64,000 nt of DNA from assembly GCA_963674745.2 (NCBI GenBank), contig CAXXDV010000001.1, positions 1,376,001-1,440,000 of the forward strand. Reading direction: 5' to 3'. The translations under genes were made by a program, and so were the position numbers. The notes below the pieces were generated by a model, which worked only from the letters and a program-made list of their open reading frames with translations, had not been told where the DNA came from and searched no databases. The stretch is from Desulfosudaceae bacterium (GTDB lineage: Bacteria; Desulfobacterota; Desulfobacteria; Desulfobacterales; Desulfosudaceae). This document shows positions 1 to 64,000 of the stretch, one piece after another (positions within the stretch are counted from its first letter, which is position 1; each line of letters opens with the position of its first letter).

Positions 1-44
1 AAAAACAGGTTTTTTTCGCGCATAACCGTTATTAATAAACAAGG

Positions 45-1565
45 ATGTCCTTTCTGATGCGGCTTTTTAAGTTCGACAAACTGTTGAGCGACAGCTTTGC
101 CGATGATCCGGAAAATATCCCCCTGCACAAACGCCCATCCATCAGTATCCGGGCCAAGCTGGCGGTTTCTTTCGCGCTTTTTTTCTTTTTATCGTTTACG
201 GTTGCTGTCTGGTCTTACCTGATCCTGACTAAGTTCGAGAAAAAAATAGATTTTTTAGAAATTTCAGACAGTTACCTGGTGGAAATTCAGCAGGCGCGAA
301 GGTTTGAAAAAAATTATCTCTTGTATGGAACCAACCTGGACGACGCCCTTTCGCATCTTGAAACAGCAGAAGGGATCCTGGACCACAATACCAAAAAGAT
401 CCAGACCATTTTAGGCAAAGAGCATTTCAGTACCATGGTTTCGCTGATGTCGGCCTACCGCGAACAGCTGATCCTGCTGGGTAAAACCAATCATAAGGTG
501 GCCAAGGAGTTGATAGAGCAGAACCTGCGCGGGTTCGGCGGCCAGATGGTCTCCTTTGCCGAAGAGTTTGTCGAAAAAGAGCAGCGATCCGCCGCCCGGA
601 TGCTGCTGCTGGCCAAACGTGTCCCCATGTACTTCATGTTTGTTTTGTTTCTGTTAATGCTGTTCGTTGTCTATTTTTTAACCCGGCAGCTTCTGCTGAC
701 CTTAAACCGGTTCATGGAATACACCCGCCGGATCGGCGAGGGGGATTTTTCACCGATCCAGCCGGCCCGTAAATACAAGGATGAGTTTACCAAACTGGCC
801 GAAGCCTTTAATCACATGATTAAAGAGCTGGATTACCGGCATAAGGTGCTGCTGGAGTCCCACAAGCTCCGGGCCATCGGTACCCTGGTGGCGGGTGTGG
901 CCCACGAACTCAACAATCCGCTGAACAACACCATGTTGACGGCATCCATGCTGCTTGAAGATCTGGAGACGCTTTCCGATGAAGAAAAAACAGAGATGAT
1001 CAATGACGTCATCAGTGAAACCGAAAGGGCCCGGAGTGTTGTGAAAAACCTGCTGGATTTTGCCCGGGAAGGCGAAACCCGGCTACGACCGCTGGAAATT
1101 GACAAACTTGTCGAGGATTCGGCGCGCCTGGTGGCCAACCAGGTCCGGTTCGCCAAGGTGTCGCTGTCGGTGTCAACCGAGTCCAACCTGCCTTCTGTTC
1201 ATGCCGACGAACAGAAGCTCAAACAGGTGTTTGTCAATTTGATATTAAATGCCGTGGACGTACTGCCGCCGGGTGGAGAAATCAACGTTAATGTTAAAAA
1301 AGATCAGGCGCCCGGTTATGTCCAGGTCACGGTTCAGGATAACGGTCCGGGTATTCCCGAACACATCCAGGGCCGGATTTTCGAGCCCTTTTTTTCGACC
1401 AAAGGGCATAAGGGCACCGGCCTGGGGCTGTCGGTTTCCCGGGGAATCATCAAAAAACTGGGGGGCTATATTTATATAACGAGCAGTCCCGACGAAGGCA
1501 CGACCTTCACGGTTTCGTTGCCCGCAACCGATTCACCAGCGGAAATCATGTCCAAAACCTCATGA
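45..1565 (+). CDS. Membrane sensor histidine kinase (2 TM, HAMP, HisKA, HATPase)
   Basis: H-box AHELNNPLN, N-box NLILNAVD, G1 DNGPGI, F-box FEPFFSTK, G2 GTGLGL; HAMP motif DEFTKLAEAFNHM. Confidence 0.95.
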   Translation: MSFLMRLFKFDKLLSDSFADDPENIPLHKRPSISIRAKLAVSFALFFFLSFTVAVWSYLILTKFEKKIDFLEISDSYLVEIQQARRFEKNYLLYGTNLDDALSHLETAEGILDHNTKKIQTILGKEHFSTMVSLMSAYREQLILLGKTNHKVAKELIEQNLRGFGGQMVSFAEEFVEKEQRSAARMLLLAKRVPMYFMFVLFLLMLFVVYFLTRQLLLTLNRFMEYTRRIGEGDFSPIQPARKYKDEFTKLAEAFNHMIKELDYRHKVLLESHKLRAIGTLVAGVAHELNNPLNNTMLTASMLLEDLETLSDEEKTEMINDVISETERARSVVKNLLDFAREGETRLRPLEIDKLVEDSARLVANQVRFAKVSLSVSTESNLPSVHADEQKLKQVFVNLILNAVDVLPPGGEINVNVKKDQAPGYVQVTVQDNGPGIPEHIQGRIFEPFFSTKGHKGTGLGLSVSRGIIKKLGGYIYITSSPDEGTTFTVSLPATDSPAEIMSKTS

Positions 1566-1614
1566 CACGGTTTTGACAAGCCCCTACCTGATTGCAGGCC
1601 ATATGAATGTGGAC

Positions 1615-1759
1615 GTAGGGGCAACCCCCTGTGGTTGCCCTATTACCGGTCAGGCACGGGGGCCTGCCCCTACATTGTTCATGAACGCCCTCCACGACCT
1701 GTAGGGGCAACCCCCTGTGGTTGCCCTTCCACCGGGGCGGCCACAGGGGGCCGCCCTAC
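1615..1759. repeat. REP-like palindrome cluster (two GTAG...CTAC doublets)
   Basis: GTAGGGGCAACCCCCTGTGGTTGCCCT at 1615 and 1701, each followed by an inverted partner ending CCCTAC; related doublet at about 53801-53857. Confidence 0.8.
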
Positions 1760-1827
1760 AACATACGCGAGCCGCCGGCGACATAACAAAAGAGTAAAAA
1801 TCAATTCGTGAAATATCCGGTCTAAAC

Positions 1828-1872
1828 AGACAGAAAAAGGCGCCGTTTCACCACCGGCGCCTTTTTCTGTCT
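1828..1872. terminator. Bidirectional intrinsic terminator
   Basis: Perfect 18-bp stem AGACAGAAAAAGGCGCCG/CGGCGCCTTTTTCTGTCT between convergent genes. Confidence 0.85.
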
Positions 1873-1900
1873 TTGTTTTATTATGCGTTACAAGCTTTTT

Positions 1901-2626
1901 TTAATAAGCATAAGCGATGCTGATGCCGCCAAACACGTCTGTGTCAACCAGGTCTTCGAGCAGCACGTCATCATCCAGGGTGTCGACATAAGTAATGCTG
2001 GCACCCAGGCTTAACGCATCGGTAACCGCGTATGAAAGACCCAGTGAGCAGGACAGGTCGAACAAACCGCCGTCGGTTCCGCCATATGCTTCGGCAAAGT
2101 CTTTATCAGCGTAACCGGCCGCGGCGGAAATTTCCATGCCCAGGCAGTCGCTCAGGTCAATGCCGTAAGAGAGGTAAACATTGCCGTATAAGCCCTCAAC
2201 CTCGTCAAAATCATAGTAAGCGGTGGCGCCACAGGCCAGGCCGCCGGCAATAGGGACACCGAAATCAAGATAAACTTCACGGGTACCGGCGCCTCCTGCG
2301 GGAAAGAGGTATTCGATATATCCGATACCGATTGAGACCGGTTCAAGGTCGAAGCCATAGGAAAGGGTCAGGTCGACCTCGGAAAACTCCCTGTCATCAA
2401 GGGTGTCGTCATAGTCGTCAATATCATAGTTGGTCCAGACATTAATGCCGAAACCGCCTTTGGCCACATCAATGCTGGGCTGGGCCACCAGGCCGTCATT
2501 AAAGGTAATACCCCTCCAGACATAAGCCGAGTTTACATCAACCGCTGCCGTGGCGTCAGCCGCCACTGCCGAACCGCCGGCCATTAAAACCAGAACCAGT
2601 GCCAGACCGCAAATTAATTTTTTCAT
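1901..2626 (-). CDS. Outer-membrane beta-barrel protein, TorF/TIGR02001-like putative porin
   Basis: Signal peptide, S-x-YVWRG motif, EVDLTLSY, C-terminal aromatic (YAY). Confidence 0.8.
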   Translation of the reverse strand: MKKLICGLALVLVLMAGGSAVAADATAAVDVNSAYVWRGITFNDGLVAQPSIDVAKGGFGINVWTNYDIDDYDDTLDDREFSEVDLTLSYGFDLEPVSIGIGYIEYLFPAGGAGTREVYLDFGVPIAGGLACGATAYYDFDEVEGLYGNVYLSYGIDLSDCLGMEISAAAGYADKDFAEAYGGTDGGLFDLSCSLGLSYAVTDALSLGASITYVDTLDDDVLLEDLVDTDVFGGISIAYAY

Positions 2627-2763
2627 GATGTTTCATCCTCCTGAGAATAATTTATGATTTTGAATGCCGTACCTTCTAAACTGTTTAGACGCACGCCTGT
2701 TTTTAGCCGTTCAAATTTGTTCTCCATGCGTTAATTCCTCATCCAATGTTTTCTGATAAATAA

Positions 2764-2780
2764 AGCAGGTTGCGTGCCAA
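2764..2780 (-). promoter_or_regulatory. Sigma54 -24/-12 promoter for the porin gene
   Basis: Minus strand TTGGCACGCAACCTGCT gives GG-N10-GC with TGGCACG consensus. Confidence 0.75.
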
Positions 2781-2874
2781 ACATGAAAAAAAGCGATTGT
2801 GTTCTTTTATCTCCTTTTGTTTCGGGCCCTTATGGCCTTCGGTGGCGAATGGGTCCGGGCACTTTCGAAAAACA

Positions 2875-2925
2875 AATAAATACAATTTTGTTGTTGGCGT
2901 GTTTAATAAATACAATTTTGTTGTT
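2875..2925. promoter_or_regulatory. Tandem 21-bp direct repeat, probable activator binding sites
   Basis: AATAAATACAATTTTGTTGTT at 2875 and 2905 (30-bp period), about 100-145 bp upstream of the sigma54 promoter. Confidence 0.55.
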
Positions 2926-3036
2926 ATGGCCGTGCTTTTCTAAAAAGCCAGGGGGGCAGCATCAGCGCCTTTGTGGCTGGTGCCGCTGTTGCTATTGGTG
3001 TTATTTGTAAAACATTTGTCATTTCAGGCCTTTTCA

Positions 3037-3065
3037 TTGACACTTCGCTGCGGTTTTCATAGCTT
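3037..3065 (+). promoter_or_regulatory. Sigma70-type promoter
   Basis: TTGACA-17 bp-TAGCTT upstream of the radical SAM gene. Confidence 0.55.
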
Positions 3066-3157
3066 CAAGCACTTGTAGCAGCCAGCAAAAACCGAATTGA
3101 TGCCTGATAACAGTCCCAAACAACCGGACGTCCCGGGAACCGGAAAAGGAGATTAAT

Positions 3158-5212
3158 ATGAAAAAACCACGCATGTTGCTGCTTGGCATGCCCGGAGCCG
3201 ATTCCAGCTTTTACGAAATGAACATTGCGCAACTTCCCCAGGGGCCTCGGCTCCATTTCATGGAATGGTTGTTCAACGCCCTGGACATGTCATCCACCAA
3301 CCGTCGCAGAATACGCATGGCGTTGAAGCTTGAAAACATATTCAATCCTTCACGTCAGACACCTTACATGGGCATGCGGCTGATCGAGTACAATCTCCGA
3401 GACGATTTGGATATTTCCCTGGTTGAGTATCCGAAAAGCGACCGCTGGATCGTGAATCATTTAAAAAAGAACCCGGATATTTCCATAGTGGGCATCGGCA
3501 TCGGCTGCGAGAACCGGGTCTATCATGCCAAAAAACTGTGCGCCGGGATCCGCCGGCAAAGACCGGATATCAAAATTATTCTGGGCAGCTACGGCGCATC
3601 GTCGGGCAAGAAGCTGGGCGTTCTGACACCTCAGGACGGTACTGTTTTGTGGGATTCGGAAGAAGAGCGGGAGGCCAAGAAGAAGCAGGGCCGGGATTTT
3701 TACAAGGGAGAAGGGGTACACGATATCCGCCTGTGGCTTCGCGACGAAGCCGGTATCGATGCCGGTGACCCAAACCTGCCGCTGGTTTCTGAAGCGATTC
3801 CCGATTCGGGCAGCACCTCGTCAAGTGGCTGGAAACAACGGCTCAAGGGGGCACTGGGTTTTGTGACCATGCCCAAGGACTCCCACAAACTGGTCAGCGC
3901 CATCGGGTGTTCCAATAAATGCGGATTCTGCAACACCAGCAAGATGTTCAACCGTGAAAAGACCTATCTGTATCAGAATGCGGCCAGAATTTTTGAGCCC
4001 ATGGAGACCGTGTACGACAGAAACGCGGCCCGATCCGACTATCCGCCGGAAGCCACATTTTTTCTGATGGATGAAAATTTTATGAAAGATGAAAAGGTGA
4101 TGTCGGCCGGCGGCATGATCAATTTCCTGGATACGGCCAAAGAGCTTTGCGGTTATATCGAACAGTCAGGGAAAAATATCCACTTCGGTACTTTTTCCGA
4201 TATCAAGAGCCTCGTTAACGTCAGGGAAAAAGACGGTGATTTTAAATCGCTGGTGCGCGGCGGCTTGACCTCGATCTGGATCGGTATTGAATCCCGGGGG
4301 GATGTGTTTGACAAACGCGGCGATGCTACTCCGGAGACAGTAAAAAGCATTGTCGATGAACTGCAGCGCCTGGGCGTTGTTGTCATTGGTTCGTTTATCC
4401 CGGGCCTGTACTATCATACCGAAGGCGATACCCGTATCTTTGATGATGAAGTTCGGGTGAAGGAAGAGATCAGAAGTTCTGGTGATCTCACGCCCGACCA
4501 GGTTGACGCCCGGTTTGCCGAGTTGAAGAAAATGCGGGAAAAAAACGGAAAATTTGACCGGCTCAATATCTGGGAGGATTTTGAGTGGTGGAAGAGCCTG
4601 CGCACCGGCGCCCGCCAGGTAATGTCCCACAGCATCACCGGAATCGTGGGAAAACACACGCACATGTTCCGGTTCTCAGACTATCAGTTCGGTCATAAGT
4701 TTATTCCCGGTTACAATGAGTCTCAGATAGACGGTCGGCGGCTGGAAGAGATTGACGAAACCATGCGGGAAGGGTTTTACCGCGAAAACGGCCCGGTGGC
4801 CCTGTCTTCTCTGCTGGTCATGTGGCAGGGATTCATGAACCTGAAGGATTCGGACAATGACGCCGAGGTCCGGGCCGCGACGTTCAACTACTGGATGGTG
4901 CGGCGCAACATTCAGCGCGTCATGCTGGCCTCGTTTGTGTTCAATGACCGGATTTTCACCACCTGTTCAGATACGTTTTTAAACCGCCTGGCAAGAATGT
5001 TTCATGAAGTGGGCCTGTACACGCCGCCTGACACGGCCATCCACCGCAAGTACCTGGCGGTTTTTAATATGTATGACAAAATGAACAGCCCCCGTTCCAA
5101 GGCGATTGCCCGCAAGATGGCGGCCGCTTTTATCCGGCGCCACGGAATTGAAGAACGGCGACAGGAGGTCTCCGAAGATCGACCCAAAGCTGTGATTTCT
5201 TCCGCCGCGTGA
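3158..5212 (+). CDS. Radical SAM protein with probable N-terminal B12-binding-like domain
   Basis: CxxxCxxC (GCSNKCGFC), MDENF, IWIGIES, VIGSFIPG; N-terminal Rossmann-like segment IVGIG...PDIKIILGSYGA; RBS AAGGAG. Confidence 0.8.
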   Translation: MKKPRMLLLGMPGADSSFYEMNIAQLPQGPRLHFMEWLFNALDMSSTNRRRIRMALKLENIFNPSRQTPYMGMRLIEYNLRDDLDISLVEYPKSDRWIVNHLKKNPDISIVGIGIGCENRVYHAKKLCAGIRRQRPDIKIILGSYGASSGKKLGVLTPQDGTVLWDSEEEREAKKKQGRDFYKGEGVHDIRLWLRDEAGIDAGDPNLPLVSEAIPDSGSTSSSGWKQRLKGALGFVTMPKDSHKLVSAIGCSNKCGFCNTSKMFNREKTYLYQNAARIFEPMETVYDRNAARSDYPPEATFFLMDENFMKDEKVMSAGGMINFLDTAKELCGYIEQSGKNIHFGTFSDIKSLVNVREKDGDFKSLVRGGLTSIWIGIESRGDVFDKRGDATPETVKSIVDELQRLGVVVIGSFIPGLYYHTEGDTRIFDDEVRVKEEIRSSGDLTPDQVDARFAELKKMREKNGKFDRLNIWEDFEWWKSLRTGARQVMSHSITGIVGKHTHMFRFSDYQFGHKFIPGYNESQIDGRRLEEIDETMREGFYRENGPVALSSLLVMWQGFMNLKDSDNDAEVRAATFNYWMVRRNIQRVMLASFVFNDRIFTTCSDTFLNRLARMFHEVGLYTPPDTAIHRKYLAVFNMYDKMNSPRSKAIARKMAAAFIRRHGIEERRQEVSEDRPKAVISSAA

Positions 5213-5336
5213 TGCTTTGAAGGCGGGATTGAAACTTGATACACTTTTAAATAGTCGAAATTTGGATGGCAAAGTAAAAAGCCCAAGATCAAGGCGCGCA
5301 AGTCCTGAGGAATGCAGCGTAATGTTCTGAAAGCGG

Positions 5337-5459
5337 CCCTGATTTCAAATCAAAGATGATCTCAAGGCGGCCAGGAGGAGGCGACGCAGGCGTATATCTA
5401 ATACGCCGAGGAGCCGATGAAGCAGCTAACGCAGAGAGCGCTTTGATTTGGAATCAGGG
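5337..5459. mobile_element. MITE-like element (123 bp)
   Basis: 19-bp terminal inverted repeats CCCTGATT(T/C)CAAATCAAAG with 1 mismatch and an internal GGCGTA/TACGCC hairpin; abuts the nqrF stop. Confidence 0.6.
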
Positions 5460-6674
5460 TCAGAATTTGTCGTAGGCAATCATTTCAGGCTCCACCCCCA
5501 GATCGTCGAGCATTTTTTCAATGGAGGAGATCATGGGCGGCGGTCCGCAGAGGTAAAATTCGATTTCCGTTGGATCTTCGTGACTTTTTAGATATTCTTC
5601 ATAGAGGCACTGGTGAATATAACCGGTCAGCCCCTGCCAGTTGTCTTCGGGCTGGGGATCAGACAGGGCCACATGATAGGTAAAGTTTTCGTATTTTTCG
5701 GCCAGTTCGCGGAATTCGTCATCATAAAACATCTCCTGCCATGACCGGGCGCCATACCAGAAAGAGATTTTTCTGTTTGTGTTTAATCCGTTCAGCTGGT
5801 GCAGAATATGGGATCGCATGGGTGCCATGCCGGCACCACCGCCCACGAAACACATTTCGCGATCACTCTCTTCAGCGATAAAATCACCGTAAGGACCGCT
5901 GAGGGTGATTTTATCGCCGGGCTTTAAGTTAAAGACAAATGAAGAACCCAGGCCGGGGGGGATGCCGTCTTTTCCGGGGGGCGGTGTGGCAATACGAACC
6001 GTAAACCGCAGCTGCTTTTCATAGGGCGGGTTGGCCAGGGAATAGGCCCGGAAAATCGGCTCGTCCGCGACCACGCAAAGGTCCAGAAAGTTAAATTGTT
6101 CCCAGGTCGACAGGTAACGGTCGGCCACATCAAAGCTGGTATAGCAGACGTCGTATTCAGGCACATCGATCTGCATGTACTGACCGGCTTTAAAATTAAC
6201 CGTTTCGTTATTATCCAGCGCTACCACCAGTTCCTTGATAAAGGTGGAAACGTTTTTGTTGGATACGACAGTGCCGAGATATTTTTTAATGCTGAAAATA
6301 TATTCGGGGATATGAATGCTCATATCCTCCCTGACTTTCAGCTGGCAGGCCAGACGGATATTGTCCAGTTTTTCCTGGCGGGTCAGATGGTTCAGTTCCG
6401 TGGGCTGAATGTCGCCGCCGCCCGAAGCCACCCGACACCGGCACTGTCCGCAGGAGCCGCCGCCGCCGCAGGCGGACGGCAGGTAAATCTTGTTTTCCGA
6501 AAGGGCCGACAGCAATGTCGAGCTCAGCGGTGCCTCGATGGCCCGGTCCGGATCATCGTTGATAACGATCCGGGCACTGCCTTTGGGCGTGACCTTGGCT
6601 TCCAGAAGCAGCAGAAATACCACCAGAGAGAGAATAACGGCTGCAAAAACGCTGAAGCTGGCAATGTAAATCAA
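5460..6674 (-). CDS. nqrF: Na+-translocating NADH:quinone oxidoreductase subunit F
   Basis: 2Fe-2S motif SACGGGGSCGQC, RLACQ, RAYSLAN, GGGAGMAPMRSH, YLCGPP. Confidence 0.96.
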   Translation of the reverse strand: MIYIASFSVFAAVILSLVVFLLLLEAKVTPKGSARIVINDDPDRAIEAPLSSTLLSALSENKIYLPSACGGGGSCGQCRCRVASGGGDIQPTELNHLTRQEKLDNIRLACQLKVREDMSIHIPEYIFSIKKYLGTVVSNKNVSTFIKELVVALDNNETVNFKAGQYMQIDVPEYDVCYTSFDVADRYLSTWEQFNFLDLCVVADEPIFRAYSLANPPYEKQLRFTVRIATPPPGKDGIPPGLGSSFVFNLKPGDKITLSGPYGDFIAEESDREMCFVGGGAGMAPMRSHILHQLNGLNTNRKISFWYGARSWQEMFYDDEFRELAEKYENFTYHVALSDPQPEDNWQGLTGYIHQCLYEEYLKSHEDPTEIEFYLCGPPPMISSIEKMLDDLGVEPEMIAYDKF

Positions 6675-6741
6675 AACGTTTAACCCTTTTAATCAGCCAT
6701 AACGGATTGTTACGTTGTTTACGCGTTTCAAGGGGGGCTCA

Positions 6742-6831
6742 AACTGTCCACCTGAGCCACCTAAAACCCTTACCCCCCGACCCACATAATCACTTAACCA
6801 CATAATCACCTGAACTTCCAGGTGGACGGTT
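6742..6831. repeat. Small inverted-repeat element in the nqrE-nqrF gap
   Basis: AACTGTCCACCTG...CAGGTGGACGGTT (12/13 inverted match) enclosing duplicated CCACATAATCAC. Confidence 0.5.
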
Positions 6832-6863
6832 ACCTGTCCGTCTGGTCTCGGGCTGTGCCCGGG

Positions 6864-7472
6864 CTATAATGTTATTCCGGAAAACAGCATAAACGCCATG
6901 GCCATCAGACCGGTAACAACCATGGTGATGCCGTATCCATCCAGCCCGGCCGGCACATTGGCATAACGCAGTTTTTTCCGGATGGCGGCCATGGACACGA
7001 TGGCCATCATCCAGCCCACGCCGGAGCCCATCCCGAACACCAGCGACTCCAGAAAGTTATATTCCCGTTCCACCATAAACAGGGACGTGCCTAAAATAGC
7101 GCAATTAACAGCGATCAAGGGCAGAAAAACCCCCAGGGCGGTGTATAACGCCTGGGAATAACGGTCTATGACCATTTCAATGCCCTGCACCATGGCGGCT
7201 ATAACAGCAATAAAAGTGATGAATTTCAGAAAGCTAAGGTCAACCAAAGGCAGTCCCGCCCAGGCCAGGGCACCCGGTGCCAGCAGAAAATGGAAGATCA
7301 GCCAGTTCAATGGCGTCGTCACGGTCAAAACGAAAACCACCGCAAAACCCAGGCCGGTGGCGGTCTGGATGTTTTTCGATACCGCCACAAACGAGCACAT
7401 GCCCAGAAAATAGGCCAGCAGGATATTACCCACAAAGACCGAATTTAAAAATATGCTGATTAAATCTTCCAT
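6864..7472 (-). CDS. nqrE: Na+-NQR subunit E
   Basis: [28 protein letters not shown]. Confidence 0.96.
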
Positions 7473-7474
7473 AA

Positions 7475-8092
7475 TCAGTCTTTCTTAATGGTTTTTTGTA
7501 ACCACACCAGCATGCCGATCAAAATGAACGCCGCCGGCGCCAGCCGCATGAACCCCATGTCTTCATAACCGGCAGCGTAAATCGCCTGAGGAACGATCTG
7601 AAAGCCCATCAGGGTGCCGCCGCCGAACAATTCTCTTACCGCACCGACGATGACCAGCACGGAAGTGTAGCCCAGTCCGTTTCCAAGCCCGTCTAAAAAA
7701 GCCAGGTGGGGCGGATTTCCCAGGGCAAAGGATTCGGCCCGGCCGAGTACAATGCAGTTGGTGATGATCAGCCCCACGAAAACGGACAGCTGTTTGCTGA
7801 TATCGTACATAAACGCTTTTAAAAACTCGTCACATAAAATAACAAGCGTGGAGATAATGGCCAGTTCAACGATGATTCGGATATTCCGGGGGATCAGATT
7901 ACGGAGTGCAGAAATCGTCAGGCTTGAAAACGAGACCACGAAGGTCATGGCCAGCCCCATAACCACGGCCGTCTGAAGCTGGACCGTCACCGCCAGGGCG
8001 GAACAGATCCCCAGCATCTGGATGTTGATGGGATTGTTGGTCCAGACGGATTCGGAAAAAATTTTAAACGATTTGGTTTTGGTCAGTTTCAT
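7475..8092 (-). CDS. nqrD: Na+-NQR subunit D
   Basis: [32 protein letters not shown]. Confidence 0.96.
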
Positions 8093-8149
8093 TCTCTCTT
8101 TTAGCCATTATTTTTCATGCACTCGTAAAAAGTCAAAATTGGGATGGCA

Positions 8150-8890
8150 TCATTTATCTACCGGACACATGCCCGCTCCCGGCGGCAATTTTTTGAGTTC
8201 ATCCTGTCGGAACCGGATGGATACCGGTTCATACTCCCGTAAAATATCATGCAGGCCCTGGCTCAAGTATTTTCCGGTCAAGGTGGCGCCACTGATGCCG
8301 TCAACATAATTGGCCTGCTTGTTTTTGGCGATTGAATCCTTGACCACCCCCTTGGCGATTGATACGGCCACAAATTCATTGGCCTGATCGACAATTTTCT
8401 TGCCCACAAAGTTCTGCCCGAACCATTGTTTTTCAATTTCGCCGCCCAGCCCCGGGGTTTCAGAGTGTTTATATACCGTAAAGCCGGAAATCGTCCGGCC
8501 GTCCCTGTCAAGGGCCAGGTAGCCTTTGATGTCTCCCCAGAGACCTTTGGTATTAATGGGTATGATATAATTGTCAATGACCTGGTCGGCATTAATGTTT
8601 AAATAAACAGGCAGTTCCTGGACGTTGGCCGTTTCCAGGGGCAATTGTTGGCCCTCGGGCGAAACCCGGAGGCAGCGGATGTGGTCGGCGAACAACCGAT
8701 CGATCTCTTCTGCGGGGTAGTGCCTGCCGGATTCAATCAGGCCGACGGATTTTAACACATTCATCTGCCGGTCGACCCGGACGTTCTGACGCTGGTATTT
8801 CCGCAGGCCCACGGATGCCCCGGTCAGTGTAATGCTGCACACCAGGCACAGGATCAGGGCAAATAATAATGATTTGATCGAATCAGCCAT
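8150..8890 (-). CDS. nqrC: Na+-NQR subunit C
   Basis: KGLWG, ETPGLGGEI, FMN attachment motif VDGISGATLT. Confidence 0.95.
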   Translation of the reverse strand: MADSIKSLLFALILCLVCSITLTGASVGLRKYQRQNVRVDRQMNVLKSVGLIESGRHYPAEEIDRLFADHIRCLRVSPEGQQLPLETANVQELPVYLNINADQVIDNYIIPINTKGLWGDIKGYLALDRDGRTISGFTVYKHSETPGLGGEIEKQWFGQNFVGKKIVDQANEFVAVSIAKGVVKDSIAKNKQANYVDGISGATLTGKYLSQGLHDILREYEPVSIRFRQDELKKLPPGAGMCPVDK

Positions 8891-8912
8891 AATTGTAGGT
8901 TTTATCTTGTTT

Positions 8913-8960
8913 CGTCATCCCGGCCAGTGGAGCGAAGCGGAACGTGAGCCGGGATCCAGT
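8913..8960. repeat. Palindromic intergenic repeat in the nqrB-nqrC gap
   Basis: GTCATCCCGGC...GAGCCGGGATCCAG stem-loop. Confidence 0.5.
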
Positions 8961-8972
8961 ATAAAATTGATA

Positions 8973-10151
8973 TCATACATTGGGAATTCTCTTTTTCAGT
9001 TGCACGCTTACCGCCACATGATCCAGCAACGGTGAAAACAAATTCATAAATAAAATGGCCAACATTACCCCTTCCGGATAAGCCGGGTTGAATACCCGGA
9101 TCAGCACGGTCAGCACACCGATCAAAAACCCGTAAATCCATTTGACCGATTCCATGCCCGGGGCAGACACCGGATCTGTGGCCATATAAACAATGCCAAA
9201 AGCGAACCCGCCCATGACCAGATGATAAAAGGGGTTTAAGGCGTACCAGGGCGCCGCAATATCCCCGGCAAACAGATTTAACAGCCACCCGGTTGCCAGC
9301 AGGCCGAAGACACCGCCTAAAATGATACGATAACTGGCAATGCCGGTTGCGATCAGAATGGCCGCGCCGATCAGGCAGCACAAAACCGAAGTGCCGCCGA
9401 TACTGCCGGGGTAATGGCCGACAAAAAGCTTGAAAAAAGAAATGTCTGCATTGGCTAGAACCGCCTGTATACTGTCTCCGACCTGGCATAAGGCGGCCAC
9501 GCCCAGCGGTGTGGCGCCGGTGACCGCGTCCGCGCCGCCGGATGAAAGGTGGGCCACCCAGACCGGGTCACCGGACATATGGGCCGGATAGGCAAAAAAC
9601 AGAAAGGCCCGGCCGGTCAGGGCGGGGTTGAAAATATTACGACCGGTTCCCCCGAAAATTTCCTTGCCGATGACGACGCCGAAAGAAATTCCGATAGCGG
9701 CCTGCCACAGTGGCGTGGTGGGCGGCAGTGTCAGCGGAAAGAGCAGGCCGGTCACCAGAAAGCCTTCGCTGATTTCGTGTTTGCGCACCGAGGCAAACAG
9801 CAATTCCCAGAAAAAACCCACCGTATAAGAGACAATAATCAGCGGCATCACCACCCAGAGGCCCCGGGCCATGACGGCAACCAGGTCCAGGGACAGGCCG
9901 GCCGACAGGGATGCCTGGTAACCGGTATTGTAAATACCGAACAGCAGGGGCGGGACAAGGGCGATCAGGACCATGCTCATAAAACGCTTCAAGTCCAGGC
10001 TGTCCCGCACAAACGGCCGCTTGCCGGTGACCAGGCCGGGTATGAAGAAAACCGTCTCCATGGCATTGAACAGCGGCGCCAGCATGGTCAGGCGACCGTT
10101 GGATTGAAAGTGCCGGCGCTGGGCGTCAAATATTTTCTGGATGAATTTCAT
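8973..10151 (-). CDS. nqrB: Na+-NQR subunit B
   Basis: RDSLDLKRFM, GKEIFGGTGRNIFNPAL, FMN site DAVTGATPL, MATDPVSAP. Confidence 0.96.
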   Translation of the reverse strand: MKFIQKIFDAQRRHFQSNGRLTMLAPLFNAMETVFFIPGLVTGKRPFVRDSLDLKRFMSMVLIALVPPLLFGIYNTGYQASLSAGLSLDLVAVMARGLWVVMPLIIVSYTVGFFWELLFASVRKHEISEGFLVTGLLFPLTLPPTTPLWQAAIGISFGVVIGKEIFGGTGRNIFNPALTGRAFLFFAYPAHMSGDPVWVAHLSSGGADAVTGATPLGVAALCQVGDSIQAVLANADISFFKLFVGHYPGSIGGTSVLCCLIGAAILIATGIASYRIILGGVFGLLATGWLLNLFAGDIAAPWYALNPFYHLVMGGFAFGIVYMATDPVSAPGMESVKWIYGFLIGVLTVLIRVFNPAYPEGVMLAILFMNLFSPLLDHVAVSVQLKKRIPNV

Positions 10152-10157
10152 CTTCCG

Positions 10158-11498
10158 TTAGCGCTCCGATACTTCCTTATAATAGTTATTCCTGGCCTGC
10201 TGCAGAATACTGTTCAACTCGATCTTGGATGGACAGACATAAGTGCACAGGCCGCATTCCACGCAATCCAGCATACCATGGGCCAGGGATTCTTCAACCT
10301 CACCGGCCAGAATACTTTTGATCGTAAACTGGGGCAGAATATCAACCGGACAAACCCCGGCACAACTGCCGCAGTTGACACAGGCCCGCTCTTCTCCATG
10401 CTGACCGGAATCGGGAATAAACGGTTTTTTGTTCAAAACAGATAAAAACGCCCGGGATTGGCTGGGTTTGTTCCAGCCCGGCCGCAGAAAACCGAAAAAT
10501 TCAGGTTTGTTGCCGGCCGGTAAAACCGTCAAAGCGGAATCGTAAAACCCGAGATAATCATTCGATCCTGCCGCGCTTCCCCGCCAGGCACTGCCGGAAA
10601 TGGCCCGGAGATCTTTATTCTCGTTTAATTCCGGCGCCAGCAGTGAGATCGGCGCACCGGCCCGGGTCAGGACGTGGCGGGTGTTGCCCGGTGCGGAAAC
10701 CGTAACCAGTCTTTCGACGGGAAAAAGCCCCTCCCCCAGAAAACGACCCATCTGAAGCACATCCCGGCCGTGAATAAACCAGCAGCGGTTGGCGGCCGAA
10801 GAGGCCCGGGTATAATAGAGGAACACGCCCGGGTCATCCGCCGGGTATCTGCCCGAAACCCGGTGGGTAACCGCCCGGGCAAGTTCCGGTTCCAGGCTGT
10901 CCGTATCATGACAGGTGACCAGGTAAATTTCAGGGGCCAGTCGCTTTAAGGCGTCCAGGCCGAAAAAAAACGCTTCCATGGAACCGTTCAAGTAAAGCGA
11001 CGGACCGGCGTGAAAAAGATCCAGGGAATCCAGGTTGACGATAATGGCCGGCGGCGTCACCGCCGGGTCGGCAATATCACGGAAGGGCAGGGTCCGGATC
11101 AGCGGCCAGAGGCCTCCGGACATCAGGTGCCGGGTCAGGTCTTTTCGTGAAATGGTGGCCAGCTGATGGGGGTCAATGGCGTCAAAACCCTGTCGTTCTT
11201 CTTCTTTGTCAAGCTGAATCACAATGGCGCGGATGATCCGCCGGGGGCCGAAATCAATTTCTTTAATCGTGCCGCTGCCGGGTGAAACAAAAACAAAGTC
11301 CGGATTACGCTTGTCCGTAAACAGAACACTTCCCTGTTTGACGCGGTCATCGACCTTGACGTGCAGTTTGGGCTTGATATGGGGAATGCCTGCCGGTGAC
11401 ACGCCGACATGATCCATGTCCGTCAAACGGGACACATGATCCTTCGGCCGGCCGGTAACATTCAGATCCAGCCCTTTTTTCATGGCAATGGTAATCAA
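10158..11498 (-). CDS. nqrA: Na+-NQR subunit A with C-terminal 2x[4Fe-4S] domain
   Basis: KKGLDL..G.P, SPGSGTIKEI.GPRR, GRYPA; CVNCGSCAGVCP and CVECGLCTYVCPSKIEL. Confidence 0.92.
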   Translation of the reverse strand: MITIAMKKGLDLNVTGRPKDHVSRLTDMDHVGVSPAGIPHIKPKLHVKVDDRVKQGSVLFTDKRNPDFVFVSPGSGTIKEIDFGPRRIIRAIVIQLDKEEERQGFDAIDPHQLATISRKDLTRHLMSGGLWPLIRTLPFRDIADPAVTPPAIIVNLDSLDLFHAGPSLYLNGSMEAFFFGLDALKRLAPEIYLVTCHDTDSLEPELARAVTHRVSGRYPADDPGVFLYYTRASSAANRCWFIHGRDVLQMGRFLGEGLFPVERLVTVSAPGNTRHVLTRAGAPISLLAPELNENKDLRAISGSAWRGSAAGSNDYLGFYDSALTVLPAGNKPEFFGFLRPGWNKPSQSRAFLSVLNKKPFIPDSGQHGEERACVNCGSCAGVCPVDILPQFTIKSILAGEVEESLAHGMLDCVECGLCTYVCPSKIELNSILQQARNNYYKEVSER

Positions 11499-12022
11499 TT
11501 TGGAATCCGTATCAGGGTTTATCCAAAGTTACCACGAGTGAAGACAAGTTTCAAGTCAGACGTTGGGTCTTATCAGCGGGACCCAACATAGCAGTATTCC
11601 GGGTTGTACTTTAAACTGTTTTACGTTTTCCTGAGTATAGCGCAGGTTTTTTATTGATCCTTTTATGGTTTGCACCCCCGGTCATTTTATAGATATCGTA
11701 TCAAAAAAGCAGGAAAATTGTTATGTATATCGAAGTTACCACTTCAACTGGCAGAGAACCTAAAAGAGCAGGATTAATAATATACAGCAGAGCAAGTACC
11801 TTTTTAGCCAACTAAAGGGGTTGTAATCACAGCAACTTGTATAGGGTCATTTATCTGAATACAATTAATCGGTTATTTTTCACCTGTATCTTTCACAAGC
11901 AAATACCCATAATTTTTACAGATTTATGAGATATATCCCAAATTCCTTGTTGATGTTCTCTACCGGTTCGCTTTTTTCCTGTTGACATTCGTAAATATAT
12001 AATAGAAATTTAGAAAAATTAA

Positions 12023-12106
12023 TCTCATGCTAAAGCTAGACTTCGGGTGACTGAAGGACGGAAAGCAACGGGTCTTTAGATTAAAGACAGCCGGGCCGCC
12101 ATGAGG
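12023..12106 (+). ncRNA. Cyclic di-GMP-I (GEMM-I) riboswitch aptamer
   Basis: P1 CTCATG/CATGAG; P2 CTTCGG-GTGA-CTGAAG (GNRA loop); junction GGACGGAAAG; P3 GGGTCT...AGACAGCCGGG, matching the deltaproteobacterial GEMM-I scaffold. Confidence 0.85.
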
Positions 12107-12117
12107 CAAAGAACTTC

Positions 12118-12160
12118 AAGCCGGGCTGTCTGGACAAAAAGACGGCCCGGCTTTTTTTGT
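12118..12160 (+). terminator. Intrinsic terminator, riboswitch expression platform
   Basis: AAGCCGGGCTGTCT-GGACAAAA-AGACGGCCCGGCTT followed by a T-tract. Confidence 0.85.
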
Positions 12161-12286
12161 TTTTGGGGGAGTGTTTCAACATACCAGAAAAGATTTACCA
12201 ACTGAACAACAACATTAAGACAAATTTATTGCCATTCCGGGCGAAAGGGGTGAAGACCAGCATGATAATATTGTAGAATATTACAA

Positions 12287-13213
12287 GTGCTTGAGTCTTT
12301 TCGCATAAAAACTTTGATAATAAAGAAAAAATTGATATTTACCGGTTTTGTTTTTGTTCTGATTCTGGTAATGGGCGGTGCGGTTTATTTTATAAAATAT
12401 AACGAGCGTGTTGTTTCTTATACAGTACCCAGGCAAATCAGATACGGCTTTACGGTTCAGAACACGACCAACAGGTTAATAAACAATGCGGGGCTTTTTG
12501 TTTACGCGCCGGTAAAACAGACCGGTTCGCAATTGTGCAGCGCCATTGAGGCGTCTCACCCCTATACGATGGAGATTGATGCCCTTGGTAACCAGGTACT
12601 CAAGTTTACTTTTGAGAAGCTCCCACCCTATGCCACCAGAATTATAAACATTAAAGCAGAAGTAATGCTTTCGGAAGAGCCGAATCGCCTGCCCGGTGCA
12701 AAGAAAGACCGGGCCGCTTTCCTGAAACCGGAAAAATATGTGGAATCAGATCAGCCCGCGGTTATTAAAAAGGCGCAGGCATTAAAAAAGAAAAAAACGG
12801 TTGATACAGCCGAGAGCATTAATAATTTTGTCGCCGGTCATATCCAGCAGGTCGGTTATATCCGCAATGAACGGGGGGCACTTTACGCCCTGTCCCGTAA
12901 AAAAGGGGACTGCACGGAAAATATGGACCTGTTTACCGCCCTGTGCCGGGCAACAGGTATCCCGTGCCGGAGAGTCGGCGGATACATCTGCCGGAATAAC
13001 TGCCTGCTGTCAGCCGGCGGATTTCACAACTGGGCTGAATTCTATGATAAAGATCGCTGGTTTCTGGCAGATCCACAGCAGCGTGTCTTTATGCAGAAAC
13101 CAGACGACTATATCGCTTTCAGGATTATCAGCGATACCAGCGAAAACAGTATGCAGCACTATAACCGGTTTCGCGTTCAGGGGAAGGGCGTGACCGTTAA
13201 AATGAATTCATAA
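12287..13213 (+). CDS. Membrane-anchored transglutaminase-like protein
   Basis: N-terminal TM; Cys-His-Asp triad GDCTEN...ALCRATGIPCRRVGGY...HNWAEFY...WFLADP. Confidence 0.9.
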   Translation: MLESFRIKTLIIKKKLIFTGFVFVLILVMGGAVYFIKYNERVVSYTVPRQIRYGFTVQNTTNRLINNAGLFVYAPVKQTGSQLCSAIEASHPYTMEIDALGNQVLKFTFEKLPPYATRIINIKAEVMLSEEPNRLPGAKKDRAAFLKPEKYVESDQPAVIKKAQALKKKKTVDTAESINNFVAGHIQQVGYIRNERGALYALSRKKGDCTENMDLFTALCRATGIPCRRVGGYICRNNCLLSAGGFHNWAEFYDKDRWFLADPQQRVFMQKPDDYIAFRIISDTSENSMQHYNRFRVQGKGVTVKMNS

Positions 13214-13294
13214 GCAGCACCAGCAATAATATTAAATAAGATCCGGGATATCCGGTCATAAAAGGGCCGATCCGCCTTTTACAAAACCACCATT

Positions 13295-16200
13295 ATGGGG
13301 GAAAGAATGGGTACAATCAGTCGACTGAAAAATGGGTTGTTTGTCCTTTTTGCAGCGGTTTTCTGCTTTGCGACTATGCAAGCAACTTTATCAATTGCTG
13401 AAGATTCCGAGGAACCAGTTTGCGCTAAGGTCAAAATCGAGATACGCCAGGAACTGACCCTGGAACGACAGGCCTTTGACGCGCATATGCGCATCAATAA
13501 CGGATTGTCAGACATAGACCTGATCAACCTCAAGGTGGATATCATCTTTACCGATGAAGAAGGCAATTCCGTTGTTGCTACAACAAGTACTATTCCGGAT
13601 GATACGACTTCTGGTGCCTGTTTTTTTATTCGCAAGGATTCGGACAATATTACCCTCCTGGCAGATGACACCTGGAAGCTTGATAACGTCACCCCTTCTA
13701 CTTCCTCTGATTTTCACTGGCTGATTATTCCGGTTCCCGGATCCGCCGGAGATGATCCTGAAGGCAAACTCTATTTTGTCGGCGCGAGGCTGACATATCA
13801 AATGGGTGCCAACGGAGAAGAGCATATTGTGGAAGTGCGCCCTGATTCCATTTCTGTAAAACCGTTGCCGGAACTCACCCTGGACAGTTTTTTGAAATAC
13901 TGGGTATATGGTGATGACCCCTTAACGGAGGATGTTGTTGAACCCTTAATACCCTTTACGCTTGGAACACGGGTCAAGAATACCGGTAACAGCACCGCTT
14001 ATAACCTGAAAATCGAGTCCGCTCAGCCTAAAATCGTCGACAACGAAAAAGACCTGTTGGTCACATTTACCATTATCGGCAGCGAAGTCAACGGCGTGGT
14101 AACAGAAAACAGCCTGATGGTGGATCTGGGTAATATTGCGCCGGGCGAGGCCGCCATTGGTCGCTGGCTGATGACCAGCAGTCTTGTGGGCGAATTCACC
14201 GAGTTTGATGCCACCGTGTCGCATGCCGAAGCCCTGGGCGGGCAGGTCACCTCGATCATGAACAGTGACGGTATTAAAACCTGGTCTTTGATAAAGGATG
14301 TGCTGGTGGATCTGCCCGGCCGGGACCAGATCCGGGATTTTCTCGCCCTGACTTTTGATAATCCGCAGGTTCTGAAAGTGTGTGAATCAGAAGACGTGAA
14401 TGGTGTTTGGGATTCGGATGTTGTCGATCTTACCGGCGACGCATCAGTATCCTTTAACGACACATCATCCGGTGATGATACAACCTATAAGCTTCAGTTT
14501 TCCTCTTCTTCTCCTTTTGTTTATGTACGGGTTGCAGATCCGTTTGAAGAGGAGAAGATCATTAAAGAAGTGATCCGCAGTGACGGCAAACACATAAAAT
14601 CAGATAATGCCTGGCTGTGCAAAGAAAGAAACGATGATAAGGAATGGGAATACTTTTTCAATCTTTTCGATTTTGATTTCAATTCTACCGAAGATTATAC
14701 CGTTGTTTTTGATACGTCGATCGCGAATGATCCACCGAATTTTGTTGATTTAGACGAGCAGATAGGAACGGAAGACGAATTGTTGGAATTTACGGTTTCC
14801 GCAACTGATCCTGAAGGGGAAACGCTGACCCTCTCCGTTTCCAATCTTCCGGAAGGAGCTGATTTTATAGATAACGGTGATGGTACCGGGATCTTCAGCT
14901 GGACGCCCGCAATCGGTCAGGCAGGTGACTATGCGCCTGTTTTTCGGGCCAGTGACGGGCACACAACGGTTGTTATGATCGTACCCGTTGAAATCCGTTC
15001 AATAAACGATACGGATGGCGACGGCATGGATGATGACTGGGAAAAGGAATATTTCAATGATAGCCTGGAACGGGATGGCACCGGGGACTTTGATAGTGAC
15101 GGTATTTTAGATCTTGATGAATATTTAAACGGAACAGATCCAACAAGGGAAGACTATGGCCCGTCGCCACCGCTCATTGTATCACCCGCCGAGGGGCAGG
15201 ACGTGACCGTTCTTTCTCCTGTTTTGACAATCGACAACAGTACGGATCCGGACGGTGATACCCTGACCTATGACTTTGAGGTTTTCTCGGACTTGCAGCT
15301 GACCGACCGGGTGGCTGCTGCTCATGGTATGGCCGAAGGCGTTGACACCACGGCCTGGTCCGTTACCGGCGACCTGGACGACAATACACTGTACTACTGG
15401 CGTGTCCGGTCGTGTGACTATGCTGCTTCAAGTATCTGGACATACGGCACCTTTTTCGTAAATACAGCCAATGAAGCCCCCGGCGTTTTTAACATCAGCC
15501 GTCCGGCTGACGGCTCTTATGTGGACACCCTGACACCGGTCCTGGAAGTCACCAACAGCAGCGATGTCGATCAGAATGTCCTTACATACAAATTTGAGGT
15601 GTATGTACATAGTGACCTGACCGGTCTAGTTGCTTCGGTTACAGATAAATCGGCCGGCACCAGCGGTACCACCGCCTGGACGGTGGATACGAATCTTACT
15701 GATGAAACCACGTATTACTGGAAGTCGGTGGCGGTCGACCCCGATGGCCTGGAAACATCAACAACCGGTTCCTTTACCGTATCCACCGCCAACCAGGCGC
15801 CGAGCGCGCCGGCCATAGATGCCCCGGCTGTCGGTGAGAGGGTTATTGTTCATCAACTGGATATTGTCGTTACCAACGCGGTCGACCCGGAAGGGAATAC
15901 CCTGGTCTACGACTTCCAGCTCGATACGGTCAATACGTTTGACAGTTCAAATCTGGTAACAGCCGCTGATATTCCCGAAGGCACGGCCTCAACCGCCTGG
16001 TATGTGACCGACCTGTTCAGCAACACCACTTATTTCTGGCGGGCACGTGCTTTTGACGGGGCCGCTTACAGCCCCTGGGTGACAGGCAATTTTCTGGTCA
16101 ATCCCATCAATCAGGCGCCCCAGACACCGACCCTGAACAACCCGGGCCATACCGCCTGGGTCCAGTCGCTTACCCCGGAACTGGCCGTCAATCCCGCCAT

Positions 16201-19120
16201 TGATCCGGATGGGGATGATCTGAACTATTATTTTGAGTTGTATTCGGACAGCGAATTTGAAGACCTGGTTTTTGAAGGATCTTCCGCCCAGCCGTCTTTT
16301 GTTGTTCCTTCAGAGCTTGATGATAATACCCGTTATTTCTGGCGGGCTTTGGCGGAAGACCCGGATGGCGAAGTCAGCGAATGGATGGAAGACGCGCAAT
16401 TTTTTGTCAGGGCGTATGGGAGCGGTTCAGATGATCTGACGGTCAACGTAACAACAAGTAACGAGACGCCGGTTGTTGACGTACCTGTTTATGCTTTTAC
16501 GGCTTCAGGATCATATACGGGGCTTAAATCCCAGACCGATGATGATGGCGACGCCCTGTTTGTACCGGATGATTTTGCATCAGGCGATTATCAATTCCGG
16601 GTGGATTATATGGGAAGTCAATTCTGGACGGAAACGATATCCATGCCCGAAACCACGCTGGTAGAAAAAAGCATAGAAGTTGAAACTGTGGAAGTAACGG
16701 TTTCAACCGCTACCGGTGTTGTTGAAGGCGCACCCGTCTATCTGTTTACTGCTGATAAAAGCTATCTTGATCTCGACGAAGTTACCGATGTGGACGGTAT
16801 GGCCGACTTCATACTGCCCGTGGAAGAAGACTTTGTTTTCCGGGCGGATATCTTGTCCAGCCAATACTGGAGTGATGTGACGACCGTGTCCGTCGGAGCA
16901 ACCAATGAGGTGGCGGTGGAGGCCGGCGGCGGTGAATGGACGCTCTACGTCCTGAAAGACGCCTTTTGGCCCATGGAAGAAATAAACACCTATTTGTTTA
17001 AGGATAACGGTGCCTATCTGAATAAAAACGAAACCACCGACGTGTCAGGAGCGGTTTTGTATAATGTTCCGGAGGGCGTCTATAAAGTCAGGGCGGATTA
17101 TCTGGGATACCAGTTCTGGACCGAGGATACGACCGTAGATGATGATATAACCCTTGACCTGGATATTGCCCACCAGGATGTTGTTATCGATGTTGTCGGC
17201 ATGTATCAGGGCACGGCCGACCCCCTGGAAGACCTCAGTGTCTATCTCTTCACGGAGGCAGGCGCATATATGAATCTCAACCAGAACACCGATGTCGACG
17301 GCCAGGCCCTTTTTAATCTGCCTGAGCAGGCCTATAAAGTCCGGGCCGATTTCCTCAACAGGCAGTATTGGTCCGAAATCTTTACATGGGAAGACCGGAC
17401 AATCGAGATCCCCATGGCGGAAGTCGAGATCACAGTCGTTGATGGCGTACCCATAACTGATGTGCCGGTTTATGTATTCAACGAGGCCGGTGCTTATCTG
17501 AACATCACCGGAACCACCGATACCGACGGTACAGTATCGTTTCGTATTCCCGCCGGCTTATATAAATTCCGGGCGGACTATCAGACCCATCAATTCTGGA
17601 GCGGCACAGCTCAATTAACAGCGGATCAGGAGAATCCTGTAACCATTTATACCGGGGGAGGACTCTTTTCCCTGACGGTCACAAAAGACGGCACCCTGCC
17701 TGTCTTCGGCGAGAACTGTTATGTCTTTAACGAGATTGGGACATATATTGGATTGACGGGTGTGACCGACAGTTGCGGCCAGGTCGGTTTTGATCTGTCT
17801 GACGGCATCTACAACTTCCGGTTAGATTATTTGGGCTATCAGTTCTGGTCAGGGTTCTTGACCGTACCGGAAGCCTTGAGCGAGGCCATGATTATTCCCC
17901 ATCAGGATACGATTGTCACCGTCAACAGCGTCTACCAGGATACGATTGAGCCATTAGTCGAAATTAAAACGTATCTCTTCACCGATTTGGATATTTATAT
18001 GAACCAAAGTCCGGTCACCGATGTCAACGGCCAGGTGGCCTTTGATCTGCCTGAGCAGCCATATAAAGTCCGGGCCGATTACCTGGGCCGGCAATACTGG
18101 TCTGAAGCGTTTACATGGCAGGAAAAAACCATCGAAATTCCCACGGCCGAAGCCGAAATTACGGTAGCCGGAAACGGACAAACGCTGGAAGGAATACCGG
18201 TTTATGTCTTTAATGAGGACGAAGATTATTTAAATATCACTGATATTACCGACATGGATGGTCAGGTCTCCTTCCGGCTTCCGGCCGGTGATTACAAGTT
18301 CCGTGCTGATCATCAGGGCAGCAACTACTGGAGTGAGATTGTCGGTTTGACGGCTGATCAGGTCAATACGATTGACATCTCGACCGGCGGTGGCACTTTT
18401 AACCTGACCGTTTTAAAAAGTGCCACCGAGTCCCTGGTCGGTGCCGGGTGCTATCTTTTCGGCAGCAGCGGTAATTACTTGAACCTGTCGGCTGTCACCA
18501 GCAGTGAGGGCCAGGTGTCCTTTGACGTGGCCGACGGTGATTATAAGGTCCGGGTGGACTATCTCGGCTATCAGTTTTGGACGGAAACCTTTACCGTGCC
18601 CGATACACTTTCAAAAGTATTGACCCTACCCCATCAGAACGTAACCATAACAGTTACCAGGGAATATCAGGCTCAAACCCCGCTGGAAGGAGTTCCCGTT
18701 TACCTATTCAAACCTTCCGGTACTTACATGAACCAAAGGCTGAGCACGGACGTCAATGGCCAGGCGGTTTTTTATCTGCCCGACCAGGCCTACAAGGTCA
18801 GGGCGAATTATCTGGGCAACCAGTTCTGGTCGGCCGACTTTCAAGCCACTGATACCGCCGTCACCATTGACCATAACCTGGTGAAAGTGCATGTTCACCG
18901 ATCGGGCACTGATGTGGTCGGGGCGGTAGTTTACCTTTTCACAGGCAGCGGATCATACCTGAGCACAAACCAGGCCACCGACAGCACAGGCATGGTGGAT
19001 TTTCTGCTGCCGGAGAGGGATTTTAAATTTCGGGCCGATCAAGGCAGCGACAAGGTTTACAGCACGGTCATCAGTGTACAGACGGGGCCGGAGCAGGTAG
19101 TGGAGATCGATCTGGATTAA
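13295..19120 (+). CDS. Giant secreted acidic Ig/FN3-repeat protein (cadherin/He_PIG-like, Ca-binding DxDGDG, carboxypeptidase-regulatory-like repeats); start may be 13307
   Basis: Signal peptide; ATDPEGETL, DTDGDGMDDDWE, five YYWR/K FN3-like repeats, about 10 repeats ending YKVRADYLGxQFW. Confidence 0.85.
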   Translation: MGERMGTISRLKNGLFVLFAAVFCFATMQATLSIAEDSEEPVCAKVKIEIRQELTLERQAFDAHMRINNGLSDIDLINLKVDIIFTDEEGNSVVATTSTIPDDTTSGACFFIRKDSDNITLLADDTWKLDNVTPSTSSDFHWLIIPVPGSAGDDPEGKLYFVGARLTYQMGANGEEHIVEVRPDSISVKPLPELTLDSFLKYWVYGDDPLTEDVVEPLIPFTLGTRVKNTGNSTAYNLKIESAQPKIVDNEKDLLVTFTIIGSEVNGVVTENSLMVDLGNIAPGEAAIGRWLMTSSLVGEFTEFDATVSHAEALGGQVTSIMNSDGIKTWSLIKDVLVDLPGRDQIRDFLALTFDNPQVLKVCESEDVNGVWDSDVVDLTGDASVSFNDTSSGDDTTYKLQFSSSSPFVYVRVADPFEEEKIIKEVIRSDGKHIKSDNAWLCKERNDDKEWEYFFNLFDFDFNSTEDYTVVFDTSIANDPPNFVDLDEQIGTEDELLEFTVSATDPEGETLTLSVSNLPEGADFIDNGDGTGIFSWTPAIGQAGDYAPVFRASDGHTTVVMIVPVEIRSINDTDGDGMDDDWEKEYFNDSLERDGTGDFDSDGILDLDEYLNGTDPTREDYGPSPPLIVSPAEGQDVTVLSPVLTIDNSTDPDGDTLTYDFEVFSDLQLTDRVAAAHGMAEGVDTTAWSVTGDLDDNTLYYWRVRSCDYAASSIWTYGTFFVNTANEAPGVFNISRPADGSYVDTLTPVLEVTNSSDVDQNVLTYKFEVYVHSDLTGLVASVTDKSAGTSGTTAWTVDTNLTDETTYYWKSVAVDPDGLETSTTGSFTVSTANQAPSAPAIDAPAVGERVIVHQLDIVVTNAVDPEGNTLVYDFQLDTVNTFDSSNLVTAADIPEGTASTAWYVTDLFSNTTYFWRARAFDGAAYSPWVTGNFLVNPINQAPQTPTLNNPGHTAWVQSLTPELAVNPAIDPDGDDLNYYFELYSDSEFEDLVFEGSSAQPSFVVPSELDDNTRYFWRALAEDPDGEVSEWMEDAQFFVRAYGSGSDDLTVNVTTSNETPVVDVPVYAFTASGSYTGLKSQTDDDGDALFVPDDFASGDYQFRVDYMGSQFWTETISMPETTLVEKSIEVETVEVTVSTATGVVEGAPVYLFTADKSYLDLDEVTDVDGMADFILPVEEDFVFRADILSSQYWSDVTTVSVGATNEVAVEAGGGEWTLYVLKDAFWPMEEINTYLFKDNGAYLNKNETTDVSGAVLYNVPEGVYKVRADYLGYQFWTEDTTVDDDITLDLDIAHQDVVIDVVGMYQGTADPLEDLSVYLFTEAGAYMNLNQNTDVDGQALFNLPEQAYKVRADFLNRQYWSEIFTWEDRTIEIPMAEVEITVVDGVPITDVPVYVFNEAGAYLNITGTTDTDGTVSFRIPAGLYKFRADYQTHQFWSGTAQLTADQENPVTIYTGGGLFSLTVTKDGTLPVFGENCYVFNEIGTYIGLTGVTDSCGQVGFDLSDGIYNFRLDYLGYQFWSGFLTVPEALSEAMIIPHQDTIVTVNSVYQDTIEPLVEIKTYLFTDLDIYMNQSPVTDVNGQVAFDLPEQPYKVRADYLGRQYWSEAFTWQEKTIEIPTAEAEITVAGNGQTLEGIPVYVFNEDEDYLNITDITDMDGQVSFRLPAGDYKFRADHQGSNYWSEIVGLTADQVNTIDISTGGGTFNLTVLKSATESLVGAGCYLFGSSGNYLNLSAVTSSEGQVSFDVADGDYKVRVDYLGYQFWTETFTVPDTLSKVLTLPHQNVTITVTREYQAQTPLEGVPVYLFKPSGTYMNQRLSTDVNGQAVFYLPDQAYKVRANYLGNQFWSADFQATDTAVTIDHNLVKVHVHRSGTDVVGAVVYLFTGSGSYLSTNQATDSTGMVDFLLPERDFKFRADQGSDKVYSTVISVQTGPEQVVEIDLD

Positions 19121-19175
19121 ACGGTTATGATCGACATGCTTTTCGTAAAAGGAATGGCGTTCCGGGAGTAGCGTT

Positions 19176-20009
19176 ATGAGATTTCTTATATTGATAATTC
19201 AAATGATGTTGAGTCTGGTTCCGGCAGCAGCTGCCCTGGCAACTGATACACCGCCGGCTGGTTCTTCCGCAGCAGCCCCTCTGGTGACTCACGACTATAC
19301 CTTGTCCCTTACGGCCAATTCAATTCGTCACAAGATCGAAAAGGAAGCACCAGTCGTGATCGTGGATGTCAGAAACCGGTCGGACTATGAGAAGATTCAC
19401 ATCACGTCCGCCATTAATCTCCCGCTTTATGCGGTCAAGACCAAGCCGTTTTTTAAACGAAGTACGCTGGTGCTGACCAACAACGGGTTTAATTACGGCC
19501 TTCTGGAAAAGGAAGCCGGACGTCTCAAAGAACTGGGCTTTGATGTTTCAATCCTGCGAGGAGGAATCAATGCCTGGCTGGAAGCGGATTTTCCGCTGAC
19601 CGGTGATGTCTTTTCCCAAAAGGATGTCTGGCTGGTTGAGCCCAAAGATGCCTGCCTGGAGCAGCGATACAATTCCTATCTGGCGGTCAACGCGGAACCT
19701 GAAAAAAAATCAGGCTCAATGTTTTCAAACGTGATGGACCTGGAACCAACCGATCCAGCCGTTATTGGAAAACTGAAAAAATATAATCAGAACCACCCGG
19801 CCAATAATGTGCTGGTGTTTAACGAGACCGGCGAAAGCTATGCCCCCATCAGAGAACAGCTGCTTGAAGCCGGTGTCAGGCATGTGTTTTGTCTCAAGGG
19901 CGGGCTGGAAGGTTACGCGACATATCTTCATAACCTTGAGTTGTCCAGGGCGCCCCGGGAAAAACGGATCGTATCCACTGAAAAATGCAAAAGATGCAGA
20001 GATTTATAA
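19176..20009 (+). CDS. Exported tandem rhodanese-like protein lacking the catalytic Cys
   Basis: Signal peptide; IVDVR...HITSAINLP, LRGGINAW, second LKGGLEGY; active-site loops read LTNNG and VFNETG. Confidence 0.8.
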   Translation: MRFLILIIQMMLSLVPAAAALATDTPPAGSSAAAPLVTHDYTLSLTANSIRHKIEKEAPVVIVDVRNRSDYEKIHITSAINLPLYAVKTKPFFKRSTLVLTNNGFNYGLLEKEAGRLKELGFDVSILRGGINAWLEADFPLTGDVFSQKDVWLVEPKDACLEQRYNSYLAVNAEPEKKSGSMFSNVMDLEPTDPAVIGKLKKYNQNHPANNVLVFNETGESYAPIREQLLEAGVRHVFCLKGGLEGYATYLHNLELSRAPREKRIVSTEKCKRCRDL

Positions 20010-20096
20010 ACGGCTTGTGCCGGCCGCGGAACTACTGGCCGGACTATTAATAATAACACGCAAATATTATTACGACACATTAAACATTATAAAAGA

Positions 20097-23000
20097 ATGA
20101 GGTCATCCCCCATGACGGCTTTGACTATCGACAAGAGATCGAAAATACGACAAAGACAAATACGCTATCGCCAGCTCATGATTCACATGATGATGGTAGT
20201 AATGATGCTGCCGGTGTTACTGGCCGGAACGCCTGACCTCTCTCTTGCCGCCACAACTGTCAGTGAACATATTCGGGCCAGCAAAACCTGGGACCTTTCC
20301 GGTAGCCCTTATATAGTCACTAATGAGGTATTTGTTTGTGACAACGCGAAATTAACCATTGTTGCCGGTGTTGTTGTTAAGTTTAACGCGGGTGCGAGCC
20401 TGAAGATTGGGTATAGCAGTACTTCCTGGGGCGCGCTTTCAGCCGTCGGTGAACAGGATAACCATATTGTATTTACTTCCAACGTCAGTCCGCAGAACCC
20501 CGGAGACTGGAAAGGGATATACTTCACCAGCGCCACAAGCAGTACTACCCAGCTTAATTACTGCACTATCGAATACGGCGGGCATACCAACAATGCCAAT
20601 CTCTATCTGGCTAATTCTGCTGCATTCTCCATAAGTGAAGTCATCGTCCAGAAGAGCAGTGGGCATGGAATATATATTAGTTATTCAAACCCTGTAATAT
20701 CTAACTGCCGGATAATTGATAACCAGTCTGATGGTATATATTGCGATAATGGTGAAGGCAGTACTGTCTATACTACGACAATAGCCGATAATTTGTTCGT
20801 GAACAATGGCGGCGCTGCTATCAATACCCGCGGATATATTAATTCAATAACCGGCAGCCAGGGATACGATAATGGCGTCAACGGAATATCGGTAAGAAGC
20901 GGTTATATTAGGGGAGACTGTACCTGGAGTGCTCAGGACCTGCCTTTTGTTGTCCAGGGGGATGTATCTATTATTAATAATAAAAAGCTAACAATTACCC
21001 CGGGAGCGATAATCAAATTTAACGCGGGAGCGGGCCTGAGGATTGGGTATAGCAGTACTTCCTGGGGCGCGCTTTCAGCCGTCGGTGAACAGGATAACCA
21101 TATTGTATTTACTTCCAACGTCAGTCCGCAGAACCCCGGAGACTGGAAAGGGATATACTTCACCAGCTCTACAAGCAGTACTACCCAGCTTAATTACTGC
21201 ACTATCGAATACGGCGGGCATACCAACAATGCCAATCTCTATCTGGGTTCTTCTCCGGCTGCATTCTCCATAGGCGATACAACCGAGGGTGAAGTCATCG
21301 TCCAGAAGAGCAGTGGGTATGGAATATATATTGGTGCTTCAAACCCCATAATATCTAACTGCCGGATAATTGATAACCAGTCTGATGGTATATATTGCGA
21401 TAATGGTGAAGGCAGTACTGTCTATACTACGACAATAGCCGATAATTTGTTCGTGAACAATGGCGGCGCTGCTATCAATACCCGCGGATATATTAATTCA
21501 ATAACCGGCAGCCAGGGATACGATAATGGCGTCAACGGAATATCGGTAAGAAGCGGTTATATTAGGGGAGACTGTACCTGGAGTGCTCAGGACCTGCCTT
21601 TTGTTGTCCAGGGGGATGTATCTATTATTAATAATAAAAAGCTAACAATTACCCCGGGAGCAATAATCAAATTTAACGCGGGTGCGGGCCTGAAGATTGG
21701 GTATAGCAGTACTTCCTGGGGCGCGCTTTCAGCCGTTGGTGAACAGGATAAACATATTGTATTTACTTCCAACGTCAGTCCGCAGAACCCCGGAGACTGG
21801 AAAGGGATATACTTCACCAGCTCTACAAGCAGTACTACCCAGCTTAATTACTGCACTATCGAATACGGCGGGCACACAAATAACGCCAACCTGTATCTGA
21901 GTAATGTCGCTTCCACCGTTCCTACCATTCAAAACAGCGACATTCGTGCCAGCAGTGATTCCGGGATTTATATAGCGACTTCAAGTCCCGTTATTTCCTG
22001 CAACAATATTATGGAAAATGTGGAAGGTATCCACTATGAATATGGTTCGGCTACTCCGACAATCGAAAATAATAATATCCTTGAAAACACAGGAATGGAA
22101 TTTTACGCAGGCACTGCCGTCACGATAGGCAGCAATTGGTGGGGACCGTCAGGTGATCCGGGTATTGTAGAGATAAGCGATAATGTGACCTATGGCGTTT
22201 TGGCTGAAATCGCATGCAACACCGGTGTGGTGGTGGATAATCCGCCCTATCCGCCGGCTAAGCCCAGTCCGGCCGACGGCGCCGGGGTGGCGATTTATGA
22301 GAACGGGGAATTGATTGATTTCACCACACTGTCATGGTCCTGTACCGACTATAACCCGGCAGATACGCCCGACCTGAATTTTGACGTGTATTTCGGCACG
22401 AACCCGGACGCGTTGCCTGAAGTATCTTCCGAACAGACAGACAATGCCTACACTGTTGCCAATTCCGGTCTTTCACTCAATACCACTTACTACTGGAAAA
22501 TCGTCGCCCGGGACAGCCAGGACAGCCTCGGCCGAATCATCTCCGGGCCGGTATGGTCGTTCACGACCAGTGGATACGCGCCGGCCAGGGTTACGAATCT
22601 GTCAATTGACGGCGTAGGTGACGGCAAGTCCGCCGTGCTCGACTGGGACGGTTACACCGACCCGCTGAATACCGTTATAGACCGGTTTGAGATTTATCAA
22701 TACGGAAGCACTTTTGATAAATTGGACTATGAAGATCCTGTAGCAGACCCGGTAAAAGTCGGCCAGGTCGAAGGCGATGTATTCACCTACCAGGCCGTCG
22801 ATCTTCAGCGCGGCAACACATACTATTTTGCCGTGGTGCCGGTTGATGAATTTAATAATTATTATACTGACGGCCTGACATCAGTTACGGGTACCCTTAC
22901 GGACGAGCAGGCCCCGGGTGAAGTAACCGATATTACAGTTGTCTCAGGGGCCAATCAACTGACATTCAACTGGACAGCGCCGGGTGATGATGACCTGGCC

Positions 23001-26000
23001 GGATATGAAATCTATTTTGATGATGCTGAAGTCCCGGCCACAATTGACGTTAACGACCCCAATAGCACAAGTTATACTGTGGACGATACCATGGATCCGG
23101 ATATCGTTCCTGCCTCAACCTATACGTTTAAAATTATTATCGTTGACGATGCGTCCAACAAAAGCGAGGGCCTGGAAATCAACGCCGCCACCCTGGTGGC
23201 CAACCCCGCTGCGCCTGATACGGTTGCCAATGACGGGTATGTCTCCTTGTCCTGGGATGAGCCGGATTCTTATGCTCGGGGTATAGCCAGTCCCATCAAG
23301 CGTTACGTCGTCTATAAGTCGGAAACTGACGCCATCACATCGCTCAACCAGATGACCTGGGCCTTGACCACCACGTCCACCTCGGCCAATGTGGCCGGCC
23401 TGACCAACGGCCAGAATTATTATTTTGCCGTGGCCACGGTGAATATCTCCGGCTGCAAGGACGATGCGGTCAATCTTTCCGGCGCGGTTGTGCCCCTGGC
23501 CGACGATATAGACCCCACCATCGGCGAACTTCAGTTTAACGGTACAACTTTTAACGAAGTTAATCCGCTGACCGGCTCCGGCGATTTTGAGCTTACCGCC
23601 ACGGACGCCTCCGGCATCAGCCGGGTGGAGTTTGTCGTGCTGGACGGCAGCAATGATGAGGTGTTCCGTACCACGGATTATTCACCGGTTTATACCTGTA
23701 ATATGGACCTGCTGGCCTTTCATAACCAGTCCTATACCCTGCAGGTCACGGTTTACGATACCATCGGCAATGAAGCATTTTTGGAGTATCCCTTTACCGT
23801 CGCGATGCCTGCGCCCGCCGTCCCTGTTATCAACAGCCCTGTCGACGGGTTCTCCACAAACCAGAGTGCAATAACCGTCAAGGGCACGGCCGAACCCCTG
23901 TCAACCATTACCTTTTACGTCAACGGCACGGAACAGCAGACGACCACCACGACCAACGCCTCGGGCAATTTTTCCGGCAGCGTCGATTTGGTCAAGGGCA
24001 CGTCGGATATTACGACAAACAATATCAATGCCACGGCCACGGCCGCAAATCGGCCTCAAACGAGCGGTCATAGCACCACCATTACCGGTTACCTTGATAC
24101 ATCCATCCCGGATGCGCCCGTGCATCTGACCGCGGAGCCGCTTGAAGGCGGAAAAGTCCACCTCACCTGGGACTGCATGGCATCCGATCTGGCCGGGTAT
24201 AATATTTACCGTCACACTGCATCGTTTGAGACCGCCACTGCGGCAATCAGGGTTAACAGCTCGCCGGTAAAAGTCCTCCAGTTTACAAATGCGCCGGAGG
24301 TGGAAGGCCTTTACTATTATAGTGTTACGTCCGTCAACAGCCTGGGCACGGAAAGCGCGTTGTCCAATCAGGTGGAGGCCCAGAGCGATGCTTCCGGACC
24401 CGAAGTCGATATTACCTATACGCCCCAGGGCCCTGTCAGTCCTGTTGACGGCGCCATCGGCCCCGGACGGGTGGACGTCACCCTGGTCGTCAACGAACCC
24501 CTCTTGACCACCCCGTTCTTCAGCATGGTGCCCGACGGCGGTGTCCTCATCCCGGTCGACCTGACCAAAATATCGGACACGGAATATAGCGGTTATTTTA
24601 CAATAGAAGCAGATACCATTTCAGCGGAAACCTATGCTGTATTTTCCGCCCGGGACAGGGTCGGCAACCGCGGCACCACAGTGCCGGCGGAAGACCAGTC
24701 GATTCTCGTCGATGCCCGCGGCCCGGAAGTGATCCGGCTGGATGTCACACCGGCCGCCCCCATTGATAACAACGGCCCTGTGACGGTTACCGCTGTCTTT
24801 GGTCTGGATGAGCCGATCCCGCAAAGCGATGACCATGATTACCCGGTCTTTGAATGGGAACTGTCCGGAGCCCCGGGGTCCTCATATCCGACAAACACGG
24901 CGGTTGAAATCGATCCCCAGCCGGAAGAAGCCCAGGCCTGGCGGGTATCTTTTACCATCCCGGCAATGGCGGTATCTGCCGACTATGAATACCTGTCTTT
25001 TTCCCTTGAGGGTATCGATTATCTGGGCAACATCGGTGATACCATTAGCGCCGACAATGCCTTTGAAATCTATCAGGGTAACCTGCCTAAACTGGATCCG
25101 CCCACCAGCCTGACCGGCACTTCTCTGCCATATGGAGATATCGAACTTTCCTGGGATGCGGTGGATAATGCCTCCGGATACAAGCTGTACCGTGGAACGA
25201 CAACAGGTGACCTTACTGAAATTTATGAAGCCCCGGCCGGAATCACCACCTATACAGATACGAACCAGCCTGGGGATGGCGACTATTTTTATGCCATTAC
25301 CAGTATAAGAGAGGAAAACAGCCTGAGCAGCGAAAGTGTGCAGCGTGTTCTGACCCAAAGCGTCAGTTCCGATTCCGCGCTTCCGCTCGCGCCCGCAAAT
25401 CTGTCCCTGGAACTGGTGCCCAACGGCATTCAGGCCACCTGGGAATATTCCGCTGCCGATCAGGTTACCTATTCTCTTTACCGGTCCCTGAATTCCATAT
25501 CCTCTGTTGACGGCCTGGAGCCGATTATCCAGGGCATCTCAATGGCCAACATTTCGGTCATCGACCCCAACCCCTCCGAGACCGACCACTACTATGTGGT
25601 GGTTGCCGTGGACGATGCCGGCAATATCTCTCCCTTGTCAAATAACGATGATCTCGACCCCGGCCTGTTGCCGGTCACCTCGCTTAATATCGTGCAGGAA
25701 GACCTGTCCGATCCGGTCATCTCCTGGACGACCACAGGAAGCAGTATTGTGGGATGCAACATCTACATGGGCGAAGCATCCAATGATGATCCACTGAACG
25801 ACACCCTCATCACCACCAATACTTACACTGACACAGGGTATGCAGAAGATCAGCGCACCTACACTGTAACCACTGAGAATAACAGTGGAACAGAAAGCCT
25901 GGATCGTGTTATCACCCTGCCCAAAGTGACCGCTGTCCGGGCTGCTGATGCCCGGATCGACCGCGGCATCATGAACGGACTGACCTATACGGTTACCAAT

Positions 26001-29000
26001 CATTCCAGCGACGATATCGATCCCATCCAGCTCCAGGTCGATGTTGTGCTGGAGGATGATTCTGAAAAATCTCATCTGTCGACTCCGTTCGCGCTCGCAG
26101 CCGGCGAAACCCGGGATGTCTCCGTCATTATCGGTGGTTATGAAAACCTGCTCGATAATACCGAGATCACCACCACCATCAAGATTACCGAAGATGTCAA
26201 TGAAACCATTGATATTATCCGCACCGGCTACATAGACGTGGGTGACGGCCTGCTGGGCCTGCGCCTGACCACGGAAACCTTCACCCGTGGCGGAGACGGC
26301 CAGGTCCGGTTCAGCCTGGAAAACACCTGCGCCGAAGAAATCGAGATTATCAGCGCCCGCAATTTCGGGGATGACCCCTCCGATCAAGTCGTTATTTTTC
26401 TGGAGGATTTTGAAGGCAACCCTGTGGCCACCCGGAGCTATAAGTGCGCCATCGCTCCCAGCGTCACCCAGACAGACGGCACCAGCGTGATCAGTATACC
26501 CCCGGGTCAGACTTTCGAATCCGAACTCATCACCATACCCGTGCCGGCCAACGCGTCCGACGATCTGATCGCGCGCCTGTCCATAGCCCATATCTATTAT
26601 CATTTCAACGATCCGGATCAGGTTGAAATGGGTGAAATGAGTACATCCCTGCCCGTGTCCCTGGTGGATACTTCCTACTATGGTGAAGTCACCTCGGTTT
26701 CTCCGGCAAACTCCTCCGGAGACACGGACATTACCATCTCCGGCCATGCCATGGAACGGGGAACCGGGGACGTCCTGTCCGGCGTGCCCTTGACCGTGGT
26801 CATCACCAATAACGGGTTTGAACGCAAGGCCACGGTCTATACCGACCAGAGCGGCTGTTTTGAATATCTGTATACCCCCACAATCGGTTCGTCCGGCACC
26901 TTCCAGGTCTGCGCCGTTCATCCCGACCTGACCGAACGGCCCGTGCAGGGCACCTTTGTCATTAACCAAATCAACCTGCAGTATTCCGCCTATAACCTGA
27001 CCCTTCCCCGGGGCCTTGCTTATGATGTCACCCTTGCAGCCACTGCCGGCAGCGGCACCGCTGCCACCAGCCTGGGCTTCGAATACCGGGCCCAGGACCA
27101 GGACGGCGGCGTTTTCCCGGCCGGTATAACCGTCACTCCCGGCACGTTCATCGATCTTGATTCAGGGGAATCAGCCCCGGTTTCTTTTACCATTGAAGGA
27201 GACCTTTCTGCAGCAGATACCAGCCGGATTGTTCTGCGCCTGGTCAGTAGTGAAGAACCCACCAACGGCTGGGACACCCTGGAAGTCAATCTCAGCCTGG
27301 TCGAGTCCAGGCCCTCCCTGTGGACCACGCCGGATTATCTTATGACCGGTATGAATACCGGCGACTATATCACCGAATCCGTTGTTCTGGAAAACAAAGG
27401 CTATGCCGACATGGAAAGTCTCTCCCTGTCCCTTATCAATAGTGACGGGAGTGCCGTTCCGGACTGGATCTATATCTCCTCGCCCACCCGGATCAGTTCA
27501 CTGGCAGCCGGCGCCACCTCAAATGTGAGCATTGTCCTGTCTCCGCCGGCGGATTTTGCCCCTGATGTGCTCTACCTGTACCTCAAAATCACCAGCGGAA
27601 ACCACGCGGATGTGAAAATTCCCATCAGCGTAACCGTCACCACCGATGTCACCGGCCAGGTCCTGTTCCATGTCAGCGATTTTTACACAGGCACCCCGGA
27701 TGATTATAACGAGCCGATTAACGGGCTGGCCAATGCCAGAATTCTTGTTCAGAATGAAGCAACCTTTGATGAATATACCCTGACCACGGATACCGAAGGC
27801 GAAGCCCAGTCTCCGCCCATACCCGTCGGCAATTACCGCGTGCGCGTCCGGGCGGATAACCATCAAGAACTTGTCGACCGTATCTGGATCAAGCCCGGTA
27901 TCACCCTGGCAAAAGAGATATTTCTTGCCAATCAACTGGTCACGGTCGAGTGGGAGGTGGTGGAAACCACCATTGCCGATAAATATGAAATTATTTATAC
28001 CGCCACTTTTGAAACTGATGTGCCGGCCGCCATTGTCGTGTCCGAGCCCCCGGTTATTGAAATCCCGGACGGCATGAAGGTCGGCGATGTCGCCAACGGC
28101 GAAGTGAAATTGACGAATAAAGGTCTGATCCGGGCGGAAGATATCGACCTGCCTGCCCCTGTATGCGAATATTTTCAGGTCGAATATATCGGCGTTCCGG
28201 AAAGCATTCAACCCCACCAAAGCGTTAGTGTTCCTTACCGCATTACCTGCCTCAAGCTGCCCTACGCGGATGCAGGGCAGGACGGTACCGGTGGAGATAC
28301 GGAATCAGAATACGATGAAGAGACCTGCAGCGAAAAAATCAGAAAATGCAATAAAGGATATTACACGTTTACGTGTTCCAATGGAACGACATTTAAAAAG
28401 GAGTTTGAGTCCTGCGTTGATTATACGGAACACTATCCACGTAATCCTGACGGATCCTGCGACTGGACCACTGATTCGAATAATACTGACAAGAGTGAAG
28501 CGGCAGATGATCTGATTGAGCAAGATCAGAAAGAATTTGAAAAAGAAATGCAGGAACTGATGGACAGCGGGGAATTAGCCGCAATGTGCGCGGGAGAAAC
28601 CGACGGATGTGAAGATGATGATGACGATGATGATTTCTGTGACAAGTTTGAAAAAGATCACAACCTTGATGAAACCGGGTCGGCCGTTGATTTGTTGAAT
28701 TTTATGTATACACGCGACGACACCGACCTGTCCTTGCAGGTGCCCGGCGGCCTGTTTGAAATGACCCGGCAGTATAAAGACGGCCAATGGGACTGGGGCC
28801 TTTCAAAGAAAAACCTGACGCTCAATTATGAGGATGACCAGATCGCGTCGATTGATAAAAACGGTATAATTTTCCGAAAAGTGCCGGAAAGTCCTTCGGA
28901 TGTAAAAGCGCTGTTTACCAACACCAGCTATAAAATCACCCAGCAGATGGACGATACCTTTGTCTGGCAGAGCCGCGGCGGAAATTATAAATTTTATGAT

Positions 29001-32000
29001 GCCCAGGGCCGGCTGACCGAAGTGGGTGATGCCAACGGCCCCCAGCGCTACCTGATATATAGCGGCCAGTATCTGATCGGGTATAAAGATAAAGACGATC
29101 AGCAGTTCTTGTGGCTTGAATATACCGGCAATCAGATTCTGCGTATCCAGGACAATAACAATCGTGAAGTTCAGTATGACTATACGGTTGATGGCTTGCT
29201 GGAAACCGTTACCTTTGTCAACGATTTAAGCGAAAGCAAGGTCATTTACGGCTATGGCTATGATGATGTCGGCAACCTGACGTCTGTCTGGCTGGCCGGT
29301 GACGGAGAGGTGGATATCCAGAACGACGATCCCACCTATACCATTACTTACAATGAATTAAATATGGCCAAGTCGGTCGTTGACAGCACCGGCCAGGGCA
29401 AATATTTCAGTTACAACTATTTTTCAGAAAGAAAAGAGCGTTACGCTTCTTCAGAAACCTCTGACGGTCAGATCAAAGAGATCTGGTATGACGACGAGGG
29501 CAATGCCAAACGCATGGATATCAATGGTGAAACCCAGTTTGCCATTGAAATAGACGGCCGCACCACCCGTATCACCAGAAACGGCCATACCACCTCAAAT
29601 TATTACGATGAATGGGACAATGAAATTAAAAGAGAGTTTCCGGACGGCTCATCCATCACCCGTGAATTCGAACGCAAGTTCAGCAAGATGACCAGCAAAA
29701 CAGACGAGAACGGCGTTGTCACCGAATACACCTATGATGACAAGGGCAACCGGACCAGCATGACTGAAGCTGTGGGGACCCCGGAAGAACGGACGACCGA
29801 ATACGAATACGAAGACGGTAACCTCATCGAAACCCGCATCCTGGGGGTAACCGATATTGTCACCACCATGACCTATGATGATGACGGCAATCAGACGTCC
29901 ATCACCACCGATGCCGAAGGAGACGCGGTAAAAACCGCTTTTATCCATGATATCATGGGTAATGTCCTGACCAGAACCGTGGATCCGGATGGTGTAAACC
30001 TGGTCTGGACCTATACCTATGACGACCGGGGCAATATGCTTTCTGTTGAGGACCCGGAACACCGGCTAACTCAATATGAGTATGATCTTGGCGGCAGAAA
30101 GACCAAACAGATCGCCCCGGATTTAACCGAGACCCTGTATGAATATGACAGCGTCGGCAACATGATCAAACAGACAGTGGTGATGAGTCCGGAGAACATT
30201 GTCACCACATTTGAATACGGGTATGACAACAAACTGTTAAAAACCATTGATCCTGAAGGTGCGGTTACAGAATATGTCTACGACTCCCGGGGCAGAAGGG
30301 TCAAAACCATTGATCCTGCCGGAAACGCAACAATTACGGCATATGATCCGATCGATTCAGGCGGATGCACTTCATGTTCCGGAAGTGCCGGCCAGCCTAT
30401 ACGGATAACCTATCCCACTTATGAAAAAGCCTTTGTCTATGACGAACGCAACAGGAAGATCGCCGAGAAGGTCATTACCGCTGAGCAAACCTTTGAAACC
30501 CTGTTTGTGTACGATCCGGTCGGTAATTTGATCGAAAAAACGGATAAAGATAACCAGACCACGTATTATGAATACGATGCCTTAAACCGGCTGATCCGGG
30601 TGACGGACCCAAACCAGGGCCAGACCTCTTATACCTATGACAACCGGGACAATATGACCTCTTTGACCGATGCCCAGGGCAATACCACCGAGTTTGAATA
30701 TGACGCCAACAACCGCCTGGTAAAGGAAACCCGGCCCGAAGGTGAAATAACGACTTATGATTATGACTTGATGGGCAACCTGATCGAAAAGATCGATGCC
30801 AAAGACCAGAAAACCGAATATGACTATAATAATGCCGGCCAGTTGGATGAAACCCGTTATTATGACGCATCGCTCACCCTGGTCAAGACCGTCAGCTTCA
30901 CCTATGATGACGCGGGTAATCTCGAAGGTTACAATGACGGTACGACATCTGCCGTCTATGTTTTCGACAAGGCCGGCAGAAAAACCAGCGAGACCGTGAC
31001 CTGTGGCGGCTATAGCTGGACCAATACTTACACCTATTTGAAAAACGGGCTCAAGGATACCTTTACCGGCCCGGACAATGTCACTTACACCTATATGTAT
31101 GACACGGCCAATCGTTTGGCCGGGGTCCAGATGCCTGCCGGTGTCGGATTTCTGACGGTCAACGGTTACAACTGGAACCGGCCGGCCGGCTTTACCCTGC
31201 CCGGCGGCGGCGCCAGGGAAACCCTCTATGATCCGCTGATGCGGATAAAGCAGATTATCGGCAAAGACCCGGGCGGGAACGACTTGTTGAATTATGACTA
31301 CACCTATGACACAATGGACAACATCACTTCCAAAGCCACCGAGCACGGGGATTATAATTACGATTACGACAATCTGCACAGGCTTGTTGATGTTGACAAC
31401 CCCGAGGTAGCCGGACTGGCTGACGAAGAATTTACTTACGACAACGTGGGTAACCGCCTGACCACAGAGGATAGTACAAGTGATTGGGGCTACAATAGCA
31501 ACAACGAACTTCAGTCATCTTCAGACACCACAGGGAACGCTGTGTACGAGTACGATGACAACGGTAACACCATTAAAAAGACTGTTGCTGGTGTTGTCAC
31601 AAATTACGTGTATAATGTAGAAGACCGCCTCACCGAAGTCAGAGACGGCTCGAATAATTTAATAGCCAGTTACTATTACGATCCCTTTGGCAGAAGATTA
31701 AGCAAGATAGTCGGTGGAACAAAGACTTACTATCATTACAGTGATGAAGGTCTGGTAGCTGAAATTGATTCTTACGGTAATGTCGTTAAGTCCTATGGCT
31801 GGCAGCCGGGTGGTACCTGGGGAACTGACCCACTGTTCATGAGAGTTGGAGGTGCTTACTACTTCTACCACAACGATCACCTGGGTACGCCACAGAAACT
31901 GACGGCTGCTAATGGTGCTGTTGTCTGGAGCGCTAAGTACAGTAGCTTTGGTGAGGCAGTTGTTGAGGTCGATACGGTTGAGAACAACCTGAGGTTCCCG

Positions 32001-32558
32001 GGCCAGTACTTTGATAGTGAGACAGGGCTGCATTATAATATGTGGCGGTACTATGATCCAGAGATGGGGAGGTTCTTGCGGAAGGATCCGGTGGGACTAA
32101 GGGGTGGCGTTAATCTGTTTTTATATGCTTTGAATAATTCAGTGAACAATGAAGATCCATTCGGTTTAATAACGCTAGTGGCAGACATCCCTGAGGACCC
32201 AAATGCTAACACTGTAGTATGTGATGGTAAAGGTGGGACAAGGATCCAAGTGACTGAAACAGATGAATGTATCAAGAGTTGTGTAGAAGCACATGAACAG
32301 AAGCATAAAGAAGATATTGACCAATGGGATCCTGATGTTTGTAAAAGAGGTGGGAACAAACCGGATGGAACTAGAATTGTTATACCTGATATTACTTATC
32401 GGAGATTATCAGAAATCACTGCTCGAAATCGTCAATTGGTTTGTTTGCATGAAAAATTAAAATGCCCAGACGATGGATGTTTTGAAACAATTCAGAAGGA
32501 AATAAAAATAAAAGAAAGACAAGCTCAACAGTTGATGAACGGAACGTTACCCCTGTAA
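20097..32558 (+). CDS. Giant adhesin-Rhs polymorphic toxin (beta-helix repeats, FN3/Ig stalk, YD repeats, Rhs core, HExxH C-terminal tip)
   Basis: N-terminal hydrophobic signal; SGSPY/PGDWKGIYF beta-helix repeats; many YD repeats; HNDHLGTP, NLRFPGQYFDSETGLHYN..RYYDP..GRFL..DP, DPFGL; tip with HEQKH. Confidence 0.93.
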   Translation: MRSSPMTALTIDKRSKIRQRQIRYRQLMIHMMMVVMMLPVLLAGTPDLSLAATTVSEHIRASKTWDLSGSPYIVTNEVFVCDNAKLTIVAGVVVKFNAGASLKIGYSSTSWGALSAVGEQDNHIVFTSNVSPQNPGDWKGIYFTSATSSTTQLNYCTIEYGGHTNNANLYLANSAAFSISEVIVQKSSGHGIYISYSNPVISNCRIIDNQSDGIYCDNGEGSTVYTTTIADNLFVNNGGAAINTRGYINSITGSQGYDNGVNGISVRSGYIRGDCTWSAQDLPFVVQGDVSIINNKKLTITPGAIIKFNAGAGLRIGYSSTSWGALSAVGEQDNHIVFTSNVSPQNPGDWKGIYFTSSTSSTTQLNYCTIEYGGHTNNANLYLGSSPAAFSIGDTTEGEVIVQKSSGYGIYIGASNPIISNCRIIDNQSDGIYCDNGEGSTVYTTTIADNLFVNNGGAAINTRGYINSITGSQGYDNGVNGISVRSGYIRGDCTWSAQDLPFVVQGDVSIINNKKLTITPGAIIKFNAGAGLKIGYSSTSWGALSAVGEQDKHIVFTSNVSPQNPGDWKGIYFTSSTSSTTQLNYCTIEYGGHTNNANLYLSNVASTVPTIQNSDIRASSDSGIYIATSSPVISCNNIMENVEGIHYEYGSATPTIENNNILENTGMEFYAGTAVTIGSNWWGPSGDPGIVEISDNVTYGVLAEIACNTGVVVDNPPYPPAKPSPADGAGVAIYENGELIDFTTLSWSCTDYNPADTPDLNFDVYFGTNPDALPEVSSEQTDNAYTVANSGLSLNTTYYWKIVARDSQDSLGRIISGPVWSFTTSGYAPARVTNLSIDGVGDGKSAVLDWDGYTDPLNTVIDRFEIYQYGSTFDKLDYEDPVADPVKVGQVEGDVFTYQAVDLQRGNTYYFAVVPVDEFNNYYTDGLTSVTGTLTDEQAPGEVTDITVVSGANQLTFNWTAPGDDDLAGYEIYFDDAEVPATIDVNDPNSTSYTVDDTMDPDIVPASTYTFKIIIVDDASNKSEGLEINAATLVANPAAPDTVANDGYVSLSWDEPDSYARGIASPIKRYVVYKSETDAITSLNQMTWALTTTSTSANVAGLTNGQNYYFAVATVNISGCKDDAVNLSGAVVPLADDIDPTIGELQFNGTTFNEVNPLTGSGDFELTATDASGISRVEFVVLDGSNDEVFRTTDYSPVYTCNMDLLAFHNQSYTLQVTVYDTIGNEAFLEYPFTVAMPAPAVPVINSPVDGFSTNQSAITVKGTAEPLSTITFYVNGTEQQTTTTTNASGNFSGSVDLVKGTSDITTNNINATATAANRPQTSGHSTTITGYLDTSIPDAPVHLTAEPLEGGKVHLTWDCMASDLAGYNIYRHTASFETATAAIRVNSSPVKVLQFTNAPEVEGLYYYSVTSVNSLGTESALSNQVEAQSDASGPEVDITYTPQGPVSPVDGAIGPGRVDVTLVVNEPLLTTPFFSMVPDGGVLIPVDLTKISDTEYSGYFTIEADTISAETYAVFSARDRVGNRGTTVPAEDQSILVDARGPEVIRLDVTPAAPIDNNGPVTVTAVFGLDEPIPQSDDHDYPVFEWELSGAPGSSYPTNTAVEIDPQPEEAQAWRVSFTIPAMAVSADYEYLSFSLEGIDYLGNIGDTISADNAFEIYQGNLPKLDPPTSLTGTSLPYGDIELSWDAVDNASGYKLYRGTTTGDLTEIYEAPAGITTYTDTNQPGDGDYFYAITSIREENSLSSESVQRVLTQSVSSDSALPLAPANLSLELVPNGIQATWEYSAADQVTYSLYRSLNSISSVDGLEPIIQGISMANISVIDPNPSETDHYYVVVAVDDAGNISPLSNNDDLDPGLLPVTSLNIVQEDLSDPVISWTTTGSSIVGCNIYMGEASNDDPLNDTLITTNTYTDTGYAEDQRTYTVTTENNSGTESLDRVITLPKVTAVRAADARIDRGIMNGLTYTVTNHSSDDIDPIQLQVDVVLEDDSEKSHLSTPFALAAGETRDVSVIIGGYENLLDNTEITTTIKITEDVNETIDIIRTGYIDVGDGLLGLRLTTETFTRGGDGQVRFSLENTCAEEIEIISARNFGDDPSDQVVIFLEDFEGNPVATRSYKCAIAPSVTQTDGTSVISIPPGQTFESELITIPVPANASDDLIARLSIAHIYYHFNDPDQVEMGEMSTSLPVSLVDTSYYGEVTSVSPANSSGDTDITISGHAMERGTGDVLSGVPLTVVITNNGFERKATVYTDQSGCFEYLYTPTIGSSGTFQVCAVHPDLTERPVQGTFVINQINLQYSAYNLTLPRGLAYDVTLAATAGSGTAATSLGFEYRAQDQDGGVFPAGITVTPGTFIDLDSGESAPVSFTIEGDLSAADTSRIVLRLVSSEEPTNGWDTLEVNLSLVESRPSLWTTPDYLMTGMNTGDYITESVVLENKGYADMESLSLSLINSDGSAVPDWIYISSPTRISSLAAGATSNVSIVLSPPADFAPDVLYLYLKITSGNHADVKIPISVTVTTDVTGQVLFHVSDFYTGTPDDYNEPINGLANARILVQNEATFDEYTLTTDTEGEAQSPPIPVGNYRVRVRADNHQELVDRIWIKPGITLAKEIFLANQLVTVEWEVVETTIADKYEIIYTATFETDVPAAIVVSEPPVIEIPDGMKVGDVANGEVKLTNKGLIRAEDIDLPAPVCEYFQVEYIGVPESIQPHQSVSVPYRITCLKLPYADAGQDGTGGDTESEYDEETCSEKIRKCNKGYYTFTCSNGTTFKKEFESCVDYTEHYPRNPDGSCDWTTDSNNTDKSEAADDLIEQDQKEFEKEMQELMDSGELAAMCAGETDGCEDDDDDDDFCDKFEKDHNLDETGSAVDLLNFMYTRDDTDLSLQVPGGLFEMTRQYKDGQWDWGLSKKNLTLNYEDDQIASIDKNGIIFRKVPESPSDVKALFTNTSYKITQQMDDTFVWQSRGGNYKFYDAQGRLTEVGDANGPQRYLIYSGQYLIGYKDKDDQQFLWLEYTGNQILRIQDNNNREVQYDYTVDGLLETVTFVNDLSESKVIYGYGYDDVGNLTSVWLAGDGEVDIQNDDPTYTITYNELNMAKSVVDSTGQGKYFSYNYFSERKERYASSETSDGQIKEIWYDDEGNAKRMDINGETQFAIEIDGRTTRITRNGHTTSNYYDEWDNEIKREFPDGSSITREFERKFSKMTSKTDENGVVTEYTYDDKGNRTSMTEAVGTPEERTTEYEYEDGNLIETRILGVTDIVTTMTYDDDGNQTSITTDAEGDAVKTAFIHDIMGNVLTRTVDPDGVNLVWTYTYDDRGNMLSVEDPEHRLTQYEYDLGGRKTKQIAPDLTETLYEYDSVGNMIKQTVVMSPENIVTTFEYGYDNKLLKTIDPEGAVTEYVYDSRGRRVKTIDPAGNATITAYDPIDSGGCTSCSGSAGQPIRITYPTYEKAFVYDERNRKIAEKVITAEQTFETLFVYDPVGNLIEKTDKDNQTTYYEYDALNRLIRVTDPNQGQTSYTYDNRDNMTSLTDAQGNTTEFEYDANNRLVKETRPEGEITTYDYDLMGNLIEKIDAKDQKTEYDYNNAGQLDETRYYDASLTLVKTVSFTYDDAGNLEGYNDGTTSAVYVFDKAGRKTSETVTCGGYSWTNTYTYLKNGLKDTFTGPDNVTYTYMYDTANRLAGVQMPAGVGFLTVNGYNWNRPAGFTLPGGGARETLYDPLMRIKQIIGKDPGGNDLLNYDYTYDTMDNITSKATEHGDYNYDYDNLHRLVDVDNPEVAGLADEEFTYDNVGNRLTTEDSTSDWGYNSNNELQSSSDTTGNAVYEYDDNGNTIKKTVAGVVTNYVYNVEDRLTEVRDGSNNLIASYYYDPFGRRLSKIVGGTKTYYHYSDEGLVAEIDSYGNVVKSYGWQPGGTWGTDPLFMRVGGAYYFYHNDHLGTPQKLTAANGAVVWSAKYSSFGEAVVEVDTVENNLRFPGQYFDSETGLHYNMWRYYDPEMGRFLRKDPVGLRGGVNLFLYALNNSVNNEDPFGLITLVADIPEDPNANTVVCDGKGGTRIQVTETDECIKSCVEAHEQKHKEDIDQWDPDVCKRGGNKPDGTRIVIPDITYRRLSEITARNRQLVCLHEKLKCPDDGCFETIQKEIKIKERQAQQLMNGTLPL
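20383..21900 (+). repeat. Near-identical intragenic tandem repeat (636/654-bp units, about 2.3 copies)
   Basis: GATTGGGTATAGCAGTACTTCCTGGGGCGCG recurs at about 20405, 21041 and 21695. Confidence 0.9.
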
Positions 32559-32671
32559 AAAAAGAAAAATTATTATAAATAGGAACCTGACTCGCTAGAT
32601 TGCTGGGCCACTACATGACCACAAAAAAGTGTAAAAAAACTGTATTACCTGTTTTTGTTACCATGAAGCAT

Positions 32672-32740
32672 GAGGGTTGCCTCCTAAATTTTGATGTTTT
32701 GGTTTGGTCACCTACATCAAAACCGGTAACCCTCTTTTTT
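32672..32740. terminator. Long hairpin plus T-run after the rhs gene (possible terminator; on the minus strand it sequesters AGGAGG before an ATG of a truncated ORF)
   Basis: GAGGGTTGCC/GGTAACCCTC and TTTTGATGT/ACATCAAAA stems, then TTTTTT. Confidence 0.55.
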
Positions 32741-32803
32741 GCATGAGGGGTGTCAGATCAAGTTGAAACTATTTCACTTTATGTTTGCGGATTGTGATCA
32801 CAG

Positions 32804-33673
32804 TTACGGAATAAAAGTATTCATCCTTTGGATAAAATATTTTGATTCTTTTTGAAAAGCACCTTCACTGATTTTCATATATATGTATCTGAGAGTACTC
32901 CCTGGCTTATGATCATCAATTTTCGCTAAAACTTCTTTCAGATCTTGTTTTGTACAAGTCTGTGAATTTTTCCAATGGATAAATGTCTGTCCCTTATAGT
33001 TCAGAGGAGTTGCATGAAAGGAATTCTTTTCCGAATTATTCAGAAACTCATCAATCTGCTTTATAAGGTCATTTAGATCACTTCGAGATACTTTTTCAAC
33101 TCTATAATCTACAGAGATGAGTGATGGATTTAAAGGCTCAAAATCTGTATTCTCTATTTCTTCAATTAGTTCTTTTGTTAACTCTTGCTCGTTAGCATCA
33201 GCAAGGAGTGTTTGTTTTATTTGTTTCTTACTATACGTCTTCCTTTCTTCTATTTGTTCTTTTGTAAACGCTTGTATATTAGAATTAGCAAGAAGTTTTT
33301 TGATATATTCTTTTATCAACGGCAGCCGCTTAATCCCATCAGCATTCCACAAGTAAATACACAATGAAGTACTCTCAATATTTCGATAATGCTCCTGCGA
33401 TATTAATATTAGTTCTCCAAATTCTTCCTGGCGCCATGTACCGAGATCGCTTTCAAATACATCAAAATCCCCCCGGTATATTTTTCGGTATGTACCATCT
33501 ACATTGAACTGAAAGTAATTTGAGTTAGTTCCCTCATAACTTTTAAAATAGATGTTCTCATCTTTAGGCATTTGAAAAACGGTAGGCTCTTCTGCGAACG
33601 CTGGGGAACTGACCAGAATGAAGAATATAAACAATATGATATTTATCATACCTTTTTCCAATGCTTCCAACAT
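32804..33673 (-). CDS. Exported hypothetical protein (orphan immunity-like)
   Basis: Signal peptide MINIILFIFFILVSSPAFA; AT-rich; internal duplication LLANSNIQAFTKEQIEE/LLADANEQELTKELIEE. Confidence 0.7.
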   Translation of the reverse strand: MLEALEKGMINIILFIFFILVSSPAFAEEPTVFQMPKDENIYFKSYEGTNSNYFQFNVDGTYRKIYRGDFDVFESDLGTWRQEEFGELILISQEHYRNIESTSLCIYLWNADGIKRLPLIKEYIKKLLANSNIQAFTKEQIEERKTYSKKQIKQTLLADANEQELTKELIEEIENTDFEPLNPSLISVDYRVEKVSRSDLNDLIKQIDEFLNNSEKNSFHATPLNYKGQTFIHWKNSQTCTKQDLKEVLAKIDDHKPGSTLRYIYMKISEGAFQKESKYFIQRMNTFIP

Positions 33674-33750
33674 TAATGATTATATAGTCGGTTTGCCTTT
33701 TGCCCGAAATCTGATTTCGTATAGTAAATAAAATTTTATCAGGGATTAAT

Positions 33751-33817
33751 GGGGACGTCCATGCTTTTATGCATTTCCTCAATTTTTTTGTGTGGTAGTG
33801 GGTGACGGTTTATGCCC
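33751..33817 (-). repeat. Inverted copy of cassette-boundary repeat B/C
   Basis: GGGGACGTCCATGCTTTTATGC...TAGTGGGTGACGGTTTATGCCC is the reverse complement of the repeat at 36938-37007. Confidence 0.85.
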
Positions 33818-33826
33818 GACATGAGG

Positions 33827-34252
33827 TTACCGGTTAGGCTTCCTGTGGTCTTGAACAATTTCACTACAGATCTCTACGCACTCTGAGCAAATCTCCACTC
33901 CTGGGCCTGAGATCATCATGAAGACCTCACTTTCATCCTTCGTGTAAAAGTCGCAGGTTCGACCGTTTGTACTGACAGGGCCTTCTGTTGATTTGATTTC
34001 TTCAACTGTCATTTTGGCTTGCTTGGCTACAGCGGGGTCTCTGTCACTGCACAATTCCTCCAATATGAAAACTGGCGTAGCAAATTTCTGGGCTAAAGTT
34101 TTCCGCACTGCCGGGTTGTTGCTTTCCAGCAGCCGTTCACATAAAATTACTGTATCGATCAAGTGAGAAAAGCATTCAAGGTTGTCTGCGATCTCCTCGA
34201 CAATTTCATTGTCGTTGGTATCTATCCAGTGATTCAGGGCTTCTTTGTCCAA
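33827..34252 (-). CDS. LRV/HEAT-like repeat protein fused to a degenerate ClpX-type C4 zinc finger; start uncertain
   Basis: NPAVRKTLAQ..ATP..ILEELCSD; CDFYTKDESEV.MMISGPGVEICSECVEIC. Confidence 0.65.
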   Translation of the reverse strand: MDKEALNHWIDTNDNEIVEEIADNLECFSHLIDTVILCERLLESNNPAVRKTLAQKFATPVFILEELCSDRDPAVAKQAKMTVEEIKSTEGPVSTNGRTCDFYTKDESEVFMMISGPGVEICSECVEICSEIVQDHRKPNR

Positions 34253-34306
34253 ATGTTTGTATATAAATTTTTAATCAGTATTGACAATTGTCCCCAATAG
34301 TCCCAC

Positions 34307-34687
34307 TTACTTATAATAAATAAATATTTGCTTCTCTTTTTCATCGATTTCTACAATAACACCGAAATCGTTCTTCAAAATACTGAACATTTCTTTATAA
34401 GAAGAATATTTAAACGAAAATCGCTCATACACACCGTCATTTATAACTTCATAACCTTTATATCGATTGCGACCTTCGAAAAAGTTCGTCAGGAGTTTGT
34501 TCTCAACAACTGTATGACGAACCCCGTCGATGTATTCCCAATGCACGGAAGTTCTAAAGTAACGCTTTTCCTCTAATTCTTCAGCCGAAAGAAAATTAAA
34601 CACACAGCCTGAAAATAAAACAATCGCTATCAAAATTTTAGCAGATCTGACAACATTCTTCTTTTTGTGTTCACGTTTATTCATCAT
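34307..34687 (-). CDS. Exported hypothetical protein
   Basis: Basic N-terminus and hydrophobic signal (ILIAIVLFSGC); RBS AAGGGG. Confidence 0.65.
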   Translation of the reverse strand: MMNKREHKKKNVVRSAKILIAIVLFSGCVFNFLSAEELEEKRYFRTSVHWEYIDGVRHTVVENKLLTNFFEGRNRYKGYEVINDGVYERFSFKYSSYKEMFSILKNDFGVIVEIDEKEKQIFIYYK

Positions 34688-34717
34688 ATCGATCCCCCTT
34701 CTGATAATTTAAGGTTG

Positions 34718-35380
34718 TTATTTACCAGCCCCCTCAAGAATGGCCACTATTTCTGTACGGTTTTTCTCTTCTGCAATATCCAATGGCGTATTACCCTCTT
34801 TGTCCCGGGCATCCGGATCAGCCCCGTACTCCAGAAGTTGCCGAATGGCTTCTCTTTCGTCTTCAATTATGCCGGACTTTTGTGCGGCCCGGTGCAAAGG
34901 CGTCTGCCCCAACTGATCACACCGGGTGTTTACATCAGCACCATTTTCCAGCAGCAGTTTCACAACTGCGAGGTTGCTCCCTCCCCCCCTGTTCGCTTCA
35001 TTCAAGGGTGTCAGTCCCCGTCCATTTCTGGCTTCAATATCCGCACCTGCGTCCAGCAGCATCCTCACCATGTCAGTAGAGCGTTCAAAAGCTGCCAGAT
35101 GCAAAGGTGTCGCGCCCGAGTGATCTTTGACATTGACATCCGCACCTCTTTCCAGCAGAAAATCCATAATTTGCGGGTTTGCAGCACTGGCTGCGGCACA
35201 CAAGGGTGTCCGGCCGGCACGATCTCTGATGTTAATATCCACTCCGTTTCCCAGCAAGTTCTCCACAGTCTGGATATCTCTTTTGCCTATCGCACGAAAT
35301 AATTCCTTTTTATCATCGGCAGAAACAAAACCCGTCATTACAAAAACAAACAAAATAGATGACAACAATAATCGACGCAT
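34718..35380 (-). CDS. Exported ankyrin-repeat protein (orphan immunity-like)
   Basis: Signal peptide; repeated GxTPLHxAA...LLxxGADVN. Confidence 0.92.
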   Translation of the reverse strand: MRRLLLSSILFVFVMTGFVSADDKKELFRAIGKRDIQTVENLLGNGVDINIRDRAGRTPLCAAASAANPQIMDFLLERGADVNVKDHSGATPLHLAAFERSTDMVRMLLDAGADIEARNGRGLTPLNEANRGGGSNLAVVKLLLENGADVNTRCDQLGQTPLHRAAQKSGIIEDEREAIRQLLEYGADPDARDKEGNTPLDIAEEKNRTEIVAILEGAGK

Positions 35381-35637
35381 GCCCCCTCCTCTTTATTAAG
35401 CATTAAATAAAATACTGTTTTCGTTTTTGCTGCCTATGCTTTCCCCCAAAACCTTTATAGCGGCTGGGGGTGACACCCTCCACAGTAGCGACAGGTACAA
35501 TGAGGGCATTCTTTATTTCAAAGATTTTGATCAGTTCAAGAAGATTGTTGCAGCCTATAAAAACAGGATTAAAAAAGTTACAACCAATGAAACCTCTGTT
35601 TTGCCTACTTACTGTTTGAAAATGATTTGCCTTCTTG

Positions 35638-35672
35638 TCTCCCGGTGTGTCGATCCTTGCCTTCCGTGGCAT
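35638..35672 (-). pseudogene. 5' remnant of an HUH (Y1/REP-associated tyrosine) transposase
   Basis: MPRKARIDTPG with RBS GGGAG and TATAAT upstream resembles the N-terminus of RAYT-like transposases; similarity stops after about 11 codons. Confidence 0.55.
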
Positions 35673-35794
35673 TTTCGCTCCCTATTATATCTGCATTTCA
35701 GGGGGAAACGCATAAAATCATAGACGTCCTCATTAGCCCCCCAAAGAAAAGGAAAACATATAAAAATAGGTGCTTAATCGGATAAGTTCATAAG

Positions 35795-36298
35795 TTATGG
35801 GCGTACCTTATTTCTCTCCTTTGGGTGAATAATTAGCCAACCACCAATTCTTTTTTCTTTTCCAACATTAGGTATATAATAATTCCAGAATATCAAAATG
35901 TCTTTCCTCAAGAAATTGTTTATCTCCGGAAATCTTTCTTGTAATAAAATCTTGCCATCTAAAGTTTCTCCGGGTTTTAACTTAACAAGTGTTATGCCAG
36001 GATCCTCAATAGTTGTTAATTCACGGAGAGGGGCTCTTTTATCATCTAAAGGGATTACACAAAATATCATTGTAGGCGTTGGACGCCAAGGCAAGTACAC
36101 CTCATTGAATATTAAAGGAGAGTTACCTTCGTTCTTTAATATCATTTTAAGGTTAATATTATCTTCATCATACAAAATCTGTGCTTCAACATTAAACAAT
36201 AAGTCATTATTTTTAGATATCACATTATCACACTGTAGACAAATAACTAGTATCGTTAACACTATAAACAATTTTTGTTTACATGAATTGTTGTGCAT
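35795..36298 (-). CDS. Putative immunity protein of cassette 6 (exported, Ig-like); alternative start 36328
   Basis: Overlaps the tip stop; hydrophobic N-terminus; LKNEGNSPL...LKPGET Ig-like pattern. Confidence 0.7.
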   Translation of the reverse strand: MHNNSCKQKLFIVLTILVICLQCDNVISKNNDLLFNVEAQILYDEDNINLKMILKNEGNSPLIFNEVYLPWRPTPTMIFCVIPLDDKRAPLRELTTIEDPGITLVKLKPGETLDGKILLQERFPEINNFLRKDILIFWNYYIPNVGKEKRIGGWLIIHPKERNKVRP

Positions 36299-36830
36299 AT
36301 TCCTGAACCCTATTAATTTCATCTTCAATTTTTTTAATGCATAGAGAATCCGGATCGGTGCATTTTAATTCTGTCTTTTTTGCTTTCAAACAAACTAAAG
36401 ATTTATTACATGCGCGCCGTTCTGAAGGCGCTCTTTCACTCCACTCCCACCAAATTCTGGTCATATAATCTTTACCTTTACAAATATTATTGTTAATTCT
36501 TAGAGCATCCTCTATATGTATGTTTTCATGCGCTCGAGAACAATCTTTGAAGCATTCACCGCCTGGTGCCAAATATGGCATAATCCCACCCCTGCCATCG
36601 CATACAATTGTGTTGTTGGGATAATCTTTATCGAGCTTCCCGCTTGCGGTTAACAACCCTCTTTCATCATAATAATTTTTTGGATTTCCCATGGCATATA
36701 GATAATAACTATTCACTCCACGACTTGATCTAATCGGATCAACCCTCAAGTACCTCCCCTTGCCCGGATCATAATACCTATTCCAATTATAATGTAGCCC
36801 TGTCTCGTCATCATAGTATTGGCCCGGATA
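36279..36830 (-). pseudogene. Orphan Rhs tip, cassette 6 (HExxH; paralogue of the expressed tip)
   Basis: YPGQYYDDETGLHYNWNRYYDP...DERGL then NTIVCDGRGG...RAHENIH. Confidence 0.88.
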
Positions 36831-37007
36831 TATTCTGATGCGAGTCCCCCATAAAGACCTGTTTTTTACCCCCCTTGTTTTGTTGGCCCCCGGATGAACT
36901 CATTTTCAAAGATATGATAGTTTACCATATGGTCGTTGGGCAAAAAAACCGTCACCCACTAACAACACAAAGAAACCGAAGAAACGCATAAAAGCATGGA
37001 CGTCCCC
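36817..37007. repeat. Cassette junction repeat R6 (A+B+C)
   Basis: TATTGGCCCGGATATATTCTGATGCG...AAAGACCTGTTTTTTACCCCCCTTGTTTTGTTGG; TATGGTCGTTGGGCAAAAAAACCGTCACCCACTA; GAAACGCATAAAAGCATGGACGTCCCC. Confidence 0.92.
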
Positions 37008-37054
37008 ATTAGCCCTCAAGAAAAAATGAATATAAAAATGTAAAGATCAGTTAT

Positions 37055-37768
37055 TTACTTACTTTGACCCTTTTGCTCCCCACCGGCAGGCAAGCAGCAG
37101 GTGTCATCCTTACCAAGTTGCATCAACTTTTTATCACCTGAAGACAAATCTAATAAATACAATTTCTCCCTTAATGGATTATTCTGGTTGGGTCTTTCAA
37201 CCAAAAGAATAATTCCAGGTTCTATTACCCGTACGGCATCAATCGCACTGATGAGAAATTCTGCTTCTTGATCAAAAGAGTCATAAATTAACGTCATTGT
37301 CAAACTGCTATCCACTGAAATAATAGTTGTTCTTGCGGGCCTTGAAGTAGAAACAATCATTAGTGCTTTATTTTCTATCGAAGCAATTGGTGTCGTAATA
37401 AATAATAGATGATCATAGGTCACGTCACGAGCGGTTTTATTTTTAATATCATAGCAAGGAACATATCCAGACACATGGTCAGGAATTTCGTTTTGAACAA
37501 TAAAAGCATGTTCTATAAAAGCTAGCCTTGTCCCAAGTTGTTGCTTGTTAAACTGTTCAAGTTCTGCTCTTAATTTCTTTAAACACAATGGTTCTTGGTT
37601 ATTTAATTCAAACTGTTTCTCAAAATCACTGTAATTACTAATATAATATGAAAAAGCAACAAGTAAACGTGGCAACTGATAAGGAGATAGATAAGAATCA
37701 TTGCCACTCGAAACAACATGACATGGTAAACATGTTAGAATAATTACAAGTATGATAGTTTTACCCAT
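37055..37768 (-). CDS. Putative immunity protein of cassette 5 (exported)
   Basis: Directly downstream of tip 5; signal peptide MGKTIILVIILTCLPCHVVSS. Confidence 0.7.
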   Translation of the reverse strand: MGKTIILVIILTCLPCHVVSSGNDSYLSPYQLPRLLVAFSYYISNYSDFEKQFELNNQEPLCLKKLRAELEQFNKQQLGTRLAFIEHAFIVQNEIPDHVSGYVPCYDIKNKTARDVTYDHLLFITTPIASIENKALMIVSTSRPARTTIISVDSSLTMTLIYDSFDQEAEFLISAIDAVRVIEPGIILLVERPNQNNPLREKLYLLDLSSGDKKLMQLGKDDTCCLPAGGEQKGQSK

Positions 37769-37815
37769 GTTTCAAGCCCTCTATTTTTTCAATATCAATT
37801 TGCAATTAATTCTTA

Positions 37816-38454
37816 TTATAAGATACATCCCGAAATAAAATCTTTTCTATTACACCAACCTTTTAAAGGGTCTGTATAAAAATAGAGGGTTCCTCCGCTC
37901 ATGCCTTTCACTGTTACAGTCCCCGTTGGAGATAATGGTTTGCTTCTTTTGACCAATGTTCTTCCTCCTCCCTTACAACATTTCCAACACTTTTGAACCA
38001 GTTCGCAATTTTGGTGTCCAACGCACATTATTTCACCGCCACCGGTTTTATCAGACCCTCCAGAAGCATTAGTTATATTTTTCCAAGCAGCTTTTCGATT
38101 TTTGTTTTTCAGGTTAGCCCCATTCAATTTTCCACAAGTTCTGGCAGTATTTGTTCTTGAACAACAAGCAGATATACTCGCTTTAGCGTCAGCCAATCCA
38201 GGAGGGATAGTTTTGATGTCATTATAGCTAACAATAGCCCATGGTTCAATTTCCCCCATCGTCCACTCATCTGCTACGCTTAATGCTTTCGAATCAATAA
38301 GATTTACCGGGGTATTCCAAACATACTCATAAAGATTAATCCCGCCGCCTACACCAATCGGATCAACCCTCAAGTACCTCCCAACCTCAGGATCATAATA
38401 TCTGTGGTAGTTGTAGTGCAGACCAGTCTCATCATCGAAGTATTGGCCCGGATA
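37816..38454 (-). pseudogene. Orphan Rhs tip, cassette 5 (Cys-rich, basic, unknown activity)
   Basis: YPGQYFDDETGLHYNYHRYYDP...RVDPIG...DSKAL. Confidence 0.88.
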
Positions 38455-38664
38455 TACTTCGATGTGGGTTACCCCCGAAAGACCTGTTTTTTACCCCCCT
38501 TGTTTTGTTGGCTGTTGGAAATAAAACTGTTCTTTATGGGTTAAAGGGAAGGGGAGTTAAAAGATGCAGAAGCGCATCCATTCTATATGGTCGTTGGGCA
38601 AAAAAACCGTCACCCACTAACACACGAAAAAACCGGAGAAACGCATAAAAGCATGGACGTCCCC
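38441..38664. repeat. Cassette junction repeat R5 (near-identical to R2)
   Basis: About 224 bp matching 45103-45324. Confidence 0.92.
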
Positions 38665-39119
38665 TATTCGTTCCCTTTTTGTTCCAATGAAATAGCAGGA
38701 ATCTTTATGAATTTAATTTCGACATCACTATCATCAAAATTATTATCTAATTTTTTTATTTTGTACTCGATTTTACATGGATAGTACTCATCTAAAGAAA
38801 TTATTATTGTAATTTTTGATGGTAGTTTCCCACACCTGTCTCCCCATAAAGAAGGGCCTTTATATGTATTGAACTTATAATTTACTTCAAATGTGCCATC
38901 TTTTCTGCTAATTTCTGAATCACCATATTTATCCTTATCAAGAAATACGATTACCGAAGCATCTGATATCGAACAATCAATACAATCTCTATCTTTTGTG
39001 ATAACACTGCCAATTACTTTTATTGTTTCATAAGGACATTTTGGCATTGCTTTATCAACGAATAGCAGAGTAGACATGTTAATAAAAAATAAAGATAAAA
39101 TTATTTTTTTCATAGCCAT
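38664..39119 (-). CDS. Putative immunity protein of cassette 4 (exported, beta-sandwich-like)
   Basis: Signal peptide MKKIILSLFF; stop codon overlaps the GTCCCC boundary. Confidence 0.7.
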   Translation of the reverse strand: MAMKKIILSLFFINMSTLLFVDKAMPKCPYETIKVIGSVITKDRDCIDCSISDASVIVFLDKDKYGDSEISRKDGTFEVNYKFNTYKGPSLWGDRCGKLPSKITIIISLDEYYPCKIEYKIKKLDNNFDDSDVEIKFIKIPAISLEQKGNE

Positions 39120-39137
39120 CCTTCATATTACATTGTT

Positions 39138-39731
39138 TTATTTGCATTCACATGGGTTTCCATTTCCATATCCGAAACAGGATTTTTCACACGCTTCTGG
39201 CTTTGCTTCAGTAAAATGCCTACAACTATGCACCATCTCATGCAATATTGTGGACTTAAGAGGACCACAGCTGCTAATAGAGAAACCCGATCCACTGATA
39301 TAAATAGTATCTGAAAAAAGTGGTGCTGCATGACCACAATAGGATTTATTATCACACTTTATCTTAAGTTTAGCCCATTTATCTTTTAGACAACGTTTAA
39401 GCAAACCGTCCTTAATACAATTCGAATTAATAGCAACTGCGACATCAACCATAGCTCCATCAATTGCCGAAATATGACCTGAACAAGATTCATAGATCGC
39501 ATAAAGTCCTTTTTCATCAAAAATGGTCAATATATTATTTTGAGCATATACATATGTATTTAATGTGCTTGGTTTATCTATCGAATCAAACAATAAGAAT
39601 GGAATTTGCTGTTCCTCTGAATACAGATTATGGCTTGGATCAACCTTCAAGTACCTCCCCTTGCCCGGATCATAATACCTATTCCAATTATAATGTAGCC
39701 CCGTCTCTTGATCATAGTATTGGCCCGGATA
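39138..39731 (-). pseudogene. Orphan Rhs tip, cassette 4 (HExxH metallopeptidase-like)
   Basis: YPGQYYDQETGLHYNWNRYYDP...DEKGL; TIYI...STILHEMVHSC. Confidence 0.88.
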
Positions 39732-40029
39732 TATTCTGATGCGCCTTCCCCCCGAAAGACCTGTTTTTTATCCCCCTTGTTTTATCGGCCCCCAAGGTTC
39801 ACTTTAATATCAAAATTCGTGTATCTTCGTAATTCCGTGGCCCTGAAGGCAACCAGGCAGGCATATAAAAAATGCTCTCCCTCCTTATTCATGCCTGCCT
39901 GGGGGAGTTTTTTTGACCATAAGATTGACCTTATTCCCTATGGTCGTTGGGCAAAAAAACCGTCACCCACTAACACTCATAAAAAGAAAACAAATAAAAA
40001 TAGGCACTTAATTGAATAAGTTCATAAGT
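39718..40029. repeat. Cassette junction repeat R4 (A+B; distal part interrupted by the IS)
   Basis: Motif A at 39718, motif B at 39939. Confidence 0.88.
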
Positions 40030-41861
40030 GATTCCTGAGAAGTAACTCTGTAAATTCCGGCAGTAATTTGCTATAAAGCGTTATGTATAAACGGACTGAC
40101 CGCCAAAGACAACTATTCGGAATAGAATCGCAGCTGCCTGAGTCGTTACAAATACGTTTGAAAGAATCTTGGGCTCAGATTTTCAATCAAGAAATTCTTT
40201 CCATCTTGATGAACAACGAAGATCAATTTTCTCAACTGTATGGCACCACAGGACGGCCCAATTTCAGTGTGGCGCGTATGTTGGGTCTTTGTCTGCTGCA
40301 AGAACTAAACAATCTGAGCGATCAACAAGCCCTTGATGCATTTGGGTTTGACATCCGTTGGCGATATGCGTTGGATGTGGACGAACAGGATGCATACCTG
40401 TCTCGCCGATCACTTGTTGAGTTTCGCAGGCGTTTAGCTGCCAAAGATCCGGAGATGAGAAGTGTTCGCACCATCTTTGAGCAGATCAGCAAGGCAGCCA
40501 TTAAAAAGCTTGGCCTTTGCGCAAGCGACCAAAGAGTGGATTCTACTCATATCGTATCCAACATATGCACCCGTGGCCGGCTGGATCTGTTTAACAAAAC
40601 CATCAACCTGTTTCTTAAAAGCCTGACAGTGGCCCAGTATTCACGCGTCCCCCAATATATAGCAAATTGGCACCAGCAAGAATCAAACGGCTGGTTCGGA
40701 TTAGGGGCCGGTGAACGCAAGGCAGAGTTGAAGCAACTGGCAAAATACTTAAACAAACTTATTGTCATTTTTAAAAAAGACAAACAGGTAGCAGCCGACG
40801 AGCCTTATCAACTGCTTGTACGACTATTCAATGAGCAATGTGAAATCCCTTCGGGCGAATCCGGACAAGAGAACAAGGCCGACGAACAAATCAAAATTAA
40901 GAAAAAATGCACTGGCGAAACTCTGCAGTCTCCATATGACACCGATGCTTCTTACGGGCATAAAGGCAAGGGTTACAGTGTCCATATCACCGAGACGTGC
41001 AATAATCCGAAAAAGAAGGAAATCATTACCGACTACGAGGTGCATGGCGCAGCCCGGTCAGATGTAGCGAAAGCTCCGGATATTCTTGATCGATTGGAAG
41101 CAGCAGATTTAAAGCCGGAGACGTTTTTTGCCGACGGTGGCTATCCTTCAGTGCCTTCGGCGGTAAAGGTTGTTGAACGTAGTGTCGAGTTCATTGCCCC
41201 GGTAAACCGCAGCAAGCTGGCGGACGAAGTAATGGGGCGAGACCAATTTAAGTTCGACAAACAGGGACATGTATCGTATTGCCCGATAGGGCACCAACCG
41301 GTCGACCATCGGATGCTTAGCGCCAATAATAAAAAGGGCAAATCGCTATACGCGATTTTTGATGGTGATCTTTGTCGCAAGTGCAGCAAACTTGAACAGT
41401 GTCCGGTACGCGCGCCCAACCATCGCGAGCGTGGCTGCAGGCCACAGGATACAGTAGGCGACTTTAGATTGGAAATAACCGATGGTCTTCGCCTAAGAGA
41501 CCAAATGTTTGCGGATCAACGGACAAAAAGCTGGAAGGACCGTTATAAAATACGCTCGGGGATTGAGGCAACAATGTCGGAATTGAAACGAAGCCATGGA
41601 ATGGCAATGCTTCGAGTTCGCAAGCTGCCAAAAGTAAGCTTCGCTGTGGCATGTAAAGTAATAGCATGTAACATAAAACGCTGGGCCAAGGCCTATGCGC
41701 AGCCAAATCATGCGCATAGCCGCCTTATAAGCCAAACTTGGGGCCTAATACGGCAATCTACGCCTCGACTCGGAAGGATAAGGTCTATCTCCCGGTCAAC
41801 GGCCCGCCGAAAATTTTGTTGTGCAACCTGATGCAAAATGGGGGCTTACTTCTCAGGAATC
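40030..41861 (+). mobile_element. Complete IS, IS1182-like (1832 bp)
   Basis: Perfect 16-bp TIR GATTCCTGAGAAGTAA; 6-bp target duplication ATAAGT (40024-40029 and 41862-41867). Confidence 0.92.
40083..41831 (+). CDS. DDE transposase, IS1182-like
   Basis: GRPNF..LSDQQA..DIRWRYAL, QRVDSTHI, LQSPYDTDA, FADGGY, YKIRSGIEATMSELKR. Confidence 0.9.
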   Translation: MYKRTDRQRQLFGIESQLPESLQIRLKESWAQIFNQEILSILMNNEDQFSQLYGTTGRPNFSVARMLGLCLLQELNNLSDQQALDAFGFDIRWRYALDVDEQDAYLSRRSLVEFRRRLAAKDPEMRSVRTIFEQISKAAIKKLGLCASDQRVDSTHIVSNICTRGRLDLFNKTINLFLKSLTVAQYSRVPQYIANWHQQESNGWFGLGAGERKAELKQLAKYLNKLIVIFKKDKQVAADEPYQLLVRLFNEQCEIPSGESGQENKADEQIKIKKKCTGETLQSPYDTDASYGHKGKGYSVHITETCNNPKKKEIITDYEVHGAARSDVAKAPDILDRLEAADLKPETFFADGGYPSVPSAVKVVERSVEFIAPVNRSKLADEVMGRDQFKFDKQGHVSYCPIGHQPVDHRMLSANNKKGKSLYAIFDGDLCRKCSKLEQCPVRAPNHRERGCRPQDTVGDFRLEITDGLRLRDQMFADQRTKSWKDRYKIRSGIEATMSELKRSHGMAMLRVRKLPKVSFAVACKVIACNIKRWAKAYAQPNHAHSRLISQTWGLIRQSTPRLGRIRSISRSTARRKFCCAT

Positions 41862-41890
41862 ATAAGTTAAGAACGTCCCCTATTTGTCTC

Positions 41891-42715
41891 CTAAATCTTA
41901 ACTTTATTAGGAAGGTCTAATATCACTTCGGTTTTCAAATCTAAAACAGCATGTGGGAAAGATTTTCTTATAGTAAAGGTTTTCTTCAGAATGCCTACAT
42001 ATTTCGAAAAAGAATATATTTCTATAGTTGCATTTTCTTCCTTAAGATTAATGATTGGTTCCGGATTTATTTTTAGGGCATCGGCTTTCAATTGTTTTGG
42101 TATATACTCAGAGACAATGCGCGTTAACGTCTGCTTGTCACATATAATAGTAAGTTTGCTATAATTTTCATGGTCTGCCAATAAAAAACTGTCACCCATT
42201 AAATACAAAACAGCCAACTGAAAAAATCCCATTGGAGTACCGTCTGTTTTGACATATCGGATAAATCTTTTTTGTAGGATTTCAGCATAATCGGGATCTG
42301 ATTCATCCCAGCTACCTACCAAGGACGACCATATAGCACACGCTGTTTCAGAATCATATTCATTACGATTATTCTTTTTGGCATATATAATTGGTCTGCC
42401 ACTCATAGAAAAAAAGCAATAAAAATACTCTAACGAATAATCATTCAATATTGATAAACTGCCTAATATGTCAAAGTATTTATTTATATCTATTTTCATT
42501 TCTTTATTATTGTCTAATAATTCTTTCTCAAAAATAGTAAAGTATCCTTTCACTCCCAATTTTTCTAAAAATTCTTTTTGCTGATCTTCAATGCACATAG
42601 AAAAGTTATCAACTATTTCCTGATATTTCGATTTAGAAAACGAAAAAGATGAATCAATAAATATAATAGTAAAGATAGTTAATACTGTAAAAAATATAGC
42701 AAGAGTATTTTTCAT
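41891..42715 (-). CDS. Putative immunity protein of cassette 3 (exported)
   Basis: Start reassigned to MKNTLAIFF immediately after the tip 3 stop; signal peptide. Confidence 0.7.
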   Translation of the reverse strand: MKNTLAIFFTVLTIFTIIFIDSSFSFSKSKYQEIVDNFSMCIEDQQKEFLEKLGVKGYFTIFEKELLDNNKEMKIDINKYFDILGSLSILNDYSLEYFYCFFSMSGRPIIYAKKNNRNEYDSETACAIWSSLVGSWDESDPDYAEILQKRFIRYVKTDGTPMGFFQLAVLYLMGDSFLLADHENYSKLTIICDKQTLTRIVSEYIPKQLKADALKINPEPIINLKEENATIEIYSFSKYVGILKKTFTIRKSFPHAVLDLKTEVILDLPNKVKI

Positions 42716-42717
42716 TA

Positions 42718-43362
42718 TTATTCTCCCAGTGCATATCCATAAGTTGAATATTGTGCACCATATCCATAATCTCCATCTTCTGGCCTTTTGTTTTGGAACC
42801 AAGGGTATCCTACCTTTCTCAAATCAGGTCTTGTCCCCCCCTTGAATTCTGCAAAATGGCCAAACTCATGAATCAGAACATTTCCTCCCCACTCAGGATT
42901 ATTGTTTTTTAGCTTTGGGCTAAGAGTAATTGTATTAGTATTAGGGTCGTATTCCCCCGTTCCTCGAACATCACCAAAACGTACTATAGTGCCACTACAT
43001 TCTGCTGTTAATATTTCTTTTATATCCACATTAAATAAGTTGAAATAGTCAACACCATTTATATATTCCTTTTGTCGGTCCATAAACCATTTCTCTGCTC
43101 TGGGATTATAATCTATATTTTGCATTATGTTATTAATATATCCTTTTATTATTGCTTTTTCATTTTCATCATTTGTTCCGTATAAAATTAGTCCTAATTG
43201 ATCAATATTAAAGACAGGATTATTATCCACATACAAATAATAATTAATCCCACCGCTCAACCTAATCGGATCCTCCCTCAAATACCTCCCAGACCCAGGC
43301 TCATAATACCGCCACATATTATAGTGCAGCCCCGTCTCACTATCAAAGTATTGGCCCGGATA
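42718..43362 (-). pseudogene. Orphan Rhs tip, cassette 3 (HExxH zincin-like)
   Basis: YPGQYFDSETGLHYNMWRYYEP...DQLGL; GEYDPNTNTITLS...VLIHEFGH. Confidence 0.88.
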
Positions 43363-43491
43363 TATTCTGATGCGGGTTCCCCATAAAGACCTGTTTTTTA
43401 CCCCCCTTGTTTTGTTGACCCCCGGATGAACTCTTTTCTCAAGATATGATAGTTTACCTTTCAAATCAAACGATCTGTGGCAGTTAAAAAA
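43349..43491. repeat. Cassette junction repeat R3 (long form of A)
   Basis: Matches 46277-46417 through ...TTTACCTTTCAAATCAAACG...CAGTTAAAAAA. Confidence 0.88.
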
Positions 43492-43791
43492 GAAAACAAA
43501 TCGGGTGAAAGCGGCTCCAATATGCCGGAGATGATCCGCTGCCATTTTTTGGGCAGACCGGCGTAGATGGTTTTCAACCGTTCCCGACGAGCTTCGTATT
43601 CCAGGCAAATATTTTGTACGGCAGGACTCGAAGCCACGGCGGAACAAACATCACAACCATCTTACCCGCACGGCCACAGGCGAGGTCGGCCGGCAGAATG
43701 GGGGCGCTTTTCGGGGGCGTCTCCGTCCCCTAAGTCGTTCCCATGTTGGCTTGGTGCGCCCCCATTTGACAGTTAGTCTATTTTGTCCCCC

Positions 43792-44577
43792 TCAGTTAGG
43801 GCTACATATTTCAAGTGGGGGTTTGTGGAGTTCTGTAAAAATTGGGGGGAATATATCATCTTGCGTACCACATAAACCATCTTTACCTTTTGAACCTAAA
43901 AAATAAAATACACTTCCACTCTTATATATAAAACTATGGCTCCATCCATCTATAACTAAATTTGATTCGAAATTATTGTTTTCAGTTTTTAATTCCATTA
44001 AATCAACTGGATATTTCCCTTTGGTGTTGAAAAAATTTTTTAAATGTTTCTGAATATTATATAATTTGACCTTTGTTAAACTTATTGGATCAAGCTCAGA
44101 GTACTCGTACCCATAAGGAATTTTATAACAAATATGCTCTATTATAAAAACAATCCGTTCATTTCTTTTTTGTCTAATCAAATTGATATTTTGTTCATTC
44201 GGCATTTCATCATGTATAGCTTCAGCCAACATTTTTCTTCTTAAGAAGGGTAAAGAGGAATCCCCCTTCTCAATTATGGCTTTCGTAATAATTTCCATAG
44301 GGGTCTCGCCCAAATAAAAATCCAAAAGATCTACTAATAATTCTGAGGATTTAATACTTTTAAGCCCACTTAATTCATCAAGCGAATTATAAAATATATT
44401 GATATCTTTTTTACTATATATATTTGTTTTTAAAATATTTTTTAGTAAAAAACATATTTCCTTTTCCTCTTTGTATTTTTGTAATAAATCGTTTCTTCCA
44501 TCAATATTCGCGGCTTCTAAAAATCCGCTTAGACTAATAGAAGCTAAAAACATAAAAACAATAATTCTTACTATCAT
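43792..44577 (-). CDS. Putative immunity protein of cassette 2 (exported; C-terminal GspG/pseudopilin-like motif)
   Basis: ATGA overlap with the tip 2 stop; GKYPVDLMEL...DGWSHSFIY...SKGKDGLCGTQDDI. Confidence 0.7.
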   Translation of the reverse strand: MIVRIIVFMFLASISLSGFLEAANIDGRNDLLQKYKEEKEICFLLKNILKTNIYSKKDINIFYNSLDELSGLKSIKSSELLVDLLDFYLGETPMEIITKAIIEKGDSSLPFLRRKMLAEAIHDEMPNEQNINLIRQKRNERIVFIIEHICYKIPYGYEYSELDPISLTKVKLYNIQKHLKNFFNTKGKYPVDLMELKTENNNFESNLVIDGWSHSFIYKSGSVFYFLGSKGKDGLCGTQDDIFPPIFTELHKPPLEICSPN

Positions 44578-45116
44578 TTGACCACCAGTGTTCCGCCTTT
44601 ATCTTTTGTTAGGCAATATATTAAAGTTGACAAGTTCTTATTCACAGAAATACATCCTATGTTCTTTTGACCAGCACCATGAATGAAAAATTCTGTTCTT
44701 CCGTGTGCTTTATGGCCATTGGGTTTTAGGTATGCCCATTTTGGGTGTTTAGATATCCAACCAGGAGTATATATTTTCCAATTGCCTGTCGGTATTGGGC
44801 CGCCTACTTTTTTTTCTGAACTTTCTTTTCCATCCCCTGAAAAGGCTGATGAAGAAAAATTACAACATTTTTTGTCATTAGTATTAAAGGTACATACGAG
44901 TGTGCCATTTGTACCCGCACCTCGTGTATATGTACATGAAGCTAACCCTTTGTTATCAAAGAAAATAGCCGGATTGATATTGGCATAAAAATAAAGATTA
45001 ATCCCACTTTCAAATCCCACTGGATCAACCCTCAAGTATCTCCCGATCTCAGGATCATAATACCTATTCCAGTTATAATGCAGCCCGGTCTCATCATCGT
45101 AGTATTGGCCCGGATA
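44574..45116 (-). pseudogene. Orphan Rhs tip, cassette 2 (Tlde1/DUF2778-like L,D-transpeptidase fold)
   Basis: AFSG...GPIPTGNWKI...RTEFFIHG-x5-IGCI. Confidence 0.85.
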
Positions 45117-45325
45117 TATTCTGATGCGGGTCCCCCCCGAAAGACCTGTTTTTTACCCCCTTGTTTTGTTGGCTGTTGGAAATAAAACTGTTCTTTATGG
45201 GTTAAAGGGAATGGGGTTAAAAGATGCAGAAGCGCATCCATTCTATATGGTCGTTGGGCAAAAAAACCGTCACCCACTAACACACGAAAAAACCGGAGAA
45301 ACGCATAAGAGCATAGACGTCCCCC
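45103..45325. repeat. Cassette junction repeat R2 (A+B+C)
   Basis: Near-identical to 38441-38664. Confidence 0.92.
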
Positions 45326-45333
45326 GGTAACAA

Positions 45334-45747
45334 CTATTTCCCAGGCATAAAACTTAAATAGATTGGTGGGCCTTCATTATATGAATGTAGAAATATTTTA
45401 ATAGTTGCAACTTGATACAGTTCTTTAAACATGAAGTAAAAAACTGGATAATTATAGCCATTTTCCGATGGATTATATGTTCCATCAAATTTAAATATTT
45501 CTTTATCTGTAATAATTGAGCAACTTACTTTATAATGAGTCGTTTGTTTTTGACTTATTTCCCTCTCGTTAAATGCTAATACATACGGACCGCCATATAT
45601 TAAAGGAGTAGTAATTATATTCTCTCCCTCCTTTAATTTTTTTTCAATAGGGTCAATAAATATTATATGCTTCAAAGACCAAAAAACAAAACCGACTATT
45701 ATTAAAATTATGACTAGAGAAAGGCTACTTATTATTTTTATATTCAT
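45334..45747 (-). CDS. Putative immunity protein of cassette 1 (N-terminal TM)
   Basis: Downstream of tip 1; MNIKIISSLSLVIILIIVGFVFW. Confidence 0.7.
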   Translation of the reverse strand: MNIKIISSLSLVIILIIVGFVFWSLKHIIFIDPIEKKLKEGENIITTPLIYGGPYVLAFNEREISQKQTTHYKVSCSIITDKEIFKFDGTYNPSENGYNYPVFYFMFKELYQVATIKIFLHSYNEGPPIYLSFMPGK

Positions 45748-45774
45748 TTCGACGGCCTCGAATAATTTCTAGAC

Positions 45775-46287
45775 TTATAATTCCGGATAAATTAGCCACC
45801 AAGGAGTTGGGTCTTTAAGGCCACATGTTATGAATGCTTTTCGAACTTTGACTCCACAAGTGTCGAATAGTGTAATTGCGCCACTCGGGCCATTATTTAC
45901 TAAACATGTTTCAATTTCGCTCCAAGGCCTTACATCACATTCATCCTCTCTCTCAGCAGGATAACAGTGAGCATGTCCACTTTCATATTTATTGGGTTCT
46001 GCTGGGGCACTCAATTTTTGTCCATTACTTAATTTGATAAAAGCATGCCATAGTACAGCAAGTTCTCCCATTTTCTCATTATGACCCATCATTGGACGAT
46101 AGCAGGCTATAGGTCGAAGGCCAAAGGCATCACTGTTGTTTATGGGATTATTAAACGCATACAAAAACAGAGTAATCCCTCCATTTAACCCGATCGGATC
46201 AACCCTCAAGTATCGTCCAATTTTAGGATCATAATATCTGTGTCGGTTATAATGCAGCCCCGTCTCACTATCAAAATATTGGCCCGG
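45775..46287 (-). pseudogene. Orphan Rhs tip, cassette 1 (possible permuted papain-like fold)
   Basis: PGQYFDSETGLHYNRHRYYDP...DAFGL; CYRP...WHAFI...DTCG..V..A...CGL. Confidence 0.85.
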
Positions 46288-46417
46288 CTATATTCTGATG
46301 CGGGTCCCCCCCGAAGACCTGTTTTTTATCCCCTTGTTTTGTTGGCCCGTAAGAAGGCTTTTCTAAAGATATGGCAATTTACCTTTCAAATCAAACGGTT
46401 TGTGACAGTTAAAAAAA
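46277..46417. repeat. Cassette junction repeat R1, contiguous with the recombinase 3' flank
   Basis: Motif A copy about 200 bp downstream of the recombinase stop. Confidence 0.88.
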
Positions 46418-46618
46418 TCAGGATTACTTTTTACTAATAAGTCGGGTATGCTCTATACATAAAATGCAATTAGGAAAATATAAAATCTTGTGATAATGGG
46501 GTACCACAAAGATTATTAACCTTGCTTTATGTCTAAAGGATTTTAGCCCCATTAGTAACTGCCGGATTCGGGCAGCGTGCTGGTATTGCGGGGTTCATAT
46601 TGCCGGGCTGAGGGACGG

Positions 46619-47545
46619 CTATCGGCCGGATGCAACTTCGGAAGGGTGATACTTGCTGTGGACTTCTTTAAGGTCGTTGATGGTGACACGGGTATAAAGC
46701 TGGGTAGATTCTAATGACTCGTGGCCCAACATCTCCTGCAGATGCCGGATCGGCGCACCGTTTCTCAACATGTGCGTGGCGCAGGTGTGCCTGAACGTGT
46801 GGGTGGAGACGTTTTGTTTGATGCCTGCCATGCGTGCGCAGCGTTTGACAATGGCCCAGATGCCGTTGGGGTTCATCTTTTTTCCCCAGCGGTTTAAGAT
46901 CAGGTGGCCGTTGTCGTGGCCTTTTATCCAGGCGGGCCGGACCATCAGGATATAGTTTTCCGCCAGGCCGCACACCCGGCGGCTCATGGGCACGACCCGG
47001 TCTTTATCGCCCTTGCCGTGGACCAGGGCATAACCGGAGGTAAGGTCAAGATCGGACAAGTGCAGTCCGGCCAGCTCAGAACGCCGGATGGCCGTGTCAT
47101 AGAGGATTTCAAGGACGAGCCGGTCCCGGTTACCGTTATTGGTGCGCGTGTCCGGAGCGGCCATGAGCTTTTGGATGTCATCGGCGCTCAGGATGACCCT
47201 GGGCAGGCGTCGGGGTTTTTTCGGCAGTTGCAGGGCTTCGCCGGGATCATAGACAAGATAATCTTGTTTCTTTAAAAACCGGGTAAAACCTTTGACTGTG
47301 CCTAACATCTGAGCCTGGGTCCGCAAGGACAAAGGCTTGTCGGCGGCTGTATGACGGAACGCCAGGTCCTGCTGGTATTCGTACAGGATGTCACGATTCA
47401 GGGCGTCAAGGTTTACTGCCTGTTCCTGCGCCAGGAACCCGGCCATGTCTTTCAGCCCGTATTTGGCCCCCCGGATGGTGTAATAAGACCGGCCCAGGGC
47501 CTTTAAATGGTTGAGGTAAACCGGTATCAGTTCAGTGATGGTCAT
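46619..47545 (-). CDS. Tyrosine recombinase (XerC/D-like), second of the pair
   Basis: YDTAIRRSEL, GKGDKDR, HTFRHTCATH, LGHESLESTQLY; full catalytic set. Confidence 0.95.
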   Translation of the reverse strand: MTITELIPVYLNHLKALGRSYYTIRGAKYGLKDMAGFLAQEQAVNLDALNRDILYEYQQDLAFRHTAADKPLSLRTQAQMLGTVKGFTRFLKKQDYLVYDPGEALQLPKKPRRLPRVILSADDIQKLMAAPDTRTNNGNRDRLVLEILYDTAIRRSELAGLHLSDLDLTSGYALVHGKGDKDRVVPMSRRVCGLAENYILMVRPAWIKGHDNGHLILNRWGKKMNPNGIWAIVKRCARMAGIKQNVSTHTFRHTCATHMLRNGAPIRHLQEMLGHESLESTQLYTRVTINDLKEVHSKYHPSEVASGR

Positions 47546-48450
47546 GGTTGCTCCTGGTTCGGATGGGTTTTGTCATGGATTTGCTTAACTTCTCGCGGCA
47601 TTATTTTGGTATAGGCCTGGGTGGTTTTAAGGCTTTTGTGGCCCAGGAGCTCCTGGATATGGCGGATGTCGGCCCCGTTCTGCAACAGATGGGTGGCGCA
47701 GGTCCGGCGCAGGGTGTGCGGGGACACGCTGGTTTTAATGCCCGCCTGATCACGATACTTGACCAGCAGGCCCCTGACGCTAGCCGGTGTCATGGCCCGG
47801 CCGGTGATAAGCAGAAAAAGCCGTCTTTCTTTCGGGTTCTTTTTAGCGTAACAGGGCCGGATTTTTTCCAAATACGCTTTGACCCCTGCAGCGGCTGTTT
47901 TGCCCAGGGGTACCACCCGCTGACGTCCGCCTTTGCCATGGCGGATGTACAGCACGTCCTCTATTAAATCCACATGATAAATCTCAAGGCACAACAGCTC
48001 GTTTAACCGGATACCGGTGGAGTAAAGCACTTCCATGACGGCCCGGTCCCGGATATGGGTTTTTAAGGACAGGTTGGGCTGTTCAAGGAGCTTTTTCATC
48101 TCAGCCATGGTCAGCACAGGTCCGATGCGTCGGTGTCTGCGGCAGGTCTCAATAATACCCTCGGTGGGACTGATCAGCAACCGGTGATTTTCTTCCAAAT
48201 GCTCAAACAACCGTTTGACGGCCCGGATTTTCAAGGCTCTGGTCTCCATAGCCACGACCTGGGCCATAACATAAGACTGATAATCAAGCATGACTTGCCG
48301 GGTAACCTGTCTTAGATCGCTAATATTATTTCTGGTCAGCCAGGCCGCGAACTGGTCCAGGTTTTTTCTGTATATCTCGATTGTGGCCGGAGCATAGCCC
48401 CTGACTCTTAGTTGCTGCTTGAACTCGGCTATAGTTACGACGACCTCCAT
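47542..48450 (-). CDS. Tyrosine recombinase (XerC/D-like), first of the pair
   Basis: YSTGIRLNEL, GKGGRQR, HTLRRTCATH, LGHKSLKTTQAY; start set at MEVVV after a purine-rich RBS; ATGA coupling to the next gene. Confidence 0.95.
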   Translation of the reverse strand: MEVVVTIAEFKQQLRVRGYAPATIEIYRKNLDQFAAWLTRNNISDLRQVTRQVMLDYQSYVMAQVVAMETRALKIRAVKRLFEHLEENHRLLISPTEGIIETCRRHRRIGPVLTMAEMKKLLEQPNLSLKTHIRDRAVMEVLYSTGIRLNELLCLEIYHVDLIEDVLYIRHGKGGRQRVVPLGKTAAAGVKAYLEKIRPCYAKKNPKERRLFLLITGRAMTPASVRGLLVKYRDQAGIKTSVSPHTLRRTCATHLLQNGADIRHIQELLGHKSLKTTQAYTKIMPREVKQIHDKTHPNQEQP

Positions 48451-48488
48451 AAGCACCCCCTCTCTCTCCGCTGTTTCTTGCTCCACAA

Positions 48489-48587
48489 CCTCGTAGTCGT
48501 TCGGTTTGTGTCTTAACATCAGATGGTTAAGTGCCATTTTGACAGCCCTCGTTGTTCCCTCGTAGTTGCCCGAATTACCCTCGTAGT
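48489..48587. repeat. Four short direct repeats CCTCGT(A/T)GT
   Basis: Copies at 48489, 48547, 48558 and 48579. Confidence 0.7.
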
Positions 48588-50950
48588 CGGCTACTCTTCT
48601 CTTGTTTCATGAGTTTTTTTATTTCTTCGATCGGCGTCAGGTTTAAATAAAACCGGGTGATGTCTTCTCCCTGGCCCTTGTAATTTAAAGCATAGGCATA
48701 CTCCTTGCCCCTGGCACCGAACCGGACAAGCAGATATTCCAGGTCCTCAAGCTGGCTGATGTGGGCGCGGATCTGCCAGTCCGTCCAATTGATGGCTTCT
48801 CTGATCTGCCGCCGGGTAAAAAAGACCTCATCTACCGGGATCCTTTGTTTTTTGGATATGTCCATAACCATGCGATAGATGCCGTCAAGCAGTATCCGGG
48901 AAGGCCGGACCAGCTCGTCCAGGCTCTGACCCAGGACGTCATTGGCCAGGACATTGGCTTTGTTAATATCATCTAGAGTAACCTCGATGTATTCCACGGC
49001 CTTGCCGTCCGCCTGCACGGTCCTGGTCTGTCTCTGGTACTGATGCAAAAAGGCAATGGCCTCGATCAGGCCCAGGTATTTGTCATGGTCCCTTCGGCTG
49101 ATAAGCGATTTTGTGGGATAGGACAGGTACGGCGTAAAAGGGTTGACCACGGCCACGGGCTTTAACATCTGCTGGGCGATCTGGTGGATACGTTCAATAT
49201 GGGTTGATTTGGTCCGGTTGACAAGGCCCTCCAAAGTCCGGGCCTGCTTCTGCTTGTCGTGGATGGCGGCCGTCATGGATTCTGATTCGTCTATTGAAAG
49301 AAAGATAAACCGGGAAGCTGTCTCGGCTTCAATGTCGGCTGCCGTGGTGGTCAGCATGACCGAGACCGGGCCTTCCACGGTATAGGTTTCTGTTTTCATC
49401 TTGCCGGTGCCCGGGTCTTTCCCGGTCGCGGCAACTCTGATCCGGCCTTCTGACTGGATATTTCTTATGGAATAGGCAGCCCCGCCCACGCCCGCCTCCT
49501 CCTCGATGGCCAGGATTTTATGCTTTAATGATCCTTCTTCCTTGTAAAAAAGGGCCTGATCGGTCACGCGGGTGTATTTTTCTTGATGGCTTTCCGGAAC
49601 AAAGCGGAGGATGGCGTTCTGTAATGTCGATTTACCGGCCCCGCTTCGGGACTGGATCAGGGTGGACAAGGGCTTTGCCAGAAGCCGGGACACGGCCGTC
49701 AAATAACAAACAATCTTGTTGGTTTCTTCGCCCACAATGCCCATGACCAGCAAGGCGTCAAGGATTTCTTTAAACATGTCCGGAGATTTTAAAAATTTTT
49801 CTGCGGCGGTCTTTTCTGTCTGGCTGGGCTCAAGGGGTTTGGTTTCCTGGGCTTTGGGCTGGAAGTTTTCCACCAGGGTCAGGAGTTTGCCGATATCTTC
49901 TTTTGCCAGCTCCTCGGCCGCGCCGAACAGGTCGGCGCAGAGTTTCGCAAACCACAGCCGGGACCGGGAAGAATAAAGATCAATGGTGGTCAGCTCAAAA
50001 GGCAGGTTGCTCTCAACGTCGGCAGATGCCTTGATCACGGCTTTTAGCTGGGTCTCGCCGCGCTGTATGCCCTTGACGTGGTATTGTCGTTTTCCGTATC
50101 CCACGATAAAGCCCTGTTGCGTATGCTTGTAGATGGTCTTTTTGCGGGGATGGACATAATCGGAGTGTTCCAATGCTTTCGGGTTGACCTGATTCAGTAG
50201 GGCCTCGAACTGCTCGGGGGTATGCCGCTTAAAGTAGATGGTAACATCTTTAACGGGCAGCTCAATAGCATAAGGCGTGACCTGTGCTTCTTTTAGCTGC
50301 AAGGACACGATTTGTGCTGTTTTGCGACCTTTGTCGTCACCGCTAAAGACCAGGTAGGCGTCTTTTATCCTGCCCTTGCAATAAGAAAGATGATCAGCGG
50401 TAATGCCGTTGGCGTCGTACAGGGGCATGACTTTTTTAAATCCTTGATCGTAAAGAACTAAAGCGTCAATGACCGTTTCTGTCAGCAGGATCGTCTGGGA
50501 ATGCTTGACAGCCCGGGTATTAATCAGGCCGGAACATCGGCCTGGCAGGTATAAATGGGGCTGTTCGGAGGCTTCGTCTGTTTTGCGGCCGTACAGATTG
50601 ACCACGGCCCCGGTTGTATCGTACAGCGGGAAGACCACGCAGTTTAAAAAGCGTTCCTTGCTTTTGGTGTTCAGGATGCCGATGGTTTTTAAATCAGCGA
50701 TAATTTTGTCATCATCCGGCAGGGTGGAAGGTAATGTGCCATTGACGTAGCCGGCGCCAAAGTCCCTTAAGGATTTGTTTTTATTTATGTTCCGGACGTT
50801 TTTCAGGTAGTCCAGCCCTAGGGCGGTCTTTTCAAACGTATGCTGATAATAGGCGACCACGCGCGCCAAAAGCTTTTTTTCTCTGACGGTCAGGGGGATG
50901 GAGTCGTTGTTTGTAACTTTGATGCGATCTGCGCTTTTTTGTTCTATCAT
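48575..50950 (-). CDS. DnaG-like primase/TOPRIM plus P-loop ATPase (helicase-like) fusion of a mobile element; start uncertain
   Basis: ERFLNCVVFPLYD..G.VVNLYGR, HLYLPG, LTETVIDAL, Walker A SRSGAGKS, Walker B LAIEEE. Confidence 0.85.
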   Translation of the reverse strand: MIEQKSADRIKVTNNDSIPLTVREKKLLARVVAYYQHTFEKTALGLDYLKNVRNINKNKSLRDFGAGYVNGTLPSTLPDDDKIIADLKTIGILNTKSKERFLNCVVFPLYDTTGAVVNLYGRKTDEASEQPHLYLPGRCSGLINTRAVKHSQTILLTETVIDALVLYDQGFKKVMPLYDANGITADHLSYCKGRIKDAYLVFSGDDKGRKTAQIVSLQLKEAQVTPYAIELPVKDVTIYFKRHTPEQFEALLNQVNPKALEHSDYVHPRKKTIYKHTQQGFIVGYGKRQYHVKGIQRGETQLKAVIKASADVESNLPFELTTIDLYSSRSRLWFAKLCADLFGAAEELAKEDIGKLLTLVENFQPKAQETKPLEPSQTEKTAAEKFLKSPDMFKEILDALLVMGIVGEETNKIVCYLTAVSRLLAKPLSTLIQSRSGAGKSTLQNAILRFVPESHQEKYTRVTDQALFYKEEGSLKHKILAIEEEAGVGGAAYSIRNIQSEGRIRVAATGKDPGTGKMKTETYTVEGPVSVMLTTTAADIEAETASRFIFLSIDESESMTAAIHDKQKQARTLEGLVNRTKSTHIERIHQIAQQMLKPVAVVNPFTPYLSYPTKSLISRRDHDKYLGLIEAIAFLHQYQRQTRTVQADGKAVEYIEVTLDDINKANVLANDVLGQSLDELVRPSRILLDGIYRMVMDISKKQRIPVDEVFFTRRQIREAINWTDWQIRAHISQLEDLEYLLVRFGARGKEYAYALNYKGQGEDITRFYLNLTPIEEIKKLMKQEKSSRLRG

Positions 50951-51151
50951 ATCTACGCTCTCATCTGTCAGGCATGTTAAAAGATTGACTGTTGTTTTCC
51001 TGATGCCTGATAATGAACCATAGATAAGTGTGTAAAAGTCAGAAAAGCGACTTTTGCGGCTCGGCCGGGTTATGTGTTCGGCCAACCATTGATGCCCAAG
51101 AGTGTTTCGGAGGAGGGGCGTCAAAGCCGGAGGATGAATTCAAAGGAGGGG

Positions 51152-52006
51152 TTACAAACCAGTCAGCAGGGCCTGAACAGCCTGCCGCTCATAAGCGCGG
51201 CTGACCAGGGGGCCGTCCTTGAGGTGATCGATGCGGTCCGTAAACGAAGTCGTTTCCTTCTGATAAAGGATGCCGATGGGAATCTTTTCTTCCCATTGTT
51301 CAGCCAGGGCCAGGGCCTGCTGTTTGTTGGACATATCATGATCACTTCCAAGCAGATCGAACACCCGCTGTTTGTACCAGGCATGTGTGTTGACCCGGTT
51401 AAAAGAAACGCAGGGATGCAGAATATCCACCAGGCTGAAGCCTTTATGGCGGATGGCGGCCTGAATGACGCCCACCAGGTTGTCTTTGCTGCCGGAATAA
51501 CTACGGGCGACAAAGCCCGCGCCCAGGGCCAGGGCCACGGCCAGGGGGTTGAAGGCTTCGTAAAGCACACCCCGGCGCTGCATTTTAGTGACAAAACCCC
51601 GGTCGGAGGTGGGTGAGGACTGGCCCTTGGTCAGGCCATAGACCTTGTTGTCATGAACCAGCAGGGTGATATCGATGTTGCGGCGAACGGCGTTTAGAAA
51701 ATGGTTGCCCCCCTCGCCGTAACAATCACCGTCGCCGGAGTTGACGATGATGGTCAGGTCATGGTTGGCAATCTTGGCGCCGGTGGCCACGGGCAGGGCC
51801 CGGCCGTGAAGGCCGTGGAAAAAATTGCATTTTAAAAAATGGGGGGTTTTGCCGGCCTGCCCGATGCCCGACACCAGCAGGACGTTTTCAGGGGCCATAT
51901 CCAGGCCGGCTAGGGCTGTTTTCATGGCATCCAGAATGTTGAAATTGCCGCAGCCCGGGCACCACTTGTTTTCAAAACCACATTCAAAAGCCTGCTTATT
52001 AATCAT
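51152..52006 (-). CDS. korB: 2-oxoacid:ferredoxin oxidoreductase beta subunit
   Basis: WCPGCGNF, HGLHGRALP, SGDGD, YGLTKGQSSPT. Confidence 0.9.
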   Translation of the reverse strand: MINKQAFECGFENKWCPGCGNFNILDAMKTALAGLDMAPENVLLVSGIGQAGKTPHFLKCNFFHGLHGRALPVATGAKIANHDLTIIVNSGDGDCYGEGGNHFLNAVRRNIDITLLVHDNKVYGLTKGQSSPTSDRGFVTKMQRRGVLYEAFNPLAVALALGAGFVARSYSGSKDNLVGVIQAAIRHKGFSLVDILHPCVSFNRVNTHAWYKQRVFDLLGSDHDMSNKQQALALAEQWEEKIPIGILYQKETTSFTDRIDHLKDGPLVSRAYERQAVQALLTGL

Positions 52007-53711
52007 TGCTTCCTCCTGAAAAGGCATGATAACCGTCGATAACGTCTTCGGCGGTCAACGGCCGGCCGTCATATTTCAAAATCGCGCCATCGGGCGAAAG
52101 GCCGCTCTGCTGCCGGATGAGCTGACCCAGCTGGGCGGTGGCGTTGGCTTCCACGGTCAGGATGGTGTCCGCCGATCCGACGGCGTCGACAAAGGGCTGT
52201 TGCGGAAACGGCCAGAGGTCGGCCATGGTAAGGCATCCGATATCCACCCCGTCAACATGAAGCCGTTCCACGGCTTCTTCGACCGCGCCGGCCGAAGACC
52301 CCCAGGCGATCAGCAGGGTTTTGCTGTCCGGGTAAAGCGTGTCCGGCGGCTGCATTTCCCCGGTCATGGCCGCGAATTTGTCAAAGCGCTTGTTGACCAT
52401 GTTTACCCGGTTGGTTTTGTCCTCGCTGATGTGCCCGTCGGGCGTGTGCTCATTGCCCGACACGGCCACCAGGGCTTTGCCGGCACAGGGCAGGGCCCGG
52501 GGGGAAACACCGGATTCGGCTAGGGCGTATCGCAGGTATTCTTCCGGGTTTTTGATATCGGAGTCGGTGACGAGATGGCGTTCAATCTGTTCCGGGGCCT
52601 GAAAAGAAGCCTTTGTTACGGCCGTCATGTCGTTAAAAAAATGATCGGTCAAAACGATGACCGGTACCTGGTAAAGGTCGGCCAGGTCAAAGGCCCGCAG
52701 CATGATCTCGTAACCTTCGTCCACGTTCCGGGGGGCAAAGACAAAGCGGGGAAACTCATCCTGGGAGGCATTGATAACAAACAGCAGGTCGCCCTGGGCG
52801 GTGCGGGTGGGCAGGCCGGTGGCCGGGCCGGGACGCTGGGAGTTGATGACCACCAGGGGCGTTTCGGTGATACCGGCCAGCCCCAGGCCTTCGGTCATGA
52901 GGCAGAAACCGCCGCCGGAGGTGGCCGTCAGTGCCCGGGCACCGGCAAACGAAGCGCCGATGGCCATGTTGACGGCCGCGATTTCATCCTCGGCCTGTTC
53001 CACCACCAGTGGATATGTATCGGATATTTCGGACAACTGCTGCATGATACCGGTGGCCGGTGACATGGGATAAAAAGCGCCGACCCGCACATCAGCAGCC
53101 AACGCCCCCAGGGCCAGCGCCCGGGAACCGGACATGAGCAGACCGTCAGATGGTGAAGGCGTCCATTTGAAGGCTTTGGCAAAGGCGATATCCTTCATGG
53201 CCTGGTAGCCGGCCCGGGCGGTGGCCATATTTTTTTCTTGTACGGCCTGATCGGCTTTTTCAAAATGGGTGGACAGAATCTCTTCCAGCATCTCAAGCGG
53301 CGCGCCCAGCAGGGCCAGGCAGGCTCCTGCGGCCACCGTGTTGGCCATGATTTTACCGCCGGCTTCTTCGGCCATGCCGGTTATGGGAATCCGGTGCGTG
53401 TTGCCGTTGGAAGAGGCTTTTTCATCGTCCACAATAACAAGGCCGTCCGGCGCCAGCCGTTGCTGATGACGGTCGACGGTTTCCGGGGTCATGGCCAGCA
53501 GCAGATCGATGGAACGGCAGGGCGCTTTGACAGGCCGGTCGCTGACGCGGATCTGAACATTGCTGTGTCCGCCCCGGATGCGGGACTCATAGTTGTTGAC
53601 GGCAAGTACATGCAGCCCGGTTTTCCGGCAGACCTGGACCAGCAGGTCGCCGACGGTCTGGATGCCCTGGCCGGCTGCGCCGCCGATGAGGATATTGATG
53701 TCGATTGACAT
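51999..53711 (-). CDS. korA: 2-oxoacid:acceptor oxidoreductase alpha subunit
   Basis: GGAAGQGI, ESRIRGGHS, YPMSPAT, QAEDEIAA, QRPGPATGLPT. Confidence 0.9.
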   Translation of the reverse strand: MSIDINILIGGAAGQGIQTVGDLLVQVCRKTGLHVLAVNNYESRIRGGHSNVQIRVSDRPVKAPCRSIDLLLAMTPETVDRHQQRLAPDGLVIVDDEKASSNGNTHRIPITGMAEEAGGKIMANTVAAGACLALLGAPLEMLEEILSTHFEKADQAVQEKNMATARAGYQAMKDIAFAKAFKWTPSPSDGLLMSGSRALALGALAADVRVGAFYPMSPATGIMQQLSEISDTYPLVVEQAEDEIAAVNMAIGASFAGARALTATSGGGFCLMTEGLGLAGITETPLVVINSQRPGPATGLPTRTAQGDLLFVINASQDEFPRFVFAPRNVDEGYEIMLRAFDLADLYQVPVIVLTDHFFNDMTAVTKASFQAPEQIERHLVTDSDIKNPEEYLRYALAESGVSPRALPCAGKALVAVSGNEHTPDGHISEDKTNRVNMVNKRFDKFAAMTGEMQPPDTLYPDSKTLLIAWGSSAGAVEEAVERLHVDGVDIGCLTMADLWPFPQQPFVDAVGSADTILTVEANATAQLGQLIRQQSGLSPDGAILKYDGRPLTAEDVIDGYHAFSGGSND

Positions 53712-53737
53712 AAGCATTCACCTTTAATTAAACAATT

Positions 53738-53928
53738 TAACCCGGAAATTTCACGAGTTGATTTTGAGCCTGGCCCCTGGCGCCTTCTGCAAGGCCCAGG
53801 AAGGGGCACCCCCCTGTGGGTGCCCTTTGGTCGGGGGCCACAGGGGGCCGCCCCTACAATATCCGTCAATTATTTGCGTTTTAAATATGTTCATAGATGG
53901 CGATAAAATTCATGAAATATCAGAATTA
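53738..53928. repeat. REP-containing MITE-like element
   Basis: Imperfect terminal inverted repeats TAACCCGGAAATTTCACGAGTT / AATTCATGAAATATCAGAATTA around a REP doublet; related end at 1803-1824. Confidence 0.55.
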
Positions 53929-56601
53929 AGGGGCCGGGGTGTCAAGCAGCTGCCGCAACACGTAGGGCAGGATTCCGCCATGCCGGTAATAGTCGACCTC
54001 GACTTCCGAGTCGAGACGGGCGATTACGTCAAACGTAATAAAGTCGATATCGTTTTCATCTGCACGGACCAAAAGTGTTTTACCGGGGGTCAGACCGTCG
54101 CTGATACCGGTAATCGAAAAAATTTCGTGGCCGGTCAGGCCCAGGCTTTCGGCGCTCATGCCGGGCTTGAACTGCAGCGGCAGCACGCCCATGGCCACCA
54201 GGTTGCTGCGGTGAATGCGTTCAAAACTTTCGGCAATCACCGCACGGACACCGAGCAACTGAGTCCCCTTGGCGGCCCAGTCCCGGGAACTCCCGGACCC
54301 GTAATCTTTACCGGCCAGCACGATCAGCGGGACATGGTCCTTTTTATACGCCATGGCCGCGTCATATATGCTCATGACCTCATTGCCCGGCAAAAAGGTT
54401 GTCCAGCCGCCTTCGGTTTCCGGAGCCAGACGGTTTTTAAGGCGGATATTGCCGAAGGTTCCCCGTATCATGATTTCATGGTTGCCCCGGCGCGCGCCAT
54501 ACGAGTTGAAATCAGTGGGCGGTATCCTGTTTAAAAGCAGGTATTGGCCGGCCGGGCTGTCTCCCGGGATTTCACCTGCCGGTGAAATGTGATCGGTGGT
54601 AATGGTGTCTCCCAACACCGCCAGCACACGTGCCTGGTTGATGTCTCCGGGATCCGGGGCTGACGGTGCCATGTCGATAAAAAAGGGCGGTTCCTTGATA
54701 TAAGAAGAGTCCGCATCCCATCGATATCGTTCCCGGCGGACGTCCGGAAGTTTTCGCCAGTTCCCGTAACCATTATAGACCGCCTTATAACAGTCTAAAA
54801 ACAGGTCCGGGGTGACAAAAGACATCAGATCGTTGATTTCATCATCCGTCGGCCAGATGTCTCTGAGGAATACCGGCTGGTCATCCGCATCCCGGCCCAG
54901 GGGTTCGTTTTCAAGATCAATATGGACGGTTCCTGCCAGCGCGTAAGCAATCACCAGCATGGGCGAGGCCAGGTAGTTGGCCCGGGTCATCGGGTTGACC
55001 CGGCCTTCATAATTACGGTTGCCGCTCAGGACGGATGCTGCGATCAGGCCGTTTCTCCAGACCTGACGTTGGATTTCACGGTCCAGCGGGCCGCTGTTGC
55101 CGATACAGGTCGTGCAGCCGTAAGCTACCGGATGGAACCCCAGTTTTTCCAGGCTGGAAAGCAGACCGGATTTCTGCAGATATTTCGTTACCACCCGTGA
55201 TCCCGGTGCCAGGCTGGTTTTGACCCATGGTTTGACTTCCAGGTCCCGGGAAACCGCTTTTTGGGCCAGCAGTCCGGCACCCAGCAGGATTGCGGGGTTG
55301 GACGTGTTGGTGCAACTGGTAATGGCCGCGATAACAACCGCACCGTGGTCCAGTCGGGATATCGGTGCCTGCCTGTCCGGCGTTTTTGATGCCACGCCAA
55401 AGGCATCGGTAAAAGATTGTTTCAGGTTGCGCACCGGGACCCGTTCATGCGGTTTTTTTGGTCCTGCCAGGCAGGGCTCTACAGTGGCCAGGTCGAGATG
55501 AATCGTATCGGAATAAACGGGCTGCGGGGTCTTTGGCGTATGGAACAACCCCTGGGCGGAACAGTAAGTCTTCACTAGGGTTACCCGTGATTTTGATCGG
55601 CCAGTCAGCAACAGGTAATCCAGCGTTTTATGATCTATCGGAAACATGGAAACAGTGGCGCCGAATTCGGGCGTCATGTTGGCGATGGTGGCCCGGTCCG
55701 GGAGGCTGAGCGCCGCCAGTCCACTGCCGTAAAATTCAATAAAATTACCCACCATATCTTTCTTGCGGGCTATTTCGGTTATGGTCAGTACCAGGTCCGT
55801 GGCGGTAACGCCTTTGGACAGCCGACCGGACAGCTCAAAACCGATCACCCGCGGCGGCAGAAAGTAAATCGGCTGGCCCAGCATGACGGCTTCAGCCTCG
55901 ATGCCGCCCACACCCCAGCCCACAACGCCCAGCGCATTGATCATGGTGGTATGCGAATCCAGGCCGACCAGGGTGTCGAAATAAGCCAGCCGGCCTTCTT
56001 CAAAGGGTTCGCCAACAACCACCCGGCTCAGATATTCCAGGTTGACCTGGTGGCAGATGCCTGTCACCGGGGGGACGACAAAAAAATTGTCAAAGCTGGC
56101 CTGCCCCCATTTTAAAAACAAATACCGTTCACGATTACGCTTCATTTCTTTTTCAGCGTTAACGGCCAGCGCGGACATACTGCCGTAAGCATCGACTTGA
56201 ACCGAATGGTCGATGACCAGGTGGACCGGAATACGGGGGTTGATTCGGCCGGGATCTCCGCCCTGTCGGAATAATGCTTCCCGCATGGCAGCCAGGTCGG
56301 CCACTGCCGGAACACCGGTGAAGTCCTGCATCAGGACCCGGGTCGGTAAAAAAGGAATTTCGGCTTTTTTTTCCTCGTCCGGTGACCAGTGAGCCAGGCT
56401 TTCGATATGGTCCCGGGTGACCAGTCGCCCATCTTCATTCCTCATCAGGTTTTCCAGCAGAATACGGATACTGACCGGCAGCCGGGTAAAGTCGAGGTTC
56501 AGTTTTTCGGCCAGCTTTTCCAGGCTGTAGTAGGCCGTCGGCTGTTCATCGATTGTCAGCGATGACCGGGTCTGAAAAGAATCAACACTTTGCTTTGTCA
56601 T
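53926..56601 (-). CDS. acnA: Aconitate hydratase A
   Basis: RVLMQDFTGVPA, DHSVQVD, AAITSCTNTSNP, GCTTCIGNSG, GSGSSRDWAAKG; start MTKQS. Confidence 0.97.
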   Translation of the reverse strand: MTKQSVDSFQTRSSLTIDEQPTAYYSLEKLAEKLNLDFTRLPVSIRILLENLMRNEDGRLVTRDHIESLAHWSPDEEKKAEIPFLPTRVLMQDFTGVPAVADLAAMREALFRQGGDPGRINPRIPVHLVIDHSVQVDAYGSMSALAVNAEKEMKRNRERYLFLKWGQASFDNFFVVPPVTGICHQVNLEYLSRVVVGEPFEEGRLAYFDTLVGLDSHTTMINALGVVGWGVGGIEAEAVMLGQPIYFLPPRVIGFELSGRLSKGVTATDLVLTITEIARKKDMVGNFIEFYGSGLAALSLPDRATIANMTPEFGATVSMFPIDHKTLDYLLLTGRSKSRVTLVKTYCSAQGLFHTPKTPQPVYSDTIHLDLATVEPCLAGPKKPHERVPVRNLKQSFTDAFGVASKTPDRQAPISRLDHGAVVIAAITSCTNTSNPAILLGAGLLAQKAVSRDLEVKPWVKTSLAPGSRVVTKYLQKSGLLSSLEKLGFHPVAYGCTTCIGNSGPLDREIQRQVWRNGLIAASVLSGNRNYEGRVNPMTRANYLASPMLVIAYALAGTVHIDLENEPLGRDADDQPVFLRDIWPTDDEINDLMSFVTPDLFLDCYKAVYNGYGNWRKLPDVRRERYRWDADSSYIKEPPFFIDMAPSAPDPGDINQARVLAVLGDTITTDHISPAGEIPGDSPAGQYLLLNRIPPTDFNSYGARRGNHEIMIRGTFGNIRLKNRLAPETEGGWTTFLPGNEVMSIYDAAMAYKKDHVPLIVLAGKDYGSGSSRDWAAKGTQLLGVRAVIAESFERIHRSNLVAMGVLPLQFKPGMSAESLGLTGHEIFSITGISDGLTPGKTLLVRADENDIDFITFDVIARLDSEVEVDYYRHGGILPYVLRQLLDTPAP

Positions 56602-56605
56602 TTTG

Positions 56606-57787
56606 CTACTTTCGTTCATCCAGAGGAATAAATGAACATTCGTCCGGACCGCAGTATTCGCCGACATACTCGGCCGATGGCCGGTACAGGGCCGGTTTTG
56701 ATCCGGCGCCGCCCAGTTGCTCTTCGATGATATGGGCCACCCAGCCGGCCACACGGGAAATAGCAAAGACCGGGGTAAACAGATCAACGGGAATGTTCAT
56801 GTAGTTGTAGACCGAGGCACTGTAGAAATCGACATTGGGATAGATATCCATTCCCTTTTTTTCTTTAAAAGCGGCTTTTCCCTTCTGTTCCAGGGCCACT
56901 GTCATATCGTACCAGAGCGGTTCGCCGGTGAGTTCACCCAAACGTCGGGACATGGCCGACAGGATGGTCGCCCGGGGGTCGCCGGTTTTATATACCGCAT
57001 GTCCCAATCCCATGATTTTGCCGCCGGTATCCAGTATGTTCGTGATATAGGCATCAATGGCTTCGACCGAACCGATCTCTTTTAACATCTGCATGACCCG
57101 CGAATTGGCACCGCCATGAAGCTCACCGGAAAGAGAGCCGACAGCCGCGGAAACAGCCGCATATATGTGGGCCCGGGTGGATGCCACCTGGCGGGCGGAA
57201 AACGTGGAGGCATTAAAAGAGTGCTCGGCATGAAGCACCAGGCAGACATCGAAAAACCGGGCCGTCTCCGCGTCTGGCCGTTGACCGGTCAGCATGTAGA
57301 GAAAATTGGCCGCGTGGCCCAAATCCGGATCGGGTGAGATGACGGGCTGGCCGGTGCGAATCCGGTGCCAGGTTGCTACGATCGTGGCCATTGAGGCCAA
57401 AAGCCGGATACCGGATATCAGGGCATTGTCCCTGTTCGGTGTTTTAATGCCGGGATCATCCCGGGCCAGCAGGGGGATTACGCCCTGCAAAACGTCCATG
57501 GGATGGGTCTGTTTGGAAATGTTCTCCATGGCACCGATCAGTTCCGTGCCGATAGTCCGGTTTTCGGACAGGGCGGCGCTAAACTGATTTAATTGCCCCG
57601 GGTCCGGCAGTGTTTCGTAAAGCAACAGGTGTGCGACTTCTTCATAGGTGGCGGACTCGGCCAGGTCGGTGATAATAAATCCGCGATAAATCAGCTTGCC
57701 GGCCTCACCATCCACATGGCTGATGCGTGTTCTGGCGACTTTGACGCCCCTTAACCCGGTGTCCATTATCTGGTCGTTTTCCTGCAT
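56606..57787 (-). CDS. gltA: Citrate synthase
   Basis: GLRGV, HAEHSFNASTF, GELHGGAN, MGLGHAVYK..DPR, YPNVDFYS. Confidence 0.95.
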   Translation of the reverse strand: MQENDQIMDTGLRGVKVARTRISHVDGEAGKLIYRGFIITDLAESATYEEVAHLLLYETLPDPGQLNQFSAALSENRTIGTELIGAMENISKQTHPMDVLQGVIPLLARDDPGIKTPNRDNALISGIRLLASMATIVATWHRIRTGQPVISPDPDLGHAANFLYMLTGQRPDAETARFFDVCLVLHAEHSFNASTFSARQVASTRAHIYAAVSAAVGSLSGELHGGANSRVMQMLKEIGSVEAIDAYITNILDTGGKIMGLGHAVYKTGDPRATILSAMSRRLGELTGEPLWYDMTVALEQKGKAAFKEKKGMDIYPNVDFYSASVYNYMNIPVDLFTPVFAISRVAGWVAHIIEEQLGGAGSKPALYRPSAEYVGEYCGPDECSFIPLDERK

Positions 57788-57890
57788 TTATCCGGTCTCC
57801 CCTTAGACGGCGTGGTAAAAAAATTTATTTTGCCATCCAAAATCTGGCTTTTGTTAGCGTTTTAAAAGAACTTTTGTATGATGCCGCTTT

Positions 57891-58223
57891 CTAAAAGTCG
57901 AATTTTTCCGGCGGCCGCCGCTCCGGGACATATTCGTGCGGCATTTTACCGTCATTCCAGGCCCGGGAAACGTAAAGCGCACAATAGCAGCTGCCGTATT
58001 CGGCCACATCCGGCTCACGGTACTCACAAGGGCAGATGATGTCTTTGTCTTTTTCCCGGTCTCCGGAAGCCAACCGGCAGGGACAGGACATGTAACCGTA
58101 GCGGTCCTTGTTGACCAGAAGCGATTCCAGCAGGTCCATGATAAGCGCCCGGTCCTTGTTAAAAAAATAGCCCTTGGGTTCCTGAATTTTTTTCAATTGT
58201 TCAAAAAGTTGTTCTTTATCCAT
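57891..58223 (-). CDS. Ferredoxin:thioredoxin reductase catalytic-subunit-like protein
   Basis: CPCR, CPC and CYC motifs. Confidence 0.9.
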   Translation of the reverse strand: MDKEQLFEQLKKIQEPKGYFFNKDRALIMDLLESLLVNKDRYGYMSCPCRLASGDREKDKDIICPCEYREPDVAEYGSCYCALYVSRAWNDGKMPHEYVPERRPPEKFDF

Positions 58224-58477
58224 TACAGCCCCAGCGCCTCTCTGATTTCGTTTTCCTTGAATCCCACAATTACATTTTCGCCGATGATGATGGTCGGAAA
58301 TGTGCAGCGGGGATTGTATTTTTTGACCTCTTCGATGAGGGCCTTACGCTCTTCTCCCTGTCTTAAGTCAACGTCAACAGCGTCATAGTCAACGTTGCAC
58401 TGTTTCAGGAAGCTTTTGGTCGATTTGCAATGGCTGCAGGTGCTTAATGTGTAGAGCTTTACGTCCGGTGTGGTCAT
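58223..58477 (-). CDS. Glutaredoxin (NrdH-like)
   Basis: YTLSTCSHC, TFPTIIIG. Confidence 0.9.
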   Translation of the reverse strand: MTTPDVKLYTLSTCSHCKSTKSFLKQCNVDYDAVDVDLRQGEERKALIEEVKKYNPRCTFPTIIIGENVIVGFKENEIREALGL

Positions 58478-58607
58478 TATTGGTCTCCTCTTTTTGAAAC
58501 AGATGTGTCTTGATGGACTCGGAACAGCCGAATTCCGGGTTGCAAATTAAAAAAAGAGCTAGATCAAGGCGTTACGAATCTCAAGGGATGCCGCTTTTAC
58601 TGTTCCA

Positions 58608-58811
58608 TCATTCCGGCATTTGGCACTCCTTGTTCCATTCAGGGCAGACATCTTTCATTTCAGCCTGATATTTGGCCATGCACTCGGAACACTCCAGTTC
58701 AACGTTCGGCACGGCACCGAAACGTTCCATCATCTCTCTTCGGGTTAAATTGGAAACCGCACTGCACCCGCATTGCGGGCAGGCGTGTTTCATTTGAAAA
58801 CGCTGGGCCAT
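58608..58811 (-). CDS. Small Cys-rich (zinc-ribbon-like) protein
   Basis: CPQC and CSEC; RBS AAGGAG. Confidence 0.65.
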   Translation of the reverse strand: MAQRFQMKHACPQCGCSAVSNLTRREMMERFGAVPNVELECSECMAKYQAEMKDVCPEWNKECQMPE

Positions 58812-58825
58812 GTTTTTCTCCTTGT

Positions 58826-59497
58826 TTAACAGTTAATGATTGCTCCGATTGATATTCTTTCCAGCCGCTGATCCCGATACAACACAAAAACCTGATCATC
58901 ATTCGCCATGCTGCGCAAAACCGGTTTCAAAATATCACTGTCCAGGGCCGTTGCCGCCCAGGCGGCATGTCCCCGGATATCGGTATCCGGGGAGGCCAGA
59001 TAGGGCGGTAAAAATTTTTTCGTCGGTCCCATCAGTTTCGGCCTGATGCGGGCCAGTCGCCCGATGGCCCATAACAATCCCGGCTGCAACGCTTCCAGTT
59101 CCAGGTAGTTCTCGTCGGGCGACAGGTACGAAATCAAAATGGCGTGAAACTCTTCGGCCAGCCGCTGATGACGGGCCATGATTTCCCCCATTGATTCGGG
59201 TGCGCCCCAGCCGATCCCCCCGGACTCGTCATTCAGGCTCCACATCAGGCGGCGCATGATCACCCGGGCGGATTCCATATCCTTGTCGGCTAATCCGGCC
59301 ACCAGTCGACCGATGGCTGTAACCGCCCGCCATTTTTCAATGGGCTCCGGGCTGTAAAGCATTGACAGCAAAGGATTGATCAGGCGCCGGGCCGGTTGTT
59401 GCAACAAATCCGGCGGCATTTCCTCGCTGGCGTTCCCTATTAACCACTCCCGGACCAGGATTTTTAACTGCCGGTTGGACGGGTTGCAGGCGTTCAT
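58826..59497 (-). CDS. DVU0298-family HEAT-repeat protein
   Basis: RRLMWSLNDESGGIGWGAPESMGEI. Confidence 0.8.
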   Translation of the reverse strand: MNACNPSNRQLKILVREWLIGNASEEMPPDLLQQPARRLINPLLSMLYSPEPIEKWRAVTAIGRLVAGLADKDMESARVIMRRLMWSLNDESGGIGWGAPESMGEIMARHQRLAEEFHAILISYLSPDENYLELEALQPGLLWAIGRLARIRPKLMGPTKKFLPPYLASPDTDIRGHAAWAATALDSDILKPVLRSMANDDQVFVLYRDQRLERISIGAIINC

Positions 59498-59499
59498 AC

Positions 59500-59700
59500 C
59501 TATTCCCAATCAATACAACGCTGGGGACAATTTTTTATGGCTTCGTTTACCGCTTCTTCCGGATATTCCTCAAGGTCGCTTACTTCTATGAAGCCAACGT
59601 CATTGATCTTAAAAACCTGCGGACAGACGCTGGTGCAGACTTCACACAGGATACACTCGCTCAACTCGACTACCGGCCGCCTGACAGGGCTTTTGTTCAC
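59500..59700 (-). CDS. Single-cluster ferredoxin
   Basis: CILCEVCTSVCP...CP..CI. Confidence 0.9.
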   Translation of the reverse strand: MNKSPVRRPVVELSECILCEVCTSVCPQVFKINDVGFIEVSDLEEYPEEAVNEAIKNCPQRCIDWE

Positions 59701-60896
59701 GTTTGTACCAACCGCTGGTTTAGGGCCTGACCGATTTTACGGCCGAAATCCCGGCATTCATCCAGTGCTTTTTCGTCCGGCACATACTGGATCTTTAACC
59801 CGGGCTCGATCATGTCAAACTTCATTTCTTCCAGCGCCTTGTAGATGTGCGATACCGACTCGCCGCTCCAGCCGTACGAGCCAAAGGCGGCCCCGATTTT
59901 GTTTTTCGGCCGCAGTCCTTTCATGTAAACCAGCAGGTCCATGACCGTGGGAAAGACATTGTTGTTCAGCGTCGGCGAACCGACAACAATGGCGCCGGCC
60001 TCCAGGACTTCCGTCATGACCTCGCTGCGGTCGCTGTGTCGCAGGCTTATGGGCCGGGCCGCAACGCCCTCTTCCGATAAACCTTCGGCAATGATTTCGG
60101 CCATGCGTTCGGTGCTGTGCCACATGGAGTCGTAAACCACCACCGCCTTTTTTGTCGGTTCATGTTGACTCCAGCGGACATAGGCATCAACAATCCGGCC
60201 GGGGTCCGAGCGCCAGATAATACCATGGTCGGGACAGATCATGCGGAACTTCAGCCCCAGATCGGCCACGGCGGCGATCACCTTTTTGATTTTTTCCGTA
60301 TACAGCAGAAGGATGTTGGCAAAATATTTCGCGGCATGGGGCATGATCGCGTCGCCCAGCTCATCATCGAACTTTTCAGGCCCGGCATAATGCTGGCCGA
60401 AGGCGTCGCTGGAAAAGAGGATACCGTCTTCGGCGTCGTAGGTGAACATGCTGTCCGGCCAGTGCATCATCCGGGTTTCCAGAAACGTCAGGGTGCGTTT
60501 TCCCAACTTGAGGGTCTCTCCGTTTTCCACGGCGTGGAAGTTCCAGCCCTGGGGAAAATGCATGGACAGGTTTTTCTGCCCCATTTTGGAAACATACAGG
60601 GGTTTGTCCTCCCCGATCTTGTGCATAATCCGCGGCAGGCTGCCGGAATGGTCCATTTCAGTGTGATTGCTGATCATGTAGTCAATTTTTTTAGGATCAA
60701 CAACCCGAGAAATATTTTCCAGCAGTGCGTCGGCATGTTCTTTTTTGACCGTGTCGATCAAAGCGATCTTTTCATCCACGATCAGAAAAGCGTTGTATGT
60801 TGAACCGCGATGGGTCGAGTACCCGTGAAAATCCCGGATATTCCAGTCTACCGCCCCGACGTTGTATATCCCCGGAGCAATTTCTATGGCCGCCAT
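59697..60896 (-). CDS. fprA: Flavodiiron protein (rubredoxin:oxygen/NO oxidoreductase)
   Basis: GSTYNAFLI, NHTEMDHSG, HWPDSM, SSDAFGQH, flavodoxin domain AFGSYGWSG. Confidence 0.95.
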   Translation of the reverse strand: MAAIEIAPGIYNVGAVDWNIRDFHGYSTHRGSTYNAFLIVDEKIALIDTVKKEHADALLENISRVVDPKKIDYMISNHTEMDHSGSLPRIMHKIGEDKPLYVSKMGQKNLSMHFPQGWNFHAVENGETLKLGKRTLTFLETRMMHWPDSMFTYDAEDGILFSSDAFGQHYAGPEKFDDELGDAIMPHAAKYFANILLLYTEKIKKVIAAVADLGLKFRMICPDHGIIWRSDPGRIVDAYVRWSQHEPTKKAVVVYDSMWHSTERMAEIIAEGLSEEGVAARPISLRHSDRSEVMTEVLEAGAIVVGSPTLNNNVFPTVMDLLVYMKGLRPKNKIGAAFGSYGWSGESVSHIYKALEEMKFDMIEPGLKIQYVPDEKALDECRDFGRKIGQALNQRLVQT

Positions 60897-60898
60897 GA

Positions 60899-61060
60899 TT
60901 ATTCCTCTTTTGAGAATTCATCCTTGCTGGCGCCGCAGATCGGGCATTCCCAGTCATCCGGAAGGTCTGCAAAGGCCGTCCCGGGATTGACACCGTTGTC
61001 CGGATCACCCTCGGCCGGGTCATAAATATAGCCGCACACATTACATACATACTTGTCCAT
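60899..61060 (-). CDS. rub: Rubredoxin (53 aa; absent from the ORF track)
   Basis: Manual translation [53 protein letters not shown]. Confidence 0.97.
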
Positions 61061-61122
61061 AATTTTTCTCCTTTAAAAATATAAAGCGTTTAAATGCCGT
61101 TGTCATAGTAAATAGGGCCATG

Positions 61123-61172
61123 AGGGTTCCAGGATTCAGGGGGGTTCTTGACCCCTTGAATCCTGGAACCCT
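61123..61172. terminator. Long intergenic hairpin
   Basis: AGGGTTCCAGGATTCAGGGG / CCCCTTGAATCCTGGAACCCT. Confidence 0.6.
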
Positions 61173-61844
61173 TTATAATACCGCCTCTTTAAGGGCATCA
61201 AGCCCCAGGCGATCAATCATCGCGCCGATACGTTCCACCTTTTTGGCGTTTTCTTTATAATAAGCGACCACTTTTTCAATCAGTTGCAGTGCCTGGTCGG
61301 AATCGATGTCTTCGATCAGGGTGTCGGCCAACCGGGGTCTTCCCGTGCCTTTACCACCCACGGTCAGCACCCAGCCGTCTTTTTTACCGTACAGGCCGAT
61401 ATCCTTGATGCAGTTTTCCGCGCACTGGTTCCGGCAGCCGCTGACACCGATTTTGGTTTTGCTGGGCAAATCCATGCCGTGATAAATTTCATCCAGCTTC
61501 ATGCCCATGCCCAGGCTGTCCTGCTGGCCCAGTCGGCAGAAGGCCGTTCCGGGGCAGGCTTTGACGCTCCTGACGCACATACCCACCGCGTGACCGGGCG
61601 GAATACCCAGGTCATCCCAAACCGCGTCAATATCCGATTCCTTGATACCAACCACGGCGATGCGTGCCGCGCTGGTCACTTTCAGTGCCGCGGCATTGTA
61701 TTTTTCAGCGACGTCGGCCAGCTTTCGCAGTTGATCCGGCGTGACCACGCCGCAGGCCAGATGCGGGGCGATGGCGTATGTCTCCTTGTCCCGCTGCAGT
61801 ACAGCCCCTTTTTCTCCGTCTTTCAGACGGGTTGTTTCACTCAT
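61173..61844 (-). CDS. Nitrite/sulfite-reductase-like 4Fe-4S domain protein
   Basis: LQRDKETYAIAPH, VRSVKACPGTAFC, GVSGCRNQC. Confidence 0.88.
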   Translation of the reverse strand: MSETTRLKDGEKGAVLQRDKETYAIAPHLACGVVTPDQLRKLADVAEKYNAAALKVTSAARIAVVGIKESDIDAVWDDLGIPPGHAVGMCVRSVKACPGTAFCRLGQQDSLGMGMKLDEIYHGMDLPSKTKIGVSGCRNQCAENCIKDIGLYGKKDGWVLTVGGKGTGRPRLADTLIEDIDSDQALQLIEKVVAYYKENAKKVERIGAMIDRLGLDALKEAVL

Positions 61845-61863
61845 ACTTGCTCCTCTCCTCTCT

Positions 61864-62598
61864 TTAATCAAAAGCCATGTCGGTCTTCCAAACCTCCCAA
61901 ACCTTGCCGACCAGGTCCGGTCCCGGCTTTAAGGTCAATTTACCGGGCTGCCAGCCTGAAGGCGTGGCTTCGGTTCCCTTGCTCTTGCGAACGTGCTGAA
62001 AGGCCTGAATCTGCCGCAGGCTTTCACTTACATTTCGTCCAACCGGCGGGGTCAACACTTCAAAACCCTGAACCACGCCGTCGGGATCGATGATAAAACG
62101 GCCCCGGGTTTCCACACCGGCGTCTTCGTCGTAAATGCCATAGGCCGTTCCAACCCGTCCGCCGGCATCCGACAACATGGGGAACGGTACCCCGCCCTTG
62201 ACCATTTTGGAAATTTCGTTATCATCCCACATTTTATGCACAAACATACTGTCAATACTCATGGAAAGGACTTCTACCCCCAGTTTTTTGAACTCACTGT
62301 ATTTTTCAGCAACTGCTGAAATTTCAGTCGCTCAGACAAAGGTGAAGTCACCGGGATAAAAGCACAGCACAACCCATTTACCAAGGTAGTCCGACAGTTT
62401 AACATTGATGAATTTGCCTTTTTGATAGGCCGGTGCGGTAAAATCCGGGGCCTTTTGACCGACTTTAATCATTGGAGCCTCCTTCTTGGGTTGTTGTTTC
62501 TGTTTTTCAGCGTCTTTTTCAGGGGGTTTTTCGCCGACTACGCCGCCGGTAGGCCTGGCACAGCCGACCTTGATTTCTTTTTCCTTTGCTTTTGCCAT
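61864..62598 (-). CDS. prxU: Selenocysteine-containing peroxiredoxin (AhpC/PrxU)
   Basis: Two in-frame ORFs joined by TGA at 62332-62334 in [13 protein letters not shown], the peroxidatic position. Confidence 0.93.
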
Positions 62599-62660
62599 AG
62601 ACGATTCCTTTGTTAATGATTGAGTATTGACTTGCATTATACGCTTTTTATCTTTCTTGT

Positions 62661-62773
62661 AGTCGTAAAAAGGTCAAGCCCCATCTTAAAATTTGGGGGC
62701 GCGCACATCCTGAGGAATGCAGCGCAACGCAGCCGGCCGCCATGCGGCAGTCGGGCTTTTTACGAAGCCATCA
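62661..62773. repeat. Dispersed palindromic intergenic repeat
   Basis: TCGTAAAAAG...GGCGCGCA..TCCTGAGGAATGCAGCG...CTTTTTACGA; core shared with 5262-5320, fragments near 8120 and 58560. Confidence 0.6.
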
Positions 62774-63109
62774 TTCTTTATGGCATTCGGTGCATTTGAC
62801 CGGCCCGGCTTTCTGACCCGCCTTGGCCAGCTTCTTGTGACAGCCCTGGCATTGTCTCATGACCTGCATTTTTTTGAGCGTACCGGTTTCTTTTAATTGA
62901 ACGATGACACCGGCTTCCTGAGGGAACAGGTTGTGACACTGCTCGCAGTCACCCAGCACCTTCTGGTGAAGCTCATGGGGAAGGGTTACGTCGGCCTTTT
63001 TGCCGCCGGGAATAACCAGCGTCGGCGCGCCCATGTTTTTTTCCGCGGCAACCGCAGCCACCATCATCAGAATCGTTGAGATAACAATTAAAAAACCGGT
63101 TTTTTTCAT
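62771..63109 (-). CDS. Small periplasmic triheme cytochrome c (c3/c7-like)
   Basis: Signal peptide; CEQCH, CQGCH, CTECH. Confidence 0.9.
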   Translation of the reverse strand: MKKTGFLIVISTILMMVAAVAAEKNMGAPTLVIPGGKKADVTLPHELHQKVLGDCEQCHNLFPQEAGVIVQLKETGTLKKMQVMRQCQGCHKKLAKAGQKAGPVKCTECHKE

Positions 63110-63131
63110 TAGAGCAACCCCTTTTCGAGTA

Positions 63132-64000
63132 TTAATATTCCAGGTCATCTTCCGTAATCTTTCCCTTGAATAGCAGATAAGCCCATGTCTGATAACCGAT
63201 CACCACCGGGATAACCAGTATAACCACCACCAGCATGATTTTCAAGGTCAGCGGGCTGGAAGAGGCATTGTAGGCCGTTAAATGAAACTGGTCACCCATG
63301 CTCGAGGGAAACAGCCTCGGAAACAGACCGATGATCCCGAAAAATGTGCACAGCACAATGGTCAGGGCCGATGAGAACCAGGCTTTGGCCCAGGCCTGTT
63401 TTTTTAAAAAGAGCTTAATCCCCAGCAGGGCGACGACGTCCGCCAGTAAAACAATAAACAGGGCCGGGTGGGCCAGGTAATTGTCATACAGGTCGGTGGC
63501 CGTCCAGGTGGCGATCAGAAAAACAACCGCCAGAACAAGAAGAACATACCAGACTTTATTCGCGGCTGCCACGGTTCGATCATGAAGTTCGCCTTCCGTT
63601 TTCATGCACAGCCATAATGCGCCGTGCTGAATGAACAGGACCAGAAACAACGCCCCGCCCAGCAGTCCATAGGGATTAAGTAAAGAAAACAGGGTGCCGT
63701 AATAGCCCTGGTCATCAAAAGGCAGGCCTTTGAAAATATTGGCAAAAGCCACGCCGAACAACAGGGCCGGCGCCGCGCTGCCGATAAAAATAGTGGTGTC
63801 CCAGACTTTTTTCCAGGCAGGATGGTCAATTTTACCCCGGAACTCAAAAGAAACGCCCCGTATGATCAGGGCAAATAGAATCAGCATCAGGGCCGAGTAA
63901 AGCGAGGAAAACATGGTGGCATAAACAAGCGGAAAAGCGGCAAAGGTGACGCCGCCGGCAGCAACCAGCCAGACTTCGTTGCCGTCCCACAGGGGACCGA
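63132..64000 (-). CDS. cydB: Cytochrome bd oxidase subunit II (5' end outside the window)
   Basis: GPLWDGNEVWL..AGG..FAAFP, RGVSFEFR, ASSSPLTL. Confidence 0.95.
   Translation of the reverse strand, partial: GPLWDGNEVWLVAAGGVTFAAFPLVYATMFSSLYSALMLILFALIIRGVSFEFRGKIDHPAWKKVWDTTIFIGSAAPALLFGVAFANIFKGLPFDDQGYYGTLFSLLNPYGLLGGALFLVLFIQHGALWLCMKTEGELHDRTVAAANKVWYVLLVLAVVFLIATWTATDLYDNYLAHPALFIVLLADVVALLGIKLFLKKQAWAKAWFSSALTIVLCTFFGIIGLFPRLFPSSMGDQFHLTAYNASSSPLTLKIMLVVVILVIPVVIGYQTWAYLLFKGKITEDDLEY

Follow-up and report, generated by a model that had tools for sequence, protein, structure and literature searches.

An array of orphan Rhs toxin ends in a Desulfosudaceae bacterium, read as the work of a recombinase-bearing integrative element

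The window considered here, a stretch of 64,000 nucleotides from a Desulfosudaceae genome, contains a giant rhs gene and, facing it on the opposite strand, six orphan Rhs toxin ends (tips) that lie beside two tyrosine recombinase genes and a primase-helicase gene. With a probability of about 0.6, an accretion array has been built here by integrative elements of one family, 8-9 kb in size, and the window shows its older portion on the downstream side. Their backbone comprises a primase-helicase, two recombinases, an XRE repressor and a 102-aa protein. Going by its sequence, we read the array as the outcome of repeated site-specific insertion at the end of the rhs core, followed by decay of the inserted backbones.

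The rhs gene, the facing tips and the recombinase module

The product of the main rhs gene carries the RHS core-end domain PF03527 at aa 3922-3957, and a homology break in the gene falls exactly 5' of CCGGGCCA (P-G-Q-Y); the conserved stretch of the proposed attachment region extends to the DPxG..DPxG cleavage motif. The toxin end currently fused to the core, tip 0, shares 39% identity with orphan tip 1 (E 4e-22). It is followed by an antisense gene for a 289-aa protein with a hydrophobic, signal-peptide-like N-terminus and a paralogue at C1:2265657, and then by a copy of repeat A, at which the cargo behind tip 0 ends. The features of the locus, by position in the window, are:

20097..32558 (+): main rhs gene, encoding a giant protein of 4153 aa (beta-helix, fn3, RHS repeats)
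31998..32170 (+): putative attachment region within rhs, homologous to the inverted tips
32160..32558 (+): tip 0
32804..33673 (-): gene of the 289-aa protein, in the position expected of an immunity gene
33734..33811 (+): repeat A copy, same orientation as rhs
35403..35798 (-): array end, a half REP and then a remnant RayT/IS200-like Y1 transposase gene (MPRKARIDTPG...)
35795..36827 (-): cassette 1, start-less tip 1 (36827-36279) and downstream gene (36328-35795)
37055..38451 (-): cassette 2, tip 2 (38451-37816) and 237-aa gene (37768-37055)
38664..39728 (-): cassette 3, tip 3 (39728-39138, HEMVH motif) and 151-aa gene, its product with a lipoprotein-signal-like N-terminus
40083..41831 (+): DDE transposase gene, part of an insertion sequence now lodged in the array
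41891..43359 (-): cassette 4, tip 4 (43359-42718, HEFGH motif, weak metallopeptidase matches) and downstream gene (42715-41891)
43792..45113 (-): cassette 5, tip 5 (45113-44574, Tlde1 match below threshold) and 261-aa gene
45334..46287 (-): cassette 6, tip 6 (46287-45775, stop codon immediately before PGQY) and 137-aa gene
46619..47545 (-): rec2, XerC/D-like tyrosine recombinase, 308 aa
47542..48537 (-): rec1, XerC/D-like tyrosine recombinase
48575..50949 (-): DnaG-type primase fused to a P-loop helicase, likely start ATG at 50949

The six tips are convergent with the rhs gene and all begin at the same PGQY codons. A 223-nt repeat is present in six minus-strand copies that are 61-83% identical (36704-36926, 38328-38550, 39605-39827, 43236-43458, 44990-45212 and 46164-46386), each encoding PGQY..RYYDP..GRY..DP and followed by a tail that is different in every case. 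Three of the copies match positions 31998-32170 of rhs in inverted orientation (73-74% over 117-173 nt), and the copy nearest the recombinases does so with 93% identity over 41 nt. Repeats D1-D5 are also present in the array, and its G+C content is low, 0.34-0.42 over 32-46 kb compared with 0.51-0.53 in the recombinase genes. The original prediction had recognized the giant rhs gene facing six tips with their cassettes, and correctly so; it had further called all six tips start-less, which is true of five that have no in-frame ATG, GTG or TTG between the upstream stop and PGQY, but the reading frame of tip 4 extends upstream by 97 open codons, among them four candidate starts.

The recombinase and primase-helicase genes lie upstream of the tips on the same strand. 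As had been proposed, the two recombinases appear to be coupled and catalytically intact: their genes overlap by 4 nt and, when aligned to XerD (1a0p), both have identical residues at the R, K, H-x-x-R, H and Y motif positions, which we take to be catalytic. Their best model matches are XerD and XerC, at 226-274 bits, under the cut-offs of those models. The predicted primase-ATPase gene is likewise present, upstream and co-oriented, but it is not intact and lacks a zinc-finger part of approximately 100 aa found in its relatives. In full copies the primase is preceded by the repressor and 102-aa genes, both of which are missing here, and the primase gene of the window abuts a housekeeping gene; no inverted repeats were found at the presumed breakpoints of the window locus. 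The element copy in the window is defective, and it was probably separated from the rhs core by a later rearrangement.

Element remnants between cassettes and an exact junction

A conserved repeat had been noted in front of each cassette. This holds for the leader 14-mer AAAAAACAGGTCTT, which precedes all six tips, and not for repeat A (core GTGGGTGACGGTTT), which precedes four of them and was not found before tip 6 or tip 4. Alignment to the element of genome G002, the coordinates of which are used for all element positions quoted, revealed that the inter-cassette DNA of the window consists of both element ends with the middle deleted. The window spacers and those of a second array of this genome on contig C3, which has no recombinase, align to both ends, with irregular inner endpoints at 1266, 1364 or 1600 on the left and at 8063, 8109, 8135 or 8141 on the right. 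The window spacers are:

36828..37030 (-): repeat A (element 1239-1266) joined to the leader (8109-8198)
38452..38687 (-): repeat A, a 126-nt block in common with 45199-45324, leader
39729..40032 (-): repeat A with the left-end hairpin (element 1231-1364; fold z -3.4), then leader
43360..43791 (-): left non-coding remnants (element 1376-1448 and 1567-1600), 110 nt with no match, then the post-rec2 end and leader (8063-8198)
45114..45347 (-): repeat A, the shared 126-nt block, leader
46288..46618 (-): element right end from the rec2 stop to the junction, leader included

The change from leader to PGQY occurs at the same base in 12/12 leader-type tips from three genomes, these being nine from the present genome together with a divergent tenth, one from G002 and one from G006. 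The switch from core to PGQY falls on that same base in one classical G002 orphan with a short core stretch and in all three main rhs genes that were compared. The boundary between leader and PGQ was seen in G000, G002, G003, G006, G158 and G532. With two or fewer mismatches, the 22-base junction has eight occurrences in the present genome, and its reversed control has none in 401 genomes; chance is excluded. Within the family, the junction 22-mer is present in 4/13 genomes, which are precisely the holders of the primase, and in 0/9 of the others. Across the order, 5/11 junction-bearing genomes have no primase match at E<=1e-60, a point against the accretion reading.

Distribution and flanks of the element family

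At E<=1e-60, the primase has matches in 19 genomes out of 401 from the order and in 3 out of 401 from a phylum sample, the present genome being included in both counts, and the primase is also present in a Planctomycetota MAG; related contigs are assigned to Desulfobacterales, Thermodesulfobacteriota and Planctomycetota. Every copy examined has exactly two recombinase genes. Recombinase-in-trio (RIT) elements have three tandem tyrosine recombinase genes, and assignment to them was rejected on this count. A test set in advance, whether such modules adjoin Rhs sequence elsewhere, turned out in favor of a dedicated element that carries the recombinases and is linked with Rhs tips through a single defined site of the Rhs core: Rhs sequence lies 3' of rec2 on the same strand in 14/20 evaluable copies from 10/15 genomes, figures in which related genomes are not independent samples and one positive copy (G027) was scored with a pattern added after its sequence had been viewed. 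The six copies with no Rhs sequence after rec2, a point against accretion, are those of G073, G086 (two copies), G282, G355 and G664. The adjacency occurs three times within the present genome, where the background is 16 such Rhs motif matches in 5.55 Mb.

On the other side of the backbone, an Rhs end is found upstream of the primase in 8/16 copies with at least 2.9 kb available, and six of these eight ends are attached to a true rhs core, which places the element in the first position behind the main gene. Rhs sequence of the PGQY or GYRYY type borders both flanks in G002, G158 (two copies), G144 and the tandem copy at the C3 locus of this genome, in the order rhs core, tip and immunity gene, backbone, leader, older tip; in these copies, rec2 and the downstream Rhs sequence are 136-1060 nt apart. 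The tip arrays of G002, G158, G144 and the C3 locus are co-oriented with their own rhs genes, and the decayed copies are the distal ones (the window; G158 copy 2). A second subfamily in the present genome has a related leader and a rec1 63% identical to that of the window, and joins at GYRYY codons of a different Rhs family.

The recombinase beside one end, direct target repeats at both ends and the same insertion point in independent hosts are features that the family shares with site-specific integrative elements. In tRNA-targeting islands and P4-like satellites, an integrase likewise stands at one end, the 3' end of the target is duplicated and a primase-helicase serves replication; these restore the same gene end, whereas the element described here would install a different, functional toxin end. 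The tycheposons of Prochlorococcus (10.1101/2020.12.28.424599), as portrayed in the available part of that report, also combine a tyrosine recombinase with primase/helicase genes in an integrative element; each new integration at the shared site moves the earlier elements further inward, and an island grows from degenerate remnants and repeated partial target sites. Tycheposons target a tRNA gene and carry metabolic or defensive genes. The element described here is flanked by rhs coding sequence, and its cargo would replace the coding end of a toxin gene.

Proposed route of accretion and its alternatives

A full element runs from tip and immunity gene through repeat A, a non-coding region, the XRE/RstR-like repressor on the opposite strand, the 102-aa protein gene and the primase-helicase to the two recombinases and the leader. 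Its circular form would bear an attachment site composed of leader and PGQY tip, and the recombinase pair would recombine this site with the corresponding PGQY codons where an rhs core ends. The incoming start-less tip would then be fused to the core and expressed, while the previous tip would come to lie behind a leader with an in-frame stop as a silent orphan; further insertions would push older cassettes downstream, and older backbones would be lost through internal deletion, with repeat A and leader left as scars. Gene order, flanks, exact boundary, scars and co-occurrence are observed in the sequences; what we infer is that recombination takes place, at which point crossover occurs, and that a circular intermediate replicates. 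Exchange was not observed in the assembled contigs of three runs, which yielded no excised circle, empty site or alternative junction, or in 13 family genomes, which yielded no excised circle or empty target site; among the latter, none of the window or G002 cargo tips recurs, and no cassette was found in both states. It also speaks against accretion that the window array faces its rhs gene instead of following it, as do the housekeeping gene next to the primase and the lack of inverted repeats at the presumed breakpoints. More tentatively, deleted derivatives consisting of tip, immunity gene, repeat A and leader might be non-autonomous cassettes that the XerC/D-like pair moves in trans, besides the autonomous element. 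The system would in that case act as a protein-fusion integron. A silent start-less end could then be plugged into the end of a giant rhs gene at one codon and armed, and toxin repertoires, within a genome as well as between genomes, would be reassorted through site-specific and not homologous recombination.

Were the backbone alone mobile, it might home into the spacers of repeat A and leader in arrays built otherwise, with the tips as mere neighbors. Tips on both flanks would be expected in that case as well, leader-type junctions are present in the five genomes with no detectable primase and in the recombinase-free C3 array, and the motif TTTTTTAACYG of the left non-coding region recurs immediately behind rec2. 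Such homing nevertheless seems unlikely to us, as it leaves the single-base cut and the leader at every orphan unexplained and intact copies stand first behind a true rhs core in six of eight cases; nor are the spacers one uniform empty site, because the element-internal DNA they retain varies in amount and the 110 nt of one spacer type has no counterpart in the G002 copy. Quite improbable is an integron-like platform, on which a fixed recombinase pair captures circular start-less cassettes beside rec2 or swaps them into rhs in trans. A row of six cassettes co-oriented with the recombinases, five of them with start-less tips, and one privileged expression position do recall integrons; the low G+C of the cassettes, the recurrence of a few spacer types with different tips in two arrays and the likeness to rAID-1 (10.1101/471110, in its available part) point the same way. 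Against integron membership, there is no IntI-type integrase, the NCBIfam integron integrase model giving 105-133 bits with a cut-off of 265, and repeat A and leader fold on both strands no better than shuffles (z = 0.41, 0.65, -0.35, 0.17), with no attC-type hairpin in this range of -0.35 to 0.65. A tip, moreover, would be expressed by being fused as protein to the rhs core, and not through a promoter. It is the whole module that moves, with repressor and replication gene, into different rhs genes and genomes, and the C3 array has no recombinase at all. Neither the integron-like character of the original prediction nor a stationary capture platform is supported; the array looks like a product of serial integration and decay.

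A shufflon-like switch, also part of that prediction, would reversibly swap the expressed toxin by inversion between the PGQY region of rhs and the inverted tips. The two share inverted repeats of 41-173 nt, and an opposite-strand joint was encountered at 32079/46205 and 32081/46203 in contigs of two runs of one sample at a depth of approximately 10. This lone joint is explained by a paralogous tip, since a tip on contig C3 (2406175) resembles rhs to the left of the joint and tip 6 to the right, and its own contig yields the joint; the exact chimeric 40-mer was not found in the genome. Shufflon segments, bounded by short inverted repeats within the 3' end of one gene, occur in both orientations, whereas all six tips lie on one strand, inverted only relative to rhs, and the arrays at the C3 locus and in G002, G158 and G144 are co-oriented with their rhs genes, making such a switch scarcely credible. 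Classical Rhs orphans keep variable core lengths, and orphan clusters with C-terminal displacement were reportedly described by Jackson in 2009. An ordinary cluster of this kind with a mobile element beside it by chance would agree with the textbook view that orphan clusters form by recombination (PMC3150448, PMC3967940), and two classical orphans in G002 retain a short core stretch. New ends of polymorphic toxin genes and orphan toxin-immunity arrays have mostly been put down to homologous recombination. The main rhs gene, the pairs of start-less tip and immunity gene, the shared core-end sequence and the role of toxin reservoir are common to both, as far as the accounts at hand describe them. 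The classical orphans, however, have variable core stretches attributed to homologous recombination, whereas the leader-type tips break at a one-base boundary preceded by element DNA; co-orientation downstream of the main rhs gene is observed at the C3 locus and not in the convergent window. With this exact boundary, spacers made of element pieces, and adjacency in 10 of 15 genomes and three times in one, we hold a chance association to be very unlikely.

Association of recombinases with Rhs loci was already known but is not known to have been explained, and a search of the literature did not find the tip-installing mechanism. Recombinase or integrase genes adjoining polyimmunity and Rhs loci were reported, with a suggested role in gathering or transfer, by Zhang et al. 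(2012; PMC3482391) and Steele et al. (2017; PMC5727410), in passing and, in the available sections of both papers, with no element boundaries, target site or mechanism. The closest comparison in layout comes from the recombinase-associated acquired interbacterial defence arrays (rAID-1) of Bacteroidales, the structure of which was considered by their authors to be suggestive of active acquisition (Ross et al.; 10.1101/471110; PMC12247911). As set out in the available part of that work, an XerD-like recombinase, by definition at least 44% identical to a Bacteroides fragilis reference, heads a co-oriented, low-G+C array of short conflict genes with a repeated intergenic sequence, and the present locus too has at least two co-directional downstream genes with G+C <=41% and intergenic repeats. 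Close homologues of the rAID-1 recombinase are confined to Bacteroidales (10.1101/471110), whereas relatives of the present module occur in Desulfobacterales, Thermodesulfobacteriota and Planctomycetota. In place of one recombinase and no primase there are two recombinases and a replication module; cassettes keep their toxin tips, whereas rAID-1 arrays hold orphan immunity genes; and whole copies lie inside rhs genes, whereas the available text on rAID-1 gives neither a mechanism nor a target within a toxin gene.

If the accretion reading is true, a defined mobile element installs new toxin ends at a defined site, and the coding end of a weapon gene becomes a new kind of target for integrative elements. 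Site, two enzymes and intact donor copies are at hand, making the question directly testable. Accretion would also explain why spare tips are silent until fused to a core, and how stored arrays of spare toxin ends arise.

The Rhs region of the window

Re-examination of genes and motifs upheld the arrangement seen in the original prediction, in which a giant rhs gene faces six Rhs tips that follow a primase gene and two recombinase genes. The principal features are as follows.

12287-13213, plus strand: transglutaminase-like gene, the first of four genes in a row
After the transglutaminase-like gene, plus strand: 1941-aa gene with many Ig-like domains
Between the Ig-like gene and rhs, plus strand: rhodanese gene
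20097-32558, plus strand: rhs gene of 4153 aa, with beta-helix, fn3 and RHS repeats and a core-end domain at aa 3922-3957
40083-41831: DDE insertion sequence, splitting the cassette array
47545-46619, minus strand: rec2, tyrosine recombinase
48537-47542, minus strand: rec1, tyrosine recombinase, overlapping rec2 by 4 nt

From high to low coordinates, the order on the minus strand is primase-helicase, rec1, rec2 and then six cassettes, each composed of an Rhs tip (tips 1 to 6) and one or two small genes. The tips start at PGQY, continue through RYYDP..GRY..DP and end in tails that differ between them. No in-frame start codon precedes PGQY in five of the six; a TAA lies in frame 13 codons before PGQY in four start-less tips, and a stop codon stands immediately before it in tip 6. 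Hints of toxin domains from Pfam were confined to sub-threshold matches for tips 4 and 5. The G+C content of the array is 0.34-0.42, that of the recombinase and primase genes 0.51-0.53. Both recombinases align to XerD, and their best model matches are XerC/XerD, with the integron-integrase model scoring far under its cut-off. Judged from sequence, the coupled recombinases appear intact at their catalytic motif positions, as had been claimed, but the primase, which probably begins at the ATG at 50949, is without its zinc-finger part.

The end fused to the main rhs gene (tip 0) has its closest relative in orphan tip 1 (39% identity). No co-oriented gene adjoins tip 0, and no relative of the tip-1 partner gene was found beside it; at the position expected for the immunity gene of an expressed tip, a secreted-looking 289-aa protein is encoded antisense (32804-33673, minus strand), which has a 73% identical paralogue at 2265657 on contig C1 of the same genome. 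Genes of apparently the same kind precede both giant rhs genes of this genome (window 12287-20009; contig C3 2426051-2429995), and a 274-aa frame and a long frame of 1035 aa or more occupy the same position upstream of the C3 gene. These shared upstream genes hint at a conserved delivery operon, with no obvious type VI genes nearby.

Anatomy of the element and its co-occurrence with Rhs sequence

The full anatomy is seen on one contig and one strand of G002, which belongs to the same genus. An Rhs protein of 1453 aa that has ten matches to RHS repeats and ends in ...NNLRF|PGQYYD is followed, after its core, by tip A, a small gene, repeat A (the repeat at the left end of the element, behind the cargo) with a hairpin, and a non-coding stretch of high G+C. 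Next come an RstR-like repressor gene, on the opposite strand to the rest of the element, a 102-aa gene, an 890-aa primase-helicase containing a zinc finger, the recombinase genes rec1 and rec2, and finally the leader, the conserved non-coding DNA that abuts |PGQYYD of tip B. Tip B carries an SLT domain and has a small gene behind it; beyond this unit lie a classical orphan keeping approximately 50 nt of core and then housekeeping genes. Other genomes repeat the backbone order, as do short MAG contigs, one of them labelled Planctomycetota. At E<=1e-60, the primase was detected in 19 of 401 genomes of an order sample and 3 of 401 of a phylum sample (the window's own genome being included in both); a metagenome scan yielded one short contig, and the viral contigs scanned with the primase alignment gave no match.

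The genome of the window consists of three contigs totaling 5.55 Mb. C3 carries an rhs gene of 4454 aa with four leader-type tips downstream on its strand, one of them truncated by an inserted IS66 element. This array shares its leader and repeat A with the window and contains no recombinase gene. The C3 array terminates at an intact IS200-like Y1 transposase gene, the window array at a remnant of one. Near the end of C3 are two tandem primase-rec1-rec2 modules with a repeat unit of 9248 bp (97.4% identity over the 2.4 kb comparable before the contig end), each with a start-less Rhs-like tip (GYRYYS.E.GRW..RDP) immediately behind it, then a second gene and repeat A. At the end of C2 is an Rhs/YD protein of 938 aa that shares this GYRYY sequence; behind it, a tip, a small gene and repeat A lead into the left non-coding region of the element, which runs up to the contig end. 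Both contigs stop within element DNA (C2 131627 and C3 2720852), in orientations linking the C2 rhs to the C3 tandem elements; we infer that they join there through an unassembled link, and the gap is probably a collapsed backbone copy.

Rhs sequence was found downstream of rec2, on the same strand, in 14 of 20 judgeable copies (10 of 15 genomes), and the adjacency of module and Rhs tips anticipated by the original prediction was borne out across genomes to this extent. Of the 26 rec2 copies found, those judged were 17 in which the contig continues for at least 1200 bases beyond rec2 and three with a junction near a contig end; six were left out. Nine of the positives have the core-end motif within 2.5 kb of rec2, including G027, for which the pattern was added after its sequence had been seen; two (G239 and G144) have Pfam matches to RHS in the reading frame that follows, and three have a junction or tip at the contig end (two copies in G003, one in G532). 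The background of this motif is 16 matches in the 5.55 Mb of the window's genome, 15 of which are Rhs ends described here. The six judged copies with no Rhs sequence downstream are those of G073, G086 (two copies), G282, G355 and G664. In G086 (loci L041/L042, C2:4318000-4357999), several primase copies are split by group II intron-type reverse-transcriptase genes, a DDE transposase interrupts one rec2, and the element copies do not adjoin Rhs sequence. An IS200-like Y1 transposase gene replaces rec1 and rec2 at G282:C17 (L039, 13425-14438), with an rhs fragment behind it.

On the other flank, an Rhs end lies upstream of the primase start, on the same strand and 1.3-5.0 kb away, in half (8/16) of the copies that had at least 2.9 kb of upstream sequence, among 27 primase matches. 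It is joined to a real rhs core in six of these (G002, G294, G664, G158 copy 1, G144 and, less surely, G100) and is the leader-type tip of a tandem neighbour in the other two. Rhs sequence flanks the element on both sides in five copies, namely those of G002, G158 (two) and G144 and the C3 tandem copy of the window's genome. The upstream tip of G144 has a phospholipase A2-like domain, and the frame after its rec2 (G144:C36, L049, 10108-13347) encodes an Rhs fragment of 1080 aa that matches RHS repeats 13 times; because of this fragment, the G144 subfamily may join much further upstream in rhs, or may have displaced much of the rhs gene.

The junction boundary and the scars between cassettes

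Every PGQY site of the window's genome was aligned together with the G002 and G006 loci. Before CCGGGCCA stands core sequence (...AACCTGAGGTTC) in three main rhs genes and one short-core classical orphan of G002, and all 12 leader-type tips have ...GCATCAGAATATAT or a close variant there; the changes from core to PGQY and from leader to PGQY fall at the identical base in all sites aligned. Both element contigs of G003 terminate in the leader|PGQY junction, and the switch also falls immediately before PGQ in G158 and G532, whose rec2 shares only 58-59% identity with the G002 protein. The 22-base junction (up to two mismatches) occurs in 4 of 13 family genomes, which are exactly the four holders of the primase, and in 11 of 401 order genomes, six with the primase and five without; a reversed control pattern gave zero matches in any genome. 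In a second subfamily, with a rec1 63% identical to that of the window and a rec2 58% identical to that of G002 (84% for the window), a related leader, ...GGGGGGTCAAAAAACAAGC...GTTGTAATATCT, meets the joint at GGTTACAGATACTA, approximately 16 codons deeper into Rhs sequence, in agreement with the 938-aa protein of C2. The exact position of the boundary may have been passed on with the element's own attachment site, and therefore the 12 tips do not represent 12 independent events. An apparent, imperfect inverted symmetry was noted around the boundary.

Alignment of the window minus strand to the G002 element revealed that every inter-cassette stretch consists of the left and right ends of the element with the middle missing.

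Inter-cassette stretches of the window, in positions of the G002 element
Before tip 1: left piece 1239-1266; right piece from 8109
Before tips 2 and 5: left piece 1232-1266, then a shared 126-nt block; right piece from 8141
Before tip 3: left piece 1231-1364; right piece from 8135
Before tip 4: left pieces 1376-1448 and 1567-1600, then 110 unmatched nt; right piece from 8063
Before tip 6: whole backbone from 3691 onward; right-piece start not applicable

The recombinase-free C3 array has joints of the same kinds. As aligned, the irregular inner endpoints are better explained by deletion from full copies than by a single empty site of uniform structure; the finding that a few joint types recur with different tips would also fit a spread of deleted derivatives as non-autonomous cassettes. 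The 110-nt block (window 43497-43610; C3 2411545-2411660) reads as the final 35 codons of a gene, stop included, and has no relative in any locus retrieved.

Repeat A is composite, and its first half is REP-like, GGGGACGTC.ATG.TTTTATGCGTTTC, with units at the following positions.

Window: 35705-35754, 36981-37030, 38638-38687 and 45298-45347
C3: 1554618, 1557515, 1591993 and 1590312

Elsewhere in the genome, this unit forms perfect hairpin pairs and lies directly 5' of RayT/IS200-like Y1 transposase genes. Repeat A and the leader fold no better than shuffled sequence; a strong hairpin (z = -3.4) is present in the extended left end of the element.

Proposed exchange of rhs ends

Evidence from reads came from Logan contigs of three runs of one study. 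The junction variants foreseen by the original prediction did not appear in these contigs or in 13 family genomes; neither a circle nor an empty site was found in the contigs, nor an empty site in the genomes. When the orphan cassettes of G002 and the whole window array were compared with the 13 genomes, no cassette was found in both states, the matches being to shared site and spacer DNA only. An opposite-strand joint (32079/46205), considered as an inversion, is most simply a contig of the orphan tip at C3 2406175 (L002 1000-1185), a mosaic whose first 90 nt resemble the main rhs of the window and the next 60 nt tip 6; its mosaic start misled read mapping. The remaining contig joints in the three runs lie within dispersed repeats, and no weight was given to the incomplete coverage of run X3 or to its loose ends. 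The mosaic tip itself suggests past recombination inside the conserved PGQY-to-DP stretch.

The window array is convergent with its rhs gene, not behind it. Behind tip 0, the antisense 289-aa gene is accompanied by a copy of repeat A in the orientation of rhs, and this region resembles the left portion of an element, the rest of which is now inverted. Given that the left and right flanks of the region are non-syntenic in the complete genome G007, where they lie 1.8 Mb apart, the window site has been rearranged, and its convergent layout is probably the product of some rearrangement. Inversion was considered as the origin of this layout and set aside, there being no inverted repeat at the presumed breakpoints.

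In the openly available text of earlier reports, a XerD-like recombinase heads the low-G+C orphan immunity arrays of Bacteroidales known as rAID-1, with repeated intergenic motifs (10.1101/471110; PMC12247911), XerC/D genes adjoining polyimmunity loci are remarked upon (PMC3482391), and integrase-like genes near Rhs loci of bee gut bacteria are suggested to help possibly in capture, a matter deferred to further work (PMC5727410). Tycheposons, as described in the text available, follow the same pattern as that proposed here, new arrivals displacing older units, at tRNA genes (10.1101/2020.12.28.424599). An element with the present genes, a target at the rhs core end or a toxin-tip cargo was not found in the openly available literature searched.

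It is proposed that the element excises as a circle, whereupon the leader would meet its own cargo tip, and that the primase-helicase may allow the circle to replicate. The XerC/D-like pair would recombine the leader|PGQY site with an rhs gene at its PGQY codons; the formerly silent cargo tip would then form the new end of the Rhs protein, with its own immunity gene behind it, and the old tip would remain behind a leader with an in-frame stop. Newcomers would land beside the core, and older units would be pushed downstream as their backbones decay, a step that fits the position of intact copies first and the broken state of distal ones (window and G158 copy 2). G007, which has tandem full-length YD genes and neither the element nor leader-type orphans, fits this model as a single case. 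From the original prediction, a dedicated recombinase element at the Rhs core site is retained on the strength of the 14 of 20 copies, but the integron-like wording is not, given the integrase score. Integrative elements that swap rhs ends and build orphan arrays are considered the best explanation, with a probability of approximately 0.6, and we file the element as a site-specific integrative element for which the end of a polymorphic toxin gene is both target and cargo.

Follow-up and report, generated by a model that had tools for sequence, protein, structure and literature searches.

The window, i.e., the whole stretch of 64,000 nucleotides analysed here, has the components of an Rhs displacement array: a full-length (main) rhs gene and six orphan toxin tips, each followed by a small ORF (Table 1). 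The Pfam matches of the main gene product comprise Beta_helix in the N-terminal region and RHS_repeat and RHS (PF03527) near the C-terminus. The ORF that follows the main tip belongs to no Pfam or NCBIfam family and is unrelated to the gene after orphan 1; among the small genes at the distal end, the start of the 89-aa ORF resembles a REP-associated (RAYT-type) transposase, by eye only. The array, with a GC content of 37.1% vs 54% for the recombinase genes, contains the repeat families D1–D4. The tip of cassette 1 is 45% identical to the main tip, that of cassette 5 produces a weak Tlde1-like match, cassette 6 lies directly downstream of Rec2, and the insertion sequence appears, by eye, to have terminal inverted repeats. 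A scan of the region against Rfam yielded no family at the gathering score; the single match (32.8 bits vs 65) lies elsewhere in the region.

The two recombinases match the XerC/XerD models at E values of 1e-67 to 1e-81, below the NCBIfam equivalog cut-offs, and the catalytic residues are present in both; those of Rec2 (R, K, H-x-x-R, H, Y) are invariant among 10 homologues (alignment A2). The primase is 63% identical to residues 120–891 of the 892-aa protein from locus L051, and its homology to full-length relatives ends at position 50895, about residue 78, where nucleotide homology to G129, a genome of the same genus, stops as well.

Table 1. Features of the rhs locus in window coordinates (a caret marks the junction)
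Feature	Position	Strand	Description
Full-length rhs gene, 4153 aa	20097..32558	+	ORF; beta-helix N-terminal region, RHS repeats, RHS core end, toxin tip
attB/attL-like site in main gene	31986..32009	+	AACCTGAGGTTC^CCGGGCCAGTAC; junction 31998 = Pro codon of PGQY
289-aa ORF	32804..33673	-	Signal-peptide-like start; between main tip and A(+) copy, opposite strand
Element A copy (backbone left end)	33734..33811	+	Main-gene orientation; inverted repeats I4–I6, I8; matches backbone 30–62
Four small genes, distal array end	33827..35672	-	ClpX-type zinc-finger/HEAT-like, unknown, ankyrin-repeat, 89-aa ORF
Cassette 1	35795..36892	-	B 36828–36892; junction 36827; tail + tip 36279–36827; presumed immunity gene 35795–36328
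Element A copy	36927..37007	-	Deleted backbone between cassettes 2 and 1; backbone 38–65 plus 6908–6997
Cassette 2	37055..38517	-	B 38452–38517; junction 38451; tip 37816–38451; presumed immunity gene 37055–37768
Element A copy	38576..38664	-	Backbone comparison, repeat D3
Cassette 3	38664..39790	-	B 39729–39790; junction 39728; tip 39138–39728; presumed immunity gene 38664–39119
Element A core	39939..39976	-	Spacer retains backbone 30–163
Insertion sequence in spacer	40030..41866	+	582-aa DDE transposase 40083–41831; Pfam DDE_Tnp_1, DDE_Tnp_1_6, DUF772
Cassette 4	41891..43420	-	B 43360–43420; junction 43359; tip 42718–43359; presumed immunity gene 41891–42718
Deleted backbone remnant	43421..43791	-	Keeps backbone 175–247, 366–399, 6862–6997; without A core
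Cassette 5	43792..45178	-	B 45114–45178; junction 45113; tip 44574–45113; presumed immunity gene 43792–44577
Element A copy	45236..45330	-	Backbone comparison
Cassette 6	45334..46345	-	B 46288–46345; junction 46287; tip 45775–46287; presumed immunity gene 45334–45747
Rec2, Xer-like tyrosine recombinase, 308 aa	46619..47545	-	Pfam Phage_integrase, E 8.5e-44
Rec1, second Xer-like tyrosine recombinase, 331 aa	47542..48537	-	Stop overlaps Rec2 start (ATGA)
DnaG-like primase + helicase-like region	48575..51124	-	Pfam DNAG_N, Toprim_2; N-terminus truncated

The junction and element B

All six orphan Rhs tips of the window share the start base, CCGGGCCAATA, at which each is fused to a non-coding element of ~60 nt, denoted B. 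A 29-nt junction probe, with up to 3 mismatches allowed, identifies five sites (36817, 39718, 43349, 45103, and 46277) and has no matches in 100 shuffles; the sixth junction, at 38451, is more diverged and still aligns in register. The minus-strand consensus of the six copies (alignment A1) is ...AACAAGGGG(G/A)TAAAAAACAGGTCTT..GGGG..GCATCAGAATATAT^CCGGGCCAATA. The main-gene counterpart at 31998 reads AACCTGAGGTTC^CCGGGCCAGTA, and homology between the main gene and the orphans, also apparent as inverted repeats I1–I3 and I7, begins exactly at that C. The distance from the junction to the TTG of the L-x-x-DP motif is 78 nt in each copy, as measured from ORF coordinates or, for orphan 4, from the sequence. 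The invariant junction of the six orphan tips is confirmed by these observations. An earlier examination of the same DNA (the sequence-only reading) had claimed that the orphans share a start nucleotide and a conserved flank, that Rhs homology starts at the Pro codon of PGQY, 78 nt before the TTG, and that the full gene carries the corresponding site at 31998; all of this holds, with the distance now established in 6/6 copies.

Averaged over all pairs of the six copies, identity amounts to 87.5% in B (60 nt), 74.0% in the 130 nt of Rhs tail that follow, and 51.4% in the toxin portion, so that non-coding B is better conserved than the coding tail beside it. The 8 bp CCGGGCCA are common to all seven copies (main gene and six orphans). 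The interpretation of TAT-CCGGGCCA-ATA as a recombinase core, put forward in the sequence-only reading, finds no clear support: only these 3-bp arms flank CCGGGCCA, as against the inverted arms and 6–8-bp centre of a dif-type site of 28–30 bp, and they are absent from the class 3 and type 2 lineages described below. A looser dyad (9 of 11, with a 10-bp spacer) can be discerned by eye in some window copies and is absent from both lineages; the junctions yielded no clearly dyad-symmetric, dif-like core. The Gln codon is, as had been pointed out, CAA in the six window orphans and CAG in the window main gene; the argument on the crossover position built on this difference does not hold for the second array of the genome, whose main gene carries CAA and one of whose orphans carries CAG.

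The conservation of B might alternatively stem mainly from a role in expression, with B serving, in the manner of the integron Pc, as an outward-facing promoter or leader for each tip fragment and immunity gene, the fixed junction being inherited along. Protection does require expression of the stored immunity genes, a TTGACA or TTGAAA box precedes TAAAAA by 16–18 nt in the type 2 and class 3 copies (by eye), and conserved motifs after the recombinase gene are mentioned in the available part of the description of rAID-1 arrays (bioRxiv 10.1101/471110). However, the spacing of the boxes varies from 13 to 38 nt across copies, a promoter consensus scan produced 41 sites compared to a shuffle mean of 44.4, none of them in B, and a fusion fixed to the nucleotide is needless for a promoter. 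We therefore regard expression as very unlikely to be the main cause, with the proviso that a promoter role and a recombination-site role of B are compatible.

Backbone remnants and the same junction in other genomes

B is not a free-standing att site but forms the right end of an element backbone of ~7 kb that consists of A, a leader, the DnaG-like primase-helicase, Rec1, Rec2, and B. Compared with the G129 backbone, every window spacer is made up of its left and right ends, and the deletion end points differ from spacer to spacer, which excludes copying of one unit. The whole ~210-nt spacer at the element A copy 38576..38664 is 93–95% identical to the spacer at 45199–45324. For a 241-nt spacer, folding was not better than in shuffled sequences (z = 0.13), and there is no hairpin.

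These deletions bear on the possibility that the array arose by tandem duplication alone, from a single ancestral orphan unit whose copies later diverged, with the recombinases being neighbours by chance. Such an origin would fit the direct-repeat family D1, with its regular unit structure, and the run of 55 nt that is identical in orphans 1 and 3. It is extremely improbable given that the toxin and immunity portions bear no relationship to one another (51% identity is the alignment floor), the spacers carry different backbone deletions, the same junction joins other tips in other genomes, and Rhs tails are linked to the recombinase clade. Specifically, among the 29 Rec2-clade loci with at least 450 nt of downstream sequence, an Rhs tail on the same strand within 1.5 kb downstream was detected in 22, where the recombinase pair is thereby linked to B as well, compared to 2 of 58 more distant Xer-like loci (33–41% identity). 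Two of the 22 matches (L092 and L100) are short and partial, and the other 7 Rec2-clade loci have no tail within the available DNA. The Rec2 stop is always about 130–1100 nt from the junction.

The junction is invariant in 9/9 B copies of this genome, i.e., in three beyond the window; the second array contains three B-fused orphans and no recombinase gene. The same junction is present at 10 loci in at least 8 other genomes of the order, and an exact pattern scan matched 9 stretches distributed over 7 public assemblies; the hosts of the public records are Desulfobacterales, Desulfosudis, and Thermodesulfobacteriota, not Bacteroidales. Diverged element lineages have such fusions at other fixed Rhs positions: in the class 3 lineage, a B-like sequence is fused at the same codon (F^TDQE, reading TAT^ACGGACCAGGA), in the type 2 lineage, at ^GYRYY (reading TCT^GGTTACAGATAC), and at L064 and L096, much further upstream in the core. 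The last G129 orphan lacks B and keeps 15 extra core codons, which is the classical displacement pattern. Two checks suggested by the sequence-only reading, for breakpoint variation in homologous arrays and for simple duplication of one unit, thus yielded an invariant junction that recurs in other genomes and spacers that are independently deleted backbones.

The canonical co-directional order, rhs core^tip-immunity gene-A-primase-Rec1-Rec2-B^orphan, is found in G129, G148, G075, and the metagenome contig L093, and is implied in the present genome across the C2-end/C3-end contig break; at L051, counterparts of the three backbone proteins, 63–69% identical to those of the window, are again encoded directly upstream of B^orphan. 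In G129, G148, G075, and L093, the backbone lies between an intact, tip-bearing rhs gene and an old tip fused to B. The orphans are co-directional with and downstream of the main gene in the former four and in the second array of the genome, but not in the window, whose array runs in the reverse direction, whose primase gene is incomplete, and where the main tip is followed by a gene on the other strand. Since the array and the recombinases face opposite to the expressed rhs gene and the primase lacks its N-terminus, the window locus is a rearranged and probably non-autonomous copy, with both recombinase genes intact.

Proposed insertion of elements into the rhs gene

That the breakpoint does not vary and is associated with two adjacent tyrosine recombinases is indicative of site-specific recombination. 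We interpret the junctions, with a probability of roughly 0.6, as right-end (attR-type) scars of serial, probably site-specific insertions by integrative elements that dwell in rhs genes. The complete element, ~7–8 kb in a sister genome, runs ^Rhs tail, toxin tip, immunity gene, A, leader, DnaG-like primase-helicase, Rec1, Rec2, B^, and this architecture itself is seen directly. The excised circle would carry B joined to its own Rhs tail (attP), which Rec1 and Rec2 would pair with the matching sequence where the last YD repeat of the resident rhs gene begins (F^PGQY), with strand exchange in or next to CCGGGCCA. In the resulting architecture, the resident core continues in-frame into the incoming tip, with the new immunity gene behind, and the old tip and its immunity gene lie displaced downstream, joined to B at a single invariant base. 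Successive rounds would stack the cassettes, and the backbones would subsequently shrink by internal deletion, keeping the B end and mostly the A end. The stored immunity genes may provide standing protection, and the stored tips may stay available for exchange.

Site-specific recombination, as already suggested by the sequence-only reading, gains comparative support from the constant junction elsewhere, the clade linkage, and the independent spacer deletions. Also in its favour are the co-directional architecture in other genomes, the L051 locus, the conservation of B above that of the tail, the other fixed fusion positions of the diverged lineages, the shortness of the identical tail runs, and the catalytic residues of both recombinases. 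Against it stand the lack of a clearly symmetric dif-like core, the second array without a recombinase gene, the Rec2-clade loci without a tail, the last G129 orphan, the fusions at L064 and L096, and the non-canonical order in the window. Given that no recombination product was seen in the assembled contigs of three public runs, and no excised circle was found, the action of the recombinases at the junction is what we infer rather than observe. A lone main-to-orphan ‘joint’ in the public-run contigs was rejected as a paralogue artefact.

The same arrangement could be generated by Campbell-type integration, in which a circular, primase-replicated element that carries a 5'-truncated rhs 3' fragment enters by one RecA-dependent crossover anywhere in the fragment, so that the fusion of B with the tail just reflects a constant left boundary of this fragment and the Xer-like pair performs another task, e.g., resolving circle multimers. 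Circular intermediates with a homologous crossover were proposed by Jackson et al. 2009 (in the accessible part of PMC2935791). Campbell-type integration predicts the same product order as in G129, G148, G075, and L093, and every other architectural fact too; furthermore, the carried rhs length varies by lineage, from about 30 to more than 150 codons, as expected for arbitrary edges, the main and orphan tails of L093 are identical over at least 47 nt, and one orphan tail of the second array is a mosaic of main-like and orphan-6-like sequence. RecA-dependent exchange needs about 23–27 bp. The partner tails, however, are only about 74% alike, the longest runs identical between the main tail and any orphan tail of the window are 8–17 nt (likewise 8–17 nt in register; a 10-nt run shared with orphan 3 is out of register), and in G129, the tails of the main gene and the first orphan agree only over the first 19 nt past the junction. 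Moreover, the conservation of B above that of the tail and the constant proximity of Rec2 to the junction are left unexplained. On balance, we consider Campbell-type integration unlikely.

Returning to site-specific insertion, the inversion of the array together with the intact recombinase genes implies that the pair could flip the DNA between the main site and the cassettes. A combined scenario, where Rec1 and Rec2 flip the main site with any of the six cassette sites, making the locus a reversible ‘toxin shufflon,’ and where the clade of Xer pairs and primases is dedicated Rhs tip-exchange machinery, appears quite unlikely as a whole. Were it correct, every flip would bring another tip into frame and store the previous one, and the clade would represent the long-missing dedicated machinery for Rhs tip exchange.

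Comparison with known systems

Rhs C-terminal displacement arrays were reportedly described by Koskiniemi et al. in 2014. According to the accessible part of PMC2935791, such arrays consist of a full rhs gene and stored tips with immunity genes, new tips displace old ones, and a circular intermediate is postulated. The present array similarly combines a full rhs gene with stored tip-immunity pairs. What differs here is the breakpoint fixed to the base (9/9 B-fused copies), as opposed to variable core lengths resulting from homologous crossover, the conserved non-coding element at this breakpoint, and the dedicated recombinase pair and primase that travel with the tips; in addition, the window array is on the strand opposite to the main gene.

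With integrons (IntI, attI, attC), the locus shares cassettes beside a tyrosine recombinase, with one fixed crossover point each. In contrast to integron cassettes, which are complete genes without a promoter, those found here are in-frame gene ends; the spacer has no attC-like hairpin, and neither recombinase scores above the cut-off of the IntI model TIGR02249 (109.3 and 132.9 bits for the two, cut-off 265). The presence of two paralogous Xer-family recombinases is reminiscent of the XerC/XerD-dif systems.

Some integrative elements and prophages target the 3' portion of a tRNA or protein gene and supply a replacement for that end. The parallels include an integrase next to attP, a block of identity from the crossover to the end of the target, a target that stays intact, and the use of different positions by different lineages; the hallmarks of a recombinase close to the site and of target homology starting at the junction are present here. 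The difference is that the Xer-like pair lacks an arm-binding domain and that the incoming end differs by design (a new toxin and immunity gene), so that insertion alters the target functionally rather than conserving it.

Xer-dependent recombination has reportedly been linked to Rhs-associated poly-immunity arrays in Xenorhabdus and Photorhabdus by Martinkus et al. 2026 (Curr Biol 36:176), as cited in the available portion of bioRxiv 10.64898/2026.07.13.738213; judging from this citation, that work may anticipate part of the present reading. The rAID-1 (recombinase-associated acquired interbacterial defence) arrays, as presented in the available parts of Ross et al. (bioRxiv 10.1101/471110) and Azhieh et al. 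(10.1101/2025.05.03.651265), encode one XerD-like recombinase and mostly immunity genes and are restricted to Bacteroidales. As far as these parts go, the tyrosine recombinase at the array head, the shared orientation and low GC content of the array, the repeated intergenic motifs, and the integron-like appearance are common to both, whereas here there are two recombinases and a primase-helicase, every cassette keeps a tip that starts at one Rhs codon, and, in relatives, the element resides inside the expressed rhs gene. The rAID-1 definition includes, in the available part of bioRxiv 10.1101/471110, a recombinase more than 44% identical to BF9343_RS08045; the present array has at least two co-directional downstream genes, a GC content within the rAID-1 limit of 41%, and intergenic repeats.

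Element B and its fixed junction with Rhs tails

Each cassette of the window consists of a non-coding element of about 60 nt, B, a tail-tip (the Rhs stretch that runs from a fixed base, the junction, into the toxin end) and a small, presumed immunity gene; below, ^ marks the junction. B, with the consensus ...AACAAGGGG(G/A)TAAAAAACAGGTCTT..GGGG..GCATCAGAATATAT, is fused at one base to CCGGGCCAATA in all six orphan (displaced) copies, and the main rhs gene at 31998 reads AACCTGAGGTTC^CCGGGCCAGTA, with main-orphan homology beginning at that C. A 29-nt probe spanning the junction matched five of the six sites with at most 3 mismatches and found nothing in 100 shuffles, and the sixth site, at 38451, is in register by alignment; the common starting base of the orphan tips, fused to a conserved element, that had been noticed in the sequence-only reading is real and far beyond chance. 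Mean pairwise identity among the six copies drops from 87.5% in B to 74.0% in the Rhs tail and 51.4% in the toxin part, the last value marking the toxin parts as unrelated. The GC content is 37% in the cassettes versus 54% in the recombinase genes.

Features of the rhs locus and backbone stretches matched by the spacers of the array
Feature	Window position	Strand or orientation	Matching stretch of G129 backbone	Remark
rhs gene, 4153 aa	20097-32558	+		main gene
element A copy	33734-33811	opposite orientation		follows the tip of the main gene itself
array of six tip cassettes		minus, converging on rhs gene		at its head, genes for two tyrosine recombinases and a primase-helicase
spacer before orphan 1			38-65 + 6908-6997	
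spacers before orphans 2 and 5			31-65 + 6940-6997	
spacer before orphan 3			30-163 + 6934-6997	
spacer before orphan 4			175-247 and 366-399 + 6862-6997	without A core
orphan 6				directly after Rec2

Two details of the earlier reading lack support: the TAT/ATA arms of a supposed recombinase core comprise 3 bp only and are absent from the other junction classes, and the contrast between CAA in the orphans and CAG in the full gene breaks down in the second array of the genome. A looser dyad, CATCAGAATAT-N10-ATACTATGATG, is seen by eye in some copies and carries little weight because the right arm encodes protein (QYYD).

The genome contains nine B^CCGGGCCA junctions, six in the window and three in the second array on contig C3, where the orphans are co-directional behind their main rhs gene and a recombinase gene is absent. 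The spacer between A (the element at the other end of the backbone described below) and B was matched in 16 of the order's 401 genomes, this one included; in eight of these 16, at ten loci, B is fused at the same base to (C/G)CGGGCCA(A/G)TAC, and the main genes of these eight genomes read N-x-R-F^(P/A)GQY. Variable breakpoints in homologous arrays, named beforehand as a refutation, are thus not what this lineage displays. Scanning the species collection for the exact pattern yielded nine stretches in seven assemblies, with titles mostly of Desulfobacterales, Desulfosudis or Thermodesulfobacteriota.

In diverged modules (57-62% identity), other fixed points of Rhs are joined to a B-like element with the blocks GCTCTTTGA, GGGGG-T-AAAAAAC-AG-CTCTT and a G-run; shared blocks are visible in an alignment of 25 distinct sites, a selected set for which the picking pattern demanded an upstream A-run. 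The type 2 junction, TCT^GGTTACAGATAC (^GYRYY), lies 14 codons beyond the F^PGQY point (type 1) and occurs in two tandem modules on C3, with matching main genes at the C2 end and at C3:44638. The class 3 junction, TAT^ACGGACCAGGA (F^TDQE), has the codon position of F^PGQY and is defined against the main genes of three other genomes (G075, G276 and G015). Locus L095 has a further junction variant, and in L064 and L096 the position of the B-like element is shifted upstream in the Rhs core, by about 60 and about 150 codons, respectively. The rule that the junction lies 8 nt before ATACTAY holds in types 1 and 2, fails in class 3 and was dropped.

B might serve as a promoter, which would be compatible with a role as a recombination site, but the box spacing gives no support, and a consensus scan detected no excess of promoters (41 vs 44.4 in shuffles) or terminators (8 vs 11.1). 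Neither the fold z-score of the spacer (0.13) nor an Rfam search, in which no family reached its gathering score, pointed to an RNA element there; the sole Rfam match, to psRNA2 just past the main gene stop (32674-32847; 32.8 bits vs a gathering score of 65), is probably due to chance. The 3' end of a group II intron, with the tips as alternative 3' exons, was rejected: the main gene junction has no intron 5' end, and B shows single-base length differences and no supported fold. An attC site was rejected for want of a hairpin.

The backbone, its decay and its recombinases

In G129, a genome of the same genus, one strand carries the rhs core^tail-tip, a small gene, A, a leader, a 907-aa primase-helicase, the recombinases Rec1 and Rec2, B^orphan tip, a small gene and a last orphan. 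This order recurs in G148 and in the metagenome contig L093, as well as in G075, where three tandem modules follow a 2158-aa rhs frame; it appears to be present also at a third locus of the genome analyzed here, across a contig break. In L051, a primase, Rec1 and Rec2 that are 63-69% identical to those of the window again lie upstream of B^orphan, and a further B^orphan precedes the primase. Judging by the gene order at all these loci, B and A are the right and left ends, respectively, of a backbone of about 7 kb that travels with tail-tip-immunity cargo.

The assembly breaks within tandem primase-Rec1-Rec2 modules at the ends of C2 (130752-131559) and C3 (2709185-2720852); the C2 end (rhs tip, A, leader) is 85-87% like the leader upstream of the C3 modules, and the two ends probably join. 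The last G129 orphan (C13, about 106150-106780, minus strand; 36151-36777 of the joined L082-L084) has 15 extra core codons before PGQY and no B in front, and is a classical displaced tip beside the B-fused one.

On the minus strand of the window, the repeat unit runs B^tail-tip, small gene, A, variable spacer, next B. By their matches to the G129 backbone (Table), the spacers are decayed backbones, and their deletion end points differ, which argues against an origin of the array by duplication of a single ancestral unit. The window primase is without its first ~78 residues, homology to G129 ending at 50895, and a search of the rest of the window for the missing leader and N-terminus found neither. 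We infer that one inversion of about 33812-50895, together with a loss of ~2.2 kb, would relate the window to the canonical order. Joints between opposite strands (32079/46205 and 32081/46203), considered as traces of an inversion, proved to be an artefact of a paralogous orphan (C3:2406031-2406173) that is 91.6% identical to a test query made from both joint sides; the joints came from assembled contigs of three runs of one study, which break at repeats, and bear on neither inversion nor excision. RNA runs are absent from the list of runs that contain the stretch. Other joints were left out, since they either had sides of just 20-30 nt or came from a single contig with 90% likeness.

The 3' part of A (GTTAGTGGGTGACGGTTTTTTTGCCCAACGACCAT) is confined to these arrays, and its 5' part, the first third, is one arm of a palindrome scattered elsewhere in the genome. 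These palindromes (GGGGACGTCTATGATTTTATGCGTTTCTT, loop, complement; stem of ~29 bp), found at C3:1554616-1592060 and in the window at 35705-35754, look like REP elements. A 340-aa IS200-like Y1 transposase (Pfam Y1_Tnp, E 1.3e-10; L022:242-1264, that is, C3:2400241-2401263), encoded where the second array ends distally, is possibly a REP-associated enzyme, of which an 89-aa window ORF (35403-35672) that starts MPRKARID, like Y1 transposases, may be a remnant. The spacer between cassettes 4 and 3 contains an insertion sequence (40030-41866) with a 582-aa DDE transposase and, by eye, ~17-bp inverted ends and the short target duplication ATAAGT; at 35747-35798 the target region is present once more, without the interruption.

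Rec1 and Rec2 are Xer-like tyrosine recombinases, with matches to the XerC/XerD models that stay under the equivalog cut-offs; the catalytic residues are present in both, and the genes overlap by ATGA. Rec2 homologues (E ≤1e-60) occupy 23 places in 15 of the order's 401 genomes. When these were pooled with 13 metagenome loci at least 43% identical (among the 80 matches listed) and L051, a same-strand Rhs tail was found within 1.5 kb downstream of 22 of the 29 loci with at least 450 nt of downstream DNA, three of the 29 coming from this genome and two of the 22 matches (L092 and L100) being short and partial. The control set, the remaining metagenome loci (33-41% identical) with enough downstream DNA, gave a tail in 2 of 58. 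Among the seven clade loci without a tail (L063, L071, L072, L074, L078, L101 and L105), the L074 sequence stops exactly at B^CCGGGCCA, and L072 continues into a YD-repeat frame. No relatives of the primase were found among viral contigs. Both type 2 Rec2 copies (L076, C3:2718726-2719631; L079, C3:2709443-2710357) have one in-frame TAA within the match, reflecting either a broken gene or overlap with the end of Rec1.

Exchange of toxin tips: proposed mechanism and related systems

New toxic ends of Rhs and other polymorphic toxins have so far been explained by homologous recombination. The comparative architecture across several families makes site-specific recombination at the junction plausible here: the Rec1/Rec2 pair would recombine B^tail of an excised circle, replicated by the primase, with the matching site of a resident rhs gene, placing the incoming tip in frame and leaving B ahead of the displaced one. 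A comparable replacement end is carried by elements whose insertion point is the 3' part of a tRNA gene; here, in contrast, the arriving end encodes a different toxin.

The main tail shares identical runs of only 8-17 nt with the orphan tails, and the G129 partner tails agree over the first 19 nt only; together with the strong conservation of B, this favours a crossover close to the junction over exchange by general homology. One homologous crossover within the Rhs fragment that the element carries would, however, also give this gene order and a fixed edge of B, and would fit the lineage-specific lengths of the carried fragments, the long identical tails in L093 and a mosaic tail in the second array; against the short shared runs and the conserved B, we consider it unlikely. 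The mosaic tail (C3:2406031-2406173), in which the first ~80 nt resemble the window main gene and the next ~60 nt orphan 6, is a sign of past exchange within tails.

Jackson et al. (2009; PMC2935791) proposed circles and homologous crossover, with no integrase known to accompany rhs; Steele et al. (2017; PMC5727410) saw genes resembling integrases close to the Rhs loci of bacteria from the bee gut and gave no mechanism, and Zhang et al. (2012; PMC3482391) observed XerC/D genes beside polyimmunity loci. Xer-dependent systems beside Rhs poly-immunity arrays are attributed to Martinkus et al. (2026; Curr Biol 36:176). The closest functional analogue is rAID-1 (Ross et al., bioRxiv 10.1101/471110; Azhieh et al., 10.1101/2025.05.03.651265). 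The literature searched, which covers few subscription papers, yielded no account of a recombinase-primase element joined to Rhs at a fixed point. We place the system, as a variant in its own right, among the recombinase-associated toxin/immunity cassette systems.

Several families of sulfate-reducer relatives have tip cassettes linked at a fixed base to a defined, portable module, which comprises a pair of Xer-like recombinases, a primase-helicase and a conserved end of ~100 nt. Should the recombinases act at the junction, they would form integron-like machinery by which an expressed protein gene receives a new end in frame; a direct test of toxin exchange would then need just two proteins and two short DNA sites, and the building of arrays of stored immunity genes outside Bacteroidales would be explained.

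Tips and adjoining genes

The main tip (31998-32555) and the orphan 1 tip (36282-36827) are 45% identical and have Cys/His motifs in common, and so belong to one toxin family. The genes adjoining these two tips are unrelated to each other, and the one at 32804-33673, behind the main tip, is encoded on the opposite strand. The orphan 5 tip (44574-45113) gave a weak match to Tlde1, an L,D-transpeptidase-like effector (E 0.0035; 18.2 bits vs a cut-off of 30.1).
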